Source: Vermiphilus sp. (GTDB taxonomy: Bacteria; Ratteibacteria; UBA8468; B48-G9; DTJG01). Taken from it: a DNA stretch of 55,159 nt. The translations under genes were made by a program, and so were the position numbers. Positions 1 to 55,159 of this stretch are shown here, piece by piece; within the stretch, counting starts at the first letter, position 1, and each line of letters starts with the position of its first letter. The notes beneath the pieces are model-generated. The model did no database searches. It was not told the DNA's origin and saw only the letters and a program-made list of their open reading frames with translations. The stretch is taken from positions 1 to 55,159 of the forward strand of contig DYKA01000001.1 in the NCBI GenBank assembly GCA_020722805.1, read 5' to 3'.

Positions 1-39
1 ACAGTTGGTTCCGGAGCAATCACTGAAATTATCGCCTGA
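1..39 (+). CDS. tuf: Elongation factor Tu, C-terminal fragment (gene begins upstream of the window)
   Basis: Frame 1 reads [12 protein letters not shown] then TGA (37-39), matching the conserved EF-Tu C-terminus. It sits 8 nt upstream of rpsJ, the canonical tuf-S10 junction. Confidence 0.6.
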
Positions 40-47
40 GGAAATCT

Positions 48-359
48 ATGGAGAAAAAGAGAATAAGAATCAAATTAAGAAGTTTTGACCACAGAGTTCT
101 TGATGAATCAGTAAAACAGATTATTGAAATAGCGCAGGGTACTGGCGTCAGAATTATCGGTCCAATACCGCTTCCCACAAAAAAGCAGATCTACACCGTT
201 TTGAGGTCTCCTCATGTGAATAAGAAAAGCCGTGAACAATTTCAAATATGTACCCACAAAAGATTGATTGATATACTTGAACCAAGCACAAGAACTGTTG
301 ATGCATTGAGTCATTTGAATCTTCCTGCTGGTGTTGAAGTTGAAATGAAACTGGAGTGA
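48..359 (+). CDS. rpsJ: 30S ribosomal protein S10
   Basis: 103 aa with [14 protein letters not shown] and [23 protein letters not shown] motifs. First gene of an S10-operon gene order. Confidence 0.97.
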
Positions 360-362
360 TTT

Positions 363-1007
363 ATGCAAATGGGGCTGCTGGGGAAAAAATTAGGTATGAC
401 GCAGATTATGGAAGAGAACGGAAATATTGTACCAGTTACAGTGCTTGAGGTTGGTCCGTGTTTTATAACACAGATAAAGACGAAAGATACCGATGGTTAT
501 TCAAGCATACAGATTGGGTACCAGGCAATTTCTGAAAAAAAGTCAAAAAAGCCAGTTACAGGACACTGCAAAAAGGCAAACCTGCCTCCTCTGAAATACC
601 TGAAAGAGGTCAGGATGGATGAAAGTGATATTTCGGGTTTTACTTCAGGACAGCAGATAGACATATCTGTTTTCAAAGAAGGTGAATACGTGGATATCTC
701 TGGAAGATCAAGAGGTAAAGGATTTCAGGGGGTTGTCAGGAGACATGGGTTTAAGGGAGGACCCGCGACAAGAGGGTCAATGCAGCACAGAAAACCTGGT
801 TCAATAGGCGGCGGTAATCCTCAAAGGGTTATAAAAGGAAGAAAAATGGCAGGTCATATGGGCAATGCGAATGTGAGCGTGCAGAACCTACAAATCTATA
901 AAATAATTCCTGAAAAAAATATCATGATGGTAAAGGGTGCTGTACCAGGCGGAGAAAATGGCCTTGTTTTTGTAAGATATGCAGTTAAGAAACAGAGGAC
1001 AAAATGA
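363..1007 (+). CDS. rplC: 50S ribosomal protein L3
   Basis: GLLGKKLGMTQI N-terminus and KGFQGVVRRHGF motif; correct operon position. Confidence 0.97.
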   Translation: MQMGLLGKKLGMTQIMEENGNIVPVTVLEVGPCFITQIKTKDTDGYSSIQIGYQAISEKKSKKPVTGHCKKANLPPLKYLKEVRMDESDISGFTSGQQIDISVFKEGEYVDISGRSRGKGFQGVVRRHGFKGGPATRGSMQHRKPGSIGGGNPQRVIKGRKMAGHMGNANVSVQNLQIYKIIPEKNIMMVKGAVPGGENGLVFVRYAVKKQRTK

Positions 1008-1654
1008 GGGAAATACCGGTTTACAATCTATCAGGCGAAAAGGTAGGGAGCGAAAACGTGCAGATAGATGACTTCCAGCCCAATATGGATGTCCTTCACA
1101 GGTATGTTGTTGCTTTTCTTGCAAATCAAAGACAGGGAAACGCATCAACCAAAACAAGAAGCGATGTATCAGGGTCTGGAAGGAAACCGTGGCGGCAGAA
1201 AGGTACTGGAAGGGCGAGGGTTGGTTCTATTAGAAGTCCTATCTGGAGGCACGGAGGAATCGTTTTTGGCCCAAAGAACAGGGACTACCATCAAAGCCTT
1301 CCAGAAAAAATGAAGAATGCTGCCTTGAAAGATTCTCTGAAAACAAGAATAGTTGAAGACAGGTTAATTCTGGTTAACATTTCAGATGACGAAATCAAAC
1401 AACCAAAGACAAAAATATTTTCCAGTTTCCTGAAAAAAATCGGGCTTTCAGAAAATAAAATTCTTGTTGTGCTCAACAAAAATTTTCAGAGCAGGAATGA
1501 ACTTGTAAAATGCATCAGAAACATAGAAAATGTCTCATATTGTTATGCTGAGCGGATAAATCCTTATATTGTATTAACCCACGACTGCATCATTGCCCAG
1601 TCAGAGGTTTTTCCATTCCTGACGAACATATGCTGCGGAGAAAGAAATGTTTGA
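1004..1654 (+). CDS. rplD: 50S ribosomal protein L4
   Basis: SGSGRKPWRQKGTGRARVGSIRSPIWRHGG motif. ATGA overlap with rplC. Confidence 0.95.
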   Translation: MREIPVYNLSGEKVGSENVQIDDFQPNMDVLHRYVVAFLANQRQGNASTKTRSDVSGSGRKPWRQKGTGRARVGSIRSPIWRHGGIVFGPKNRDYHQSLPEKMKNAALKDSLKTRIVEDRLILVNISDDEIKQPKTKIFSSFLKKIGLSENKILVVLNKNFQSRNELVKCIRNIENVSYCYAERINPYIVLTHDCIIAQSEVFPFLTNICCGERNV

Positions 1655-1928
1655 CCCGTACACAATAATAAAATATCCACTTGTGACAGAAAAGGCGACT
1701 GCCCTTGCGAGTGAAAATAAGTATCTATTTGCTGTTGCAAAAAATGTAAGAAAGAACCAGATTAAAATGGCGATTGAACAGATTTATAAGGTTTCGGTTG
1801 TTTCTGTTGCAATCATCAATATGCCTGGAAAAAAGAGAAAATATCGTATGTTTCATGAAGGATATAGACCATCCTATAAGAAAGCGATTGTAACATTGAA
1901 AGAAGGAGATAAAATTGCCGTTACGTAA
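1647..1928 (+). CDS. rplW: 50S ribosomal protein L23
   Basis: 93 aa with [11 protein letters not shown] start and KKAIVTL near the C-terminus; correct operon position. Confidence 0.95.
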
Positions 1929-2733
1929 ACTGAAGCCGATTACCAATAGTCAGAGGCACGCGATACTTCCTGACTTTGAAGAAATAACAAGACAAAAGCC
2001 AGAAAAAAATCTTGTTTTCGGGAAGAAAAAAACAGGCGGAAGAAACAATACCGGACGGATAACTGTTCGACATCGCGGAGGCGGTCATAAAAAGAGATAC
2101 AGAATTATTGACTTCAAGGGAAGACCAGTTGAGGCGAAGGTTGTCAGTATAGAATATGACCCTAACAGAACCGCAAGAATAGCATTGATTCAATATGTTA
2201 ACGGTCAAAAGGCATATATTATTGCTCCTGCAGGTTTGAGTGTGGGTTCAAGAATTTCCTGCGGAGAAAATGCACTGATATTTCCAGGAAACAGACTGCC
2301 ACTATCAAGAATCCCGGAGGGAACAGACATTTGTAATATTGAACTTCAGCCCGGTAAAGGTGGACAGATTGTAAGGGCAGCAGGATGTTCTGCTATCCTT
2401 GTAACAAAGGGAGACCGATTTGCTTCTGTTAAACTTCCTTCCGGAGAGGTAAGGCTGGTTCCTCTTGCGTGTATGGCTACTGTGGGAAGAGTCAGCAATC
2501 CCGAGCACAAGTATGTTTCACTTGGCAAAGCTGGAAGGACCAGGTGGCTTGGAATAAGACCCACTGTAAGAGGTATTGCGATGAACCCTGTAGATCATCC
2601 TCATGGAGGCGGTGAGGGAAGAGGCAAGGGCAATATATCTCAAACACCATGGGGAAAACCCACAAAAGGATACAAGACACGCAATCCTGAGAAATATTCA
2701 AACAAATTTATTGTTCAGAAGAGAAAAAAATAG
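1915..2733 (+). CDS. rplB: 50S ribosomal protein L2
   Basis: [26 protein letters not shown] and HPHGGGEGR motifs. TTG start 6 nt after AAGGAG (1903-1908). Confidence 0.97.
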
Positions 2734-2744
2734 GAGTGTAAGAA

Positions 2745-3026
2745 ATGAGATCCCTGAAAAAAGGACCTTTTGTTGACAAGATTTTACTGGAAAAGATTGA
2801 GAAGATGAAAGATAAAGGAAGAAAGGAATCAATCAAAACATGGTCAAGACGTTCAACAATAATTCCTGAATTTGTGGGGCATACATTTGCCGTTCACAAT
2901 GGAAGAACATTTATCAATGTCTATATAACGGAAAACATGGTTGGGCACAAACTTGGTGAGTTTGCACCAACAAGAATATTCCACGGGCATGGCGCACACA
3001 CTGAAAGAACTATGGAGAAGACCTGA
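2745..3026 (+). CDS. rpsS: 30S ribosomal protein S19
   Basis: [10 protein letters not shown] and [12 protein letters not shown]...[13 protein letters not shown] motifs. Confidence 0.97.
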
Positions 3027-3415
3027 TGGAAGTAATTGCGAAAGCAAAATTTGTAAGAATAAGTTGCAGAAAACTAAGATATCTGAGACCGATTGTCATC
3101 AATCAGGAAGCAGAATTTGCAATGAAGGCACTTCAAAATGTGCCGAATAAAGGAGCACTTATTATTAGAAAACTTATAAAATCTGCTCTTTCAAATGCAG
3201 AGCAGAAAAACCCTGAGCAAAAATCGTGGTATATAAAGAATCTCCTGATAGATGAGGGCCCAAGAATGAAAAGACTGCGCTCTGCGCCTATGGGAAGAGC
3301 TGTTATAATTCAACGAAAACTTTCTCATCTTAAAGTGATTCTGGAGGAACTTCCAGAAACTCAGGTTATTAAAAGGAAGGCACATGGGACAAAAGGTAAA
3401 TCCGATAGGACTTAG
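3026..3415 (+). CDS. rplV: 50S ribosomal protein L22
   Basis: 129 aa with AKAKFVRISCRKLR start, between S19 and S3. Basic C-terminal tail overlaps rpsC by 32 nt. Confidence 0.94.
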   Translation: MEVIAKAKFVRISCRKLRYLRPIVINQEAEFAMKALQNVPNKGALIIRKLIKSALSNAEQKNPEQKSWYIKNLLIDEGPRMKRLRSAPMGRAVIIQRKLSHLKVILEELPETQVIKRKAHGTKGKSDRT

Positions 3416-4160
3416 ACTCGGTATTACAGAAAGATGGCGGTCTTTCTGGTTTGCAAACGACAGGGATTTTAAGGATTTCCTTAGAGAAGATGTTAATATG
3501 AGGAGATACCTTTTTCAGAGGTTTCCTCGTGGTTCTGTGACGAGAATTGACATTGAAAAAATTGCCGAAAAAATAACAGTAAATCTATACAGCCCGCGGC
3601 CCGGAGTGGTTTTTGGCAGGAAGGGTGCAGAGATTAAGTCTCTGAAGGATGAACTCCACGAGAAAATGAAGAAACATCTCGTGGACGTTGATGTTAAAGA
3701 AATAAAGAATCCGGGTCAGGATGCACAGTTTATTGCAGACAGTATTGCAATGCAGCTTGAACGCAGGGTTCCTCACAGAATCGCGGTCAAAAAAGCAATG
3801 GCTTTGAGTTTGCAGTCAGGTGCTCTTGGAATAAAGGTCAGGGTTGGTGGGCGACTTGGAGGGGCAGAAATTTCAAGGTCAGAGCTTTATATCAAGGGAA
3901 AGGTCCCCCTCCACACTTTGCGCGCAAGAATAAGTTATGCAACTTCAACAGCGATAACAAAATTTGGATGTATTGGTGTGAAGGTGTGGATTTTTCTTGG
4001 TGAAGTTTTTGACGGACAGGAACAGACCGGCCAGGATATTTCTGGTCAGCCGTTAAGTATAGAAGTGTCCCATCCTGCAGAGGAAATCAGGACTTCAAGG
4101 AGAGGTAAAAATGCCATTAATGCCAAAAAGGGTAAAGTACAGAAAGGTGCAGAAAGGTAG
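3384..4160 (+). CDS. rpsC: 30S ribosomal protein S3 (with a C-terminal extension)
   Basis: [14 protein letters not shown] start, KH-domain region and [10 protein letters not shown] motif. At 258 aa it has a charged C-terminal tail that overlaps rplP by 50 nt. Confidence 0.96.
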
Positions 4161-4527
4161 GACAAAAGGCAAAGCAAGTCGGGGCGCAACAATTTATTTT
4201 GGCGACTTTGGATTACAGGTTTTGCAGCCGGGGCGGCTGAAAAACAACCAGATTGAAGCAGCCCGTATAGCGATTACACACTATCTTAAATCAAAGGGTA
4301 AACTCTGGATTCGCATATTTCCTGACAGACCCTTTACAAAAAAACCTGCTGAAACACGAATGGGCAAGGGAAAAGGGGATGTTGCTGGATGGGAAGCAAT
4401 TGTTTTACCTGGAAGAATTGTATTTGAGATAGCAGGGGTTTCCGCTGATGTTGCAACAGAAGCGCTGCGTCTTGCTTCTTACAAACTACCTGTTGAAACA
4501 AGAATAGTGAAACGGGAAGGCCAATGA
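4111..4527 (+). CDS. rplP: 50S ribosomal protein L16
   Basis: [17 protein letters not shown] start and ETRMGKGKG motif. SD GGAGAGG lies upstream. Confidence 0.97.
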
Positions 4528-4751
4528 AAAAACAAGATTTTGATGGATTGAAGGATTTGACTGTTCAGGAACTTGAACAAAAAAGAATTGAGATTGCAAG
4601 ACGTCTTTTTGAACAGAGGGTTCAGGTGCGACTGGGGCAGGTCAAGAACGTGCGCTTACTGCGAAATCTTCGTAAGGACATAGCACAGGTGAATACCCTG
4701 ATTCAACAGAAAAGGACAAAAAATCAAAGAGGTGAGAATGGTTCAAGGTAA
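4524..4751 (+). CDS. rpmC: 50S ribosomal protein L29
   Basis: 75 aa helical protein with L.ELEQK and [13 protein letters not shown] motifs, between L16 and S17. Confidence 0.9.
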
Positions 4752-5049
4752 TAATCAAAAAAACAAAATCAGAAAGAAGGGTCTGGTTGTAAGCGACAGG
4801 ATGGATAAGACCCGTGTTGTTCTTGTTGATACATTAACCAGGCATCCGGTATATTTGAAGGTTATTCGCAAAAAAAGAAAATTTTATGCTCATGATGAAA
4901 CGAATATGAGCAGAAGTGGAGATATCGTTTTAATCAGGCAGTGCAGGCCTTTAAGCAAAATGAAAAGATGGAAGGTGATTGAGGTGGTAAAAAAGGCAAC
5001 GGTTAAGGATAAAGGAGTTCCAAATGGTGCAGTTGAGAACAATACTTGA
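4732..5049 (+). CDS. rpsQ: 30S ribosomal protein S17
   Basis: [16 protein letters not shown] and HDE.N....GD.V.I..CRPLSK motifs. The start is either GTG 4732 or ATG 4738. Confidence 0.93.
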
Positions 5050-5392
5050 AGTTGTTGACAATACTGGTGCAAGAAAGATAAGTGTTATCGGAATTCTTGG
5101 CCATTCTAAAAGAAGATGTGCAAAGGTGGGAGATATCATAAAGGCAAATGTTAAGGACGCGCTGCCGGATGGGGTTGTTAAAAAAAAGGAAGTTGTGAAG
5201 GCAGTAATAGTCAGAACAAAGGCGCCGATAAGACGGCCTGACGGTTCTTATCTCAGGTTTGACAGGAATTGTGCGGTTATAATAGATGATGACCTTAATC
5301 CAAGAGGCACAAGGGTTTTTGGGCCAGTACCCCGTGAATTGAGAGATGCAAAATTCATGAAAATTATTTCGCTGGCTCCGGAGGTATTGTAA
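5024..5392 (+). CDS. rplN: 50S ribosomal protein L14
   Basis: 122 aa with [20 protein letters not shown] and IRF..NA.V motifs. AAGGAG SD upstream. Confidence 0.97.
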
Positions 5393-5393
5393 G

Positions 5394-5717
5394 ATGGGAT
5401 GTCTGATAAGAAAAAATGATTTTGTGGTTGTTATCAAAGGCAAAGACGTTGGTAAGAAAGGCAGGGTGATAAGGGTATTCCCTGATGAAAAAAGGGTGCT
5501 TGTTGAAGGGGTAAACTTTGTCAAGAAGGCAACAAGACCGAAAAAACTTGACAGGCAGGGTGGTATTGTAACGATGGAAAAGCCCATTTCAATAAGCAAT
5601 GTGCAGCTTTTCTGTATGAAGTGTTCAAAAAGGACAAGACCCGGAATAAGAATAATGGACGATGGTTCAAAGGCACGCTACTGTAAAAAATGCGGCGAGC
5701 TGGTGGAGGTAAAGTAA
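5394..5717 (+). CDS. rplX: 50S ribosomal protein L24 (Cys4 zinc-ribbon form)
   Basis: KOW motif NDFVVVIKGKDVGKKGRV. C-terminal CMKC...CKKC, as in the Thermus-type zinc-binding L24. Confidence 0.95.
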   Translation: MGCLIRKNDFVVVIKGKDVGKKGRVIRVFPDEKRVLVEGVNFVKKATRPKKLDRQGGIVTMEKPISISNVQLFCMKCSKRTRPGIRIMDDGSKARYCKKCGELVEVK

Positions 5718-6262
5718 TGGAAGCAAGATTGAAAAAGTTTTATAAAGAGAATGTTATACCTGCGATGATGGAGAGGTTCAAGTTTAAGAACAGGTTGCAG
5801 GTACCTCGCATTCAGAAGATTGTCATAAATGCTGGTGTTGGCAAGGATAACAAAGATGCCAAGGCCATTGAATCGGTTCAGAAGGAAATATCGCTAATTT
5901 CAGGGCAGAAGCCTGTTATCACACGAGGAAAGAAATCAATCTCTGCGTTCAGTTTGCGCAAGGGCGATATATGCGGTGTTATGGTAACCCTAAGGGGTGA
6001 AAGAATGTATGAATTCCTTGACCGGATGATAACAGCAGCCTTGCCGAGAGTAAAAGATTTTAGCGGCCTCAGTGCTGATTCTTTTGACCAGCACTCTTCG
6101 TACACCATCGGAATAAAAGAGCAGGTTATTTTTCCGGAGGTTGACTATAACACAATATATAAGATTCGTGGTATGAACATTACCATATGCACAAACGCAA
6201 AAAAGGTTGAGCACGCAAGGGAACTATTGAAGCTGATTGGACTGCCTATAAAGGAGGGATAG
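5717..6262 (+). CDS. rplE: 50S ribosomal protein L5
   Basis: [21 protein letters not shown] start matches the L5 N-terminus. I placed the start at ATG 5717, which overlaps the rplX stop by 1 nt. The track ORF starts 27 nt earlier. Confidence 0.96.
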
Positions 6263-6264
6263 AT

Positions 6265-6450
6265 TTGGCTCGGAAATGTTTTTTTGAAAAAATGAAGAAA
6301 GAACCAAAGTTCAAGGTGAGAAAAAGAAATCGCTGCTGGAGATGCGGAAGACCCAGAGGATACCTCAGGAAGTTCGGGCTCTGCCGTGTTTGTTTCAGAC
6401 AACTTGCATCCCAGGGTGAAATCCCCGGGGTAGTGAAAGCCAGCTGGTAA
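6265..6450 (+). CDS. rpsN: 30S ribosomal protein S14, short zinc-binding type Z
   Basis: 61 aa with [22 protein letters not shown] (CxxC-x12-CxxC). Confidence 0.95.
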
Positions 6451-6459
6451 GGGGGAACA

Positions 6460-6855
6460 ATGGTTATGTCAGACCCAGTTGCAGATATGATTGTGAGGTT
6501 GAAAAATGCCAATCTTGTTCTTAAACCGTACTCGGATGTGCCGTGGTCTAAAATGAAGGAGAACATACTCAGGGTACTTAAGGAAGAGAATTACATCAAG
6601 GATTGGGAAATAATTGAAGATAATGGAAAAAAGATATTGCGAGTTCATCTTCTTTATTCAAACAGGAAACCCGCAATACTTAAGGTCCGCAAAATAAGTA
6701 AACCAGGGCAGAGAATTTACATATCGGTTGAAGGAATTACGAAGCGGAAACAAGATTCAGGTGTCGCGGTGCTCAGCACATCAAAAGGTATACTGAGCAG
6801 CCGCAGGGCGGCTGAGTTAAGAGTCGGCGGAGAACTTTTATTTCACATATGGTAG
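6460..6855 (+). CDS. rpsH: 30S ribosomal protein S8
   Basis: MSDPVADMIVRLKNA N-terminus and GGELLFHIW C-terminus. Confidence 0.96.
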   Translation: MVMSDPVADMIVRLKNANLVLKPYSDVPWSKMKENILRVLKEENYIKDWEIIEDNGKKILRVHLLYSNRKPAILKVRKISKPGQRIYISVEGITKRKQDSGVAVLSTSKGILSSRRAAELRVGGELLFHIW

Positions 6856-6864
6856 GTGAACGTT

Positions 6865-7437
6865 ATGGGACGATTGGGGAAAAAATTTGTTGAAATACCT
6901 GATAAGGTAAAGGTTTCAATAAAGGATGGGGTCATTTTTATAGAAGGACCAAAGGGAAAAATCGCCCAGAGGATCTTTGACAATCTTCAGGTAGTTGTTC
7001 AGGATAAAAAAATTCAGGTGATAAACACGATTCAGGAAATCCCGAGATTCAGAAGATTGTTCAGGAAAACAGATGCACTTCAGGGACTTTTGAGGACATT
7101 GATCATTAACAAAATCAAAGGTGTTACGGCTGGTTATGAAAAGATTCTTGAAATACACGGTGTCGGATTCAAGGCTGAAGTAAAAGGCAGAAAACTTATA
7201 CTGAACCTTGGTTTTACACATCCTGTGGAGGTTGATATACCAGAAGCCTTGACTGCACAGATTGAAAAAAACACTGTGATAAAACTTTCATCATACGATA
7301 AGGAACTTCTTGGAAATTATGCTGCAAAGATCAGGGATGTTTTCCCACCAGAGTCATATAAAGGCAAGGGAATCAGATATGCTGGTGAATATGTAAGGCA
7401 TAAAGTTGGAAAGGCAGCCGTTGGCGCTCAGAAATAA
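6865..7437 (+). CDS. rplF: 50S ribosomal protein L6
   Basis: MGRLGKKFVEIP start matches the L6 N-terminus. I prefer ATG 6865, 6 nt after AGGTG, over the track's GTG 6856. Confidence 0.95.
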   Translation: MGRLGKKFVEIPDKVKVSIKDGVIFIEGPKGKIAQRIFDNLQVVVQDKKIQVINTIQEIPRFRRLFRKTDALQGLLRTLIINKIKGVTAGYEKILEIHGVGFKAEVKGRKLILNLGFTHPVEVDIPEALTAQIEKNTVIKLSSYDKELLGNYAAKIRDVFPPESYKGKGIRYAGEYVRHKVGKAAVGAQK

Positions 7438-7449
7438 AGGAGTTTTTAT

Positions 7450-7827
7450 ATGAAACGGAATGCGGAAACAAAAAGAAAGATCAGGCACGCTCGTGTAAGG
7501 AAAAAGGTGAAAGGAAATGCAGAACGACCGAGACTTGTTATTTATAGAAGTTTGAAACACATCTATGGTTCTCTTGTTATTGATGATGTTCGGCCAAACA
7601 AAGTAATATTGACATTTTCTTCATTGTCAAAACAATTCAGAAACTCCGCGAAACCAGATGAAAAAGGTGGAAATGTGAAGGGTGCCTTTCTTGCAGGTAA
7701 ACTGCTTGCAGAAAATGCAAGAAAGATGGACATAAAGGATGTTGTCTTTGACAGGGGTGGATACCGTTATGGTGGTCGAGTCAAGGCGTTTGCAGATGGT
7801 GCACGACAAGGAGGTCTACAATTTTAG
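7450..7827 (+). CDS. rplR: 50S ribosomal protein L18
   Basis: RHARVRKKVKG..ERPRLVIYRSLKHIY and DRGGYRYGGRVKAFADGAR.GGL.F motifs. Confidence 0.95.
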   Translation: MKRNAETKRKIRHARVRKKVKGNAERPRLVIYRSLKHIYGSLVIDDVRPNKVILTFSSLSKQFRNSAKPDEKGGNVKGAFLAGKLLAENARKMDIKDVVFDRGGYRYGGRVKAFADGARQGGLQF

Positions 7828-8327
7828 TCGGTGACGAACTCATTCATCAGATTGACCAGGAAGGCGCGACAGAAGAAAAGGAACTTGTGATTGAAATCCG
7901 CAGGGTTATGAAGGTGACAAAAGGTGGAAAGCGTCTGAAATTTCGTGCAATAATTGTCTGCGGAAATCAAAACGGAGAAGGCGGGTTCGGCGTTGGCAAG
8001 GCATCTGAAGTTCCTGAGGCAATTCGGAAGGCGCGTGAAAAAGCAAACAAAAACAGGATACATGTTTCTCTCAAGGGTACAACAATAGCAAACTCTGTTG
8101 ATGCCAAATATGATGCGTCCCATGTAATCCTTAAACCAGCGCCAAGAGGGCACGGACTTGTTGCTGGAAAGACAATGAGAGCATTTCTTGAGGTTTTTGG
8201 TATCAGGGATGCTGTTTGTAAGGTGATAGGTTCAACAAATGCGATAAATGTTCTTAATGCCACATACAAAGCACTGAAATTTCTGGAGTCAAAGGAGAAG
8301 AAAAGTGTTGAAAATCCACAATCTTAA
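7821..8327 (+). CDS. rpsE: 30S ribosomal protein S5 (probable AUU start; the minimal ORF begins at GTG 7887)
   Basis: IRRVMKVTKGGKRLKF and GFGVGKA motifs. The frame is open upstream to 7752. ATT 7821 lies 6 nt after a perfect AAGGAGG (7808-7814) and gives a normal 168 aa S5. GTG 7887 would give a truncated 146 aa protein. Confidence 0.9.
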   Translation: MLVGDELIHQIDQEGATEEKELVIEIRRVMKVTKGGKRLKFRAIIVCGNQNGEGGFGVGKASEVPEAIRKAREKANKNRIHVSLKGTTIANSVDAKYDASHVILKPAPRGHGLVAGKTMRAFLEVFGIRDAVCKVIGSTNAINVLNATYKALKFLESKEKKSVENPQS

Positions 8328-8757
8328 ACCGAGCACCGGGAGCAAACACAGAAAAAAAATCCTCGGAAGGGGTGAGAGTTCGGGACATGGTGGTCAATCA
8401 ACCCGTGGAAACAAGGGACATAAAGCGCGCTCAGGTTTTCACCTTGCAGGCAATTTTGAAGGCGGGCAGATGCCTCTTGTGCGGAGAATTCCAAAAAGGG
8501 GTTTTAATCATCCTGAAAAAATCAGGGTCAGAACTGTAAACATCAGTCAGATAAACAGCAGGTTTAGCGCCGGGGAAACTGTTTCACCAGAAACACTTGC
8601 AAAAAAGGGCATCATAAAAAATCAGAATTGTTTTGTTAAGATTCTTGGTGAAGGAAAACTTGATAAGGTTCTTGATGTTTGCGCCAATACTTTTTCAGAG
8701 AAAGCAAAAAGTTTGATAGAAAAAGCAGGAGGCAAAATTACCGTTCTCAAAAAATGA
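8305..8757 (+). CDS. rplO: 50S ribosomal protein L15
   Basis: L.NLKPSTGSKHRKKILGRGESSGHGGQSTRGNKGHKARSG motif. It overlaps rpsE by 23 nt, so there is no room for L30. Confidence 0.95.
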   Translation: MLKIHNLKPSTGSKHRKKILGRGESSGHGGQSTRGNKGHKARSGFHLAGNFEGGQMPLVRRIPKRGFNHPEKIRVRTVNISQINSRFSAGETVSPETLAKKGIIKNQNCFVKILGEGKLDKVLDVCANTFSEKAKSLIEKAGGKITVLKK

Positions 8758-10064
8758 TTACAGCATTCAAAGATACACTTAAGGTGCCTGATCTGAAGCG
8801 CAAGATACTTGTTGCCATTGCTCTGTTGACCGTTTACAGGTTCGGCTGTTATATCCCTGTTCCCGGAATAAATGGTAGGGCCCTTGCGTCTTTTTTTGAC
8901 AGGATATCCGGGACACTATTCGGAGTTGCCGACCTGTTTGCAGGCGGCGCATTAAGCAATGCCACGATTTTTGCCCTTGGTATTATGCCTTATATCAGTG
9001 TTTCAATTATACTTGAATTGCTTGCTTCAATATTTCCATTTTTTGAACACATGCTGAGAAGCGGGGTTGAGGGAAGAAGAAAACTGACTCAGTGGACAAG
9101 GTACGGAACTGTTATACTCTGTTTGTTTCAGGGACTTGCTGTAAGCATCTGGCTTGAAAACCCCGCACATTTTGATGGTGTGGTTATGGTGAATTCGCCT
9201 GGATGGCTTTTCAGGATAACAACACTGATAACCCTTACTACCGGGACAGTTTTCCTCATGTGGCTTGGAGAGCAGATTACTGAAAAGGGTATTGGAAATG
9301 GAATATCTCTCATCATCACAGCCAGCATTCTTTCAAGAATGCCAACAGCAGTTCATCAGACATCACAGCTTGTCAGCGCTGGAGAACTAAATGCGGGTCT
9401 TATTGTGTTAATGGTGGGTTTGATTTTTGTTGTCGTCGGAGCGTCAATAATGCTGAATGAAGGAGAAAGAAGAATCCCGGTCCAGTATGCGAAAAGGGTT
9501 GTTGGAAGAAGGGTTTACGGCGGACAGACAACCTACCTGCCGATCAAGCTTAATCCAGGGGGGGTCTTACCATTAATATTTGCTGTTTCCTTTTTGACAT
9601 TTCCTTCAACAGTGCTGAGGTTTGCAAACAACCCGTTTCTGCAGAAACTCGCAAATGTTCTTAATCCTGCTGCAGGATGGGGCATGCTTTTATATGCGCT
9701 ATTGATTATTGGTTTCTGCTATTTTTATGCCAGCGTGATTTTTAATCCAGAACATGTCTCGGAGGACCTGAAAAAATACGGCGGTTTTGTTGCTGGAATA
9801 AGACCGGGCAAGGCGACAGGGGACTACCTTGAAAAAACACTCGGTAGATTAACACTTCCAGGGTCTTTGATACTTACCGCAATTGCGATATTTCCATATA
9901 TCATCATGCACATTTTCAAGATACCGTACCTTATAGCAAGTATGTTTGGAGGCATAGGACTTCTTATCGTAGTTTCTGTAATACTTGAGACATTGAGACA
10001 GATTGAGGCGCATCTTATAATGCGGCATTATGAAGGATTTTTGAAGAAGGCGCGGGCGAGATGA
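8754..10064 (+). CDS. secY: Preprotein translocase subunit SecY
   Basis: Ten-TM protein with LGIMPYISVSII, GEQITEKGIGNGISLII and GGVLPLIFA motifs. Start moved to ATG 8754 (ATGA overlap with the rplO stop). Confidence 0.97.
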   Translation: MITAFKDTLKVPDLKRKILVAIALLTVYRFGCYIPVPGINGRALASFFDRISGTLFGVADLFAGGALSNATIFALGIMPYISVSIILELLASIFPFFEHMLRSGVEGRRKLTQWTRYGTVILCLFQGLAVSIWLENPAHFDGVVMVNSPGWLFRITTLITLTTGTVFLMWLGEQITEKGIGNGISLIITASILSRMPTAVHQTSQLVSAGELNAGLIVLMVGLIFVVVGASIMLNEGERRIPVQYAKRVVGRRVYGGQTTYLPIKLNPGGVLPLIFAVSFLTFPSTVLRFANNPFLQKLANVLNPAAGWGMLLYALLIIGFCYFYASVIFNPEHVSEDLKKYGGFVAGIRPGKATGDYLEKTLGRLTLPGSLILTAIAIFPYIIMHIFKIPYLIASMFGGIGLLIVVSVILETLRQIEAHLIMRHYEGFLKKARAR

Positions 10065-10735
10065 GAAGAATTGTTATTTTATTTGGTCCGCCTGGAATTG
10101 GAAAGGGAACAGTAGGAAAAATTTTAAGCGAGAGATGGAAGTTGCCACTTATATCAATGGGAGATCTTTTGAGGGATAATGTAAAAAATTCCACATCCAT
10201 AGGTAAAACCGCAGAAGAGTTTATGAAAAAGGGAGAGCTTGTTCCTGACAGTATCGTATTTGAAGCCCTTAATGATAGAGTTAAGCAGGCCGATGCGTCT
10301 ACAGGATTTCTTATGGATGGATTTCCAAGGAATCTTTCTCAGGCAGAAATGTTTGAGAAAATTGTGAACGAAAAAGATAGTGTTGTATTGCTGAACCTTA
10401 TTGCTCAGGACAGCATACTGATAGAAAGATTGTCCCTGAGGAGGATTTGCAAGAATTGTGGGGCAATTTATCATCTGAAAAATATTCCGCCGAAGAAGCA
10501 GGGTGTATGTGATATATGCGGCGGAGAATTGATACAGAGGGAAGATGACAGGCCAGATGTTATCCTCAGGCGGCTGGAGGTTTTCAGAAACGAAACCAAC
10601 CCTTTGATTAACTATTATCAGGGCAGGCACAGGGTAATGGCTGTTTCTGCTGGTGATAATCCCGACAATATACTGAAGAGGATTGAGGAACTTAAACTGT
10701 GGGAACAAAAAGACCCGACGAAATTGAAAAAATAA
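10061..10735 (+). CDS. adk: Adenylate kinase with zinc-binding LID
   Basis: P-loop GPPGIGKGT, DGFPRN motif, and LID CKNC...CDIC. Confidence 0.96.
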   Translation: MRRIVILFGPPGIGKGTVGKILSERWKLPLISMGDLLRDNVKNSTSIGKTAEEFMKKGELVPDSIVFEALNDRVKQADASTGFLMDGFPRNLSQAEMFEKIVNEKDSVVLLNLIAQDSILIERLSLRRICKNCGAIYHLKNIPPKKQGVCDICGGELIQREDDRPDVILRRLEVFRNETNPLINYYQGRHRVMAVSAGDNPDNILKRIEELKLWEQKDPTKLKK

Positions 10736-11448
10736 GAAGTGCCTGCAGAATTTGCAAGAAAATTTTGATTGAAATATCAGGCCTGTTGAAAGATGGTCTG
10801 ACAACATTTGATATTTCAGAGTTTGCAGAAAGTTTGATGGAAAAAGAAGGCGTAAAGAGTGCGTTCCTTAACTATAGAGGGTATCCCGGTATTATATGTA
10901 TTTCAATTAATGAAGAGGTGGTTCACGGGATTCCTTCAAAGAACAAATATATTAAGAAGGGAGATCTGGTTTCTATTGACGTCGGGGTTGTAAAAGACGG
11001 CTATATAGGCGATTGCGCTCTAACGAAGGCAATCAGTCCGGTCAGCGCAGAACTCAGAAAACTAATAGATGTAACTGAGGAATCTTTGAGGCGCGGGATA
11101 TCAAAGGTTAAGGACGGATGTCGGACAGGAGACATTGGCTGGGAAATACAGACATTTGTTGAAAAACACAATTTTAGTGTTGTTCGTGATTTTGCTGGAC
11201 ACGGTGTTGGTAAAAGTCTCCATGAGGAACCGGATATTCCAAATTTCGGAACGCCGAACACCGGGTTCAGACTGAAAGAGAATATGGTAATAGCGATTGA
11301 ACCGATGATTAATCTGGGTGGGTCTGAGGTAAAGATTCTGTCTGACGGCTGGACTGTTATAACAGCAGATGGTCTACCGTCGGCCCACTTTGAGGACACA
11401 GTGCTTGTTAAAAAGGATGGGTTTGAGATTCTTACGAGTGTCGACTGA
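10699..11448 (+). CDS. map: Methionine aminopeptidase, type I
   Basis: [23 protein letters not shown] and AIEPM metal-ligand motifs. GTG start overlaps adk by 37 nt. Confidence 0.95.
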
Positions 11449-11666
11449 TGGATAAAAAAACAGATAAGCTTGTTCTTACCGGCACGATAAACAAGACATT
11501 GCCGGGTACAAGTTTTATTGTTGACCTTGAGAATGGTATGAAGATAACCGCCCACCTGTGCGGTAAGATGCGACTTCATTATATCAAGATTATCCCGGGT
11601 GATAAGGTGATTGTGGAAATTTCGCCGTATGACATAACACGGGGAAGAATTATTAAACGATTATAG
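11448..11666 (+). CDS. infA: Translation initiation factor IF-1
   Basis: 72 aa with G.I...LPGTSF.V.LENG..ITAHL.GKMR..YI+I.PGDKV.VE.SPYD motif. Confidence 0.96.
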
Positions 11667-11674
11667 GAGGCAGT

Positions 11675-11800
11675 ATGAAGGTTCGTGGGTCAATAAGAAA
11701 AATTTGTCCGCAGTGCAGGATAATAAAGAGAAAAGGTACAGTTATGGTAATCTGCAAGAATCCTCAGGATGGACCAAAACACAAACAGAAACAGGGATGA
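11675..11800 (+). CDS. rpmJ: 50S ribosomal protein L36 (absent from the ORF track because it is under 60 aa)
   Basis: My own translation gives [41 protein letters not shown]-stop. AGGAGG (11665-11670) lies 4 nt upstream. Canonical infA-rpmJ-rpsM position. Confidence 0.92.
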
Positions 11801-11812
11801 GGAGGTTCAATA

Positions 11813-12226
11813 ATGGCGCGTATTCTTGGTGTTGAGATTCCAAATGAAAAAAAGGTTCTTGTTGGGTTGACCTATATCTATGGAATTGGAAGGTCAATTG
11901 CAGAGAGAATTCTCAGGGCAACAGGGATAAATCCTGGCAAGAGAATTAAAGAACTCACAGAGGAGGAAATTGGTAAAATCTCTGGCTTTGTTCAGCAAAA
12001 TTTCAAGATAGAAGGAGACCTGAGAAGGGAAATCAGCAGCAATATCAGTCGTCTGAGTGATATCAACTGCTACAGAGGTATGAGACACAGACGTTCCCTG
12101 CCTGTCAGAGGGCAAAGAACAAGAACAAATGCAAGGACCCGAAAAGGTCCGCGCAAAACAGTTGGTGTGGTAAGAGATAAGGCAGCGAGGAAAGCAATAA
12201 AATCAGGTCGGGAAGAGGAAAAATAA
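11813..12226 (+). CDS. rpsM: 30S ribosomal protein S13
   Basis: [23 protein letters not shown] start and [23 protein letters not shown] motif. Confidence 0.97.
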
Positions 12227-12245
12227 CACGATATAGGGAGCAAAA

Positions 12246-12647
12246 ATGGCAGAGAAGGAAAAAAGGAAGTACACAAAGAAAAAGAAAAAACATATTTCAA
12301 TACCGAGGGGGGTCGCGCATGTCAATGCAAGTTTTAACAATACCACGATAACCATTACTGATCCTGAGGGAAGGGTTGTGGCATGGTCAAGCGCCGGTGT
12401 TGTTGGTTTCAAGGGAACAAGAAAAGGCACCCCTTTTGCAGCACAATTGATTGCTGAAAATGTTGCCAGAAAGGTTCAGAATCTTGTTAATATGAGGGAA
12501 GTTGAAGTAAAGGTTAAGGGTCCTGGTCCGGGTCGTGAAACAGCGATAAGAGCACTTCAAACAGCCGGATTAAACATAACTGCAATCAGAGATGTAACAC
12601 CGATTCCACATAATGGTTGCAGACCTCCAAAGCGAAGAAAAGTATAA
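12246..12647 (+). CDS. rpsK: 30S ribosomal protein S11
   Basis: [34 protein letters not shown] and [16 protein letters not shown] motifs. Confidence 0.97.
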
Positions 12648-12658
12648 AAGGAGTTTAC

Positions 12659-13276
12659 ATGGCAAGAGTTACCAAACCTGTATGTTTAGTATGCAGAAGA
12701 AATGCAGAGAAGTTGTATCTGAAAGGCAGAAGGTGCGAAAGTGATAGATGTCCTCTTGATCCGAGAAAACAGCGGAAGGCCGCAACCTTACCGAAAACAT
12801 CTGAATACGGGACACAGATGCGCGAAAAAAACAAGGTGAAGATATACTACGGAGTTTTTGAAAAACAGTTCCGTCGCTATTTTGCGCTGGCCAAGAAGGC
12901 AAGAGGAGTAACAGGAGAAGTACTCTTGCGTCTTCTTGAGTGTCGTTTTGACAATGTCGTGTATAAGTTAAACTGGGCCTTTTCCCGCAGAATGGCAAGA
13001 CAGGCAATCGTACACGGTCATATATTTGTTAATGGCAGGAGAGTAAATCGGCCTTCATATCAGGTGAAAGTTGGTGATGAAATCAGCGTTGGTGAAAACT
13101 CCCGGTACTCTGAACTGGCAAAGCAGGCCCTTGAGAGTGGAAGGGCAGTGCCTTTGCCTGCATGGCTTGAATCTTCAGATAAACAGTTAAAAGCAAAGGT
13201 TGTTAGATTTCCGACAAGAGATGAGATAAGCATTCCTGTTGACGAAAATCTCATAGTCAACTTCTATTCAAAGTGA
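12659..13276 (+). CDS. rpsD: 30S ribosomal protein S4 (zinc-finger form)
   Basis: MARVTKPVCLVCRR...C.SDRC N-terminus, then an S4 RNA-binding domain (RLD..V+++......R.ARQ.I.HGHI.VNG). Start moved to ATG 12659. Confidence 0.96.
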   Translation: MARVTKPVCLVCRRNAEKLYLKGRRCESDRCPLDPRKQRKAATLPKTSEYGTQMREKNKVKIYYGVFEKQFRRYFALAKKARGVTGEVLLRLLECRFDNVVYKLNWAFSRRMARQAIVHGHIFVNGRRVNRPSYQVKVGDEISVGENSRYSELAKQALESGRAVPLPAWLESSDKQLKAKVVRFPTRDEISIPVDENLIVNFYSK

Positions 13277-13286
13277 GGTGGAATCT

Positions 13287-14264
13287 ATGGAAGAAAAAGG
13301 TATTGATTTTTTGTTACCGTCAAGGATAATGTGGGAAAAGGAAACATACAGGTCAAATTACGGAAAACTGGTTGTGGAACCGCTTGAAAGAGGTTTTGGC
13401 ACAACCATTGGCAATTCCTTGAGAAGGGTACTTCTTTCCTGCATTCCTGGGGTCGCAATAACAGGTGTCAAAATTTCAGGTGTTCATCATGAATTTTCAA
13501 CAATCCCGGGTGTGAAAGAAGATGTTACCCAGATTGTTCTGAACCTGAAACAGATTATATGTAAACCAGTGATTTCTGAATTTCCACACAGGTGCTCTGT
13601 AACAATTTCCGGTATTTCTGAAATATGTGCCAGGCACCTGATAACCGATGGAAGCGTTGAAATTTTGAACGGAGATCTTCACATTGCTACAATTGACCCG
13701 GGAGAAAAACTTGTGATTGATCTTGAAATCACATCAGGAAGGGGATATGTCCCGGTTGAAAAGGCAAAACTTGTTAAGAAGGATATTCCTGTTGATATGA
13801 TACTTATTGATGGCATTTACACCCCGGTAAAAAAGGTTGCTTTCCATGTTGAAAATACAAGGCTGGGGCAGCTTGTTGATTATGAGAAGCTCCTTATTGA
13901 TATCTGGACGAATGGTGCTATTACACCGCATGAGGCAGTGGAAAAGGCAACAGATATCCTCAACAGCCACTTCACAAAAATCAAACTTGAGCAATCAATA
14001 GGAGAAAAATCAGAAACTGAATCAATAAAACATAGACCTGATGATCTTGATATTCCTATCACAGACCTGAATCTTTCAACAAGGATTGTTAATACTCTCA
14101 AGCTACACAACATCCATCTGCTTAGAGATCTGCTTGAGACGCCAAGAGAAAAATTCAGTGAAATGAAAAATCTCGGGAAAAAGTCAATGCAGGAAATTGA
14201 AGAGGTTCTTGAAAAACAGGGCTACAGGTTGAAAAAGGATTTATCTGACACGGAGCGGTCATGA
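13287..14264 (+). CDS. rpoA: DNA-directed RNA polymerase subunit alpha
   Basis: GFGTTIGNSLRRVLLS and GV.HEFSTIPGV.EDV motifs. The C-terminal domain has LNLSTR..N.LK...I....DL. ATG 13287 lies 5 nt after GAGGTGG; GTG 13278 is an alternative start. Confidence 0.96.
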   Translation: MEEKGIDFLLPSRIMWEKETYRSNYGKLVVEPLERGFGTTIGNSLRRVLLSCIPGVAITGVKISGVHHEFSTIPGVKEDVTQIVLNLKQIICKPVISEFPHRCSVTISGISEICARHLITDGSVEILNGDLHIATIDPGEKLVIDLEITSGRGYVPVEKAKLVKKDIPVDMILIDGIYTPVKKVAFHVENTRLGQLVDYEKLLIDIWTNGAITPHEAVEKATDILNSHFTKIKLEQSIGEKSETESIKHRPDDLDIPITDLNLSTRIVNTLKLHNIHLLRDLLETPREKFSEMKNLGKKSMQEIEEVLEKQGYRLKKDLSDTERS

Positions 14265-14611
14265 GGCATAAGAAAGATATTCGTAAGCTGAGTCGGAATA
14301 AATCTCACCGCAGGAGTTTGTTGAGGAACATGGCCATTAGTTTCCTTCAGCACAAGAAGATTATAACAACCCAGGCAAAGGCAAAGCAACTGAAGCGTGT
14401 GCTGGAAAGATTGATTACCGCAGGTAAAACAAAGAGCCCTGCAAACACCAGAAGAATTAATGCCTATCTCAATCATTCTTCAAGCACAGCCATTGTGATG
14501 GAACTCGGTCAGAAGTTCAAGGAGAGAAGGGGCGGTTATATAAGAATCATAAAGTTGAACCGTCGCTGTGGAGATGCAAGCAAGATGGCAATGATTCAAA
14601 TGGTGGAGTGA
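14261..14611 (+). CDS. rplQ: 50S ribosomal protein L17
   Basis: MRHKKDIRKLSRNKSHRRSLLRNM start, TT..KAK.L+ and GGY.RI.KL..R.GD motifs. Confidence 0.95.
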   Translation: MRHKKDIRKLSRNKSHRRSLLRNMAISFLQHKKIITTQAKAKQLKRVLERLITAGKTKSPANTRRINAYLNHSSSTAIVMELGQKFKERRGGYIRIIKLNRRCGDASKMAMIQMVE

Positions 14612-14615
14612 GATA

Positions 14616-14807
14616 ATGAAAAAGTCATTGGAGATTCTTGACAGAATTGATAAAAAAGAGAATATCTATCAAATAATACTGAAGTTTGCTGATAAAGCTC
14701 ACAGAATTCTCACAAATAGCACTTTGTCAGGATCTGATGATGTGCATGATATTTTGAGTGCTGTATTGAAAGAAACGGAAGAGGGAAAAAAGGATGATGA
14801 ACATTGA
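14616..14807 (+). CDS. Small acidic protein, possible divergent RNA polymerase omega subunit
   Basis: 63 aa. NIYQIILKFADKAHRI aligns by eye to the omega core N-R-F-x-L-V-L-x-A-A-[KR]-R-A-R-Q. VLKETEEG resembles omega's ALREIEEG. It follows rpoA-rplQ and overlaps pilT by 14 nt. Confidence 0.4.
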   Translation: MKKSLEILDRIDKKENIYQIILKFADKAHRILTNSTLSGSDDVHDILSAVLKETEEGKKDDEH

Positions 14808-15894
14808 AAGATTACTCAAGAAAATGGCAGAACTTGATGCTTCTGACCTTCATCTCAAGATTGGAAGAAAACCATTTGTGAGAATAAAGACAACCCTGAA
14901 AGAAATGTCTGATGAAGAAGTCCTGACTCAAAAGGACATTGAAGAATATGCTTTAAGTATTATGAATGATAACCAGAAACAGTTCTTCTATAAACAGATG
15001 GAGATGGATCTTGCGACAGAAAATCCAGAGACAGGTAGGTTCAGAGTAAATATATTCAAGCAGAGAGGTAATGTTGGTATTGTAATGAGGAGAATAAAGT
15101 CAGTAATTCCCTCGTTTGAGGAACTCGGACTGCCTCCGGCACTTTCAAAAATTTCTGGCTTCCCGACCGGTCTTATTCTTGTTGCGGGTCCCACTGGCTG
15201 TGGAAAGTCAACAACACTTGCTGCCATGATTGAACACATCAATCAAAGCAGGGAGGCACTGCACATAATAACGATAGAGGACCCAATAGAGTTCGTATAC
15301 ACTGACAAAAACTGCATCATTAATCAGCGAGAGGTTGGTCTTGATACTCTTTCATTTCATAACGCGTTGAAAAGGATACTTCGTGAAGACCCTGATATCA
15401 TCCTGATAGGCGAATTGAGAGACCCTGAAACATTTGAGGCTGCAATAAGGGCCTGTGAAACAGGACATCTTGTTTTCAGCACACTCCATACGGTTGATAC
15501 ACTGACAACCATAAATAGAATTCTTGATTTCTTTCCTCAATCACAGCATGATATGGTCAGAAAGATTCTTGCCTACAATCTCAGGGCGACCTGCTGTCAG
15601 AAACTTCTTCCGAGGAAGGACGGCACAGGTATGCTTCCTGCCTGCGAGATAATGATAGTAACTCCGATTATTTCAAGGTTAATCATGGAAAATAAACTTG
15701 GCAAAATTCCGAGTGCAATCTCTGCTGATAAAGAAACAGGGATGCAAACATTCAACCAGCATCTTGTCAGGTTGATTAATGAGGATAAAATAACCAGAGA
15801 AACAGGATTTGAAGCATCACCTGCACCTCATGCTCTTGAGATGAATCTGAGGGGTATATACCTGGACGAAGATACCAGAATAATAGGTGATTAA
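14794..15894 (+). CDS. pilT: PilT-family type IV pilus retraction (twitching motility) ATPase
   Basis: ASDLHL N-terminus, Walker A GPTGCGKSTT, Asp box IITIEDPIEF, Walker B DPDIILIGELRD and His box TGHLVFSTLHT. Confidence 0.85.
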   Translation: MMNIERLLKKMAELDASDLHLKIGRKPFVRIKTTLKEMSDEEVLTQKDIEEYALSIMNDNQKQFFYKQMEMDLATENPETGRFRVNIFKQRGNVGIVMRRIKSVIPSFEELGLPPALSKISGFPTGLILVAGPTGCGKSTTLAAMIEHINQSREALHIITIEDPIEFVYTDKNCIINQREVGLDTLSFHNALKRILREDPDIILIGELRDPETFEAAIRACETGHLVFSTLHTVDTLTTINRILDFFPQSQHDMVRKILAYNLRATCCQKLLPRKDGTGMLPACEIMIVTPIISRLIMENKLGKIPSAISADKETGMQTFNQHLVRLINEDKITRETGFEASPAPHALEMNLRGIYLDEDTRIIGD

Positions 15895-15920
15895 GAGAGC
15901 AATGGAATTTGAGTTCTGAT

Positions 15921-17177
15921 ATGAAAATCCTTGTAATAGGAAGCGGTGGCAGGGAACACGCGATATGCTGGAAGATTGCTTCGGAAATCAGTTCAGGCAC
16001 AATCTATGCCCTCCCCGGCAACGGTGGTATAGGTGAAATAGCAAATTTTGTAAACATACCTATTGAAAACCATCAGGAAATCGCTTCATTTGTCAAGAGA
16101 GAAAAAATAGACCTCACCATTGTGGGTCCAGAAGTCCCGCTGGCAGGTGGGATGGTTGATGTATTTCATAAGAAAAAGTTGAAAATATTCGGACCAAATA
16201 AGAAGGCGGCTGCCCTTGAATCTTCGAAGATATGGGCAAAAGAGTTTATGATGGAAAATGAAATTCCAACAGCAGGATTTTTTGTTGCTGATGATTTTAA
16301 CAGCGCAAAGGTGATTGTTGAAAAGGTGCAGTTTCCTGTTGTGATCAAGTTTGATGGGTTGGCCGCAGGCAAGGGAGTGAAGGTTGTGGGCAATTTCAAA
16401 GAAGCCGTGGATTTTCTTGAGGATGTCTTTGAAAAACATTTATTTTCGCAAACAGGCAACAGAATTGTTGTTGAGGAATTTCTTTCAGGCAAGGAACTGT
16501 CATATATTGTCATCACTGATGGAGAAAGGTTTATTCCTCTTGTACCTGCAAAAGATTATAAAAAGATTTACGAAAATGATGCAGGTCCAAACACAGGAGG
16601 GATGGGTTGTTATAGTCCTGTACCGTTTTGTTCCTCAGAACTTGAAAGGTTGATAGAGAAAAGGATTGTTGTTCCGACAATAAAAGGGTTACAGAAAAAA
16701 TCCATTGATTACTGCGGAGTTCTTTACTTTGGTTTGATGATAACACAGCAGGGGCCCAGGGTTCTTGAGTATAATGTGAGGTTTGGAGATCCTGAAACTG
16801 AGGTTATTCTGCCAAGAATGGAAAGCAGTCTGCTTGAAATAATAGAATCAGCAATTGAAGGCAGACTTGAAGATGCTTCGGTCAGGTGGAAACAGGAATC
16901 AACAGTTGATGTGGTGATTGCATCAGGAGGGTATCCCGGAAAGTATGATACAGGATTACCAGTAGATGTTGACCCCTTGCCTGAAGGTGTTATGATTTTC
17001 CACGCCGGGACAAAAAAACAGTTTGACAGATTTGTGACTGCTGGTGGAAGAGTTTTGAACATCGTCGGGTTTGGCAAAACCCTTAGGGAAGCAAGGGAAA
17101 AGGCGTACGAAGGTGTTGCCAGAATTCATTTTAATGGCATGTATTTCAGAAGGGATATTGCCCAATCAATTTGTTGA
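15921..17177 (+). CDS. purD: Phosphoribosylamine-glycine ligase
   Basis: MKILVIGSGGREHAI start, ATP-grasp region, and GPNTGGMG and VLEYNVRFGDPE motifs. Start moved to ATG 15921. Confidence 0.95.
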   Translation: MKILVIGSGGREHAICWKIASEISSGTIYALPGNGGIGEIANFVNIPIENHQEIASFVKREKIDLTIVGPEVPLAGGMVDVFHKKKLKIFGPNKKAAALESSKIWAKEFMMENEIPTAGFFVADDFNSAKVIVEKVQFPVVIKFDGLAAGKGVKVVGNFKEAVDFLEDVFEKHLFSQTGNRIVVEEFLSGKELSYIVITDGERFIPLVPAKDYKKIYENDAGPNTGGMGCYSPVPFCSSELERLIEKRIVVPTIKGLQKKSIDYCGVLYFGLMITQQGPRVLEYNVRFGDPETEVILPRMESSLLEIIESAIEGRLEDASVRWKQESTVDVVIASGGYPGKYDTGLPVDVDPLPEGVMIFHAGTKKQFDRFVTAGGRVLNIVGFGKTLREAREKAYEGVARIHFNGMYFRRDIAQSIC

Positions 17178-17202
17178 CACAGGACGCAAAAAAATATATA
17201 CT
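17174..17202 (+). promoter_or_regulatory. Candidate sigma-70 promoter for rpsO-pnp (TTGACA-17 nt-TATACT)
   Basis: TTGACA at 17174-17179 (overlapping the purD stop), an exact 17-nt spacer, then TATACT at 17197-17202. It lies about 60 nt upstream of the rpsO ATG. Confidence 0.45.
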
Positions 17203-17263
17203 AAACTCAGGAATAATATGAAAATTTTGACAGGATTATCCAGGAAAAGAAGGAGAAAAGAAA

Positions 17264-17530
17264 ATGTTAGAAAAGGCAGTAAAGGAAAAGTTGAAACAGG
17301 ATTTTGGAAGGCACCCGGATGACACAGGGTCTCCAGAAGTACAGATAGCATTGCTGACCAAGAGGATTGAAGCACTCGTGGAACATTTCAAACAATCCCC
17401 GAAGGACTTCAACTCAAGACGCGGTCTTTTGAAACTGATAGGCCGAAGGAGACGACTTCTAAAGTATCTTCAGACGAAAAATTTTACGGCTTACCAGACC
17501 CTTATAGAAAAACTGAATCTTAGAAAATAA
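17264..17530 (+). CDS. rpsO: 30S ribosomal protein S15
   Basis: 88 aa with [20 protein letters not shown] and [19 protein letters not shown] motifs. Confidence 0.96.
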
Positions 17531-17532
17531 CA

Positions 17533-19665
17533 ATGACCCAAAATTTGGAAATAGAGCTTGGTGGCAGGCGAATCCTTATTGAAACTGGTATCCTTGCCAG
17601 GCAGGCATCTGGAGCAGTTACGGTAAGTTGCGGAGAGACGGTTGTTCTTACAACAGTTACTTCAAAAGAATCTGATGAGGTTCGTGATTTCTTTCCTCTA
17701 ACCTGTGATTATCGCGAGCAAACATCAGCAGCCGGAAAAATTCCTGGAGGATTTTTCAAAAGAGAAGGCAGACCATCAGAAAGAGAAATTCTTGTGAGTC
17801 GTTTGATTGACAGGTCAATCAGACCGTTGTTTCCTGAAGATTTCACAGACGAGGTTCAGATTGTTTCATTTGTTCTTTCTGCTGACCAGGAAAATGACCC
17901 TGATGTTCTTTCAGTTATTGGTGCATCATGCTGTGTGCTTTTGTCGGGGCTACCGGTTAGCAACCCTGTGGGGTGTATCAGAATTGGAAGAATCGGAGAA
18001 AAATTTGTCATCAATCCCACCAGTTCAGAGATTGAAAAGAGTGATCTTAATCTGATACTTTCAGGAACCGAAAATTCTCTCGTAATGCTTGAGGGATGGG
18101 CAAAAGAGATTTCTGAAGACCTGTTTATGGAAGCAGTGAAAATCGGTTTTGAGTCTGTCCAGCCCTTGATAAGCACCATTTCCCGGTGGAAGGCCAGTAC
18201 TATTCATAATGCAAAACTCAAAGAAGACCCGCAGTTGAACGATTCTGTGAGATTGTTCTTGAAGAAAAAGATGGAATCAGTATGGATGTATCCCGAAAAA
18301 AAACAGAGGAATGAATTTTATGCTTCAATGCTTGAGGAATTGAAAACATCTTATGATGAAGAAAAACATGCGGAGATTGAGCTGGTTTTTAAGAAGAACC
18401 TTGAGAGAATCATAAGAGAGACAATACTCTTTTCAGGCAAGAGATTTGACGGAAGAAAACCAGATGAAATCAGGCCGATTGAATGCAGGGTAGGACTTCT
18501 TCCAAGAACACACGGTTCTGCTTTGTTTACCCGCGGACAGACCCAGTGTATAGCATCCATAACACTCGGTACCAAGCATGACCAGCAGATAATTGACGGA
18601 CTTTTTGAAGAGACATCAAAAAGATTCATGCTTCATTACAACTTTCCGCCATTTTCAGTTGGAGAAACGGGTGCAATCAGAGCGCCCTCACGCAGGGAAA
18701 TAGGACATGGTGCTCTCGCAGAAAGATCTCTGCAATTTTTGATACCTCGGGAAGAAGATTTTCCATACACCATAAGAATTGTGGCTAATATACTTGAGTC
18801 AAATGGTTCATCTTCAATGGCAACTGTCTGTGCCTCAAGTCTGGCTTTGATGGATGGTGGAGTTCCATTGAAAAGACATGTGGCTGGTATAGCGCTTGGA
18901 ATGATCAAGGAAGGGGAAAAATATATTCTCCTCACGGACATTGCCGGGGAGGAAGACCATGTTGGAGATCTTGATTTGAAAATTGCAGGAACATCCGTTG
19001 GTATAACAGGTTTTCAGATGGATGTTAAAACAACAGAGTTTTCATGGTCTATTCTCAGTCAGGCAGTGATGCAGAGCAAGCAGGCGAGAAACAGAATTAT
19101 TGAGATTATGAACAACAGTCTCAATGAACCAAGACCTGAAATTTCAAGGTATGCGCCGAGGATTGTTTCATTCAAGGTTTCTCCGGACAAGATTGGTCTG
19201 GTTATAGGTGGTGGCGGGAAAACAATCCGCAAAATTATAGAGGAAACCGGAGTAGAAATTGATATAGAAGATGATGGCACTGTTTCCATCTATAGCACAG
19301 AAATAGAAAACTGCCAGAAGGCGCTTGACCGCATAAAGTCAATAGTTGAAGAGCCCGAGATCGGTAAGATATACGAAGGAACTGTTACAAGGATATTCAA
19401 CTTTGGTGCCATGGTAAAATTTTTTAATGAACAGGAAGGGCTGATTCATATTTCGGAACTGGCTCCTTACAGGGTTAACAGGGTTGAAGATGTTGTCAAT
19501 ATCAATGAAAAGGTAAAGGTCAAGTTCATTGGTTTTGATGAACAGGGCAGGGCAAATCTCAGCCGGAAACAGGCACTCACATCTGAAGAGTTTGAAAAGG
19601 AAAAACAAAAATCATTTCATCATCGGTTTCAAAAGCAGGACAGACCGTTCCGCAGACAATACTAA
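17533..19665 (+). CDS. pnp: Polyribonucleotide nucleotidyltransferase (PNPase)
   Basis: Two RNase PH domains (GGFFKREGRPSE; HGSALFTRGQTQ), a KH domain (GGGGKTIRKI) and an S1 domain (GTVTRIFNFGAMV). Only 2 nt after the rpsO stop. Confidence 0.97.
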   Translation: MTQNLEIELGGRRILIETGILARQASGAVTVSCGETVVLTTVTSKESDEVRDFFPLTCDYREQTSAAGKIPGGFFKREGRPSEREILVSRLIDRSIRPLFPEDFTDEVQIVSFVLSADQENDPDVLSVIGASCCVLLSGLPVSNPVGCIRIGRIGEKFVINPTSSEIEKSDLNLILSGTENSLVMLEGWAKEISEDLFMEAVKIGFESVQPLISTISRWKASTIHNAKLKEDPQLNDSVRLFLKKKMESVWMYPEKKQRNEFYASMLEELKTSYDEEKHAEIELVFKKNLERIIRETILFSGKRFDGRKPDEIRPIECRVGLLPRTHGSALFTRGQTQCIASITLGTKHDQQIIDGLFEETSKRFMLHYNFPPFSVGETGAIRAPSRREIGHGALAERSLQFLIPREEDFPYTIRIVANILESNGSSSMATVCASSLALMDGGVPLKRHVAGIALGMIKEGEKYILLTDIAGEEDHVGDLDLKIAGTSVGITGFQMDVKTTEFSWSILSQAVMQSKQARNRIIEIMNNSLNEPRPEISRYAPRIVSFKVSPDKIGLVIGGGGKTIRKIIEETGVEIDIEDDGTVSIYSTEIENCQKALDRIKSIVEEPEIGKIYEGTVTRIFNFGAMVKFFNEQEGLIHISELAPYRVNRVEDVVNINEKVKVKFIGFDEQGRANLSRKQALTSEEFEKEKQKSFHHRFQKQDRPFRRQY

Positions 19666-19667
19666 AT

Positions 19668-20354
19668 CTATTGTGGTTCCGAACAAATCTTCTTATACAC
19701 TTGCACAATCAGATCAACCTCTTCTTTTATGGTCATAGATGTTGAATCAATAACAACAGCATCCTTGCATTTTACCAGGGGCGCAATCTTTCTGTTTTTG
19801 TCCCTTTTATCTCTCAGGATTATCTCTTTTTTGAGTTGCTCAGTATTACACTCAATGCCCTGCTGTTTTAATTGGTTGTATCTCCTTGTGACTCTTTCAT
19901 CAACAGAAGCATCAAGATATATCTTGAGTTGAGCGTCTGGAAACACGATGCTTCCTATATCCCTGCCTTCCATAACAATATTATGATTATTTCTGTATGA
20001 ACGTTGTATCTGCCACAGGATTTCTCTGATTTCAGGAACAGAGGCGATGAAATGGCTGGCTTTGCTGACCTCTTCTTTTCTTATTTCTTTTGAGACATCC
20101 TCATTATCGAGAAATACCCGGTATGTTTTCTTGTCCATCACAAGATCTATCTTACTTTTCCTTGCCATTTCTATGAGGAGATTTCTGTCATCAAGAGGGA
20201 TTTTATTCCTCAATGCCTTCAGAGTCAGAGCGCGATACATTGCGCCTGTGTCAACATAAAGAAAACCAAGTTTTTTTGCCACCAGCACCGCAATTGTACT
20301 TTTGCCTGCGCCAGCCGGGCCGTCTATGGCAATGACAAATTTATTACGACTCAA
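19668..20354 (-). CDS. cmk: Cytidylate kinase
   Basis: IAIDGPAGAGKST P-loop and YVDTGAMYRA motif. Confidence 0.93.
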   Translation of the reverse strand: MSRNKFVIAIDGPAGAGKSTIAVLVAKKLGFLYVDTGAMYRALTLKALRNKIPLDDRNLLIEMARKSKIDLVMDKKTYRVFLDNEDVSKEIRKEEVSKASHFIASVPEIREILWQIQRSYRNNHNIVMEGRDIGSIVFPDAQLKIYLDASVDERVTRRYNQLKQQGIECNTEQLKKEIILRDKRDKNRKIAPLVKCKDAVVIDSTSMTIKEEVDLIVQVYKKICSEPQ

Positions 20355-20901
20355 GTATTTCCTTTTCCTTGCTGGATGTTTTCTTTTCTATTTCTTCAAT
20401 GAACCTGTCGGTAATCTCCTGGATTTTTTCCACTGTCTTGAATGAATCATCCTCAGAGATTTTCTTTTCTTTTTCCAGTTTTTTTATCTCTTCTTTGATC
20501 TTTCTTCTTATCTCTCTCACTTCAATCTTTGCCTGTTCTTCAAGTTTTCTCAATACCTTTACCATCTCTTTTCTTCTTTCTTCGCTCATTGGCGGCACTG
20601 GAATTTTTATTGTCGTGGAATCAAAGATAGGATTCAGGCCAAGATTGCTTGCCTGAATAGCCTTCACTATTTTGTCAATGGTTGTCTTGTCCCACGGCTG
20701 AATAACAAGTGTCTGCGGATTTGGAATGGAAATAGTCGCTATTTGATTTACCGGAAGTTTTGAACCGTAATACTCAACAAGTATTCCTTCCAGAAGAGAA
20801 ATTGAAGCGCGACCGAGCCGCAGATTGTTGATTTCTCTGATAAAATTATCTTCAACCTTCTTCATATTGATTTCTGCTTCCTGACAGATTTCCTTTATCA
20901 T
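20344..20901 (-). CDS. frr: Ribosome recycling factor
   Basis: 185 aa with LR.GRAS.SLLEGI.VEYYG and [10 protein letters not shown] motifs; pyrH-frr order. Confidence 0.95.
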
Positions 20902-21659
20902 CTGTCCTCCTTTTTTGCAATGTTATACAGTACTGACTCTTTATCAACTATTATTGTTTTCACTCCTTCGCCGCACACAACCTTTTTGAGATTCCCTTTT
21001 CTGAACAGGTTGAAAACAATCACCGGTAGTTTATTATTCATGCACAGGGATATCGCCGTATTATCCATGACCTTAAGGTCCTTTGTTAAAAGGTCCTTAT
21101 GAGTGATTATTTTATACCGACGTGCATTTCTGTTTTTCATCGGGTCAGCCGTATAGACACCATCCACCTTTGTTGCCTTGAGGATTACTTCTGCACCAAT
21201 CTCAATTGCCTTCAGAGCAGCTGCAGTATCAGTTGTAAAATACGGATTGCCGGTCCCTCCCACAAATATCACAACTCTTTTTTTTTCAAGATGCCTTATC
21301 GCCCTTCTTCTTATGTATGGTTCACAGAACTGCCTCATCTCAAATGCACTTTGAACCCTCGTTATCACATTCATTTTTTCAAGGCAGCTCTGAAGGGCAA
21401 GTCCATTGATTACAGTGGCAAGCATTCCCATATAATCACCCGTGACTTCGTCAATAACCTTTTCGTCTCTTGCAATACCTCTGAAAATATTTCCGCCGCC
21501 TATCACAACAGCAGTTTCGCATCCAAGTTCCGCCACTTCCTTTATCTCCTCTGCAATTGATATCAGAGATTCTGAATCAATCCCATACCTGTCTTTGCCC
21601 TGAAGGGCTTCTCCTGACAGTTTAAGCATAATCCTTTTGAAAACTCGCTTTTCTTTCAT
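20898..21659 (-). CDS. pyrH: UMP kinase
   Basis: [23 protein letters not shown] and [15 protein letters not shown] motifs. Confidence 0.95.
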
Positions 21660-23149
21660 GGTTTTATCCTCATAAAAAGTATTTCTCTTTTTCCTGATTT
21701 CCTGCCAGAAACCATTCTCAATGCATCCTTGTTAAGAAAAATTTTATCATCTTCATACTTGATGTTAAGCATATTCCATATCCTTCTAGATGTTTCGGGT
21801 ATAAAAGGGTAGACAAGCATAGAAATGATGTAGATTCCTGATATACACTGGGAGATTGTGTTTCTGGCTGATTCAATCGGTGAGTTCCACGGTTTCTCGC
21901 GGTCAAGCAATCTGTTGAGTTCATTGACAATCTTCCAGATATTATCCAGAGCATCAGTGAACGATATATTCAGCATGCACAGATCCACAGCAGAAAGCAC
22001 ATCATCAATCAACTGTTCCATCTGTGTGCTTATGCCGCTGTCAGGGAATGTGCTATTAAACAATTTTTCTACCAGATTAATTGTTCTGTTAACGAGGTTG
22101 CTGAGATCATTCACAAGTTCGCTGTTATATCTTTTTATGAATTTTTCCTCAGAGTATTCCCCGTCAAGACCAAAGGGAACCTCTCTCAACAAAAAATATC
22201 TGAAACCGTCTGTTCCATAGCGATTCAATAGGTCAATCGGATTTATTATGTTTCCTCTGGACTTTGACATTTTTTCACTTCCCATTGTCCACCATCCGTG
22301 TGCAAAGATTTTTTCTGGCAGGGGAAGTTTCAGAGCCATCAGCATTGCAGGCCATATTATTGTATGAAATCTCAGAATATCTTTTCCGATAAGCTGAACA
22401 TCAGGAGGCCAGTATTCTCCAGGAATACCGTTTTTAAATCCTATGCCTGTCAGATAATTTAATAAGGCATCAAACCACACATACACAGAATACCTTTCTG
22501 GCGTTGGCGATTCTATTCCCCACAGAGCAGTTTGCCTTGTGATTGACAGGTCAGTCAACCCCTGGGATATAAAATTTTTAACCTCATCCTGCCTGAATAC
22601 CGGCTGAATCATTTCCGGGTTTTTTGAGAAATATTCAAGAAGTGGTTTTTCATACTTTGATAATCTGAAAAAATAGGATTTTTCTGCAAGTACCTTCACA
22701 GGTCTTTTACAATCAGGACATACAGGATTGTTCTGTTCAATCTTTGTTTTTGGTATAAAAAACTCACAGTGGACACAGTAATAACCGGAATATTCTCCAG
22801 GGTATATATCTCCCCTGTCCATAAGAATTCTGAAGACGTTTTGAACTGTTTCCTGGTGCTCCTTTTCAGTGGTTCTTATGAATCTGTTGTATGAGATATT
22901 GAGTTTCTTCCATATTGTCTTGAACACATCTGACATGCTATCTGTAAATTGTTCAACCGTAATTCCTTTCCTGTCTGCTGCCTGTGCAATTTTGTCTCCA
23001 TGTTCATCTGTTCCTGTGAGAAAAAAAACATTCCTTCCTTTTATTCTGTGGTATCTGGCAAGACAATCAGCCGCAATTGTTGTATAACAATGACCTATAT
23101 GCGGTTCAGCATTTATGTAATAAATCGGTGTGGTAACATAAAATTTCAT
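21656..23149 (-). CDS. metG: Methionyl-tRNA synthetase (short form without a C-terminal tRNA-binding domain)
   Basis: HIGHCYT (HIGH), KMSKSRGN (KMSKS) and zinc knuckles CVHC...CPDC. Confidence 0.95.
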
Positions 23150-23814
23150 TTCTCATTCCCGTCTTCGTACATTTTGCTTTCGTAGATAAGGCAGCACATC
23201 AATCTTCCGCAGAGGCCTGATATTTTGCTCATATCAAGTGGTAAATTCTGGGTTTTGACAAGTTTCATTGTTATTGGTTCAAAATCCTTAAGGAATCTCC
23301 TGCAGCATATCTCCTGGCCGCATATGCCATAGCCGCCTTTTATCTTTGCCTCATCTCTCAGACCGATTTGTCTCATTTCTATCCTGCAGTTGAATATTCC
23401 TGCCAGGTCCCTTACAAGTCGCCTGAAATCAATCCTCCCTGCTGCCCAGTAATAAAATGTTATCACCGTCCTGTCAAAAGAATAACTTACATCTATTAGC
23501 TTCATTGGCAGGTTGATTTCTTTGATTTTATCATTGCAGATTCTAAACGCATCTGTTTTGAGGTGTTCATTCTCCTGCATAATCAAAAGGTCGTGTTCAT
23601 TGGTCTTCCGCAGAATTTTCCCTGAAATCACATTTTTTAGGTTTATCTGTCCTGTATCAAAAATGCCATAAACCCGTGCATTATCCTGCGTCCCTTTTTC
23701 AAATTCAACAATACACATATCGCCTGGCTTCAGGTCTATTGAATCATCGCCTTTTACATAGCATGGTTTTTCAACCTTCCTGACCTGTATCTCAAAGATT
23801 TTTTCCATCTTCAA
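23146..23814 (-). CDS. PSP1 C-terminal domain protein (YaaT/RicT-like)
   Basis: N-terminal ...V.F.KG....YG pattern, C-terminal cysteines CGQEICC and GRLMCCLIYE typical of YaaT/PSP1. Confidence 0.75.
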   Translation of the reverse strand: MKMEKIFEIQVRKVEKPCYVKGDDSIDLKPGDMCIVEFEKGTQDNARVYGIFDTGQINLKNVISGKILRKTNEHDLLIMQENEHLKTDAFRICNDKIKEINLPMKLIDVSYSFDRTVITFYYWAAGRIDFRRLVRDLAGIFNCRIEMRQIGLRDEAKIKGGYGICGQEICCRRFLKDFEPITMKLVKTQNLPLDMSKISGLCGRLMCCLIYESKMYEDGNEK

Positions 23815-25588
23815 TTTCCTTTCTAATCACCCTTTCTTCATCAATGCTACTTGCTGGCAGGTCTCTGGCTTTTTCCAGATAATGCTTTGCCAGATTGTCT
23901 TTGCCTGTTTTCTTATAAAACAGTCCGAGTTCAAGATTGTAAAGTGCTTTTGTCGGATAATTTCTTATTACCTCAAAGAACTCTTTTTCTGCCTCCTGAT
24001 TTTTCCCGAGTTTCACAAACATTTTTGCAAGCGCCCTGTGATATCTTGGTGAACCCGGATTAAGTCTGACCGCCTTTTCATATGCAGTAATTGCATTTTT
24101 GGCAAATTCAATGCTGGATAACTCTTCAAACGCAGACAGAAATATTTCTCCTTCTATAAAAAAGAGTTCAGGTTCAGGAAAAATCCAGGATGCCTGTTCA
24201 AGAACCTGAATTGGATTTTCCTGCCTGTATGCCCCTGCTTTTAAGTTTTCTATTATTTTATCTACCCGTTGTGTTCTGGTTTCAATAATTGCTGCCAGAA
24301 AACCTGCAATAATCATACTTCCTGCAAGGAGTTTTGTCAATCCGGATGATATGTCTTCTCGTTTACCAGGAACCGACTCAATAAGTCCCAGAAATACAAA
24401 GGCAATTGAGGTAATGGCATAATTTGCATAGTCAAAATCAACAAGACAGTGGAGGAAAAAACCGACCAGACCAAAAACAAATCCGGGAAGCAGAAAATTT
24501 CCAGAATGCAGAAAACTTCGTATATTTCTAAACAGGAAAAAAAATCCTGTGATAAGAAAAAATACCAGTCCAGTCAGTCCTGTGCAGGCAGCCAGTTCAA
24601 ACAGTATATTGTGGGCAAATTTTGCCTCCATTGCTCCTGGAATTTTGAACCTCAAATAAAACTGCGAGAAATTTCCCGGTCCAACACCGTACGCGATATT
24701 TTCCTTGAATATTTGTGTTGCGGATTTCCAGTAATTAATTCTGTCTGTCAGGGAACCAATCTTTGGCAAAAACCCTGTTTCAATCCCTTTATAAACAAAG
24801 AGGAAACACAACACAAACAGCCCGATACACCAGTATATGTAGTATTTCCGTGGAACGACGAAATACAGCAAAACCAAAACACTTGTTATGATAAAGCAAA
24901 ACCATCCGCCCATTGATTCTGTCGCTGCAAACACAGGTAAAATCAAGGCAACAAGTATGCCGCAAAGGATTTTTATTAATGATTTTTGATAGTGGAGCAA
25001 AGCAAACAATACAACAGGATAAAGCATCAAAAGATAGCCCGCAAAGGTATTGGGATAAACGAATGTTGAGAAAATCCTGTTACTTGCCATTCTTTCAAGA
25101 TATGTGTCTGACATATTGCTTATTATTTCGGGATGTTCCATTACATACTGTCTTGTTATCTCAAGTCCCCAGAAATACTGATAGATGCCATTGATAATAA
25201 TCAGCAAAAGTGTGCTGAAAAGAACAATAGTAATAACCGGAAAATCTTTTTCCTTGAAAAGAGTTTTAAAAATAACCCAAATAGAAAACAAACCAAACAA
25301 ATACGACACTTCTCTTACAGTTTTGAACCACATGGGCCATAAAAGGAGAAAAAAACCACAGATAACAATAAATGAGAAGAAGGCAATCTGGGCTTGAGAA
25401 AAGCTCAGATTATTTCTGAATACAACAATGGAAATTATCAGAATGGTAAACAGAATTATGCTGCTGATATGGTTAAAATCAGGGTGTGAAAATCCATCAA
25501 AAAATGGTCTTAAGAAGAGAAAAATCAGAAGACATATTTTAAGCAGGTTTTGAAAAAAAATATTTCCATAAGTCTTATTCTTTTTCAT
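23792..25588 (-). CDS. O-antigen ligase/polymerase-like (Wzy_C) polytopic membrane protein with C-terminal TPR repeats
   Basis: About 12 hydrophobic segments. FAHNILFELAACTGLTGL resembles the Wzy_C conserved His loop. The C-terminal ~150 aa has TPR-like repeats (AITAYEKAVRLNPGSPRYHRALAKMFVKLGKNQEAEKEF...). Confidence 0.6.
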   Translation of the reverse strand: MKKNKTYGNIFFQNLLKICLLIFLFLRPFFDGFSHPDFNHISSIILFTILIISIVVFRNNLSFSQAQIAFFSFIVICGFFLLLWPMWFKTVREVSYLFGLFSIWVIFKTLFKEKDFPVITIVLFSTLLLIIINGIYQYFWGLEITRQYVMEHPEIISNMSDTYLERMASNRIFSTFVYPNTFAGYLLMLYPVVLFALLHYQKSLIKILCGILVALILPVFAATESMGGWFCFIITSVLVLLYFVVPRKYYIYWCIGLFVLCFLFVYKGIETGFLPKIGSLTDRINYWKSATQIFKENIAYGVGPGNFSQFYLRFKIPGAMEAKFAHNILFELAACTGLTGLVFFLITGFFFLFRNIRSFLHSGNFLLPGFVFGLVGFFLHCLVDFDYANYAITSIAFVFLGLIESVPGKREDISSGLTKLLAGSMIIAGFLAAIIETRTQRVDKIIENLKAGAYRQENPIQVLEQASWIFPEPELFFIEGEIFLSAFEELSSIEFAKNAITAYEKAVRLNPGSPRYHRALAKMFVKLGKNQEAEKEFFEVIRNYPTKALYNLELGLFYKKTGKDNLAKHYLEKARDLPASSIDEERVIRKEIEDGKNL

Positions 25589-26489
25589 TCTTCATGCCCA
25601 CGATGGAAGACAATCTGGATTTATTCAGTTTCTTCAAATACTCAATGAAAAATTTATAAATTCTTTCTGCAAGGTTCGGCATTATGACAAGATGTGTTCC
25701 AATCCCTATTGCTGAGGCTCCAGCAAAAACCATTTCAAGGGCCCTTTTTTCGGAATTTATCCCGCCAAGACCTATTATCGGGATTGAGGTTTTTTTATAA
25801 AGTTCAAAAACACCTCTGCATACCATAGGGAATATCATGCTTCCTGATATGCCACCTGTATAAAATTTTTCAAGACGCCAGTCATAATACAACCCCTTAA
25901 ATGTATTTCCAGCGCACAATATATCCGCACCTGCCTCTTCAGCCGCTTTCCCTGTTTCGCATATATCTGCTACATTCGGGCTCAGTTTTGCTATCAGTGT
26001 TTTTCGTGTTAATTTTCTGATGGCCTTTACTGCCTTAAAAACAGAAGCAGAATTTTCAGCCGTGATCTGTTTTGTTTTGATATTGGGACAAGAAAGATTA
26101 AGTTCAAATGCTGAGATTCCCTGTTGATTGTCCAGTATCTTAATACTTTTTGCAATATCATCCAGTTTCCATCCTCCCACACTTACTATTACGGGTTTTC
26201 CCATTCTTCTAAGTTGTGGCAATTTTTCTTCACAGAAACGTTTTACTCCGATATTCTGAAGCCCTATGCTGTTCATCAAACCGTTTTCCAGTTCCCATAT
26301 TCTCGGTTGGGGATTACCCGGTGTTTCCGTCCAGGTAAGGGTTTTTGTTACTATCGCTCCGAGGAACCTGTAATCAATAGTATCAACAAGTTCATCCCCA
26401 TATCCAAAAACTCCGCTTGCAGGTATGATAGGTGTATCCAGCCAGAGCCTGCTGATTTTCACTCTTAAATCAATGGTTTTTTCTGCCAT
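25575..26489 (-). CDS. pyrD: Dihydroorotate dehydrogenase, class 1B catalytic subunit
   Basis: IIPASGVFGYG, NLSCPN and GGI.S...A.E...AGASAI.IGT motifs; paired with pyrK upstream. Confidence 0.9.
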   Translation of the reverse strand: MAEKTIDLRVKISRLWLDTPIIPASGVFGYGDELVDTIDYRFLGAIVTKTLTWTETPGNPQPRIWELENGLMNSIGLQNIGVKRFCEEKLPQLRRMGKPVIVSVGGWKLDDIAKSIKILDNQQGISAFELNLSCPNIKTKQITAENSASVFKAVKAIRKLTRKTLIAKLSPNVADICETGKAAEEAGADILCAGNTFKGLYYDWRLEKFYTGGISGSMIFPMVCRGVFELYKKTSIPIIGLGGINSEKRALEMVFAGASAIGIGTHLVIMPNLAERIYKFFIEYLKKLNKSRLSSIVGMKNEKE

Positions 26490-27232
26490 ATGACATCTTT
26501 GTGGTTGAAAACAGGTCCATCCCTGCAGACCCTTTGATAGCCGTTCTTTGCGTCAATTACACAACCCTGACAGACGCCAAGTCCGCAGAACATAATATTC
26601 TCAAGAGAAACATACGCCGGGATATCATACCTGCTGCAAACACTGCTGATTTCTTTCAGCATCAGGTACGGACCCGATGAAAAGACTACATCGGGTTTTT
26701 TTGAATGAAGTCGGTTTTTCAGCATTTCAACAATTGTGCCTTTTTCTCCATAGCTGCCATCATCAGTAGAAAATATTTTTTCATAATCTCCATCAGGCAT
26801 AAGAAAATCAAGTAAATCAGATTTTGTTCTTGCTCCATAAAAAAACTTAAACCTTTTTTTCTTTTCAAGTAGCGAGGATGAAAGGAAAAGAAGCGGTGCA
26901 ATCCCAATTCCACCTGCGACAACATATATTTCATTGAGATTGTCTCTGACAGGGAAATGATTTCCCAGGGGACCGATAATATCAAGTTCACATCCTGTTT
27001 CCATATCTGCAAGTTTTCTTGTGCCGGCACCTTTTATCTGAAATAAAATTCTGAAATCTTTTTCAGTACAGGTTCCTATTGAAAATGGTCTGCGGAGAAA
27101 AGTACTTCCTGTAAAGATATGTACAAATTGTCCTGGTTCCGGAACTTCAGAGAACCTATTTTCAAGCCACATGTCAACGTATCTATTGTTGTAAATCTTT
27201 TTTGACAGTATCCGAACCTTTTGTTGTTTCAT
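26465..27232 (-). CDS. pyrK: Dihydroorotate dehydrogenase electron-transfer subunit
   Basis: RPFSI FAD motif, GGIGIAPL NAD motif and C-terminal CGLGVCQGC...C 2Fe-2S motif. Start set at the MKQQKVRIL Met (27232), giving a 4-nt overlap with the uppP stop. Confidence 0.88.
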   Translation of the reverse strand: MKQQKVRILSKKIYNNRYVDMWLENRFSEVPEPGQFVHIFTGSTFLRRPFSIGTCTEKDFRILFQIKGAGTRKLADMETGCELDIIGPLGNHFPVRDNLNEIYVVAGGIGIAPLLFLSSSLLEKKKRFKFFYGARTKSDLLDFLMPDGDYEKIFSTDDGSYGEKGTIVEMLKNRLHSKKPDVVFSSGPYLMLKEISSVCSRYDIPAYVSLENIMFCGLGVCQGCVIDAKNGYQRVCRDGPVFNHKDVIWQKKPLI

Positions 27233-27999
27233 ATCTGTTTCAATATTGCCACAATGCCAGAGATTATTGTGTAAATGCCAAATAGTTTCATTTTGTTTGA
27301 GCGGATTGCTTTCAAAAGCACGATGAGTGAAAAATACCCAAAAATCATTGCTGTGATTCCGCTGACAAGACACAGGTGAGTAAAGCCAGATGGTTTTTTC
27401 ACTATCTCAAGTAAAAATCCACCTGATATTGCAATAATTCCAAGAAGAAAAGAAAACTCAAACGCTGCTTCAGAATTAAGTCCTGTGTTTCTTGCGGCAG
27501 TTATGGTGCTTCCAGACCTTGAAATTCCAGGAAGTATCGCAATTGCCTGAAATATACCTATAATTAATGAAGAAAAAACGTTGACAGGTGATTCTTTCCT
27601 CTGTCTGGACATAATCTCGCCGATAATCAAAATCAGGCCATTTATTATCCAGCAAAAACCGAGGAGATAAATACCAGATATCTTTTCAATGCGAGATTCA
27701 AGAAAAAGCCCTGCCAGTGCAGCGGGTATTGAAGCAACAATCAGGTAATACCACAGTTTCCATTCATAAGAATATTCATTATTTTTGAATTGAAGTACTG
27801 CAAGAACCATTCTTTTTATGCGCCTTCTGAAAAAAATCAGGAGCGCCAGCATTGTTCCGACATGGGCAGATATCACCAGTGGCAGGTTATATGACTGATG
27901 CATGAAAACAGTACCTGCATACAGGAGATGTCCAGAACTGCTTACCGGTAAAAATTCAGTAATTCCCTGCAGTAGTCCTAAAATGATGGATTCCAGCAT
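27229..27999 (-). CDS. uppP: Undecaprenyl-diphosphate phosphatase (BacA/UppP)
   Basis: MLESIILGLLQGITEFLPVSSSGHL N-terminus and PGISRSGSTI motif. Start set at ATG 27999. The 28 extra residues in the track ORF do not resemble UppP. Confidence 0.92.
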   Translation of the reverse strand: MLESIILGLLQGITEFLPVSSSGHLLYAGTVFMHQSYNLPLVISAHVGTMLALLIFFRRRIKRMVLAVLQFKNNEYSYEWKLWYYLIVASIPAALAGLFLESRIEKISGIYLLGFCWIINGLILIIGEIMSRQRKESPVNVFSSLIIGIFQAIAILPGISRSGSTITAARNTGLNSEAAFEFSFLLGIIAISGGFLLEIVKKPSGFTHLCLVSGITAMIFGYFSLIVLLKAIRSNKMKLFGIYTIISGIVAILKQI

Positions 28000-28007
28000 A
28001 TAATAAT

Positions 28008-28016
28008 ATTTTATCA
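28008..28016 (-). promoter_or_regulatory. Extended -10 element TGATAAAAT, 8 nt upstream of the uppP ATG (candidate leaderless promoter)
   Basis: The minus strand reads tttgTGATAAAATattattatATG. No SD lies between the element and the start codon. Confidence 0.35.
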
Positions 28017-28113
28017 CAAATAGTAAATAATCAGTGAACCCATTTATGTTTTTTGCATGTACAGGATAAGCCAGTCCTGACATGCAAGATTATGTTTTTC
28101 AAATCCTGAATAG

Positions 28114-28119
28114 TATAAT
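28114..28119 (+). promoter_or_regulatory. -10 hexamer TATAAT, 11 nt upstream of the ATG of the first island gene (candidate leaderless promoter)
   Basis: tagTATAATatgataatcctATG. No SD, and only a weak -35. Confidence 0.3.
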
Positions 28120-28130
28120 ATGATAATCCT

Positions 28131-28802
28131 ATGAAAATTTCAGTGCTGATACCGGTTTATAATGAAAAAGACACAATAGTTGAAGTTCTGGAGAGGGTTT
28201 CATCCCTGCCGCTGGACAAAGAAATTATCGTTATTGATGATGGCTCAACCGACAATACCCGTCAGATTCTCAAAGAAATCTCTTCAAAAAACAAAAACAT
28301 ATGTGTTATATTGCAACCAGAAAACAGAGGAAAAGGTTGCGCAGTGAGGACAGGAATAGAGTTTGCTACAGGCGATTATGTTGTAATTCAGGATGCTGAT
28401 CTTGAACTGAATGTATCTGATATAACAAAACTCGTTGAGGCAGTAGATGAGAGACACGAAGTAATCTATGGCTCAAGATTCCTAACAAGGAATGAGTTTC
28501 CTTTTATGAACTATCTTGCAAACAGGTTTCTGACGCATCTGACAAATGTTTTCTATAGAGCCACTCTAACGGATATGGAAACCTGCTATAAACTGTGTTC
28601 GCGAAAGATTTTACTGGAATTACAATTGAAGTCCAGGGGATTTGAAATAGAGCCTGAGATAACCTGTAAAATCCTGAAGCGCGGTTACAAAATTAAAGAA
28701 ATTCCTGTTTCCTATAATCCGAGAAAAAAAGGCAAGAAGATAGGATGGAAGGATGGTTTCAGGGCAATATTTACAATCATGAGGTACAGGCTAAATGCAT
28801 AA
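28131..28802 (+). CDS. Family 2 glycosyltransferase, small soluble Dpm1/ArnC-like type (GT2 no. 1)
   Basis: ISVLIPVYNEKDTI, IIVIDDGSTDNT, ENRGKG and VVIQDADLE (DxD) motifs. At 223 aa it has no C-terminal TM hairpin. Paralog of the 34919 gene. Confidence 0.85.
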   Translation: MKISVLIPVYNEKDTIVEVLERVSSLPLDKEIIVIDDGSTDNTRQILKEISSKNKNICVILQPENRGKGCAVRTGIEFATGDYVVIQDADLELNVSDITKLVEAVDERHEVIYGSRFLTRNEFPFMNYLANRFLTHLTNVFYRATLTDMETCYKLCSRKILLELQLKSRGFEIEPEITCKILKRGYKIKEIPVSYNPRKKGKKIGWKDGFRAIFTIMRYRLNA

Positions 28803-30516
28803 GAAAAGGATACTTTACCTGTTATTTCTCGTAGTTATTACTGGTTTTTTTCATTTTGCAGGGATAAACTGGGGTATCCCTGAAAAAGGTCGCATCATCC
28901 TGGTATTCGGTGATAGGAGTACGATTGAAGGTCTTTCTGATTTAATGCGTGATACTCATACAGAAATACGAGAGATGCTGGCATTTTACGGGGCACCTTA
29001 TTGGTATGATTATAATCCGATGAAAAAAATTGAAGTCAAAATTGACGGCAAAAGGTTGCTGGTCTCAAGGGAAATCATAAATTCAATGAGAAGTTATCTT
29101 ATCAGGTCCTATGGGGCAGATGAACAGGCGGTTCTTGTAAGTTTAAGCAGGATGAATCCTTCAAGACTTGATTTTAATCCGCACTTTTTTGAATACGGTG
29201 GTGCATATCTTTATCCTGTTGGGGGTTTTCTGAAACTCTGTTCTTCCCTTGGAATTGCTGAAGTGCAGAAGGACATTACCTATTACTTTATGAATCCTGA
29301 TAAAATCGGCCGTCTTTATACAGTTTCAAGATGTTTGGGTGGACTTTTTTTTCTTTTTTCTGTTGTGGTTTTCTATTTCCTTTCTTTTTATATCTTGAGA
29401 GATGAAAACATCTCTTTTCTGATGGCTGTATTATTCGCAACTGCTCCTGTTTTCGTCATATGGTCTCATTATCTTAAACCCTATTGCTACGGCATACTGT
29501 GGGTTATCAGTGCCATTTATTTTGCTCTCAGATTTATGGATGAGAAAAAATCAAAGTGGCTGATTCTTGCTTCTTTATTTTCCGGGTTATCAATGGGTAG
29601 CATCCTTTCCTATGGATATGTTTTTCTAACTCTTATTTTCGTGGTTTTTTATATTTCACCAGATTTCAGAAATTTGCTCAAAAATATATCAATATCACTT
29701 TTTTGTTTTTTCTTTTCCTATCTCGTGACCAATCCATATGTTTTAATTTCCTTCAGGGAATTTATCAATGAAATCTCATACATTCAATCATACTGGAAAG
29801 GTTCTTTTAGTTTTGGTAATCTTGGATATTTTGCAATGACATCTCTCAGATATGGGCTTGGCACAGGAATCTGGCTTATTTTCTTGATTTCTCTTTTCAC
29901 TTGTTTCTTGTTGAAACCAGATAGAAAATTTATGTTGATTTTTTTGAGTATTCTATTAGGGTTTGTTTATTTTGGTCCTTCAACAGGAAGATGGGTCCAC
30001 TATGCATTCGTAATTTATCCCTATATTTTTCTTATTATAATTTTAGGTATGCTGAGATTAAGAAAACAATTTTCAAAAATACTGGTCTGCGCTGGAATAC
30101 TGTGGACATTTATCCTTTCGTTGTCGTATGTGAGTTTATTTTGCAGCGAGAATATAAGGACATACGTCGGAGCATGGATTAATAGTAATATTCCAGATGG
30201 TTCAAAAATCGGGCTCTTTGAAGCACCTTCTCCATGGAGAACGCCACCATTTCAATTTTTGAAATATAATATAATGATTGGTGCAGCAGAAGAAATAGTC
30301 AGGAATTCAGAGTATTTTGTCGTAAGTGAATATCAGTGGGTGAGGGGTGGCTCGCTTGAGGATATTAAGAAACTTCTATCTGATTATGAAATTGTCAGAG
30401 AGTTCAGAAAGGAACCAGGATTTTTGGGACTGGCATTCAGGCATCCTGAATCTATACCCTATGACTGGTGCCATCCAAATCCAGTTATGTTGATATGGAA
30501 AAGAAAAAGTTCTTAA
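28795..30516 (+). CDS. GT-C-like polytopic membrane glycosyltransferase, type A (573 aa)
   Basis: More than 10 hydrophobic segments. The long first loop carries DEQ-x14-DFNPHFFEY, followed by a soluble C-terminal domain. Paralog of the 42259 gene. Overlaps the upstream GT2 by 8 nt. Confidence 0.6.
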   Translation: MHKKRILYLLFLVVITGFFHFAGINWGIPEKGRIILVFGDRSTIEGLSDLMRDTHTEIREMLAFYGAPYWYDYNPMKKIEVKIDGKRLLVSREIINSMRSYLIRSYGADEQAVLVSLSRMNPSRLDFNPHFFEYGGAYLYPVGGFLKLCSSLGIAEVQKDITYYFMNPDKIGRLYTVSRCLGGLFFLFSVVVFYFLSFYILRDENISFLMAVLFATAPVFVIWSHYLKPYCYGILWVISAIYFALRFMDEKKSKWLILASLFSGLSMGSILSYGYVFLTLIFVVFYISPDFRNLLKNISISLFCFFFSYLVTNPYVLISFREFINEISYIQSYWKGSFSFGNLGYFAMTSLRYGLGTGIWLIFLISLFTCFLLKPDRKFMLIFLSILLGFVYFGPSTGRWVHYAFVIYPYIFLIIILGMLRLRKQFSKILVCAGILWTFILSLSYVSLFCSENIRTYVGAWINSNIPDGSKIGLFEAPSPWRTPPFQFLKYNIMIGAAEEIVRNSEYFVVSEYQWVRGGSLEDIKKLLSDYEIVREFRKEPGFLGLAFRHPESIPYDWCHPNPVMLIWKRKSS

Positions 30517-31709
30517 TCTATCTGACTGGGATTTTTCTCCTTGCATTGTTTCTGAGGATTGCTTTCATATCCACTCTTGATAATACTGTGGATGTCTGGG
30601 ACGACTGGTGGGATGAACTCGGCTGGAAATTAGCATCTGGTCAGGGCTACTGGGTGAACAATCCTTATTTCCCTGATGGTCCCGCTTATTTTTCATGGAG
30701 GGCGCCTGTGTTTCCGATATTTCTTGCACTGGTTTACAAAATATTCGGCCATAGTTATCTTGCAGCGAAAATCTGTCTGGCTATTGTTAGTTCTTTTACA
30801 TGTTTGCTGATTTATTTTATTTCAAAACTTTTTATGTCAGAAAAGCATTCTATTTTCGCTGCCTTGCTTTATGCAATATACCCTGCTTCAATCTTCTGGA
30901 CAGGGTATCTCGCTCCAGAAACACTTACAGCTTTTCTTCTTCTTCTTTTCGTTTATATTGTTTTTATTTCCTTTGATAGAAAGATTGGTTTTTCCCTTTT
31001 CGCAGGAATTATTTTTGGGGTAGCGGTTTTGTGCAGGTCAGCAATTCTTGTTCTTTTCCCTTTGGTACCCGTGGCCTATTTTCTGCTTCTGGATAAGAAC
31101 GTACTCAAGAAGTCCATTGTTTTTTTACTTGGCTTGATGGTAATCGTACCGTGGGTTGTGCGAAACTGGATTATTCATAATGCTTTTGTACTTATTTCAA
31201 CAGAGGGTGGGGTTGTCTTTTATATAGCCAACAATGAGTTTTCTCTATCTCAGGCATCAGGTTTTTATCATGCTGAGAACATTGAGGAATTCAAAGGTCT
31301 TTCTGAGGTTGAGACAGACAAAAAGTTTTACAGTATGGCTCTTGATTTCATAAGAAAACATCCTTTCACATATATCAGGTTGGTTGCAGACAGGTGTATT
31401 CGTTTCTGGCGTTTTTTCCCGCACACGATATCAGGGCCGGGTGAAAACTACAATATCAAACACCAGTTGATTGGTTTATTTTCTGAAACTCCTTTGATAA
31501 TCTTTGGTTTCTGTGGGATGCTGCTGACCGCAAGAAGATGGAGATACTTCTTCATTTTTTATGGCATTGTGATTGTCTATTCAGGGGTTTTGATATTAAT
31601 AAGAACAGCAATAAGATACAGATTTCCCTTGATGGGTATCCTTCTTATATTTTCAGTGTACTTTATAACAGAATTATTAAAGAGAAAGCGATTTTCCGAT
31701 GAACGCTGA
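30495..31709 (+). CDS. GT-C membrane glycosyltransferase, ArnT/PMT_2 (COG1807)-like, type B
   Basis: The first loop has WDDWWDELGW..ASGQGY. Also RAPVFPIFLA, IYPASIFWTGYLAPETL, PWVVRNW and IRYRFP motifs. Paralog of the 33744 gene. Start set at ATG 30495. Confidence 0.65.
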   Translation: MEKKKFLIYLTGIFLLALFLRIAFISTLDNTVDVWDDWWDELGWKLASGQGYWVNNPYFPDGPAYFSWRAPVFPIFLALVYKIFGHSYLAAKICLAIVSSFTCLLIYFISKLFMSEKHSIFAALLYAIYPASIFWTGYLAPETLTAFLLLLFVYIVFISFDRKIGFSLFAGIIFGVAVLCRSAILVLFPLVPVAYFLLLDKNVLKKSIVFLLGLMVIVPWVVRNWIIHNAFVLISTEGGVVFYIANNEFSLSQASGFYHAENIEEFKGLSEVETDKKFYSMALDFIRKHPFTYIRLVADRCIRFWRFFPHTISGPGENYNIKHQLIGLFSETPLIIFGFCGMLLTARRWRYFFIFYGIVIVYSGVLILIRTAIRYRFPLMGILLIFSVYFITELLKRKRFSDER

Positions 31710-32391
31710 TTTTGACCGAGTGGCAGATTTTTATGATGAAATCTTTTCAAGACATATCGTTGAATATTACCTCAAAAAAAGGGTCCTGTTTATCAAAAAA
31801 TATTTCGCTCATAAGAGAAAAATTATTGATATCGGCTGTGGAACCGGTGTTTTGATGGAGCGGCTTGTTGTGCATGGTTTTGATGTTTATGGGATAGACA
31901 GGTCAGAAAAAATGGTTGAAAAAGCATCTCAACGGCTGAATGAAGACGGAAAGGTTTTTGTGGCAGATGCCAGAGATTTACCTTTTCCTGATGATACCTT
32001 TGACGGAGCAATATGCATTGCGAGTTTACATCATATTGAACACGATTTTCAGGATGTTTTTCGCGAGGCATCAAGGATCTTGAAGCCAGGGGGCTATTTT
32101 CTGGTCTGGGACCACAATCCACTTAATCCATACTGGAAGATTATCATGCGAAAGGTTCCTCAGGATACAGGAAGAGAACATCTTTTTCTGTGCGCAGAGA
32201 TAGTCAGGCAGATGGAACTTAATAGTTTCAGGATTATCGTTGCCCGTAAGACAGGATTTGTTCCTGATTTTATCCCCTCATGGTTGCTTGGTTTATTTTC
32301 TGGTGTGGAAAAGGGGCTTGAAATGATTCCTGTCTTAAATTTATTTATGGCGCATAATGTTGTATTAGGAGAGAAAAATGTGGAGGAATAA
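31699..32391 (+). CDS. Class I SAM-dependent methyltransferase
   Basis: Motif I IIDIGCGTGVL, acidic loop YGIDRS, and post-I/II DARDLPFPDDTFD and LKPGG. Confidence 0.8.
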   Translation: MNADFDRVADFYDEIFSRHIVEYYLKKRVLFIKKYFAHKRKIIDIGCGTGVLMERLVVHGFDVYGIDRSEKMVEKASQRLNEDGKVFVADARDLPFPDDTFDGAICIASLHHIEHDFQDVFREASRILKPGGYFLVWDHNPLNPYWKIIMRKVPQDTGREHLFLCAEIVRQMELNSFRIIVARKTGFVPDFIPSWLLGLFSGVEKGLEMIPVLNLFMAHNVVLGEKNVEE

Positions 32392-33097
32392 AAAGATCAG
32401 TGTGATTTTTCCCACCTACAACGAAAAGGATTCAATCAGGACTGCGATTGAAGACTTTTTTGCGTCTGGTTTTGTTGATGAAATTATTGTCGTTAACAAT
32501 AATGCTGCAGAAGGTACTGATGAAGAGGTGAAGAAAACAAAGGCACGCCTTGTTTATGAAAAAAGACAGGGTTATGGATATGCTATATGGAAGGGGCTTG
32601 AAGAAGCCACAGGAGATTACCTTATTATTTCAGAACCAGATGGGACTTTTTCTGGGAGGGATGTTATTAAACTGCTTGCTTATTCAGATGATTTTGAATA
32701 CGTACTGGGAACAAGGACAACAAGAGAGTTGATATGGGAAGGCGCTAACATGGGCATTTTCCTGAAATGGGGAAACTGGGCTACAGCAAAGCTACTTGAA
32801 TTTTTATATAACACAACAACACTTACTGATGTTGGCTGTACAATGAGGTTGATAAAGAGGAATCTATATGAAAGGATAAGGCCGCATTTTACCATAGGAA
32901 CCCAGCATTTTGGTCCTGAATTAACGTTGCTTGTGGCAAAGTCTGGGGTGCGGTTTATTGAAATTCCTGTAAACTATAAGCCGAGGATAGGAAAATCTTC
33001 TGTAACAGGCAGTTTCAGGAAATCGTTTATCCTTGGCATGAAAATGATATTTCTCATTCTCAGGTATAGACTCAAAAGGATAAAGGCACTGAAATGA
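32378..33097 (+). CDS. Family 2 glycosyltransferase, Dpm1-like with variant motifs (GT2 no. 2)
   Basis: ISVIFPTYNEKDSI. VVNNNAAEGTD stands in place of DDGSTD, and SEPDGTF (32633-32641 = EPD) in place of DxD. First gene of a GT2-CE4-GT-C triad. Confidence 0.75.
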   Translation: MWRNKKISVIFPTYNEKDSIRTAIEDFFASGFVDEIIVVNNNAAEGTDEEVKKTKARLVYEKRQGYGYAIWKGLEEATGDYLIISEPDGTFSGRDVIKLLAYSDDFEYVLGTRTTRELIWEGANMGIFLKWGNWATAKLLEFLYNTTTLTDVGCTMRLIKRNLYERIRPHFTIGTQHFGPELTLLVAKSGVRFIEIPVNYKPRIGKSSVTGSFRKSFILGMKMIFLILRYRLKRIKALK

Positions 33098-33771
33098 TTC
33101 TTGCCTATCATAGAATAAATTCCTGGTATGTTAATGATGCGTTGAGCGTTTCAGCAGAAATGTTTGAGTTCCAGATAAGATTCCTGTTGAGAAAAGGATA
33201 CGAACCTGTTTCCCTGCGCCAGTATGTCAGAGAGAAAGATTCAGGAAAGGTTTTCTGTATTACATTTGACGATGGTTTTGCGGATAATTTTCTTGTAGCG
33301 TTTCCGATTATGAAAAAGTACGGAATAAAACCGACGATATTTCTCATTGCCCACAGTATTGGAACAGAAAAGATTCATGAAAAATACAAAGACAGGGAAA
33401 AAGACAGATATCTCAAATGGAAGGAGGTTCAGGATATGCTGAAAGCAGGCGTTGACTTTGGTTCACATACGCTTACCCATCCGAAATTAACTGAACTTTC
33501 AAGGAAGGATGCGTGGAACGAGATATTCGGGTCAAAAAAATTTATTGAAAAAAACATAGGTCAGAGAATTGATTTTTTCTGTTATCCATATGGAATTCAG
33601 AACGAAAAAGTCAGGGAGGCCGTCAAAAATGCGGGCTATCTTGGAGCAGTCATCACAAACTGGAAAGGCAAGCATGATTTATATTCGCTTCCGAGAATCG
33701 GTGTTTACGGACACAATTCCCTTTTTGCTTTCAGGGTAAAACTATGGCGGGCAAATCTTTTTTCAAGGTAA
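33094..33771 (+). CDS. Polysaccharide deacetylase (CE4 / NodB homology), no signal peptide
   Basis: TFDDGFADN (motif 1), HTLTHP (motif 2) and CYPYG (motif 3). The N-terminus MILAYHRI has no hydrophobic leader. Confidence 0.82.
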   Translation: MILAYHRINSWYVNDALSVSAEMFEFQIRFLLRKGYEPVSLRQYVREKDSGKVFCITFDDGFADNFLVAFPIMKKYGIKPTIFLIAHSIGTEKIHEKYKDREKDRYLKWKEVQDMLKAGVDFGSHTLTHPKLTELSRKDAWNEIFGSKKFIEKNIGQRIDFFCYPYGIQNEKVREAVKNAGYLGAVITNWKGKHDLYSLPRIGVYGHNSLFAFRVKLWRANLFSR

Positions 33772-34922
33772 TTTTTATTCTATTTCTCACAGGGTTTTTA
33801 ATCAGGATTGGATTTCTTTTTTCGCTTGGCCCGCATTTTTATTTTGATGATGAGTATGAATACTGGAAAATGGTGAGTAATTTTATTTCCGGTAAGGGAT
33901 TGATAGTATCAGAAACATTAAAAGCGTACAGACCTCCCGCCTATCCTCTGTTTATTGCAATCCTTGTTAGGCTGGGCATCCGGATAACAGGTATAAGAGT
34001 CATCCAGGCCGCTATTTCTTCAGCAACATCTATTCTTATCTACCTTCTTGGAAGAAAAATATTCAGTGAAAAGGTATCGTTTCTTGCAGCGATTGTCTGG
34101 TGTATTTATCCCTTCTCAATTTTTTATTCAGGGTTTCTTTTAACTGAGACGCTTTTTGTATTTCTTGTTGTGATATCTATTTTTTCATTCCTCAAGATTT
34201 TTGAATCCGGAATTCCACCCAGGTACGGGATTGTGCCTGGTTTTATGACAGGGCTTGCCGGTTTATGCAGACCAACAATGGAGCTTTTTTTCCCTTTTGC
34301 ACTTGTTCCTGTTTTTTTTACCGCAGGTTCATACAGAGTAAGATTGCTGAAAGTTCTCTTTATTGCAGCGGGTTTTGTTCTGGCTCTTTCCCCGTGGATT
34401 ATAAGAAATTTTGTTGTTTTCGGCAGGTTTATACCTGGAACAACCATGGGAGGCGCTGTCTTCTGGGAAGGGAACAATCCGTATTCAGATGGCGGACCGT
34501 GTAGGTATTTTCCAGAAGGTTTGTGGCAGGTTGAAGAGACAAGAAGAGACGGCATTTTTTATAAACTTACAATTGACTGCATAAAACAGGATCCTGAAAG
34601 ATTCATCCATCTGATGGTATGGAAATTTTTCAGATTCTGGAATGTTGTGCCAAACGCATCTGAATATAGCGGCTTTCTTTACCGTCTTATCAGCGTACTG
34701 AGTTTTGGAATGTTGCTTCCGTTTTTTGTGATGGGGCTATTTACTCCGCCCCTGAATCAAAAGAAACTGTTTCTGATGAGCATAATTGTTTTCTTTACGA
34801 TTTTCCATATGGTTTTTCTTGCTTCAATAAGATACAGATTTGCAATTGAACCACTTATTATCCTGTTTTCGTGTCAGGGGCTTTTCTGGCTTTATGAACG
34901 TATAAGGGGAATAAATCAATGA
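33744..34922 (+). CDS. GT-C membrane glycosyltransferase, ArnT/PMT_2-like, type B
   Basis: The first loop has FDDEYEYW..VSNFISGKG (DE..Y motif). Also RPPAYPLFIA, IYPFSIFYSGFLLTETL, PWIIRNF and IRYRFA motifs. 392 aa. Confidence 0.68.
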   Translation: MAGKSFFKVIFILFLTGFLIRIGFLFSLGPHFYFDDEYEYWKMVSNFISGKGLIVSETLKAYRPPAYPLFIAILVRLGIRITGIRVIQAAISSATSILIYLLGRKIFSEKVSFLAAIVWCIYPFSIFYSGFLLTETLFVFLVVISIFSFLKIFESGIPPRYGIVPGFMTGLAGLCRPTMELFFPFALVPVFFTAGSYRVRLLKVLFIAAGFVLALSPWIIRNFVVFGRFIPGTTMGGAVFWEGNNPYSDGGPCRYFPEGLWQVEETRRDGIFYKLTIDCIKQDPERFIHLMVWKFFRFWNVVPNASEYSGFLYRLISVLSFGMLLPFFVMGLFTPPLNQKKLFLMSIIVFFTIFHMVFLASIRYRFAIEPLIILFSCQGLFWLYERIRGINQ

Positions 34923-35599
34923 AAGTTTCTGTGATTATCCCTGTTTATAATGAGAAAAATACCATTGAAAAAGTTATTGAAAAGGTTAATGCTGTACCCA
35001 TTGATAAGGAAATTATTATTGTTGATGATGGCAGCACAGATGGAACAAGACAGATTCTTGAGAGAATTCTTGAACAAAAAGATCCCCGGATAAAGGTTAT
35101 TTTTCAACCGGAGAACATGGGCAAGGGATCTGCTATCAGAAGGGCAATCAACGAAATCACAGGAGATGTTGTTGTGATACAGGATGCGGATCTTGAATAT
35201 GAACCAATGGATTATCTTCGGTTGATAGACCCAATAAGGCAGGGTAAGTCCGATGTTGTTTATGGTTCAAGGGTACTGGGAAAAAATCCAGTATCTTCTT
35301 TTTCTTTCTATATTGGCGGAAGGTTTCTTTCTTTTCTTACCAATCTTCTTTACAGAACATCAATCACCGATGAGCCCACCTGTTATAAAATGTTTAGGGC
35401 TGATGTTCTCAGAAGTATAAAACTCAGATGCAGGGGATTTGAATTCTGTCCGGAAATAACTGCGAAGATTGCAAAAAGAAAAATCAGGATATATGAGGTT
35501 CCAATTGCGTACATACCACGTAGTATAAAAGAAGGGAAAAAAATCAGATGGAAGGATGGGCTGGTTGCGATATGGACACTGATAAGATACAGATTTTAG
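34919..35599 (+). CDS. Family 2 glycosyltransferase, small soluble Dpm1/ArnC-like type (GT2 no. 3)
   Basis: VSVIIPVYNEKNTI, IIIVDDGSTDGT, ENMGKG and VVIQDADLE motifs. Over the first ~90 residues more than half the positions match GT2 no. 1 by eye. Confidence 0.85.
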   Translation: MKVSVIIPVYNEKNTIEKVIEKVNAVPIDKEIIIVDDGSTDGTRQILERILEQKDPRIKVIFQPENMGKGSAIRRAINEITGDVVVIQDADLEYEPMDYLRLIDPIRQGKSDVVYGSRVLGKNPVSSFSFYIGGRFLSFLTNLLYRTSITDEPTCYKMFRADVLRSIKLRCRGFEFCPEITAKIAKRKIRIYEVPIAYIPRSIKEGKKIRWKDGLVAIWTLIRYRF

Positions 35600-36399
35600 A
35601 CTGCCCGATATGTGGCTATTATTCTGGCAGAATATGGAGTGAGACAATCTATCATGCATTCAGATGCAAAAAATGCGGGGTCATTTTTTGTGGACACAAA
35701 GCCAGCCGATTCCTGTACGATGAGGATTATTTCTGCCGCTGGTATATCAAACCATTTCAAAAGAGAAAAAGGTATCTAAAAAAAATTTTGAGAAAGATTG
35801 AAAAATTCGTTGAACTGCCGGAGGGTAATTACCTTGATGTTGGTTGTGGGGCAGGCATATTTCTTGACATTGCGAAGGAAAATCGCTGGCAGGCGACAGG
35901 GATGGATATTTCGACTGCTGCCGTAGATTACTGCAGAAAGAAAAATCTCAATGTTATTCCGGGAGATCTTGCTGAATCCGGGTTTCAATCAGAACAGTTT
36001 GATGTTGTTAGTCTTTTTGATGTTATTGCCCATCTTGAAAATCCAGTAAATTATTTGAGAGAGATAAGAAGAATCATAAAATCCAGCGGGGTTTTGATAA
36101 TCAAGACACCCAGACATCCACCGAGGCTTTTTCATATTGCTTGCTTCTTGAGATTTACAAGAAAATCAAGGGTAATTCTTCACATACCTGCGCAGATATT
36201 TCATTTCAATGAGTGTTCATTGAGAAAAATCTGTTCCTTGAGCGGGTTTGACACTGTCAGTGTTTTTCGCACCAATGACCTGCCCTGCTTTTTCCTGAAA
36301 CATGGTCCGGTTGATATGGTACTGACTTTTCTGTACTTATTTCTTAAGATATTCTGTGGAGACGATTCAGTGGTTGCAATATGTCGAAAAAAATTATGA
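35572..36399 (+). CDS. SAM-dependent methyltransferase with N-terminal Cys4 zinc ribbon
   Basis: CPICGY...CKKCG in the first 40 aa, then motif I YLDVGCGAGIFL, acidic GMDIS, and DVVSLFDVIAHLENP. Start set at ATG 35572. Confidence 0.78.
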   Translation: MDTDKIQILDCPICGYYSGRIWSETIYHAFRCKKCGVIFCGHKASRFLYDEDYFCRWYIKPFQKRKRYLKKILRKIEKFVELPEGNYLDVGCGAGIFLDIAKENRWQATGMDISTAAVDYCRKKNLNVIPGDLAESGFQSEQFDVVSLFDVIAHLENPVNYLREIRRIIKSSGVLIIKTPRHPPRLFHIACFLRFTRKSRVILHIPAQIFHFNECSLRKICSLSGFDTVSVFRTNDLPCFFLKHGPVDMVLTFLYLFLKIFCGDDSVVAICRKKL

Positions 36400-36441
36400 A
36401 CTTCCTAACTTATGAATTTTGCTCAGGATACAGGGTATTGA

Positions 36442-36450
36442 TGTTATAAT
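36442..36450 (+). promoter_or_regulatory. Extended -10 element TGTTATAAT, 9 nt upstream of the ATG at 36460
   Basis: It sits in the only intergenic gap inside the island (60 nt). An AAGGA lies between the -10 and the ATG, so a short conventional leader is also possible. Confidence 0.35.
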
Positions 36451-36459
36451 ATAAAGGAA

Positions 36460-37470
36460 ATGAAAAAGATACTTATTACTGGTGGTGCAGGTTTTATCGG
36501 CACAAATCTTGCGCTGAAGTTTGTGAAGAATTCTGACAGCGCGGTTATTGTTTATGATAATCTCTCAAGGAAGGGTGCGAGTAACAATATTGATTTTCTC
36601 CTCAGGCAAAACTTCAGGAATCTTGAGTTTATCCGTGGTGATATAAGAGATGTAAGGCTGTTGAAAACGGCTGTTTCAGGTGCTGATTGCGTTTTTCATC
36701 TTGCAGCACAGGTCGCCGTTACAACCTCTGTTGAAGAGCCTGTTGAAGATTTTGAAGTAAATGCCATGGGAACGTTATATCTTCTTGAAACGTGCAGAAA
36801 ATACGCAAAAGATGCATTTTTCCTGTATGCTTCAACAAACAAGGTCTATGGGGATCTTTCCGGCTTAAAACTCAAAGAACTCAAGACCAGATACGTTCTT
36901 GCTGACAGAACCAATGGTATCACTGAAGATGAACCACTGGATTTTTATTCACCATACGGATGTTCAAAAGGTTCGGCAGACCAGTATGTAAGGGATTACC
37001 ACAGGATATATGGTTTGAAAACAGTGGTATTCAGACAGTCGTGCATCTACGGACCTTATCAGCACGGTAATGCGGATCAAGGCTGGGTTGTACATTTTAT
37101 CAATCAGGCAATGGCAGAGAAAACAATCACAATCTATGGCGATGGCAAACAGGTGAGGGATATACTTTACATTGACGACCTTATGGATGCATATCTACGG
37201 GTATTGAAGAATCAGAATAAGTGCTGTGGCAGGATTTTTAATGTGGGTGGAGGTGTAAGAAACTCGTTTTCACTTCTTGAGTTGATTCAGTACATGGAAG
37301 AAATACTCGGTAAGAAAATAGAAGTGGATTTCAAAAGCTGGAGACCAGGAGATCAGAAGGTTTTCATCAGTGATAATACAAACCTGAAGAAAGCAACAGC
37401 ATGGAAACCAAGAATAACAAAACAGCATGGAATAAAAAAACTGATTGAGTGGATAAAGGAAAACACATGA
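36460..37470 (+). CDS. Extended-SDR NAD-dependent sugar epimerase (resembles the CDP-paratose/tyvelose 2-epimerase group)
   Basis: ILITGGAGFIGTNL Rossmann motif, STNKVYGD, and YSPYGCSKGSADQYVRDY (YxxxK). Confidence 0.7.
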   Translation: MKKILITGGAGFIGTNLALKFVKNSDSAVIVYDNLSRKGASNNIDFLLRQNFRNLEFIRGDIRDVRLLKTAVSGADCVFHLAAQVAVTTSVEEPVEDFEVNAMGTLYLLETCRKYAKDAFFLYASTNKVYGDLSGLKLKELKTRYVLADRTNGITEDEPLDFYSPYGCSKGSADQYVRDYHRIYGLKTVVFRQSCIYGPYQHGNADQGWVVHFINQAMAEKTITIYGDGKQVRDILYIDDLMDAYLRVLKNQNKCCGRIFNVGGGVRNSFSLLELIQYMEEILGKKIEVDFKSWRPGDQKVFISDNTNLKKATAWKPRITKQHGIKKLIEWIKENT

Positions 37471-38795
37471 GGAAAATTGGTATTATTGGAACAGGTCATG
37501 TTGGTCTTGTTACAGGTGCCTGTTTTGCAAAACTGGGCAATAGGGTGATATGTGTTGACAGCGATATCACAAAGATAGAGAAACTCAAAAAATGCATTGT
37601 ACCTTTTTACGAACCGGGACTTGAAGAACTTGTCAAAAAACAGACAACAGACAAAAACCTCCGATTTTCGCACTCAATGGATGAACTGGTGAGCTCATCT
37701 GAAATTATTTTTATTTGTGTTGGCACTCCCTCAAATCTGGATGGAAGGGCAGATCTTTCTTATGTTGAACAGGCATCAATACAAATAGCAGAATCACTTA
37801 ACAAAATCAAGAATGAAAAATCCAAAATGAACAATTATAGATTGATAGTTGAAAAAAGCACTGTACCTGTTTTGACGGGTCAGTGGGTAAAAAGAACAAT
37901 AGAACTTGTTGCTCCCACAGGGGTCAATTTTGATCTTGCTGCAAACCCTGAATTTTTGAGAGAAGGGAATGCTATAAGAGATTTTTTCCATCCTGACAGG
38001 ATAATTGTCGGGGTGGAAAATAAAAGGGCACAGCACATATTCAAAGAACTCTACAGACCGATAAAAGCACCCATAATTTTTACTGATGTGAAAAGTGCAG
38101 AAATTATTAAACACGCTTCAAATTCTTTTCTTTCCATGAAAATATCATATATAAATGCAATTTCTCAAATATGTGAAAAGGTCGGAGCAGATGTTGAAAT
38201 GATAGCAGAAGGTATGGGTGCAGACAGGAGAATAGGAAAGGATTTTCTCAGGGCAGGAATTGGCTATGGTGGGTCCTGTTTCCCTAAAGACATAAGAGCA
38301 TTTATCTCTATTGCAGAGGAACTGGGTTATGAGTTTGGGCTTTTGAAAGAAGTTGAAAAGATAAACAACCAGCAGAAAAATATTGTTATCAAGAAGGCAA
38401 GAGATCTTTTATGGAATTTGAGAGAAAAAGTGGTCGGGATTCTCGGGTTATCTTTTAAGCCTGGAACAGACGATATCAGAGAAAGTCCCTCAATAGGAAT
38501 AATTCAATTGCTTCTGGACGAAGGATGTGTGGTGAAGTGTTATGATCCCAGGGCTATGGAAAACATGAAAAGATTGATTCCTGATATACACTATGGAAAA
38601 GATGTTTACGACACTGCGGAAGGCAGTCATCTTCTGATATTCGCAACAGAGTGGGATGAGTTCAAAAATTTGGATTTTAAGAAGATTCTGCGGCTGATGA
38701 GGACGCCTTATATCATAGATGGAAGAAATTTTCTTGATGCAAGATATCTTAAAAGTATTGGATTTACTTACTCAGGAATCGGGAGAAGGGTATGA
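37467..38795 (+). CDS. ugd: UDP-glucose 6-dehydrogenase
   Basis: IGIIGTGHVGLVTGACFA, EKSTVPV, NPEFLREG and GGSCFPKD (catalytic Cys) motifs. ATGA overlap with the preceding gene. Confidence 0.92.
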   Translation: MRKIGIIGTGHVGLVTGACFAKLGNRVICVDSDITKIEKLKKCIVPFYEPGLEELVKKQTTDKNLRFSHSMDELVSSSEIIFICVGTPSNLDGRADLSYVEQASIQIAESLNKIKNEKSKMNNYRLIVEKSTVPVLTGQWVKRTIELVAPTGVNFDLAANPEFLREGNAIRDFFHPDRIIVGVENKRAQHIFKELYRPIKAPIIFTDVKSAEIIKHASNSFLSMKISYINAISQICEKVGADVEMIAEGMGADRRIGKDFLRAGIGYGGSCFPKDIRAFISIAEELGYEFGLLKEVEKINNQQKNIVIKKARDLLWNLREKVVGILGLSFKPGTDDIRESPSIGIIQLLLDEGCVVKCYDPRAMENMKRLIPDIHYGKDVYDTAEGSHLLIFATEWDEFKNLDFKKILRLMRTPYIIDGRNFLDARYLKSIGFTYSGIGRRV

Positions 38796-39730
38796 ACACT
38801 GTCATAACAGGAGGGGCAGGTTTTCTTGGCAGCCATCTGTGCGATGCACTGGTGTGCAGGGGAGATTCAGTTCTGTGTGTTGATAATCTGATTACTGGTT
38901 CTCGTAAGAACATTGAGCACTTACTGAATATGCCCAATTTCAGATTTATTGAGGTGGATATTACTCACGATGAAATTGAAAAACATCTTCCTTTCGTGCC
39001 TGACATAATTTTTCATCTTGCAAGTCCGGCATCCCCGCAGGATTACATACGTTTCCCTGTTGAAACACTTCGTGTAAACTCCATCGGGACAGAACAATGT
39101 CTCAATCTTGCAAAAAGAGCAAAGGCAAAACTGCTTTTCTCATCCACATCTGAGGTTTATGGAGATCCTTTGATAAGTCCGCAGAAAGAGACCTACTGGG
39201 GAAATGTTAATCCTGTTGGTCCAAGGTCAGTATATGATGAAGGGAAGAGATACGGTGAGGCGCTGGTCATGGCTTATCACAGGTTGTACGGGCTTAAGAC
39301 ATATCTTCCGAGGATTTTTAATACATACGGGCCGAGAATGCGTCTTGATGATGGCAGGGTTATACCGAATTTTATTTCACAGGCCATGCTTGGAAAACCT
39401 TTTACGATATATGGAGATGGAAAACAGACAAGGAGTTTCTGTTATGTGGATGATCTGATTTCAGCTTTTTTGGTTCTGGTAGAAACTGATTATCATCTTC
39501 CTGTAAACCTCGGCAACCCCGATGAATTTACAATCATTGAACTTGCTGAAAAAATCAACAGTATCACAGGATTGAACCTATCATGTGAATTTCTTGACCC
39601 GTTGCCTGATGACCCTAAACAGAGAAGGCCTGATATTACACTCGCAAGAAAAATTCTTGGATGGTCTCCAGTTGTAAATCTTGATGAGGGCCTCAGAAGA
39701 ACTTTGAACCATTACCTGGAGAAAAAATGA
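38792..39730 (+). CDS. uxs: UDP-glucuronate decarboxylase (UDP-xylose synthase)
   Basis: ITGGAGFLGSHLCD, SSTSEVYGDP, YDEGKRYGEAL, RIFNTYGPRM..DDGRVIPNF and DDPKQRRPDI motifs, all typical of UXS. Confidence 0.88.
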   Translation: MNTVITGGAGFLGSHLCDALVCRGDSVLCVDNLITGSRKNIEHLLNMPNFRFIEVDITHDEIEKHLPFVPDIIFHLASPASPQDYIRFPVETLRVNSIGTEQCLNLAKRAKAKLLFSSTSEVYGDPLISPQKETYWGNVNPVGPRSVYDEGKRYGEALVMAYHRLYGLKTYLPRIFNTYGPRMRLDDGRVIPNFISQAMLGKPFTIYGDGKQTRSFCYVDDLISAFLVLVETDYHLPVNLGNPDEFTIIELAEKINSITGLNLSCEFLDPLPDDPKQRRPDITLARKILGWSPVVNLDEGLRRTLNHYLEKK

Positions 39731-40854
39731 AAAAGGTGCTTGTTACCGGCGGTGCGGGATTTATAGGAAGCCATCTCTGTAATGCGCTCCTTGAAAGAAA
39801 TTACAGGGTTATTGTTTTTGACAATCTTGATGAACAGGTTCACCCCAGTAAGAGGATTCCAGAATATCTCAGTAGAAGTGTTGATTTTATCAGGGGAGAT
39901 GTGAGAAATTACGAAAAGTTAAAAGAAGCAGTGTGTGATAGCGACTATATCTTACATTTTGCGTCTGCAGTTGGGGTGGGACAATCCCAGTATCAGATTT
40001 CAAAATATGTAAATACGAACATTTGCGGCACTGCCAATCTTTTTGACATTCTTGTCAACAGCCGGCACCACGTGAAAAAGATAATCGTGGCTGCGTCAAT
40101 GAGCAGTTATGGTGAGGGCATGGCAAGGTGCAAAAAATGTGGGGTTTTTAAACCTGAGTTAAGGAATCTTTCCGAAGGCACACCAGTAAAAGAAACTGAA
40201 TACTGGGAAATAAAATGTCCTTCCTGCGGAAAGGTTGCACTTTCAGTGCCAACAGATGAAAATGCTTCTCTTGATGCTAATTCTATATATGCAATTACCA
40301 AGAAAGAACAGGAAGAGATGTGTCTACTTGTTGGAAGGATATATGGAATTCCAGTTGTTTCTCTGAGGTTTTTTAATGTCTATGGACCTCATCAGTCGTT
40401 GAGCAATCCGTATACTGGAGTTACTGCGATATTCATCAGCAGGATAAAAAACAACAACCCTCCTGTTATATTTGAGGATGGACTTCAAACAAGGGATTTT
40501 ATCTGGGTTGGAGATGTTATCAGAGCAAACATTCTTGCCCTTGAAAGCGAAAAGGCAAACTATCATTGTTTTAATGTCGGGACAGGAAAACCAGTCAGCA
40601 TTCTTGAGGTGGCTCAAGTTCTTATTAGATTATCAGGAAAGAAAATAAGACCCCTCATTACTTATAGATTCAGAAAAGGAGATGTAAGACACTGCTTTGC
40701 AGATGTAAAGAAAATAAGAAAAATTCTTGGATTCAGGGCAGACACATCCTTCAAAAAGGGTATGTCAGAACTGTTGAAATGGTCTGATTCTGTGCATGCG
40801 GATGACAGATTTGGCCGTGTAATGAGAGAGTTAAGAAAGAAGAAACTTGTATGA
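39727..40854 (+). CDS. Extended-SDR NAD-dependent epimerase/dehydratase with an inserted Cys4 zinc ribbon
   Basis: VLVTGGAGFIGSHLCN; ASMSSYG (catalytic Ser region); YAITK (Y188/K192). About 40 extra residues with C135-x2-C138...C164-x2-C167 lie between them. Confidence 0.75.
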   Translation: MKKVLVTGGAGFIGSHLCNALLERNYRVIVFDNLDEQVHPSKRIPEYLSRSVDFIRGDVRNYEKLKEAVCDSDYILHFASAVGVGQSQYQISKYVNTNICGTANLFDILVNSRHHVKKIIVAASMSSYGEGMARCKKCGVFKPELRNLSEGTPVKETEYWEIKCPSCGKVALSVPTDENASLDANSIYAITKKEQEEMCLLVGRIYGIPVVSLRFFNVYGPHQSLSNPYTGVTAIFISRIKNNNPPVIFEDGLQTRDFIWVGDVIRANILALESEKANYHCFNVGTGKPVSILEVAQVLIRLSGKKIRPLITYRFRKGDVRHCFADVKKIRKILGFRADTSFKKGMSELLKWSDSVHADDRFGRVMRELRKKKLV

Positions 40855-41564
40855 AAAAACAATGTTTCTTGAGTATTATCATCCCGGCAAGAAATGAACA
40901 GGACCTTATTGCTTCAACGATTGACAGCATTTTGCTATTTGTGGATATAAGCTGCTCTGAGATTATTGTTGTTAACGACCATTCCAGCGATGCGACCCCT
41001 TCAATCGTTGAAAAAATTTCCGAGGAGCATCAGGAAGTGAAACTTGTTCACAATAAAGAATCTGCAGGATTTGCCGCTGCATTGAAAACAGGTTTTGAAA
41101 GTGCCTCAGGTGAATTTGTTGTCCCTGTTATGGCTGATGGATGCGATGACCCGAAAACAATACCTTTTATGATTGAAAAAGCAAAGGCAGGATACGACCT
41201 TGTTTGTGGGTGCCGCTATATGAAAAATGCAGGGAAAACAGGAGGACCAAAACTGCAGGGATTTTTTTCAAAATTCGTCTGCCTGTCCTTGCATTTTCTT
41301 ACGGGAATTCCAACAAGAGATATCTCAAATGCTTTCAAACTGTACCGACTGAGGATTCTTCGGAATATTCATTTAAGAGAAAAGGGCTTTGCTGTTTCAA
41401 TGGAGATTGCATTAAATTTCTATTTCAGGGGTTGCAAGATTTGTGATGTTCCAACCTTCTGGAAAGGAAGAAAAAAAGGGAAATCAAAATTCAAAATAAC
41501 AAAAAGTTTTCCGTACCTGAAGCTTTACATGCAGACAGTGATCAAGTCATGGACAAGAATTTAG
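40851..41564 (+). CDS. Family 2 glycosyltransferase, Dpm1-like (GT2 no. 4)
   Basis: LSIIIPARNEQDLI and IIVVNDHSSDAT motifs. MADGCDDP stands in place of DADLQH. 237 aa with no TM segment. Confidence 0.75.
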   Translation: MKKQCFLSIIIPARNEQDLIASTIDSILLFVDISCSEIIVVNDHSSDATPSIVEKISEEHQEVKLVHNKESAGFAAALKTGFESASGEFVVPVMADGCDDPKTIPFMIEKAKAGYDLVCGCRYMKNAGKTGGPKLQGFFSKFVCLSLHFLTGIPTRDISNAFKLYRLRILRNIHLREKGFAVSMEIALNFYFRGCKICDVPTFWKGRKKGKSKFKITKSFPYLKLYMQTVIKSWTRI

Positions 41565-42262
41565 AAATTTCCGTAGTGATTCCTGCATACAATGAGGAAA
41601 GGAGGATTGAAAAGACAATTCATATCATACATGACTACCTGAAAAATCAGGGCTATCATTTTGAGATTATTGTCGTGGATGACGGCAGCACTGATTCAAC
41701 GGCAAATCTGATGTTAATAATCTTAAAAAAACTCGGCAACATCAGATTAATTTCTCACAAAAAAAACATGGGCAAGGGGGCTGCCGTCAGGTCAGGTGTT
41801 CTTGCTTCAACAGGAGATATAACGCTCTTTACTGATGCTGACCTTTCAACTCCCATAGTCGAACTGGAAAAGATGAAAATCTATTTGCAGAACGGATATG
41901 ACATCGTAATCGGTTCAAGGAAAAAAAAGGAATCATCAATTCCTGTTCCGCAGCCATGGCACAGAAGATTTTCTGGCTGGGTTTTTCAGTTTCTTGTCAG
42001 AAAAATCCTGGGACTTCCGTTTTCGGATACCCAGTGCGGATTCAAACTTTTCAAAACAGATGTTGCAAGGTCTCTTTTTCTGAATATGAAACACAGAGGA
42101 TTTACTTTTGATGTTGAAATCCTGTACAATGCACTGAAAAATGGATACAAAGTTAAGGAAACCGGGGTTGTCTGGATGAACTCAAAAAATACAACTGTAA
42201 GATTTTTCAGGGATTCTATTTATATGTTTCTTGATTTGTTAAAGATACGGTTCAAAAGATGA
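41549..42262 (+). CDS. Family 2 glycosyltransferase, dolichyl/polyprenyl-phosphate beta-glucosyltransferase-like (GT2 no. 5)
   Basis: ISVVIPAYNEERRI, IIVVDDGSTDST, KNMGKGAAV, LFTDADLSTP and DTQCGFKLF motifs. The next gene, a type A GT-C, overlaps it by 4 nt. Confidence 0.85.
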   Translation: MDKNLEISVVIPAYNEERRIEKTIHIIHDYLKNQGYHFEIIVVDDGSTDSTANLMLIILKKLGNIRLISHKKNMGKGAAVRSGVLASTGDITLFTDADLSTPIVELEKMKIYLQNGYDIVIGSRKKKESSIPVPQPWHRRFSGWVFQFLVRKILGLPFSDTQCGFKLFKTDVARSLFLNMKHRGFTFDVEILYNALKNGYKVKETGVVWMNSKNTTVRFFRDSIYMFLDLLKIRFKR

Positions 42263-43925
42263 AAAAAACGCCTTATCCTTTACTGATTATTGTTTTGTTT
42301 TCAGGTTTCTTATATCTTACTGGAATCAGATGGGGATTGCCTTCAGAAGGGGCAAAGAAATTTTATGTCGGAGATATAAATATTTCCCGGGAGTATCTTA
42401 AACGCGGCTGGGAAATCTCCAGAGAGAACCTCCCTGAAAAACTGCCGAGGTCGCGCTTTAATGCAATTCGTTCATTTCATCCTGATGAGCAAAATATTCT
42501 GAAGAGTATCATCTCAATGAGTCCGGAAAGGTTTGATTTCAATCCGCACTTTTTTGAGTATCCTTCCTGTCAAATATACCTTGTTGCAGCTGTGTTGAAG
42601 GTCATTTCTGAAACAGGCCTGATAGTCATAAAGCCCGATGCCTCTTATTATTTCCAGAATCCAGAGGAAATGGCAAAAATCTATCTTACAGGCAGAATGA
42701 CAACTGTATTGATGGCTATTTTGGGGCTGATTTTTTTTTACGACGCTGCCCTGATACTGTGCGGGAAATATGGTGCTATCTTTTCAACCGCATGTCTCGG
42801 GTTCTGCCCTTTATACGCAATAAACAGCCACTATATGACAGTTGATGTTCCTATGGTTTTCTGGATTACAGTTTTCCTTTTCCTGACTGCTCTGTCTGTG
42901 AAGAGGGGTAGATTTTCTTATATTGTGGCTTCTGCCTTTGTTTCAGGAATCGCAGCAGGAACAAAATATCCTGCGGGAATACTTATATTTCTGCTACCCT
43001 TTGTGTACTATGGAACCTGTAAAAAATCTCCTGTGAGATCTATCTTTGATATCGGAGCATTGTTTTTTCTGTTTCTTGCTGGTTTCTTGATAACGACCCC
43101 CTATTCTGTGATTGCGTTTGATGAATTCAAGAGAGACATTTTATATCAGGCATCGGCAAGAGGAGTTGGTTTTTCTGCCATCTTCAATCATGTCAGTTCT
43201 ATGATTGACTTTTTCAGGGCACTCTGGGTTGGTTCATGGTTACTTCTGTTTTTGTTTGTTCCTTCAGTGTACTTCCTTGCAAAGAGGCGAATTTTTGAAG
43301 ACAGGATAATTCTCACAGCTTTAGTCCTGGCGATTGTACCACTTCTTGTTGCTGGAGGTTTCAAGTATGCCAGATACTATTTGATAGCACTTCCCTTTTT
43401 ATGTTTGAGCACGGGTTCTCTTCTTGATGAATTTTTTCAGATACAAAAAAAGAAGATAAAACTTTTTGCGATTTCATTGTGTATTTTAATTTTGATGTTT
43501 GTTTCCGTTAAGTCTGTAGCTTATTCAAAACTAATGTGCGGGAAGGACATAAGAATTACAACAGCAGAATACGTGGACAAACAATTTCCTCAGGGCACAA
43601 AGATTGTGTTCACAAAAGACCCGTGGATATTTGAGGTTCCACCAGTGAATCCCGAAAAGTTTTCGGTACATATCATAGAGGAGTCAGGTCTTGAAAAAGC
43701 ACCCTCAACCTGTTATTTGATTATAGGAGAATTGCAGTATTTCCTTACATCTGGAAACAGAAACATCCAGATGCAGCGGGAAATTGTTTACATTCAGGAA
43801 AAAGGTTTTGTGCTGAAAAAGATTTTTGCAAATCATGCTGGTTTTGGACTGCTTCGTTTTGACGATAACTGGACAATTCACGATATGCTTTATACCCATC
43901 CTGGAATTCTGCTTTTTTACAAGCC

Positions 43926-43929
<4 letters not shown>
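42259..43929 (+). CDS. GT-C-like polytopic membrane glycosyltransferase, type A (556 aa)
   Basis: Same architecture as the 28795 gene: TM1 with GIRWGLPS, HPDEQ-x14-DFNPHFFEY (42484-42561), more than 10 TM segments and a C-terminal soluble domain. Confidence 0.6.
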
Positions 43930-46072
<2,143 letters not shown>

Positions 46073-46073
46073 T

Positions 46074-46358
46074 ATGCCGAGTACAGCACAGGGCGCGTCT
46101 TTGTTTCAGGCGATTTTGCCTCTTTTGCTCATCTTCTTTATTTTTTATTTTCTGTTGATTTTGCCCCAGCAGAGAAAAGAAAGACAGCGAAGGGAAATGC
46201 TTGATAATCTGAAGAAGGGAGATCGCGTAATTACAATTGGAGGCATAATTGCCACAGTGGAAGAAATCAAGGGGAAGATTGTAACTCTCAGGATAGGTGA
46301 AATAAAGGTTGATTTTGTAAAAAATGCCATCGCCCAGATCTATCAGGAAGAAAAATAG
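46074..46358 (+). CDS. yajC: Preprotein translocase subunit YajC
   Basis: 94 aa with a single N-terminal TM, PQQRKERQ and L.KGD.VIT.GGI...V motifs. Canonical queA-tgt-yajC order. Confidence 0.88.
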   Translation: MPSTAQGASLFQAILPLLLIFFIFYFLLILPQQRKERQRREMLDNLKKGDRVITIGGIIATVEEIKGKIVTLRIGEIKVDFVKNAIAQIYQEEK

Positions 46359-46361
46359 TTC

Positions 46362-47510
46362 ATGATTGGATACTTTGATGTTAGAAACGGCTGTGCAGGA
46401 GATATGATAGCCGCCGCGCTTTCAGGTTGTGTGGATGTTGGTGAAGCCAGGAAACTTCTTGGATGTATTGATTTCCCTTCTCTCTACAGCATTGAGATAA
46501 GACAGATTGTAAAACCTGCCGGGCATTCACATGGAATAAAAGCAAACCAGTTTGTTGTGAAAGTAAAAGGGAAGGAAGAGGAAAGGTCTTACAGGGAGAT
46601 TGTTTCAGTTTTCAGGAAAAGCAGACTGGATAGGTGCCTCAAAGAGAAAATTCTGAATGTTTTTGAAACTCTTGCAAAAGCCGAAAGCAAGGTTCACGGA
46701 AAACCAGTGGAAAAACTGCATTTCCACTCTGTCGGACAGACAGATGCCCTTGTTGAGATTAGTTTTTCTGTGATTGCTCTTGACCTTCTCGGTATTACAA
46801 GGGTTTTTGCTTCTCCAGTTGGAATTTCTCATGCTGCGCCTGCAACACTTGAGATTGCTTCCGGCATTCCTGTTGTCATTCGTGATATCCCGTTTGAATC
46901 AACAACACCAACAGGAATTTCAATTATCAAGACACTTGCTGAGGCATACGGGGATACACCATCATTTTTTCTTGAGGGTTATTCATATGGAGCAGGAACG
47001 CTGTCAACGGATCTACCCGACGTTTTACAGTTCTCATACGGCAAGGATGCCGGGGATGGCTATGAAAGGGTCGGGATTCTTGAGACATCTGTTGATGATA
47101 TGAACCCGGTTCTCTTTGACCATCTTATGGACGTTTTATATCGGGCAGGTGCTCTTGAGGTGAGTTTCTTTACAGGTATCACAAAGAAATCAAGGCCGAT
47201 GTTTTTCATAAGAGTGCTGTGCCATCCTGACCAGAGGCAAAGAATTTCAGAGATTGTTTTCAAGGAGACAACGACACTCGGCATCAGGTACAGGGAAGAA
47301 GAAAGAACCATTCTAAAGAGAAAACTGAAAAAGATAAGTACCAGATATGGTGATATAAATGTAAAGGTAGCGTATCTTTCAGGGAAACCAGTGAATGTTA
47401 TGCCTGAATATAATGATTGCAGGACAATTGCCATCAGAAAAAAAATACCTTTGAAAAAGGTAATTGAAGAGGTTTTAAAAATCTTCCTGAAGGAAAAAAT
47501 TGAAAAATAG
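46362..47510 (+). CDS. larC: LarC-family (DUF111) nickel insertion protein
   Basis: The N-terminus has YFD...G.AGDMIAAAL. About 380 aa with the HFHSVG region typical of DUF111. Confidence 0.75.
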   Translation: MIGYFDVRNGCAGDMIAAALSGCVDVGEARKLLGCIDFPSLYSIEIRQIVKPAGHSHGIKANQFVVKVKGKEEERSYREIVSVFRKSRLDRCLKEKILNVFETLAKAESKVHGKPVEKLHFHSVGQTDALVEISFSVIALDLLGITRVFASPVGISHAAPATLEIASGIPVVIRDIPFESTTPTGISIIKTLAEAYGDTPSFFLEGYSYGAGTLSTDLPDVLQFSYGKDAGDGYERVGILETSVDDMNPVLFDHLMDVLYRAGALEVSFFTGITKKSRPMFFIRVLCHPDQRQRISEIVFKETTTLGIRYREEERTILKRKLKKISTRYGDINVKVAYLSGKPVNVMPEYNDCRTIAIRKKIPLKKVIEEVLKIFLKEKIEK

Positions 47511-47528
47511 GTTATAATATTATATTAT
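47500..47528 (+). promoter_or_regulatory. Candidate sigma-70 promoter (TTGAAA-17 nt-TATTAT) for the DUF503-valS operon
   Basis: TTGAAA at 47500-47505 and TATTAT at 47523-47528; there is also a TATAAT at 47513-47518. About 65 nt upstream of ATG 47591, which has a GGAGGG SD. Confidence 0.35.
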
Positions 47529-47590
47529 CCCGATAATTTTGTTTCTGCTGTCAGAAAAAAACTTCCAGGCTGAATTCAACGGAGGGAAAA

Positions 47591-47884
47591 ATGGTTGTGG
47601 GAGTGTGGAGGGTTGAACTGCATATGCCATACGCACAAAGCCTTAAGGAGAAAAGGAGCATACTGCAGTCAATCCTTACAAAATCAAGAAACCATTTCAA
47701 TGTTTCTATTGCCGAGCTTGATTTTCATGACAAATGGCAGCGAAGTGTTATGGGTATTGCATGTGTTAATTCAAGTCCAAAAAAAGCTGAGGATGTTTTT
47801 GCAGCAATAAGAGAAATTTTTGAAGAAACAGAAAACGTTATTGTTATAAAAGAAGACATTAATTTCTATTCTCTTGAGAGATAA
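47591..47884 (+). CDS. DUF503 (YlxP-like) protein
   Basis: 97 aa with SLKEKRSILQSI and FNVSIAELDFHDKWQRSVMGIA motifs matching the DUF503 pattern. Confidence 0.8.
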   Translation: MVVGVWRVELHMPYAQSLKEKRSILQSILTKSRNHFNVSIAELDFHDKWQRSVMGIACVNSSPKKAEDVFAAIREIFEETENVIVIKEDINFYSLER

Positions 47885-47893
47885 AGACATTAA

Positions 47894-50563
47894 ATGGAAA
47901 AAGACAGATATCATCCTGAAGAAATAGAGGCATTCTGGTATCAAAAATGGGAAGAAGCAGGGTGTTTCAAAGCGGAAAATTACACCAAAAAACCCTATGT
48001 GATTGTAATTCCTCCGCCAAATATAACAGGATACCTTCATATCGGCCATGCGTTGAATAACACGATACAGGATATCCTTATAAGATGGAAAAGAATGTCA
48101 GGGTTTAATGCGCTGTGGGTTCCAGGTACAGACCATGCAGGAATTGCAACTCAGAATGTTGTTGAAAAAGAACTGATGAAAAAAGGGTTGTCAAGAGAAG
48201 CCCTCGGAAGAGAAAAATTTCTCAAGGAGGTCTGGCTCTGGCGTGAAAAATATGGCAACAGGATTATTGAACAGTTGAAGCGGCTCTGGGCTTCCTGCGA
48301 TTGGAGTCGGTTATGCTTCACTATGGACGAGAATCTTTCCCACGCTGTGCAGACAGTTTTTGTCTCTCTGTATAAAAAGGGTCTTATTTACAGAGGAACA
48401 AGAATTATTAACTGGTGTCCGAGATGTACCACTGCCCTGTCAGACGAAGAGGTTGAGTACAGAGAAGAAGTCGGTCATCTTTACTATATTAGATATCCGA
48501 TGGAAGGAAAAGGTTTTATCGTTGTTGCGACAACAAGACCCGAGACAATGCTCGGAGATACCGCTGTTGCGGTTCATCCAGAAGACATAAGATATAAGGA
48601 TCTGATAGGGGAAAATATTCATCTGCCGTTTGTTGATAGGTTAATACCGATTATTGCTGACCAGCAGGTTGAACAGGAATTTGGAACAGGCGCTGTAAAG
48701 GTGACTCCCTCACATGACCCGAATGACTACAGTATAGCCAGAAGACACAATCTTCAGTTCATCACTGTAATGGATACAACCGGCAGGATGAATAAAAATG
48801 CCGCTATATTTGCGGGGCTTGACAGATTTTCCTGCAGAGAAGAAATACTTAAAAAACTAAAGGAAAAAAATCTCATTGAAAAGATTGAGCCGTATACGCA
48901 CAGGGTTGGACATTGCTATCGGTGTGATACTGTAATAGAGCCGTATATTTCTGAACAGTGGTTTGTAAAGATGAAGGAACTTGCCGGTCCGGCAATAAAG
49001 GTTGTCCATGATGGAGAACTTAGGTTTTATCCGGAAAGATGGGCAAAAATATATCTGCAATGGCTGGATAATATTCATGATTGGTGCATCAGTCGTCAGA
49101 TATGGTGGGGACACAGGATTCCTGTGTGGTATTGTTCAAATGAAAAATGTCCGCCGATTGTCAGTGTTGAAACACCTGAAAGATGTCCTTTTTGTGGTTG
49201 CGGTCATCCTGTTCAGGACCCTGATGTTCTTGATACATGGTTTTCATCGTGGTTATGGCCGTTTGCGGTCTTCGGCTGGCCTGAGAAAACACGGGACCTT
49301 GAAATTTTCTATCCCACGGATACCCTTGTTACTGCGCAGGAGATTCTTTTTTTCTGGGTGGCAAGAATGGTTATGGCAGGGTTTGAGTTCATGGGGAAAA
49401 AACCGTTCAGTTCTGTTTACATCAACGGTACTGTGAGGGATAAGACAGGAAAGAAAATGAGCAAGTCGCTCGGGAATGCAATTGATCCCGTTGAAATCAT
49501 TGACGAGGCAGGTGCTGATTCTTTAAGATTTGGATTGATTTCATTAACCTCCTTCGGTCAGGATGTATTCCTGCCAGACGGGTTTCATTATAAAGGCAGG
49601 AACTTTCTTAACAAAATCTGGAATTCTTTCAGATATCTTGAAATGCTTGCTGAAAAGAATCAGGTTGAAAGAATTTCTTTTTCTGCAATAAGAGAAGAAA
49701 TAGAAAAACTGAAGATATCGGAAAGATGGATACTTATGCTTCTTGACCGGAAGATCCAGCATGTCTCTGACTGTCTTGAAAATTTCAGGTTCAATGAGGC
49801 ATCTGACAGTCTTTATGATTTTTACTGGCATCAGTACTGCGACTGGTACATTGAAATGTCAAAGATGTATCCTGAAAAAGACCAGTACCTTGTTTCAAAG
49901 GTTATTCCTGTTTTGTTTTATGTTATGGCCAGGACACTGAAGCTTTTACATCCTTTTATTCCTTTTATCACAGAGGAATTGTGGCATCGCTTGAAGAAAT
50001 TTACAGATGTTGATGGAGATTTTATTGCAACAAGCTCCTGGCCGGAGCCGGATGGGTTTTCTTTTGAAGAAACACTGGAAAAAATGGATGAAATCAAGAA
50101 AATTGTTATTGAAATCAGGGATCTCAAAACTACCTTCAGGATACCTGTGAACCATAATCTTGATGTTGACTATCGTGGAATTTCCCTGCTTTCGGACCCC
50201 TGGCACAGAACAATGGTTGAGTTTCTTGCAAGGGTAAGATTTAATAGTGTGGAACGTTCCTTGCAGGATAAACCTGACGATGAGATTGTAAGGATATGGG
50301 AGAGTGGCTGGTTTTCCATGAAGGTCAGGGGAATTATTGACATTGCGACGGAAATGAAAAAATTGAGCAGTGAAAAGGACAAGATTTCAAAGATTTTTGA
50401 GGAAACCTCAAGGAAGCTTTCAAATGAGGAGTTCTTAAAACGCGCACCAGCAGAAGTAATAGAAAAAACAAGGAAACTTCAGAATGAGCTTGCATCTGAG
50501 TTGAATAAGATTGAAAAAAACCTTAAGCTTTTGACCGGGAGCAATCATGAATGCGATAATTGA
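47894..50563 (+). CDS. valS: Valyl-tRNA synthetase
   Basis: PPPNITGYLHIGHA (HIGH), KMSKSLGN (KMSKS), an editing domain and a C-terminal coiled coil. Confidence 0.97.
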   Translation: MEKDRYHPEEIEAFWYQKWEEAGCFKAENYTKKPYVIVIPPPNITGYLHIGHALNNTIQDILIRWKRMSGFNALWVPGTDHAGIATQNVVEKELMKKGLSREALGREKFLKEVWLWREKYGNRIIEQLKRLWASCDWSRLCFTMDENLSHAVQTVFVSLYKKGLIYRGTRIINWCPRCTTALSDEEVEYREEVGHLYYIRYPMEGKGFIVVATTRPETMLGDTAVAVHPEDIRYKDLIGENIHLPFVDRLIPIIADQQVEQEFGTGAVKVTPSHDPNDYSIARRHNLQFITVMDTTGRMNKNAAIFAGLDRFSCREEILKKLKEKNLIEKIEPYTHRVGHCYRCDTVIEPYISEQWFVKMKELAGPAIKVVHDGELRFYPERWAKIYLQWLDNIHDWCISRQIWWGHRIPVWYCSNEKCPPIVSVETPERCPFCGCGHPVQDPDVLDTWFSSWLWPFAVFGWPEKTRDLEIFYPTDTLVTAQEILFFWVARMVMAGFEFMGKKPFSSVYINGTVRDKTGKKMSKSLGNAIDPVEIIDEAGADSLRFGLISLTSFGQDVFLPDGFHYKGRNFLNKIWNSFRYLEMLAEKNQVERISFSAIREEIEKLKISERWILMLLDRKIQHVSDCLENFRFNEASDSLYDFYWHQYCDWYIEMSKMYPEKDQYLVSKVIPVLFYVMARTLKLLHPFIPFITEELWHRLKKFTDVDGDFIATSSWPEPDGFSFEETLEKMDEIKKIVIEIRDLKTTFRIPVNHNLDVDYRGISLLSDPWHRTMVEFLARVRFNSVERSLQDKPDDEIVRIWESGWFSMKVRGIIDIATEMKKLSSEKDKISKIFEETSRKLSNEEFLKRAPAEVIEKTRKLQNELASELNKIEKNLKLLTGSNHECDN

Positions 50564-50873
50564 AGTGTCTGGAAGGCAGTTTCATGTTCAGGAAGGAGAT
50601 GTCATTGAAGTTTTTAAGATTGGACGCAAGAAGGGAGAGCAGTTTACGATTCAAGATATTGTTGCAATTGAAAAAGATGGAACTCTTCTTGTTGACCACA
50701 AATCCACCAAAAACTACTCTGTGCTGGCTGAAGTTGTTGATGAAAAAAAAGGCAAGAAAATCCATGTTTTCAAGAAAAAGAAAAAAACCGGTTACCACCG
50801 GAAAATGGGCCATCGGGACTGCATAAGCGTCATCAAAATTCTCAAGATTCAAACCACAAATGCAACATCCTAA
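50547..50873 (+). CDS. rplU: 50S ribosomal protein L21
   Basis: MNAIIEVSGRQFHVQEGDVIEV start and KKKKKTGYHRKMGHR motif. Confidence 0.93.
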   Translation: MNAIIEVSGRQFHVQEGDVIEVFKIGRKKGEQFTIQDIVAIEKDGTLLVDHKSTKNYSVLAEVVDEKKGKKIHVFKKKKKTGYHRKMGHRDCISVIKILKIQTTNATS

Positions 50874-51990
50874 TGTTTTGACAGGCAGTAATATTTCAGG
50901 GAAAAGAGCGCTTGTTATAGCATTCAATGACAAAACCGCGGGAAACGTCTCAGAAAATCTTGAAGAATTGAAATCACTTGCACGTACAGTTAACCTTGAT
51001 GTTGTGCATGCCATTTCAGTCAGGCATCCTGACCATATTCATCCAGCGACATATATCGGCAGTGGTAAGATTCAGGAAATCTCACGGATTATTGAGTCAT
51101 ACGCATGCGAACTTGTGATTTTTGAAAAAGAGCTCACGCCTGTTCAACAGAGAAATCTTGAAGAGTTTTTGAATACTGTTGTAATAGACAGAACATTTCT
51201 GATACTATTGATTTTTGGTAATCATGCCCATACACTTGAGGGAAAGATTCAGGTTGAACTTGCCCAAACAACCTATCTCCTGCCGCGGCTCGCTGGTTAT
51301 TCAGGGCAGCTCTCACGACTGGGTGGAACAATTGGAACAAGAGGGCCTGGCGAACAAAAACTGGAACTTTACAGAAGAAGAGCAAGGGAGAGAATAAGGT
51401 TCCTAAATTTGAGAATAAAAGAGATTGAAAAACATAGAAAAATTATTCGCGAAACACGGCAGCGAAAGAATTTTCCGGTTGCTGCACTTCTGGGTTACAC
51501 AAATGTTGGTAAAAGCACCCTCTTGAATACTCTCATTCACAGACATGATGCGGTTATTGACAATCGGTTGTTTTCCACACTGGACCCTCTTACGCGGCTG
51601 GTGTATCTCGGTGAAGGGGGTTATTGTCTGATGTCAGATACAGTCGGATTACTTTCTATGCTTCCTCACCACCTTATTGCTGCCTTCAAAGCAACCCTTG
51701 AAGAATTAACCTTTGCAGATGTTCTGGTATGTCTTATTGATGCCGCAGGATTGAATTTAGAAAAGCAGATGGCAACAATTGAGAATGTTCTTGAAATGAT
51801 GGAAATACAGAACAAGCCGAGAATTAATGTGTTTAACAAAATTGACCTTATAGATGAAACAGAGTTGAATATCCTGAAAAGGACTTATCCTGACAGCATA
51901 TTTATTTCAGCCAGAATTGGTTACGGGCTTGATGACCTGAAACTGAAAATAAAGGAGATGTTAGGGGAACATGTTTATTTCAAACCATGA
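50860..51990 (+). CDS. hflX: GTPase HflX
   Basis: HflX N-domain (TLEGKIQVELAQ..Y.LPRL; GTRGPGE), G1 GYTNVGKSTLLN, G3 DTVG and G4 NKID. Confidence 0.92.
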   Translation: MQHPNVLTGSNISGKRALVIAFNDKTAGNVSENLEELKSLARTVNLDVVHAISVRHPDHIHPATYIGSGKIQEISRIIESYACELVIFEKELTPVQQRNLEEFLNTVVIDRTFLILLIFGNHAHTLEGKIQVELAQTTYLLPRLAGYSGQLSRLGGTIGTRGPGEQKLELYRRRARERIRFLNLRIKEIEKHRKIIRETRQRKNFPVAALLGYTNVGKSTLLNTLIHRHDAVIDNRLFSTLDPLTRLVYLGEGGYCLMSDTVGLLSMLPHHLIAAFKATLEELTFADVLVCLIDAAGLNLEKQMATIENVLEMMEIQNKPRINVFNKIDLIDETELNILKRTYPDSIFISARIGYGLDDLKLKIKEMLGEHVYFKP

Positions 51991-52969
51991 GAAAAATCTT
52001 GTCAGCATAATCTGTGCGGAAATAGTTAGACACAACAATTTTGTTTTGACAACTCATCAACTACCCGACGGCGATGGTCTGAGTTGCGAACTTGCATTTT
52101 TCTGCATGCTAACCAGGCTTGGCAAGAAGGCAGTTATTGTGAATGATATGCCTGCACGGGCTGTATTTAATTTTCTTCCCTGTTTTTCAAGAATAATGAA
52201 TCCGGAAAGGTACAGGCAGTTGAAATTCAATCCTGAAGTTGCGATAGTTTTTGACTGCAGCAACAGGGAAAGGGTGGGCAACTCTCTGATGGCCGTCTCA
52301 GAAGCCAGAATGCTGATAAATATTGACCACCACGAGGGTAATACCCTTTTCGGAGACATCAACTGGATCAGCAATACACGATCATCTGTTGGCGAGATGT
52401 GTTTTTTTATAGTGGAAAAACTGAGGTGTCTTGACAGAGACACTGCAGAATGTCTTTATGTGGCGATTCTCACTGATACCGGTTCATTCAGGTACCATTT
52501 TGATGGAAGAACACTCCATATTGCTGAGAAACTCCTCAAATCTGGTGTAGACCCTGAGACAACAGCAGACAATCTTTATCACAATAATTCTATCTCTTCT
52601 TTACATCTTGCCGGGTATGCACTTAGCCACCTGCAGTATGACAGGGAAAATCGCGTGGCATGGACAGTATTGACAGAGGATGTGTACAGAAAAACCGGTG
52701 CATCTGAACAGGACACAGAAATAATTGTTGACATACTACGGTCAATTAAGGACGCCGAGTTCGTATTCCTCGTCAGGGAAAGAAAAAATGAGGTCAAGTT
52801 CAGTTTGAGGAGCAGAAAAGGTATTGATGTAAGGTCTATTGCTGAAAAGTTTGGGGGTGGTGGTCACAACAGTGCTGCAGGTTTTTCGCTTCAAAAGATG
52901 TCTGCTGAACAGGCAGTTTCAAAGTTTCTCAAGTATCTGAGGGGCAGAAAACAGGATGAAAAAAAGTGA
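51971..52969 (+). CDS. nrnA: DHH/DHHA1 phosphoesterase (NrnA-like oligoribonuclease / pAp phosphatase)
   Basis: HQLPDGDGLSC, NIDHHEGN, LTDTGSFRY and GGGGHNSAAG motifs. Confidence 0.85.
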   Translation: MFISNHEKNLVSIICAEIVRHNNFVLTTHQLPDGDGLSCELAFFCMLTRLGKKAVIVNDMPARAVFNFLPCFSRIMNPERYRQLKFNPEVAIVFDCSNRERVGNSLMAVSEARMLINIDHHEGNTLFGDINWISNTRSSVGEMCFFIVEKLRCLDRDTAECLYVAILTDTGSFRYHFDGRTLHIAEKLLKSGVDPETTADNLYHNNSISSLHLAGYALSHLQYDRENRVAWTVLTEDVYRKTGASEQDTEIIVDILRSIKDAEFVFLVRERKNEVKFSLRSRKGIDVRSIAEKFGGGGHNSAAGFSLQKMSAEQAVSKFLKYLRGRKQDEKK

Positions 52970-53675
52970 GATAATTGAATTTTCCGGGATTGATGGTTTT
53001 TTGAATGTGAACAAACCGTCAGGGATCACATCGTATGATGTGATAAGGCACATCAAGAAAATTCCTGACTTCAAGGGCAAAATTGGCCACACAGGAACCC
53101 TTGATCCGCTTGCTTCAGGGGTACTTGTTATCTGTATTGGTTCGGCAACAAAGAAGGCAAACAAATTTCTTGCAATGGAAAAGGAATATATTGCAACCAT
53201 GCTTGTTGGTATCACGACGGATACTGATGATATTCAGGGCAAAATCATTGAAACAAGGAAAATAGAGGAATGTGCGTTTGATGAAAAATCAATCTACGCA
53301 GTAATTCAATCTTTTGAAGGCGAAATTGAACAGGTACCGCCTTCTGTTTCAGCGCTGAGAAGACAGGGTGTCAGATTATATAAACTTCACAGACAAGGAC
53401 ATCCTGTAATACCTGAATCAAGAAAAGTGTTTATCCATGAAATTGAAGTAAAAAAAATAGAAATCCCGAGAATTATATTCAGGGTTGTTTGTTCAAGAGG
53501 GACTTACATACGCGCATTGTGCAGAGATATAGGAAGAAAACTGGGCTGTGGCGCTGTTCAGGAAGCACTTGTGAGGGTGAGAGTTGGAATGTTTGCAATA
53601 GAGGATGCAGTTACCCTTGAGCAGTTAAAAAAAGATGGAGTAAGAAAACACCTGATGCAGCCACACATAATATGA
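52956..53675 (+). CDS. truB: tRNA pseudouridine(55) synthase
   Basis: GHTGTLDPLASGVLVI (catalytic Asp), PP..SA and GTYIRAL motifs. Confidence 0.94.
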   Translation: MKKSEIIEFSGIDGFLNVNKPSGITSYDVIRHIKKIPDFKGKIGHTGTLDPLASGVLVICIGSATKKANKFLAMEKEYIATMLVGITTDTDDIQGKIIETRKIEECAFDEKSIYAVIQSFEGEIEQVPPSVSALRRQGVRLYKLHRQGHPVIPESRKVFIHEIEVKKIEIPRIIFRVVCSRGTYIRALCRDIGRKLGCGAVQEALVRVRVGMFAIEDAVTLEQLKKDGVRKHLMQPHII

Positions 53676-53676
53676 A

Positions 53677-55026
53677 ATGGAACAGCTGATTGTCAGTGTT
53701 TCCGGAATCAGGGGAATTTACGGGAAGAGTCTGAAAGAGGAAGATGCACTTAAATTTGGTAGGGCTTTTGGACTCTGGGCAGGAGAAAAGAACATCATTG
53801 TTGGGAGGGATACAAGACCCAGTGGTGAACCGTTGAAGGCAGCATTTGTATCGGGTGCACTATGGGCAGGAAGAAACATCTATGATTCAGGTATTGTACC
53901 TACACCCGCATTGACATGGTTTGTGGAAAAAACAAGCGGGTTCTGCGGTTCTGTTATTACCGCCAGTCACAATCCTGTTGAATATAACGGGATAAAACTC
54001 ATCAATTCATCAGGAACATTTCTTAATGCAGAGCAATCTCAATCTTTTCTCGGTATTTACACAGACATTGAAAACAAAAAAGGTGGGAAACCGGGCGCAT
54101 ACTTTTCTGATTTTTGCCTGATGGACAGATTTTTTTCTGCGCTTCTGGATTGTGTTGATGTCTCTGCCATAAGGAAAAGAAAATTCAGGGTTGTTGTTGA
54201 TCCTGTCCAGGGAGTCGGCGCCCTTTATTCAAAAGTTTTTCTTGAAAAACTTGGCTGCAACGTCGTGATGATAAATAGCGATCCGCCAGGAATTTTTTCG
54301 CATCCTCCAGAGCCATTGCCACAACATCTTGGTGATCTTGCAAGAACAGTTGAAAAGGAAAAAGCCGATATCGGGTTTGCTCAGGATCCTGACTGTGATC
54401 GTCTTACGCTGGCAGCAGACAATGGAGTATGCGTCAGTGAAGAACTCTGCCTTGCGGTGCTGATATACTGGATGCTTCAAAGGAAAAAAGGACCTGTTGT
54501 TGTGAATATCGCAACAACAAAACTCGTTGACGACATATGTCGCAATGCGGGAGTCGGGGTATTTCGTACAAAAGTTGGTGAAGTATGTGTTGTTGAAAAA
54601 ATGAAAGATATCAATGCATCAGCCGGTGGAGAGGGAAACGGTGGTATAATTCTTCCTGATTTCCACTACGGAAGAGACAGTTTCATAGGAATGGCGCTGA
54701 CCCTTGAAATGCTTGCAAAGACACAATTGAAATTCTCTGAAATCGCAAGAAAATTTCCCCTCTATCATTTTGTGAAGAAAAAGATTACATTTCCTTCTGA
54801 AAAACTTGATGACCTTTACAAGGAACTTGAAGAAAAATTTCCAAATGGAAAAACATTATACCTGGACGGTTTGAGGATTGATTTTGAGAATGCATGGTTT
54901 GGAATAAGACCATCAGGAACCGAGCCGTTGGTGAGGGTTTTTGTTGAGGGTGAAAACAAAAATGTTGTTGACTCTCTGACAGAAGAAATTCAGAAATGTA
55001 TTACTTCTTTCGTAAATATTCAATAA
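53677..55026 (+). CDS. Phosphohexomutase (phosphoglucosamine mutase / phosphomannomutase family)
   Basis: TASHNPVEYNGIKL (phosphoserine loop), AQDPDCDRL (metal loop), GGEGNGG (sugar loop) and RPSGTEP (phosphate loop). Substrate specificity cannot be resolved by eye. Confidence 0.85.
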   Translation: MEQLIVSVSGIRGIYGKSLKEEDALKFGRAFGLWAGEKNIIVGRDTRPSGEPLKAAFVSGALWAGRNIYDSGIVPTPALTWFVEKTSGFCGSVITASHNPVEYNGIKLINSSGTFLNAEQSQSFLGIYTDIENKKGGKPGAYFSDFCLMDRFFSALLDCVDVSAIRKRKFRVVVDPVQGVGALYSKVFLEKLGCNVVMINSDPPGIFSHPPEPLPQHLGDLARTVEKEKADIGFAQDPDCDRLTLAADNGVCVSEELCLAVLIYWMLQRKKGPVVVNIATTKLVDDICRNAGVGVFRTKVGEVCVVEKMKDINASAGGEGNGGIILPDFHYGRDSFIGMALTLEMLAKTQLKFSEIARKFPLYHFVKKKITFPSEKLDDLYKELEEKFPNGKTLYLDGLRIDFENAWFGIRPSGTEPLVRVFVEGENKNVVDSLTEEIQKCITSFVNIQ

Positions 55027-55085
55027 ACGCTGTTTACTGAATATTCAATGCAAAATGCAAATTGTAAACTGCAAAATTAAAATTA

Positions 55086-55121
55086 CTGTAAATATTCACC
55101 TAGCCCTGTTCATATTTACAG
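55086..55121. repeat. Perfect 10-bp inverted repeat CTGTAAATAT / ATATTTACAG around a 16-nt loop
   Basis: Arms at 55086-55095 and 55112-55121 are exact reverse complements. Each arm contains the GTAAATAT motif, which also occurs at 55012-55022. Confidence 0.5.
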
Positions 55122-55131
55122 GCACAAGAAC

Positions 55132-55152
55132 ATCAAGGGTTTCACCCTTGAT
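55132..55152. other. Hairpin ATCAAGGGT-TTC-ACCCTTGAT (9-bp stem, 3-nt loop)
   Basis: Exact reverse-complement arms at 55132-55140 and 55144-55152. No T-tract follows on the + strand. The function (terminator for a convergent gene, or the start of another feature) cannot be seen because the window ends. Confidence 0.4.
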
Positions 55153-55159
55153 AACCCGA

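Follow-up and report, generated by a model that had tools for sequence, protein, structure and literature searches.

The window analysed here, a 55,159-nucleotide stretch of Ratteibacteria DNA, carries at positions 28131-43929 a dense set of genes encoding five TM-less GT2 enzymes, four GT-C transferases, a signal-less CE4 deacetylase, two methyltransferases, Ugd, Uxs and two further SDRs. We think it reasonably likely that this Ratteibacteria-type locus comprises four to five lipid-monosaccharide modules with their sugar supply, and that these decorate a conventionally built glycan with multi-sugar side chains in the periplasm. It would be a known mechanism on an unusually large scale and not a novel one. 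Every gene listed for this region in an earlier, sequence-only reading was found at the same coordinates, and profile and sequence searches bore out its accessory enzymes (the CE4 protein, both methyltransferases, Ugd, Uxs and the two SDRs). The genes of the locus, preceded by two upstream genes, are as follows.

23792..25588, minus strand: membrane protein with Wzy_C (O-antigen ligase/polymerase-like) and TPR matches (Wzy_C 48 bits, cut-off 31.7)
27229..28083, minus strand: uppP/bacA, undecaprenyl-diphosphate phosphatase (PF02673 BacA, E 1.8e-64)
28131..28802, plus strand: GT2a, TM-less polyprenyl-phosphate sugar synthase candidate, 223 aa (PF00535, E 3e-39)
28795..30516, plus strand: GTC-A, GT-C by homology, 573 aa (PMT_2 25.9 bits, just below the 26.1 cut-off)
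30495..31709, plus strand: GTC-B, GT-C by homology, 404 aa (PMT_2 54 bits)
31699..32391, plus strand: MT1, class I SAM methyltransferase (Methyltransf_11, E 1.6e-27)
32378..33097, plus strand: GT2b, TM-less synthase candidate, 239 aa (PF00535, E 3e-19)
33094..33771, plus strand: CE4 de-N-acetylase (Polysacc_deac_1, E 1.6e-29)
33744..34922, plus strand: GTC-C, predicted GT-C transferase, 392 aa (PMT_2 54 bits)
34919..35599, plus strand: GT2c, TM-less synthase candidate, 226 aa (PF00535, E 1e-39)
35572..36399, plus strand: MT2, SAM methyltransferase (Methyltransf_23, E 2e-20)
36460..37470, plus strand: SDR1, NDP-sugar 2-epimerase-like, CDP-tyvelose 2-epimerase family (phmmer against PDB: 9rl0 E 3e-101, 1orr E 4e-92)
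37467..38795, plus strand: Ugd, UDP-glucose 6-dehydrogenase (three UDPG_MGDP_dh domains)
38792..39730, plus strand: Uxs, predicted UDP-glucuronate decarboxylase (UDP-xylose synthase) (human UXS1, 4gll and 2b69, E 2e-102)
39727..40854, plus strand: SDR3, GalE-type nucleotide-sugar 4-epimerase (GalE and Epimerase matches)
40851..41564, plus strand: GT2d, TM-less synthase candidate, 237 aa (PF00535, E 5e-29)
41549..42262, plus strand: GT2e, TM-less synthase candidate, 237 aa (PF00535, E 2e-30)
42259..43929, plus strand: GTC-D, predicted GT-C transferase, 556 aa (PMT_2 35.5 bits)

The sole intergenic gap in the locus, at the boundary of the two putative operons of the earlier reading, lies at 36400-36459, where promoter and terminator scans gave results no better than shuffled controls. 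The gene overlaps previously claimed at 28795-28802 (GT2a/GTC-A, 8 bp) and 42259-42262 are real, and a further 4 bp overlap joins GTC-C and GT2c at 34919-34922, giving overlaps of 4-8 bp at three GT2/GT-C junctions. No free ORF of at least 40 aa occurs between the locus genes and there is therefore no small flippase gene; PGT, GT1/GT4 and Wzx genes are likewise absent from 28131-43929. These absences had been given particular weight. The Wzy_C-TPR gene lies just outside the locus, three genes upstream at 23792-25588, and is possibly linked to it. The left flank is the divergent uppP, whose product would recycle the lipid carrier. On the right, queA had been taken for a second divergent flank; it is instead co-directional and overlaps the last GT-C gene by 4 bp.

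The assignment of the five GT2s to the Dpm1/ArnC/GtrB class agrees with the best solved-structure and curated-family matches of all five, and their putative polyprenyl-phosphate specificity rests on this homology; their products would be lipid-linked. Matches to PfDPMS, ArnC and GtrB span nearly the full length of each protein, the nearest structures being PfDPMS 5mlz (E 4e-21), ArnC and GtrB for GT2a, PfDPMS and ArnC for GT2b, and ArnC (E 7e-18), PfDPMS and GtrB for GT2e; GT2d matches PfDPMS with an E-value of 1e-20 across residues 7-225. The top curated-family matches were AglJ, PgfS, ArnC, PpgS and Dol-P hexose transferase, all scoring below the family cut-offs. GT2a (at residue 88) and GT2e carry a DAD motif, which is replaced by the non-canonical metal-binding motifs EPD in GT2b and MAD in GT2d. 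A Kyte-Doolittle scan detected no TM-type hydrophobic segment in any of the five, the only segment above threshold (GT2d residues 23-42) lying within the catalytic domain. The GT2s had been called soluble; the lack of a TM helix holds, but because the C-terminus of each protein forms a basic amphipathic helix (muH 0.46-0.58), they are better termed TM-less and probably peripheral. Synthases of this kind with membrane partners have been described, as in Ppm1/D2 and PpgS (PMC3485146).

The four polytopic proteins had been read as GT-C enzymes with acidic first-loop residues, and an acidic motif is indeed kept in the first outer loop of all four. For GTC-C and GTC-D the GT-C fold is seen in predicted structures: the significant PDB matches found by Foldseek for the GTC-C model (pLDDT 93, pTM 0.92) are all GT-C proteins (STT3, AglB, PglB, Pmt4, ALG9, ArnT), as are the matches at E ≤ 0.001 of the GTC-D model (pLDDT 89, pTM 0.91), namely STT3, ALG12, ArnT, AftB/AftD and Pmt4, with AftA, Emb and PimE among further matches. 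GTC-C presents FYFDDE after TM1, and its residues D36, E135 and R176 are invariant in 57 sequences. GTC-D, whose family numbers 3,493 representatives at E ≤ 1e-30, has HPDE in the first outer loop and a C-terminal alpha/beta domain at residues 448-555. GTC-A and GTC-B are assigned to the GT-C class by homology. GTC-A, which shows 25% identity to GTC-D across 560 aa (E 1e-40), combines a long first outer loop (ADEQ...DFNPHFFEY) with a C-terminal soluble domain and carries the invariant D-E of the GTC-A/D family alignment (D76 and E77, 37 sequences). GTC-B, whose start at 30495 agrees with the NCBI gene call, bears WDDWWDE after TM1 and is 28% identical to GTC-C, its DD motif aligning to the invariant D36.

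PMTs have a D-E pair in loop 1. The invariant pair of GTC-A and GTC-D, the Pfam PMT_2 and PMT matches and the NCBI label of homologues (glycosyltransferase family 39) could point to protein O-glycosylation, in which PMT_2-type GT-Cs modify Ser/Thr-rich regions of secreted or membrane proteins such as S-layer proteins, pilins or disordered linkers. The models for such a process would be PMT/Ppm1 in actinobacteria and PgfS/PgfM in streptococci; a protein-glycosylating system of the latter type has reportedly been described, and PgfS is the top curated-family match of GT2e. We consider this explanation unlikely, as profile searches revealed no MIR domain in any of the four GT-Cs, the top Foldseek matches of the GTC-C and GTC-D models are not PMT-family structures, the UDP-GlcA and UDP-Xyl supply and the CE4 enzyme speak for a complex glycan chemistry, and GT4, AsnB and Wzx genes are co-located in relatives.

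The proposal that GT2s act in contact with their GT-C partners finds support in natural GT-C::GT2 fusions. In each of two proteins (P0052, 624 aa, and P0117, 665 aa) a GTC-C homologue is followed by a GT2c homologue in one chain, which argues for a GTC-C/GT2c partnership. Relatives always have GT2a next to GTC-A and also conserve the GTC-C-GT2c and GT2e-GTC-D adjacencies; pairs of a GT2e-like protein and a GT-C recur in loci of Ignavibacteria and Bacteroidota (L074-L081). The partners of GT2b and GT2d are putative. No gene of the locus comes near GT2b in conservation: it keeps 81-89% identity within the clade and has homologues of 70-75% identity, placed after a PMT_2 gene, in Hydrogenedentota. 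The GT-C next to GT2b diverges beyond BLAST recognition even though GT2b itself is 70-89% conserved. This combination of a conserved synthase and a variable adjoining transferase is the GtrB/GtrC pattern and, together with the mutual divergence of the GT2s (24-33% pairwise identity, except for 53% between GT2a and GT2c), suggests one donor per transferase.

The small GT2s might alternatively be ordinary cytoplasmic extenders of a lipid-linked oligosaccharide, with the GT-C-like proteins serving as polymerases, ligases or flippases. Their sub-threshold curated-family scores are compatible with such a role, small soluble GT2s acting on Und-PP-glycans do exist (e.g. PglI, among the weaker matches), and Agl23, a PMT-like archaeal protein, has lipid-linked glycan translocation activity (PMC11182771). 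It is nevertheless very improbable, given that the best full-length matches of all five GT2s are polyprenyl-phosphate synthases and not PglI-type enzymes, that the fusions and 1:1 pairing fit a donor synthase with its transferase, and that the catalytic loop-1 acidic residues of the GT-Cs are invariant.

The right half of the locus appears to supply donors. Ugd scores 509 bits against the NCBIfam TuaD model and 448 bits against the NDP-sugar dehydrogenase model. By sequence comparison, Uxs is a true UDP-xylose synthase, its match to UXS1 far exceeding that to ArnA (E 1e-25). SDR3 contains a 34-residue Cys4 insertion (residues 135-168) that splits its GalE and Epimerase matches in two, and its nearest solved structures are UDP-hexose, UDP-HexNAc and UDP-GlcA 4-epimerases. 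The CE4 protein has intact metal and catalytic motifs (TFDDG, HTLTH) and adjoins GTC-C in 33 of 41 related loci; among solved structures it comes closest to PplD (6dq3, E 3e-15), a de-N-acetylase of a GlcNAc-1-P linkage unit. A hydropathy scan found no signal peptide, TM helix or hydrophobic segment in it, which suggests a cytoplasmic location. Its substrate would be a lipid-linked amino sugar, although it could also be a nucleotide sugar or another cytoplasmic compound.

Ugd, ArnC-class GT2s, a CE4 enzyme and ArnT-like PMT_2 GT-Cs also match the logic of Arn, Lgm, Flm or Rgt systems, which would place an amino sugar, uronic acid or pentose on lipid A phosphates or core sugars and tune surface charge. 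Homologues go under the names "ArnT family" or "4-amino-4-deoxy-L-arabinose transferase-like" in several sources, and Rhizobium offers a precedent, with one synthase and several ArnT-like GT-Cs adding galacturonate to LPS. There are, however, no ArnA-type formyltransferase, ArnB-type aminotransferase or ArnE/F, the decarboxylase is UXS1-type, lpx and waa genes are absent from the window, and the presence of GT4, AsnB and Wzx genes beside the modules of relatives suggests a polysaccharide instead. Lipid A or core modification is hence doubtful as the function of the locus.

The locus travels as a block: it is syntenic from uppP to queA in relatives at 58-70% identity, and because the same gene order recurs in some 10 independent MAG contigs, the gene set is not due to chance. 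The uppP flank, and indeed the order WzyTPR-pyrD-pyrK-uppP-locus, is kept in three relatives (L007, L011, L012). Within 10 kb of the locus, neither the window nor its 11 nearest relatives showed any PGT, GT4, Wzx or small flippase gene. Among 30 mid-tier loci (~50% identity), by contrast, GT4 genes are contiguous with the same modules in 11, AsnB-like amidotransferases in 15 and Wzx in 2, and the far loci show GT4 in 5/7, AsnB in 4/7 and Wzx in 1/7; in L043, WecA and a Wzy_C-TPR gene adjoin GTC-C/GT2c. The notion of an island built only from lipid-linked monosaccharides thus survives in the enzyme classes and the absences within the locus, but not in the company that the modules keep in these more distant relatives. 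Since these genes adjoin the modules there, and the window too has a Wzy_C-TPR gene close by, the locus is probably not a self-contained pathway.

The sequence-only reading had offered two options, multi-sugar decoration of one acceptor or, on the model of mycobacterial arabinan and mannan, assembly of a glycan outside the cytoplasm from sugars carried singly on polyprenyl phosphate. In a self-contained form of the second option, the GT-Cs would build a whole oligo- or polysaccharide and no backbone would be made in the cytoplasm. The absence of PGT, GT4 and Wzx close to the locus agrees with such assembly, as do the loci of relatives, which hold as many as 5 GT-C genes (among them additional GT-C-like proteins of 480-516 aa), and the Foldseek matches of GTC-D to AftA, AftB, AftD, Emb and PimE. 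It fits poorly with the near-equal numbers of diverged synthases and GT-Cs here (about 1:1), whereas polymer builders make one or two donors serve many GT-Cs: in mycobacteria, Ppm1 makes the mannose donor on which the GT-Cs of lipomannan and LAM synthesis draw (PMC3485146). A primer acceptor would still be needed, the 55 kb of the window are only part of the genome, and GT4, AsnB-like and Wzx genes are contiguous with the modules in next-tier relatives; self-contained assembly therefore seems improbable. Decoration is the better-fitting option, relatives pairing the modules with conventional glycan genes.

In the decoration reading, each GT2 would sit at the inner face of the membrane, held by its C-terminal helix, its GT-C partner or both, and would load polyprenyl phosphate with a single sugar taken from a nucleotide-sugar donor. 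The putative donors would be UDP-glucuronate, UDP-xylose, at least one 4-epimer and a 2-epimer. The CE4 enzyme may de-N-acetylate an amino sugar on its lipid carrier before this is flipped, a step resembling the Arn and Lgm pathways, and a flippase encoded outside the locus would bring the lipid-sugar to the outer face, where a GT-C, through its acidic loop residues, would pass the sugar to an envelope acceptor. The likeliest acceptor would be a glycan begun and built by a conventional cytoplasmic PGT, GT4, Wzx and Wzy_C-type protein; we assume that this genome has such a backbone pathway, encoded elsewhere.

Three-component glycosylation systems provide the precedent (PMC11127046). Known systems had been held to pair one GT2 with one GT-C, which is too strict: in the stacked SCC locus of Streptococcus mutans, where no flippase has been identified, SccN/SccP and SccM/SccQ make up two synthases and two GT-Cs (PMC11754754), and the Ppm1 donor serves several GT-Cs. 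The locus described here goes beyond the 2+2 arrangement of SCC, with four to five parallel modules.

MT1 and MT2 would add methyl groups. MT2 has an N-terminal Cys4 ribbon (residues 11-36) and lies downstream of GT2c in most relatives. The MT1 slot is occupied by MT1 in L009, L012 and L038, and by a GTC-A-like third large GT-C in L002, L006, L007 and L014.

The 16 genes that span 28131-43929 of the window are co-directional and overlap by 4-50 bp, the sole gap being the 60 bp at 36400-36459. By Pfam, they comprise five GT2 genes, four PMT_2 (GT-C) genes, one of which scores 0.2 bits below the cut-off, one CE4 deacetylase, two class I methyltransferases, Ugd and three extended SDRs, the same set that had been listed from the sequence alone. 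The absences claimed in that sequence-only reading were likewise borne out, since Pfam detected no phosphoglycosyltransferase, GT1/GT4 enzyme, Wzx, Wzy or ABC exporter within 28131-43929. The locus is not, therefore, a conventional Wzx/Wzy or ABC O-antigen/capsule locus.

Features of the locus (window coordinates; all genes co-directional; single numbers are gene starts)
28131: GT2a, GT2 gene
28795: GTC-A, GT-C gene
30495: GTC-B, GT-C gene
31699-32391: MT1, methyltransferase
32378: GT2b, GT2 gene
33094-33771: CE4, deacetylase
33744: GTC-C, GT-C gene
34919: GT2c, GT2 gene
35572-36399: MT2, methyltransferase
36460-37470: SDR1, CDP-tyvelose 2-epimerase family (E 3e-101)
37467-38795: Ugd, UDP-glucose 6-dehydrogenase
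38792-39730: Uxs, UDP-xylose synthase (E 2e-102 to human UXS1 versus 1e-25 to ArnA)
39727-40854: SDR3, GalE-type 4-epimerase with a Cys4 insert
40851: GT2d, GT2 gene
41549: GT2e, GT2 gene
42259: GTC-D, GT-C gene

The divergent uppP flanks the locus on the left and the co-directional queA, which overlaps the last GT-C gene by 4 bp, on the right. The surrounding genes of the window are housekeeping genes (ribosomal protein operon, pnp, metG, pyrD/pyrK, queA, tgt, yajC, valS). GC content inside the locus is only slightly lower than outside (0.36-0.40 versus 0.39-0.42), which gives no sign of a foreign island, and a tRNA scan of the window returned no tRNA genes. The locus is a resident chromosomal one, not a mobile island. 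Predicted promoters (55 versus 52 in shuffled controls) and terminators (18 versus 15) showed no excess. An extended -10-like sequence, TGTTATAAT, lies at 36443-36451 within the only intergenic gap (36400-36459), about 8 nt before the SDR1 start codon. A PilB/T2SSE-type secretion ATPase gene is located at 14794-15894, flanked by purD and by that end of the ribosomal protein cluster which carries rpoA-rplQ, and a T2SSE gene is also present at the left edge of L004, one of the loci surveyed in relatives. Homologues of the locus proteins are labelled Candidatus Ratteibacteria, Omnitrophota or TA06; according to a preprint, genomes that public databases list as Omnitrophica are placed by GTDB in the Ratteibacteria, which belong to the PVC group.

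By sequence, all five GT2 proteins are closest among solved structures to the polyprenyl-phosphate glycosyltransferases PfDPMS, ArnC and GtrB, with alignments that end approximately 15-60 residues short of the C-terminus. Their top curated families were AglJ, PgfS, ArnC, PpgS and the haloarchaeal Dol-P hexose transferase, every score falling below the equivalog cut-off (23-78 bits versus 529 for ArnC). The DAD motif is kept in GT2a, GT2c and GT2e, the aligned positions reading EPD in GT2b and MAD in GT2d. At the sequence level, all five are thus candidate polyprenyl-phosphate sugar synthases of the DPM1/GtrB/ArnC class; that they might instead be ordinary cytoplasmic transferases is very improbable, given these consistent best matches to DPMS, ArnC and GtrB and the occurrence of natural GT-C::GT2 fusions. 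Their earlier description as soluble enzymes lacking a C-terminal TM hairpin holds in its second half. A Kyte-Doolittle scan revealed no TM-type hydrophobic segment in any of the five, the one segment above threshold (GT2d residues 23-42) lying inside the catalytic domain. In all five, however, the C-terminal element is a basic amphipathic helix (muH 0.46-0.58), found at the point where DPMS, GtrB and ArnC would enter their TM domain, and the five are probably peripheral membrane proteins rather than freely soluble. Ppm1/D2 and PpgS are known examples of such synthases that lack TM helices, each working with a membrane partner (PMC3485146). Pairwise identity among the five GT2 proteins is 53% for GT2a/GT2c and 24-33% for the other pairs, a divergence that suggests several distinct lipid-linked donors.

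Structures were predicted for GTC-C (57 homologues; pLDDT 93, pTM 0.92) and GTC-D (37 homologues; pLDDT 89, pTM 0.91), and the significant Foldseek PDB matches of both models were all GT-C enzymes (STT3, AglB, PglB, ALG9, ALG12, ALG3, ArnT, Pmt4, AftA, AftB, AftD, Emb, PimE). In the GTC-C family, D36 of the FYFDDE motif, directly past TM1, is invariant across the 57 homologues, as are E135 and R176. D76-E77 of the HPDE motif are invariant in the 37-homologue alignment of the GTC-A/D family, in which GTC-A is one row, and the WDDWWDE of GTC-B aligns at the position of the invariant D36. Lack of a GT-C fold or of loop-1 acids had been named beforehand as the outcome that would count against the assignment of these membrane proteins to the GT-C enzymes; because the models match GT-C enzymes and the acidic motifs are kept, the assignment stands. 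The N-termini are rich in Lys and Arg and, following the positive-inside rule, the first loop and its acidic motif would face outward. At the C-terminus, GTC-A and GTC-D have an additional alpha/beta domain; both belong to a large, unnamed family of ~560 aa proteins, of which an exhaustive profile search recovered 3,493 representatives (E <= 1e-30). A phmmer search of GTC-B against the PDB gave no match, even at E <= 1. A role in protein O-glycosylation would agree with the PMT_2/GT39 labels and with the D-E motif of GTC-A and GTC-D. By Pfam, however, the four GT-C proteins all lack a MIR domain and by this test are not PMT/GT39 enzymes, and the best fold matches of the GTC-C and GTC-D models are not PMT structures; we consider protein O-glycosylation unlikely.

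Synthase and transferase genes are closely associated. GT2 and GT-C genes overlap by 4-8 bp at three junctions, the GT2a-GTC-A, GTC-C-GT2c and GT2e-GTC-D adjacencies are conserved in relatives, and pairs of GT2e-like and GT-C genes are also carried by Ignavibacteria and Bacteroidota. Two database homologues, P0052 (624 aa) and P0117 (665 aa), are natural single chains in which an N-terminal GTC-C homologue is joined through a short linker to a C-terminal GT2c homologue, coupling donor synthase directly to transferase. As the GT2 fused at the C-terminus is cytoplasmic, the C-terminus of the GT-C must be cytoplasmic too, which would agree with the approximately ten TM helices in the GTC-C model. 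GT2b stands out for its conservation, with 81-89% identity across the clade versus 45-70% for neighbouring genes. It is found at 70-75% identity in Hydrogenedentota, directly 3' of a PMT_2 gene among housekeeping genes (L083 8001-8744; L084 8001-8735), and BLAST detected no meaningful similarity between these PMT_2 partners and the GT-Cs of the locus. Judged from these comparisons, GT2b and its variable PMT_2 partner conform to the GtrB/GtrC pattern, in which the donor synthase is conserved and the acceptor-specific transferase varies. The pair looks like a widespread two-gene system, with no name in the curated families or source annotations examined. Two uncharacterised families emerge, the TM-less GT2b (70% identity across phyla, always beside a PMT_2 gene) and the ~560-aa GT-C family.

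We propose that Gtr-type modules, each consisting of a synthase and a GT-C, are stacked in the locus and combined with donor biosynthesis, lipid-sugar deacetylation and methylation. The module mechanism is the likely part of this proposal; as a whole, the explanation is favoured at somewhat better than even odds. Since synthases and transferases occur at a ratio of approximately 1:1 and the synthases have diverged, each GT-C would most likely add its own residue, resulting in decoration rather than polymerisation from a single donor. Both a multi-sugar decoration and an extracytoplasmic assembly had been entertained from the sequence alone; decoration is now the likeliest of the two, whereas five GT2s for four GT-Cs argue against assembly from shared donors of the mycobacterial type.

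Known systems provide precedents for parts of this arrangement. In the Gtr systems (GtrA/GtrB/GtrC) of Shigella and Salmonella and in the pentofuranose systems of Citrobacter, a lipid-phosphate sugar synthase (a GT2 in the former, a polyprenyl phosphoribose synthase in the latter) and a GT-C add one sugar extracytoplasmically (PMC11127046). The locus resembles Gtr in combining a conserved synthase with a variable GT-C, as for GT2b. It differs in lacking the flippase gene (GtrA/SMR or MATE) encoded with Gtr-type systems, in synthases without the C-terminal TM hairpin of GtrB, and in stacking four to five modules with nucleotide-sugar genes, CE4 and methyltransferases. More than one synthase/GT-C pair per locus is found in the SCC locus of S. 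mutans (SccN/SccP GT2, SccM/SccQ GT-C), where each pair puts its own residue on a conventionally made polysaccharide (PMC11754754). SCC, however, has two of each gene, both pairs for glucose, inside a full rhamnan locus that includes an ABC exporter, whereas here five GT2 and four GT-C genes would handle several predicted sugars and backbone genes are not in the neighbourhood of the locus in the window's clade. In mycobacteria and corynebacteria (Ppm1/Ppm2, PpgS/Rv3632/Rv3779), TM-less GT2 synthases act with, or fused to, a membrane partner, the lipid-linked sugar is then used by GT-Cs, and a GalNAc-derived donor becomes an amino sugar on the polymer (PMC3485146). In mycobacteria, the partner (Ppm2, Rv3632) is not the GT-C, unlike in P0052 and P0117, and one donor feeds many GT-Cs (PMC3485146), whereas the five GT2s and four GT-Cs described here mostly form adjacent pairs. 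Pfam identified no PRPP-dependent donor genes in the locus. The latter is not a mycobacterial-type (Emb, Aft, PimE, Mpt) polymer assembly with one or two shared donors, and a self-contained glycan assembly outside the cytoplasm is improbable. The mechanism class is already known and stacked pairs are precedented in S. mutans; the differences reside in scale (five plus four genes in the locus, and up to five GT-Cs in relatives within the 10-kb flanks surveyed), the uniformly TM-less synthases, the GT-C::GT2 fusion and the built-in supply of UDP-Xyl and epimers.

The presence of Ugd, Uxs, SDR1 and SDR3 makes UDP-GlcA, UDP-Xyl, a 4-epimer (UDP-GalA, UDP-L-Ara or a HexNAc epimer) and a 2-epimer plausible donors. 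A Cys4 zinc-ribbon-like insertion interrupts the epimerase at SDR3 residues 135-168 (40129-40230), SDR3 counterparts in relatives having the same length (374-375 aa), and MT2 has a similar Cys4 ribbon as its N-terminus (residues 11-36, 35602-35679). CE4 presents the TFDDG and HxxxH motifs, has neither signal peptide nor TM helix and adjoins GTC-C in 33 of 41 related loci. Among solved structures it is nearest to PplD, an extracellular enzyme that removes the N-acetyl group from the GlcNAc-1-phosphate linkage unit of streptococcal rhamnopolysaccharides; its matches did not include ArnD. ArnD and LgmC remove a protecting group from a lipid-linked sugar prior to flipping, and a cytoplasmic CE4 encoded between a GT2 and a GT-C recalls them, in that it may deprotect a lipid-linked sugar before the latter is flipped. 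With the Arn and Lgm systems (Ugd, ArnA-D, ArnE/F, ArnT; LgmA-D) the locus shares Ugd, an ArnC-class GT2, a CE4-type enzyme, which would act on the cytoplasmic side, and an ArnT-like GT-C. This common logic is what speaks for lipid A or core modification, and the ArnC, ArnD and ArnT enzyme classes are even adjacent in GT2b-CE4-GTC-C-GT2c; yet ArnC scores are low (23-78 versus 529 bits) and CE4 is nearest to PplD. By Pfam, Uxs has no formyltransferase domain and the locus no aminotransferase family, so that an ArnA-type fusion and ArnB are both missing, as is ArnE/F, and the decarboxylase belongs to the UXS1 type of UDP-xylose synthases. The locus is not an Arn system, and we assign a low probability to a lipid A or core target.

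The genomic context of the modules was surveyed in 77 loci, with one genome per species. ORFs were labelled by BLAST, the window proteins and Pfam-verified extra genes serving as references. Tiers were set by identity at GTC-C.

Conventional glycan genes near the modules, by tier
Nearest tier (58-70%), 11 loci: GT4 0, AsnB-like 0, Wzx 0, WecA 0; Wzy_C-TPR in 3; entire uppP-to-queA order repeated
Mid tier (~50%), 30 loci: GT4 11, AsnB-like 15, Wzx 2, WecA 0; extra GT-C-like gene past MT2 in 12
Far tier (39-44%), 7 loci: GT4 5, AsnB-like 4, Wzx 1, WecA 1; in L043, WecA and Wzy_C-TPR adjoin GTC-C-GT2c
Other phyla, 31 loci: GT4 13, AsnB-like 11, Wzx 1, WecA 3

The 16 genes travel together in the nearest tier, where the full order is kept, although a fifth GT-C occupies the MT1 slot in some genomes. 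In the mid tier, three blocks persist and can separate: GT2a-GTC-A; GTC-B...GT2b-CE4-GTC-C-GT2c-MT2; and SDR1-Ugd-Uxs-SDR3-GT2d-GT2e-GTC-D. No phosphoglycosyltransferase, GT4 or Wzx gene lies within 10 kb of the locus in the window or the 11 nearest relatives. In many loci of the more distant tiers, though not in the nearest clade, the modules do adjoin genes typical of conventional-looking glycan loci (GT4, AsnB, Wzx, WecA). Such a context had been named in advance as speaking against the initial reading, which is thereby partly undermined. L038 presents GT4-GT4-AsnB followed by the whole locus, L019 the order Wzx-...-GT4-GT4-AsnB-GT2a-GTC-A-CE4-GTC-C, and a Wzx-type gene was found in L004, L019 and L046. 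Because the same modules adjoin GT4, AsnB, Wzx and WecA/Wzy_C genes in relatives, the likeliest single acceptor, at slightly less than an even chance, would be a conventionally built envelope glycan, with its genes elsewhere in the genome except perhaps one. This exception is the sole window gene akin to Wzx/Wzy-type loci:

23792-25588, - strand: Wzy_C-TPR, 598-aa membrane protein, O-antigen ligase/polymerase-like with a C-terminal TPR domain, three genes past uppP

The order Wzy_C-TPR, pyrD, pyrK, uppP, locus is preserved in L007, L011 and L012. If the proposed model is right, Ratteibacteria spend ~16 kb of a small genome on equipping a single envelope structure with several different sugars (a pentose or uronic acid, an amino sugar stripped of its N-acetyl group, and methylated residues), which would afford insight into the surface of a phylum without cultured members.

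An AsnB-like glutamine amidotransferase of ~634 aa, for which the window has no counterpart, is nearly always encoded 5' of the GT2/GT-C modules in the mid tier (L004 7362-9266, L037 4928-6835 and 13 others), and its gene adjoins GTC-C homologues even in Alphaproteobacteria (L069-L072). This context suggests that the target glycan contains an amidated uronic acid. In 12 of the 30 mid-tier loci, extra polytopic proteins of 480-516 aa are encoded past MT2 (L004 12635-14131; L037 16044-17564; L018 11862-13337 and similar). With a FWCDE motif past TM1 and either no Pfam match at all or just a sub-threshold one to PMT_2, they are probably further diverged GT-C enzymes.

The lack of a flippase gene noted from the sequence was upheld: within 28131-43929 there is no free ORF of at least 40 aa between genes and no GtrA/SMR or MATE/Wzx Pfam family. 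SMR-type and MATE-type proteins can both serve as flippase (PMC11127046), and flippases for the SccN and SccP products have likewise not been identified (PMC11754754). Small Dol-P-hexose synthase-like GT2s with PMT-like polytopic partners also occur in the archaeal Agl22/Agl23 and AglJ/AglS systems. Agl23 is a proposed flippase, reported to move a lipid-linked sugar across the membrane (PMC11182771); the GT-Cs of the locus, in contrast, retain transferase-type catalytic residues. TIGR03663 (Agl23) matches of GTC-A and GTC-B were rejected as flippase evidence, since they score 29 bits versus a 126-bit cut-off and cover only the common PMT_2 core. The systematic absence of flippase genes from the locus and its closest relatives, together with the single-chain GT-C::GT2 fusions, raises the doubtful prospect that GT2:GT-C complexes or a GT-C-like paralogue flip the polyprenyl-phosphate sugar themselves, or that the modules build a whole envelope glycan extracytoplasmically without a conventional pathway. 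The fusions bear in any case on the long-standing question of who flips polyprenyl-phosphate monosaccharides. Three relatives (L015 4772-5771, L016, L032 8293-9308) have two additional genes separating GT2b from CE4. One encodes a SatD-family protein (PF16264), the other a 110-114 aa protein with three hydrophobic segments and no Pfam match, which could be a flippase candidate.
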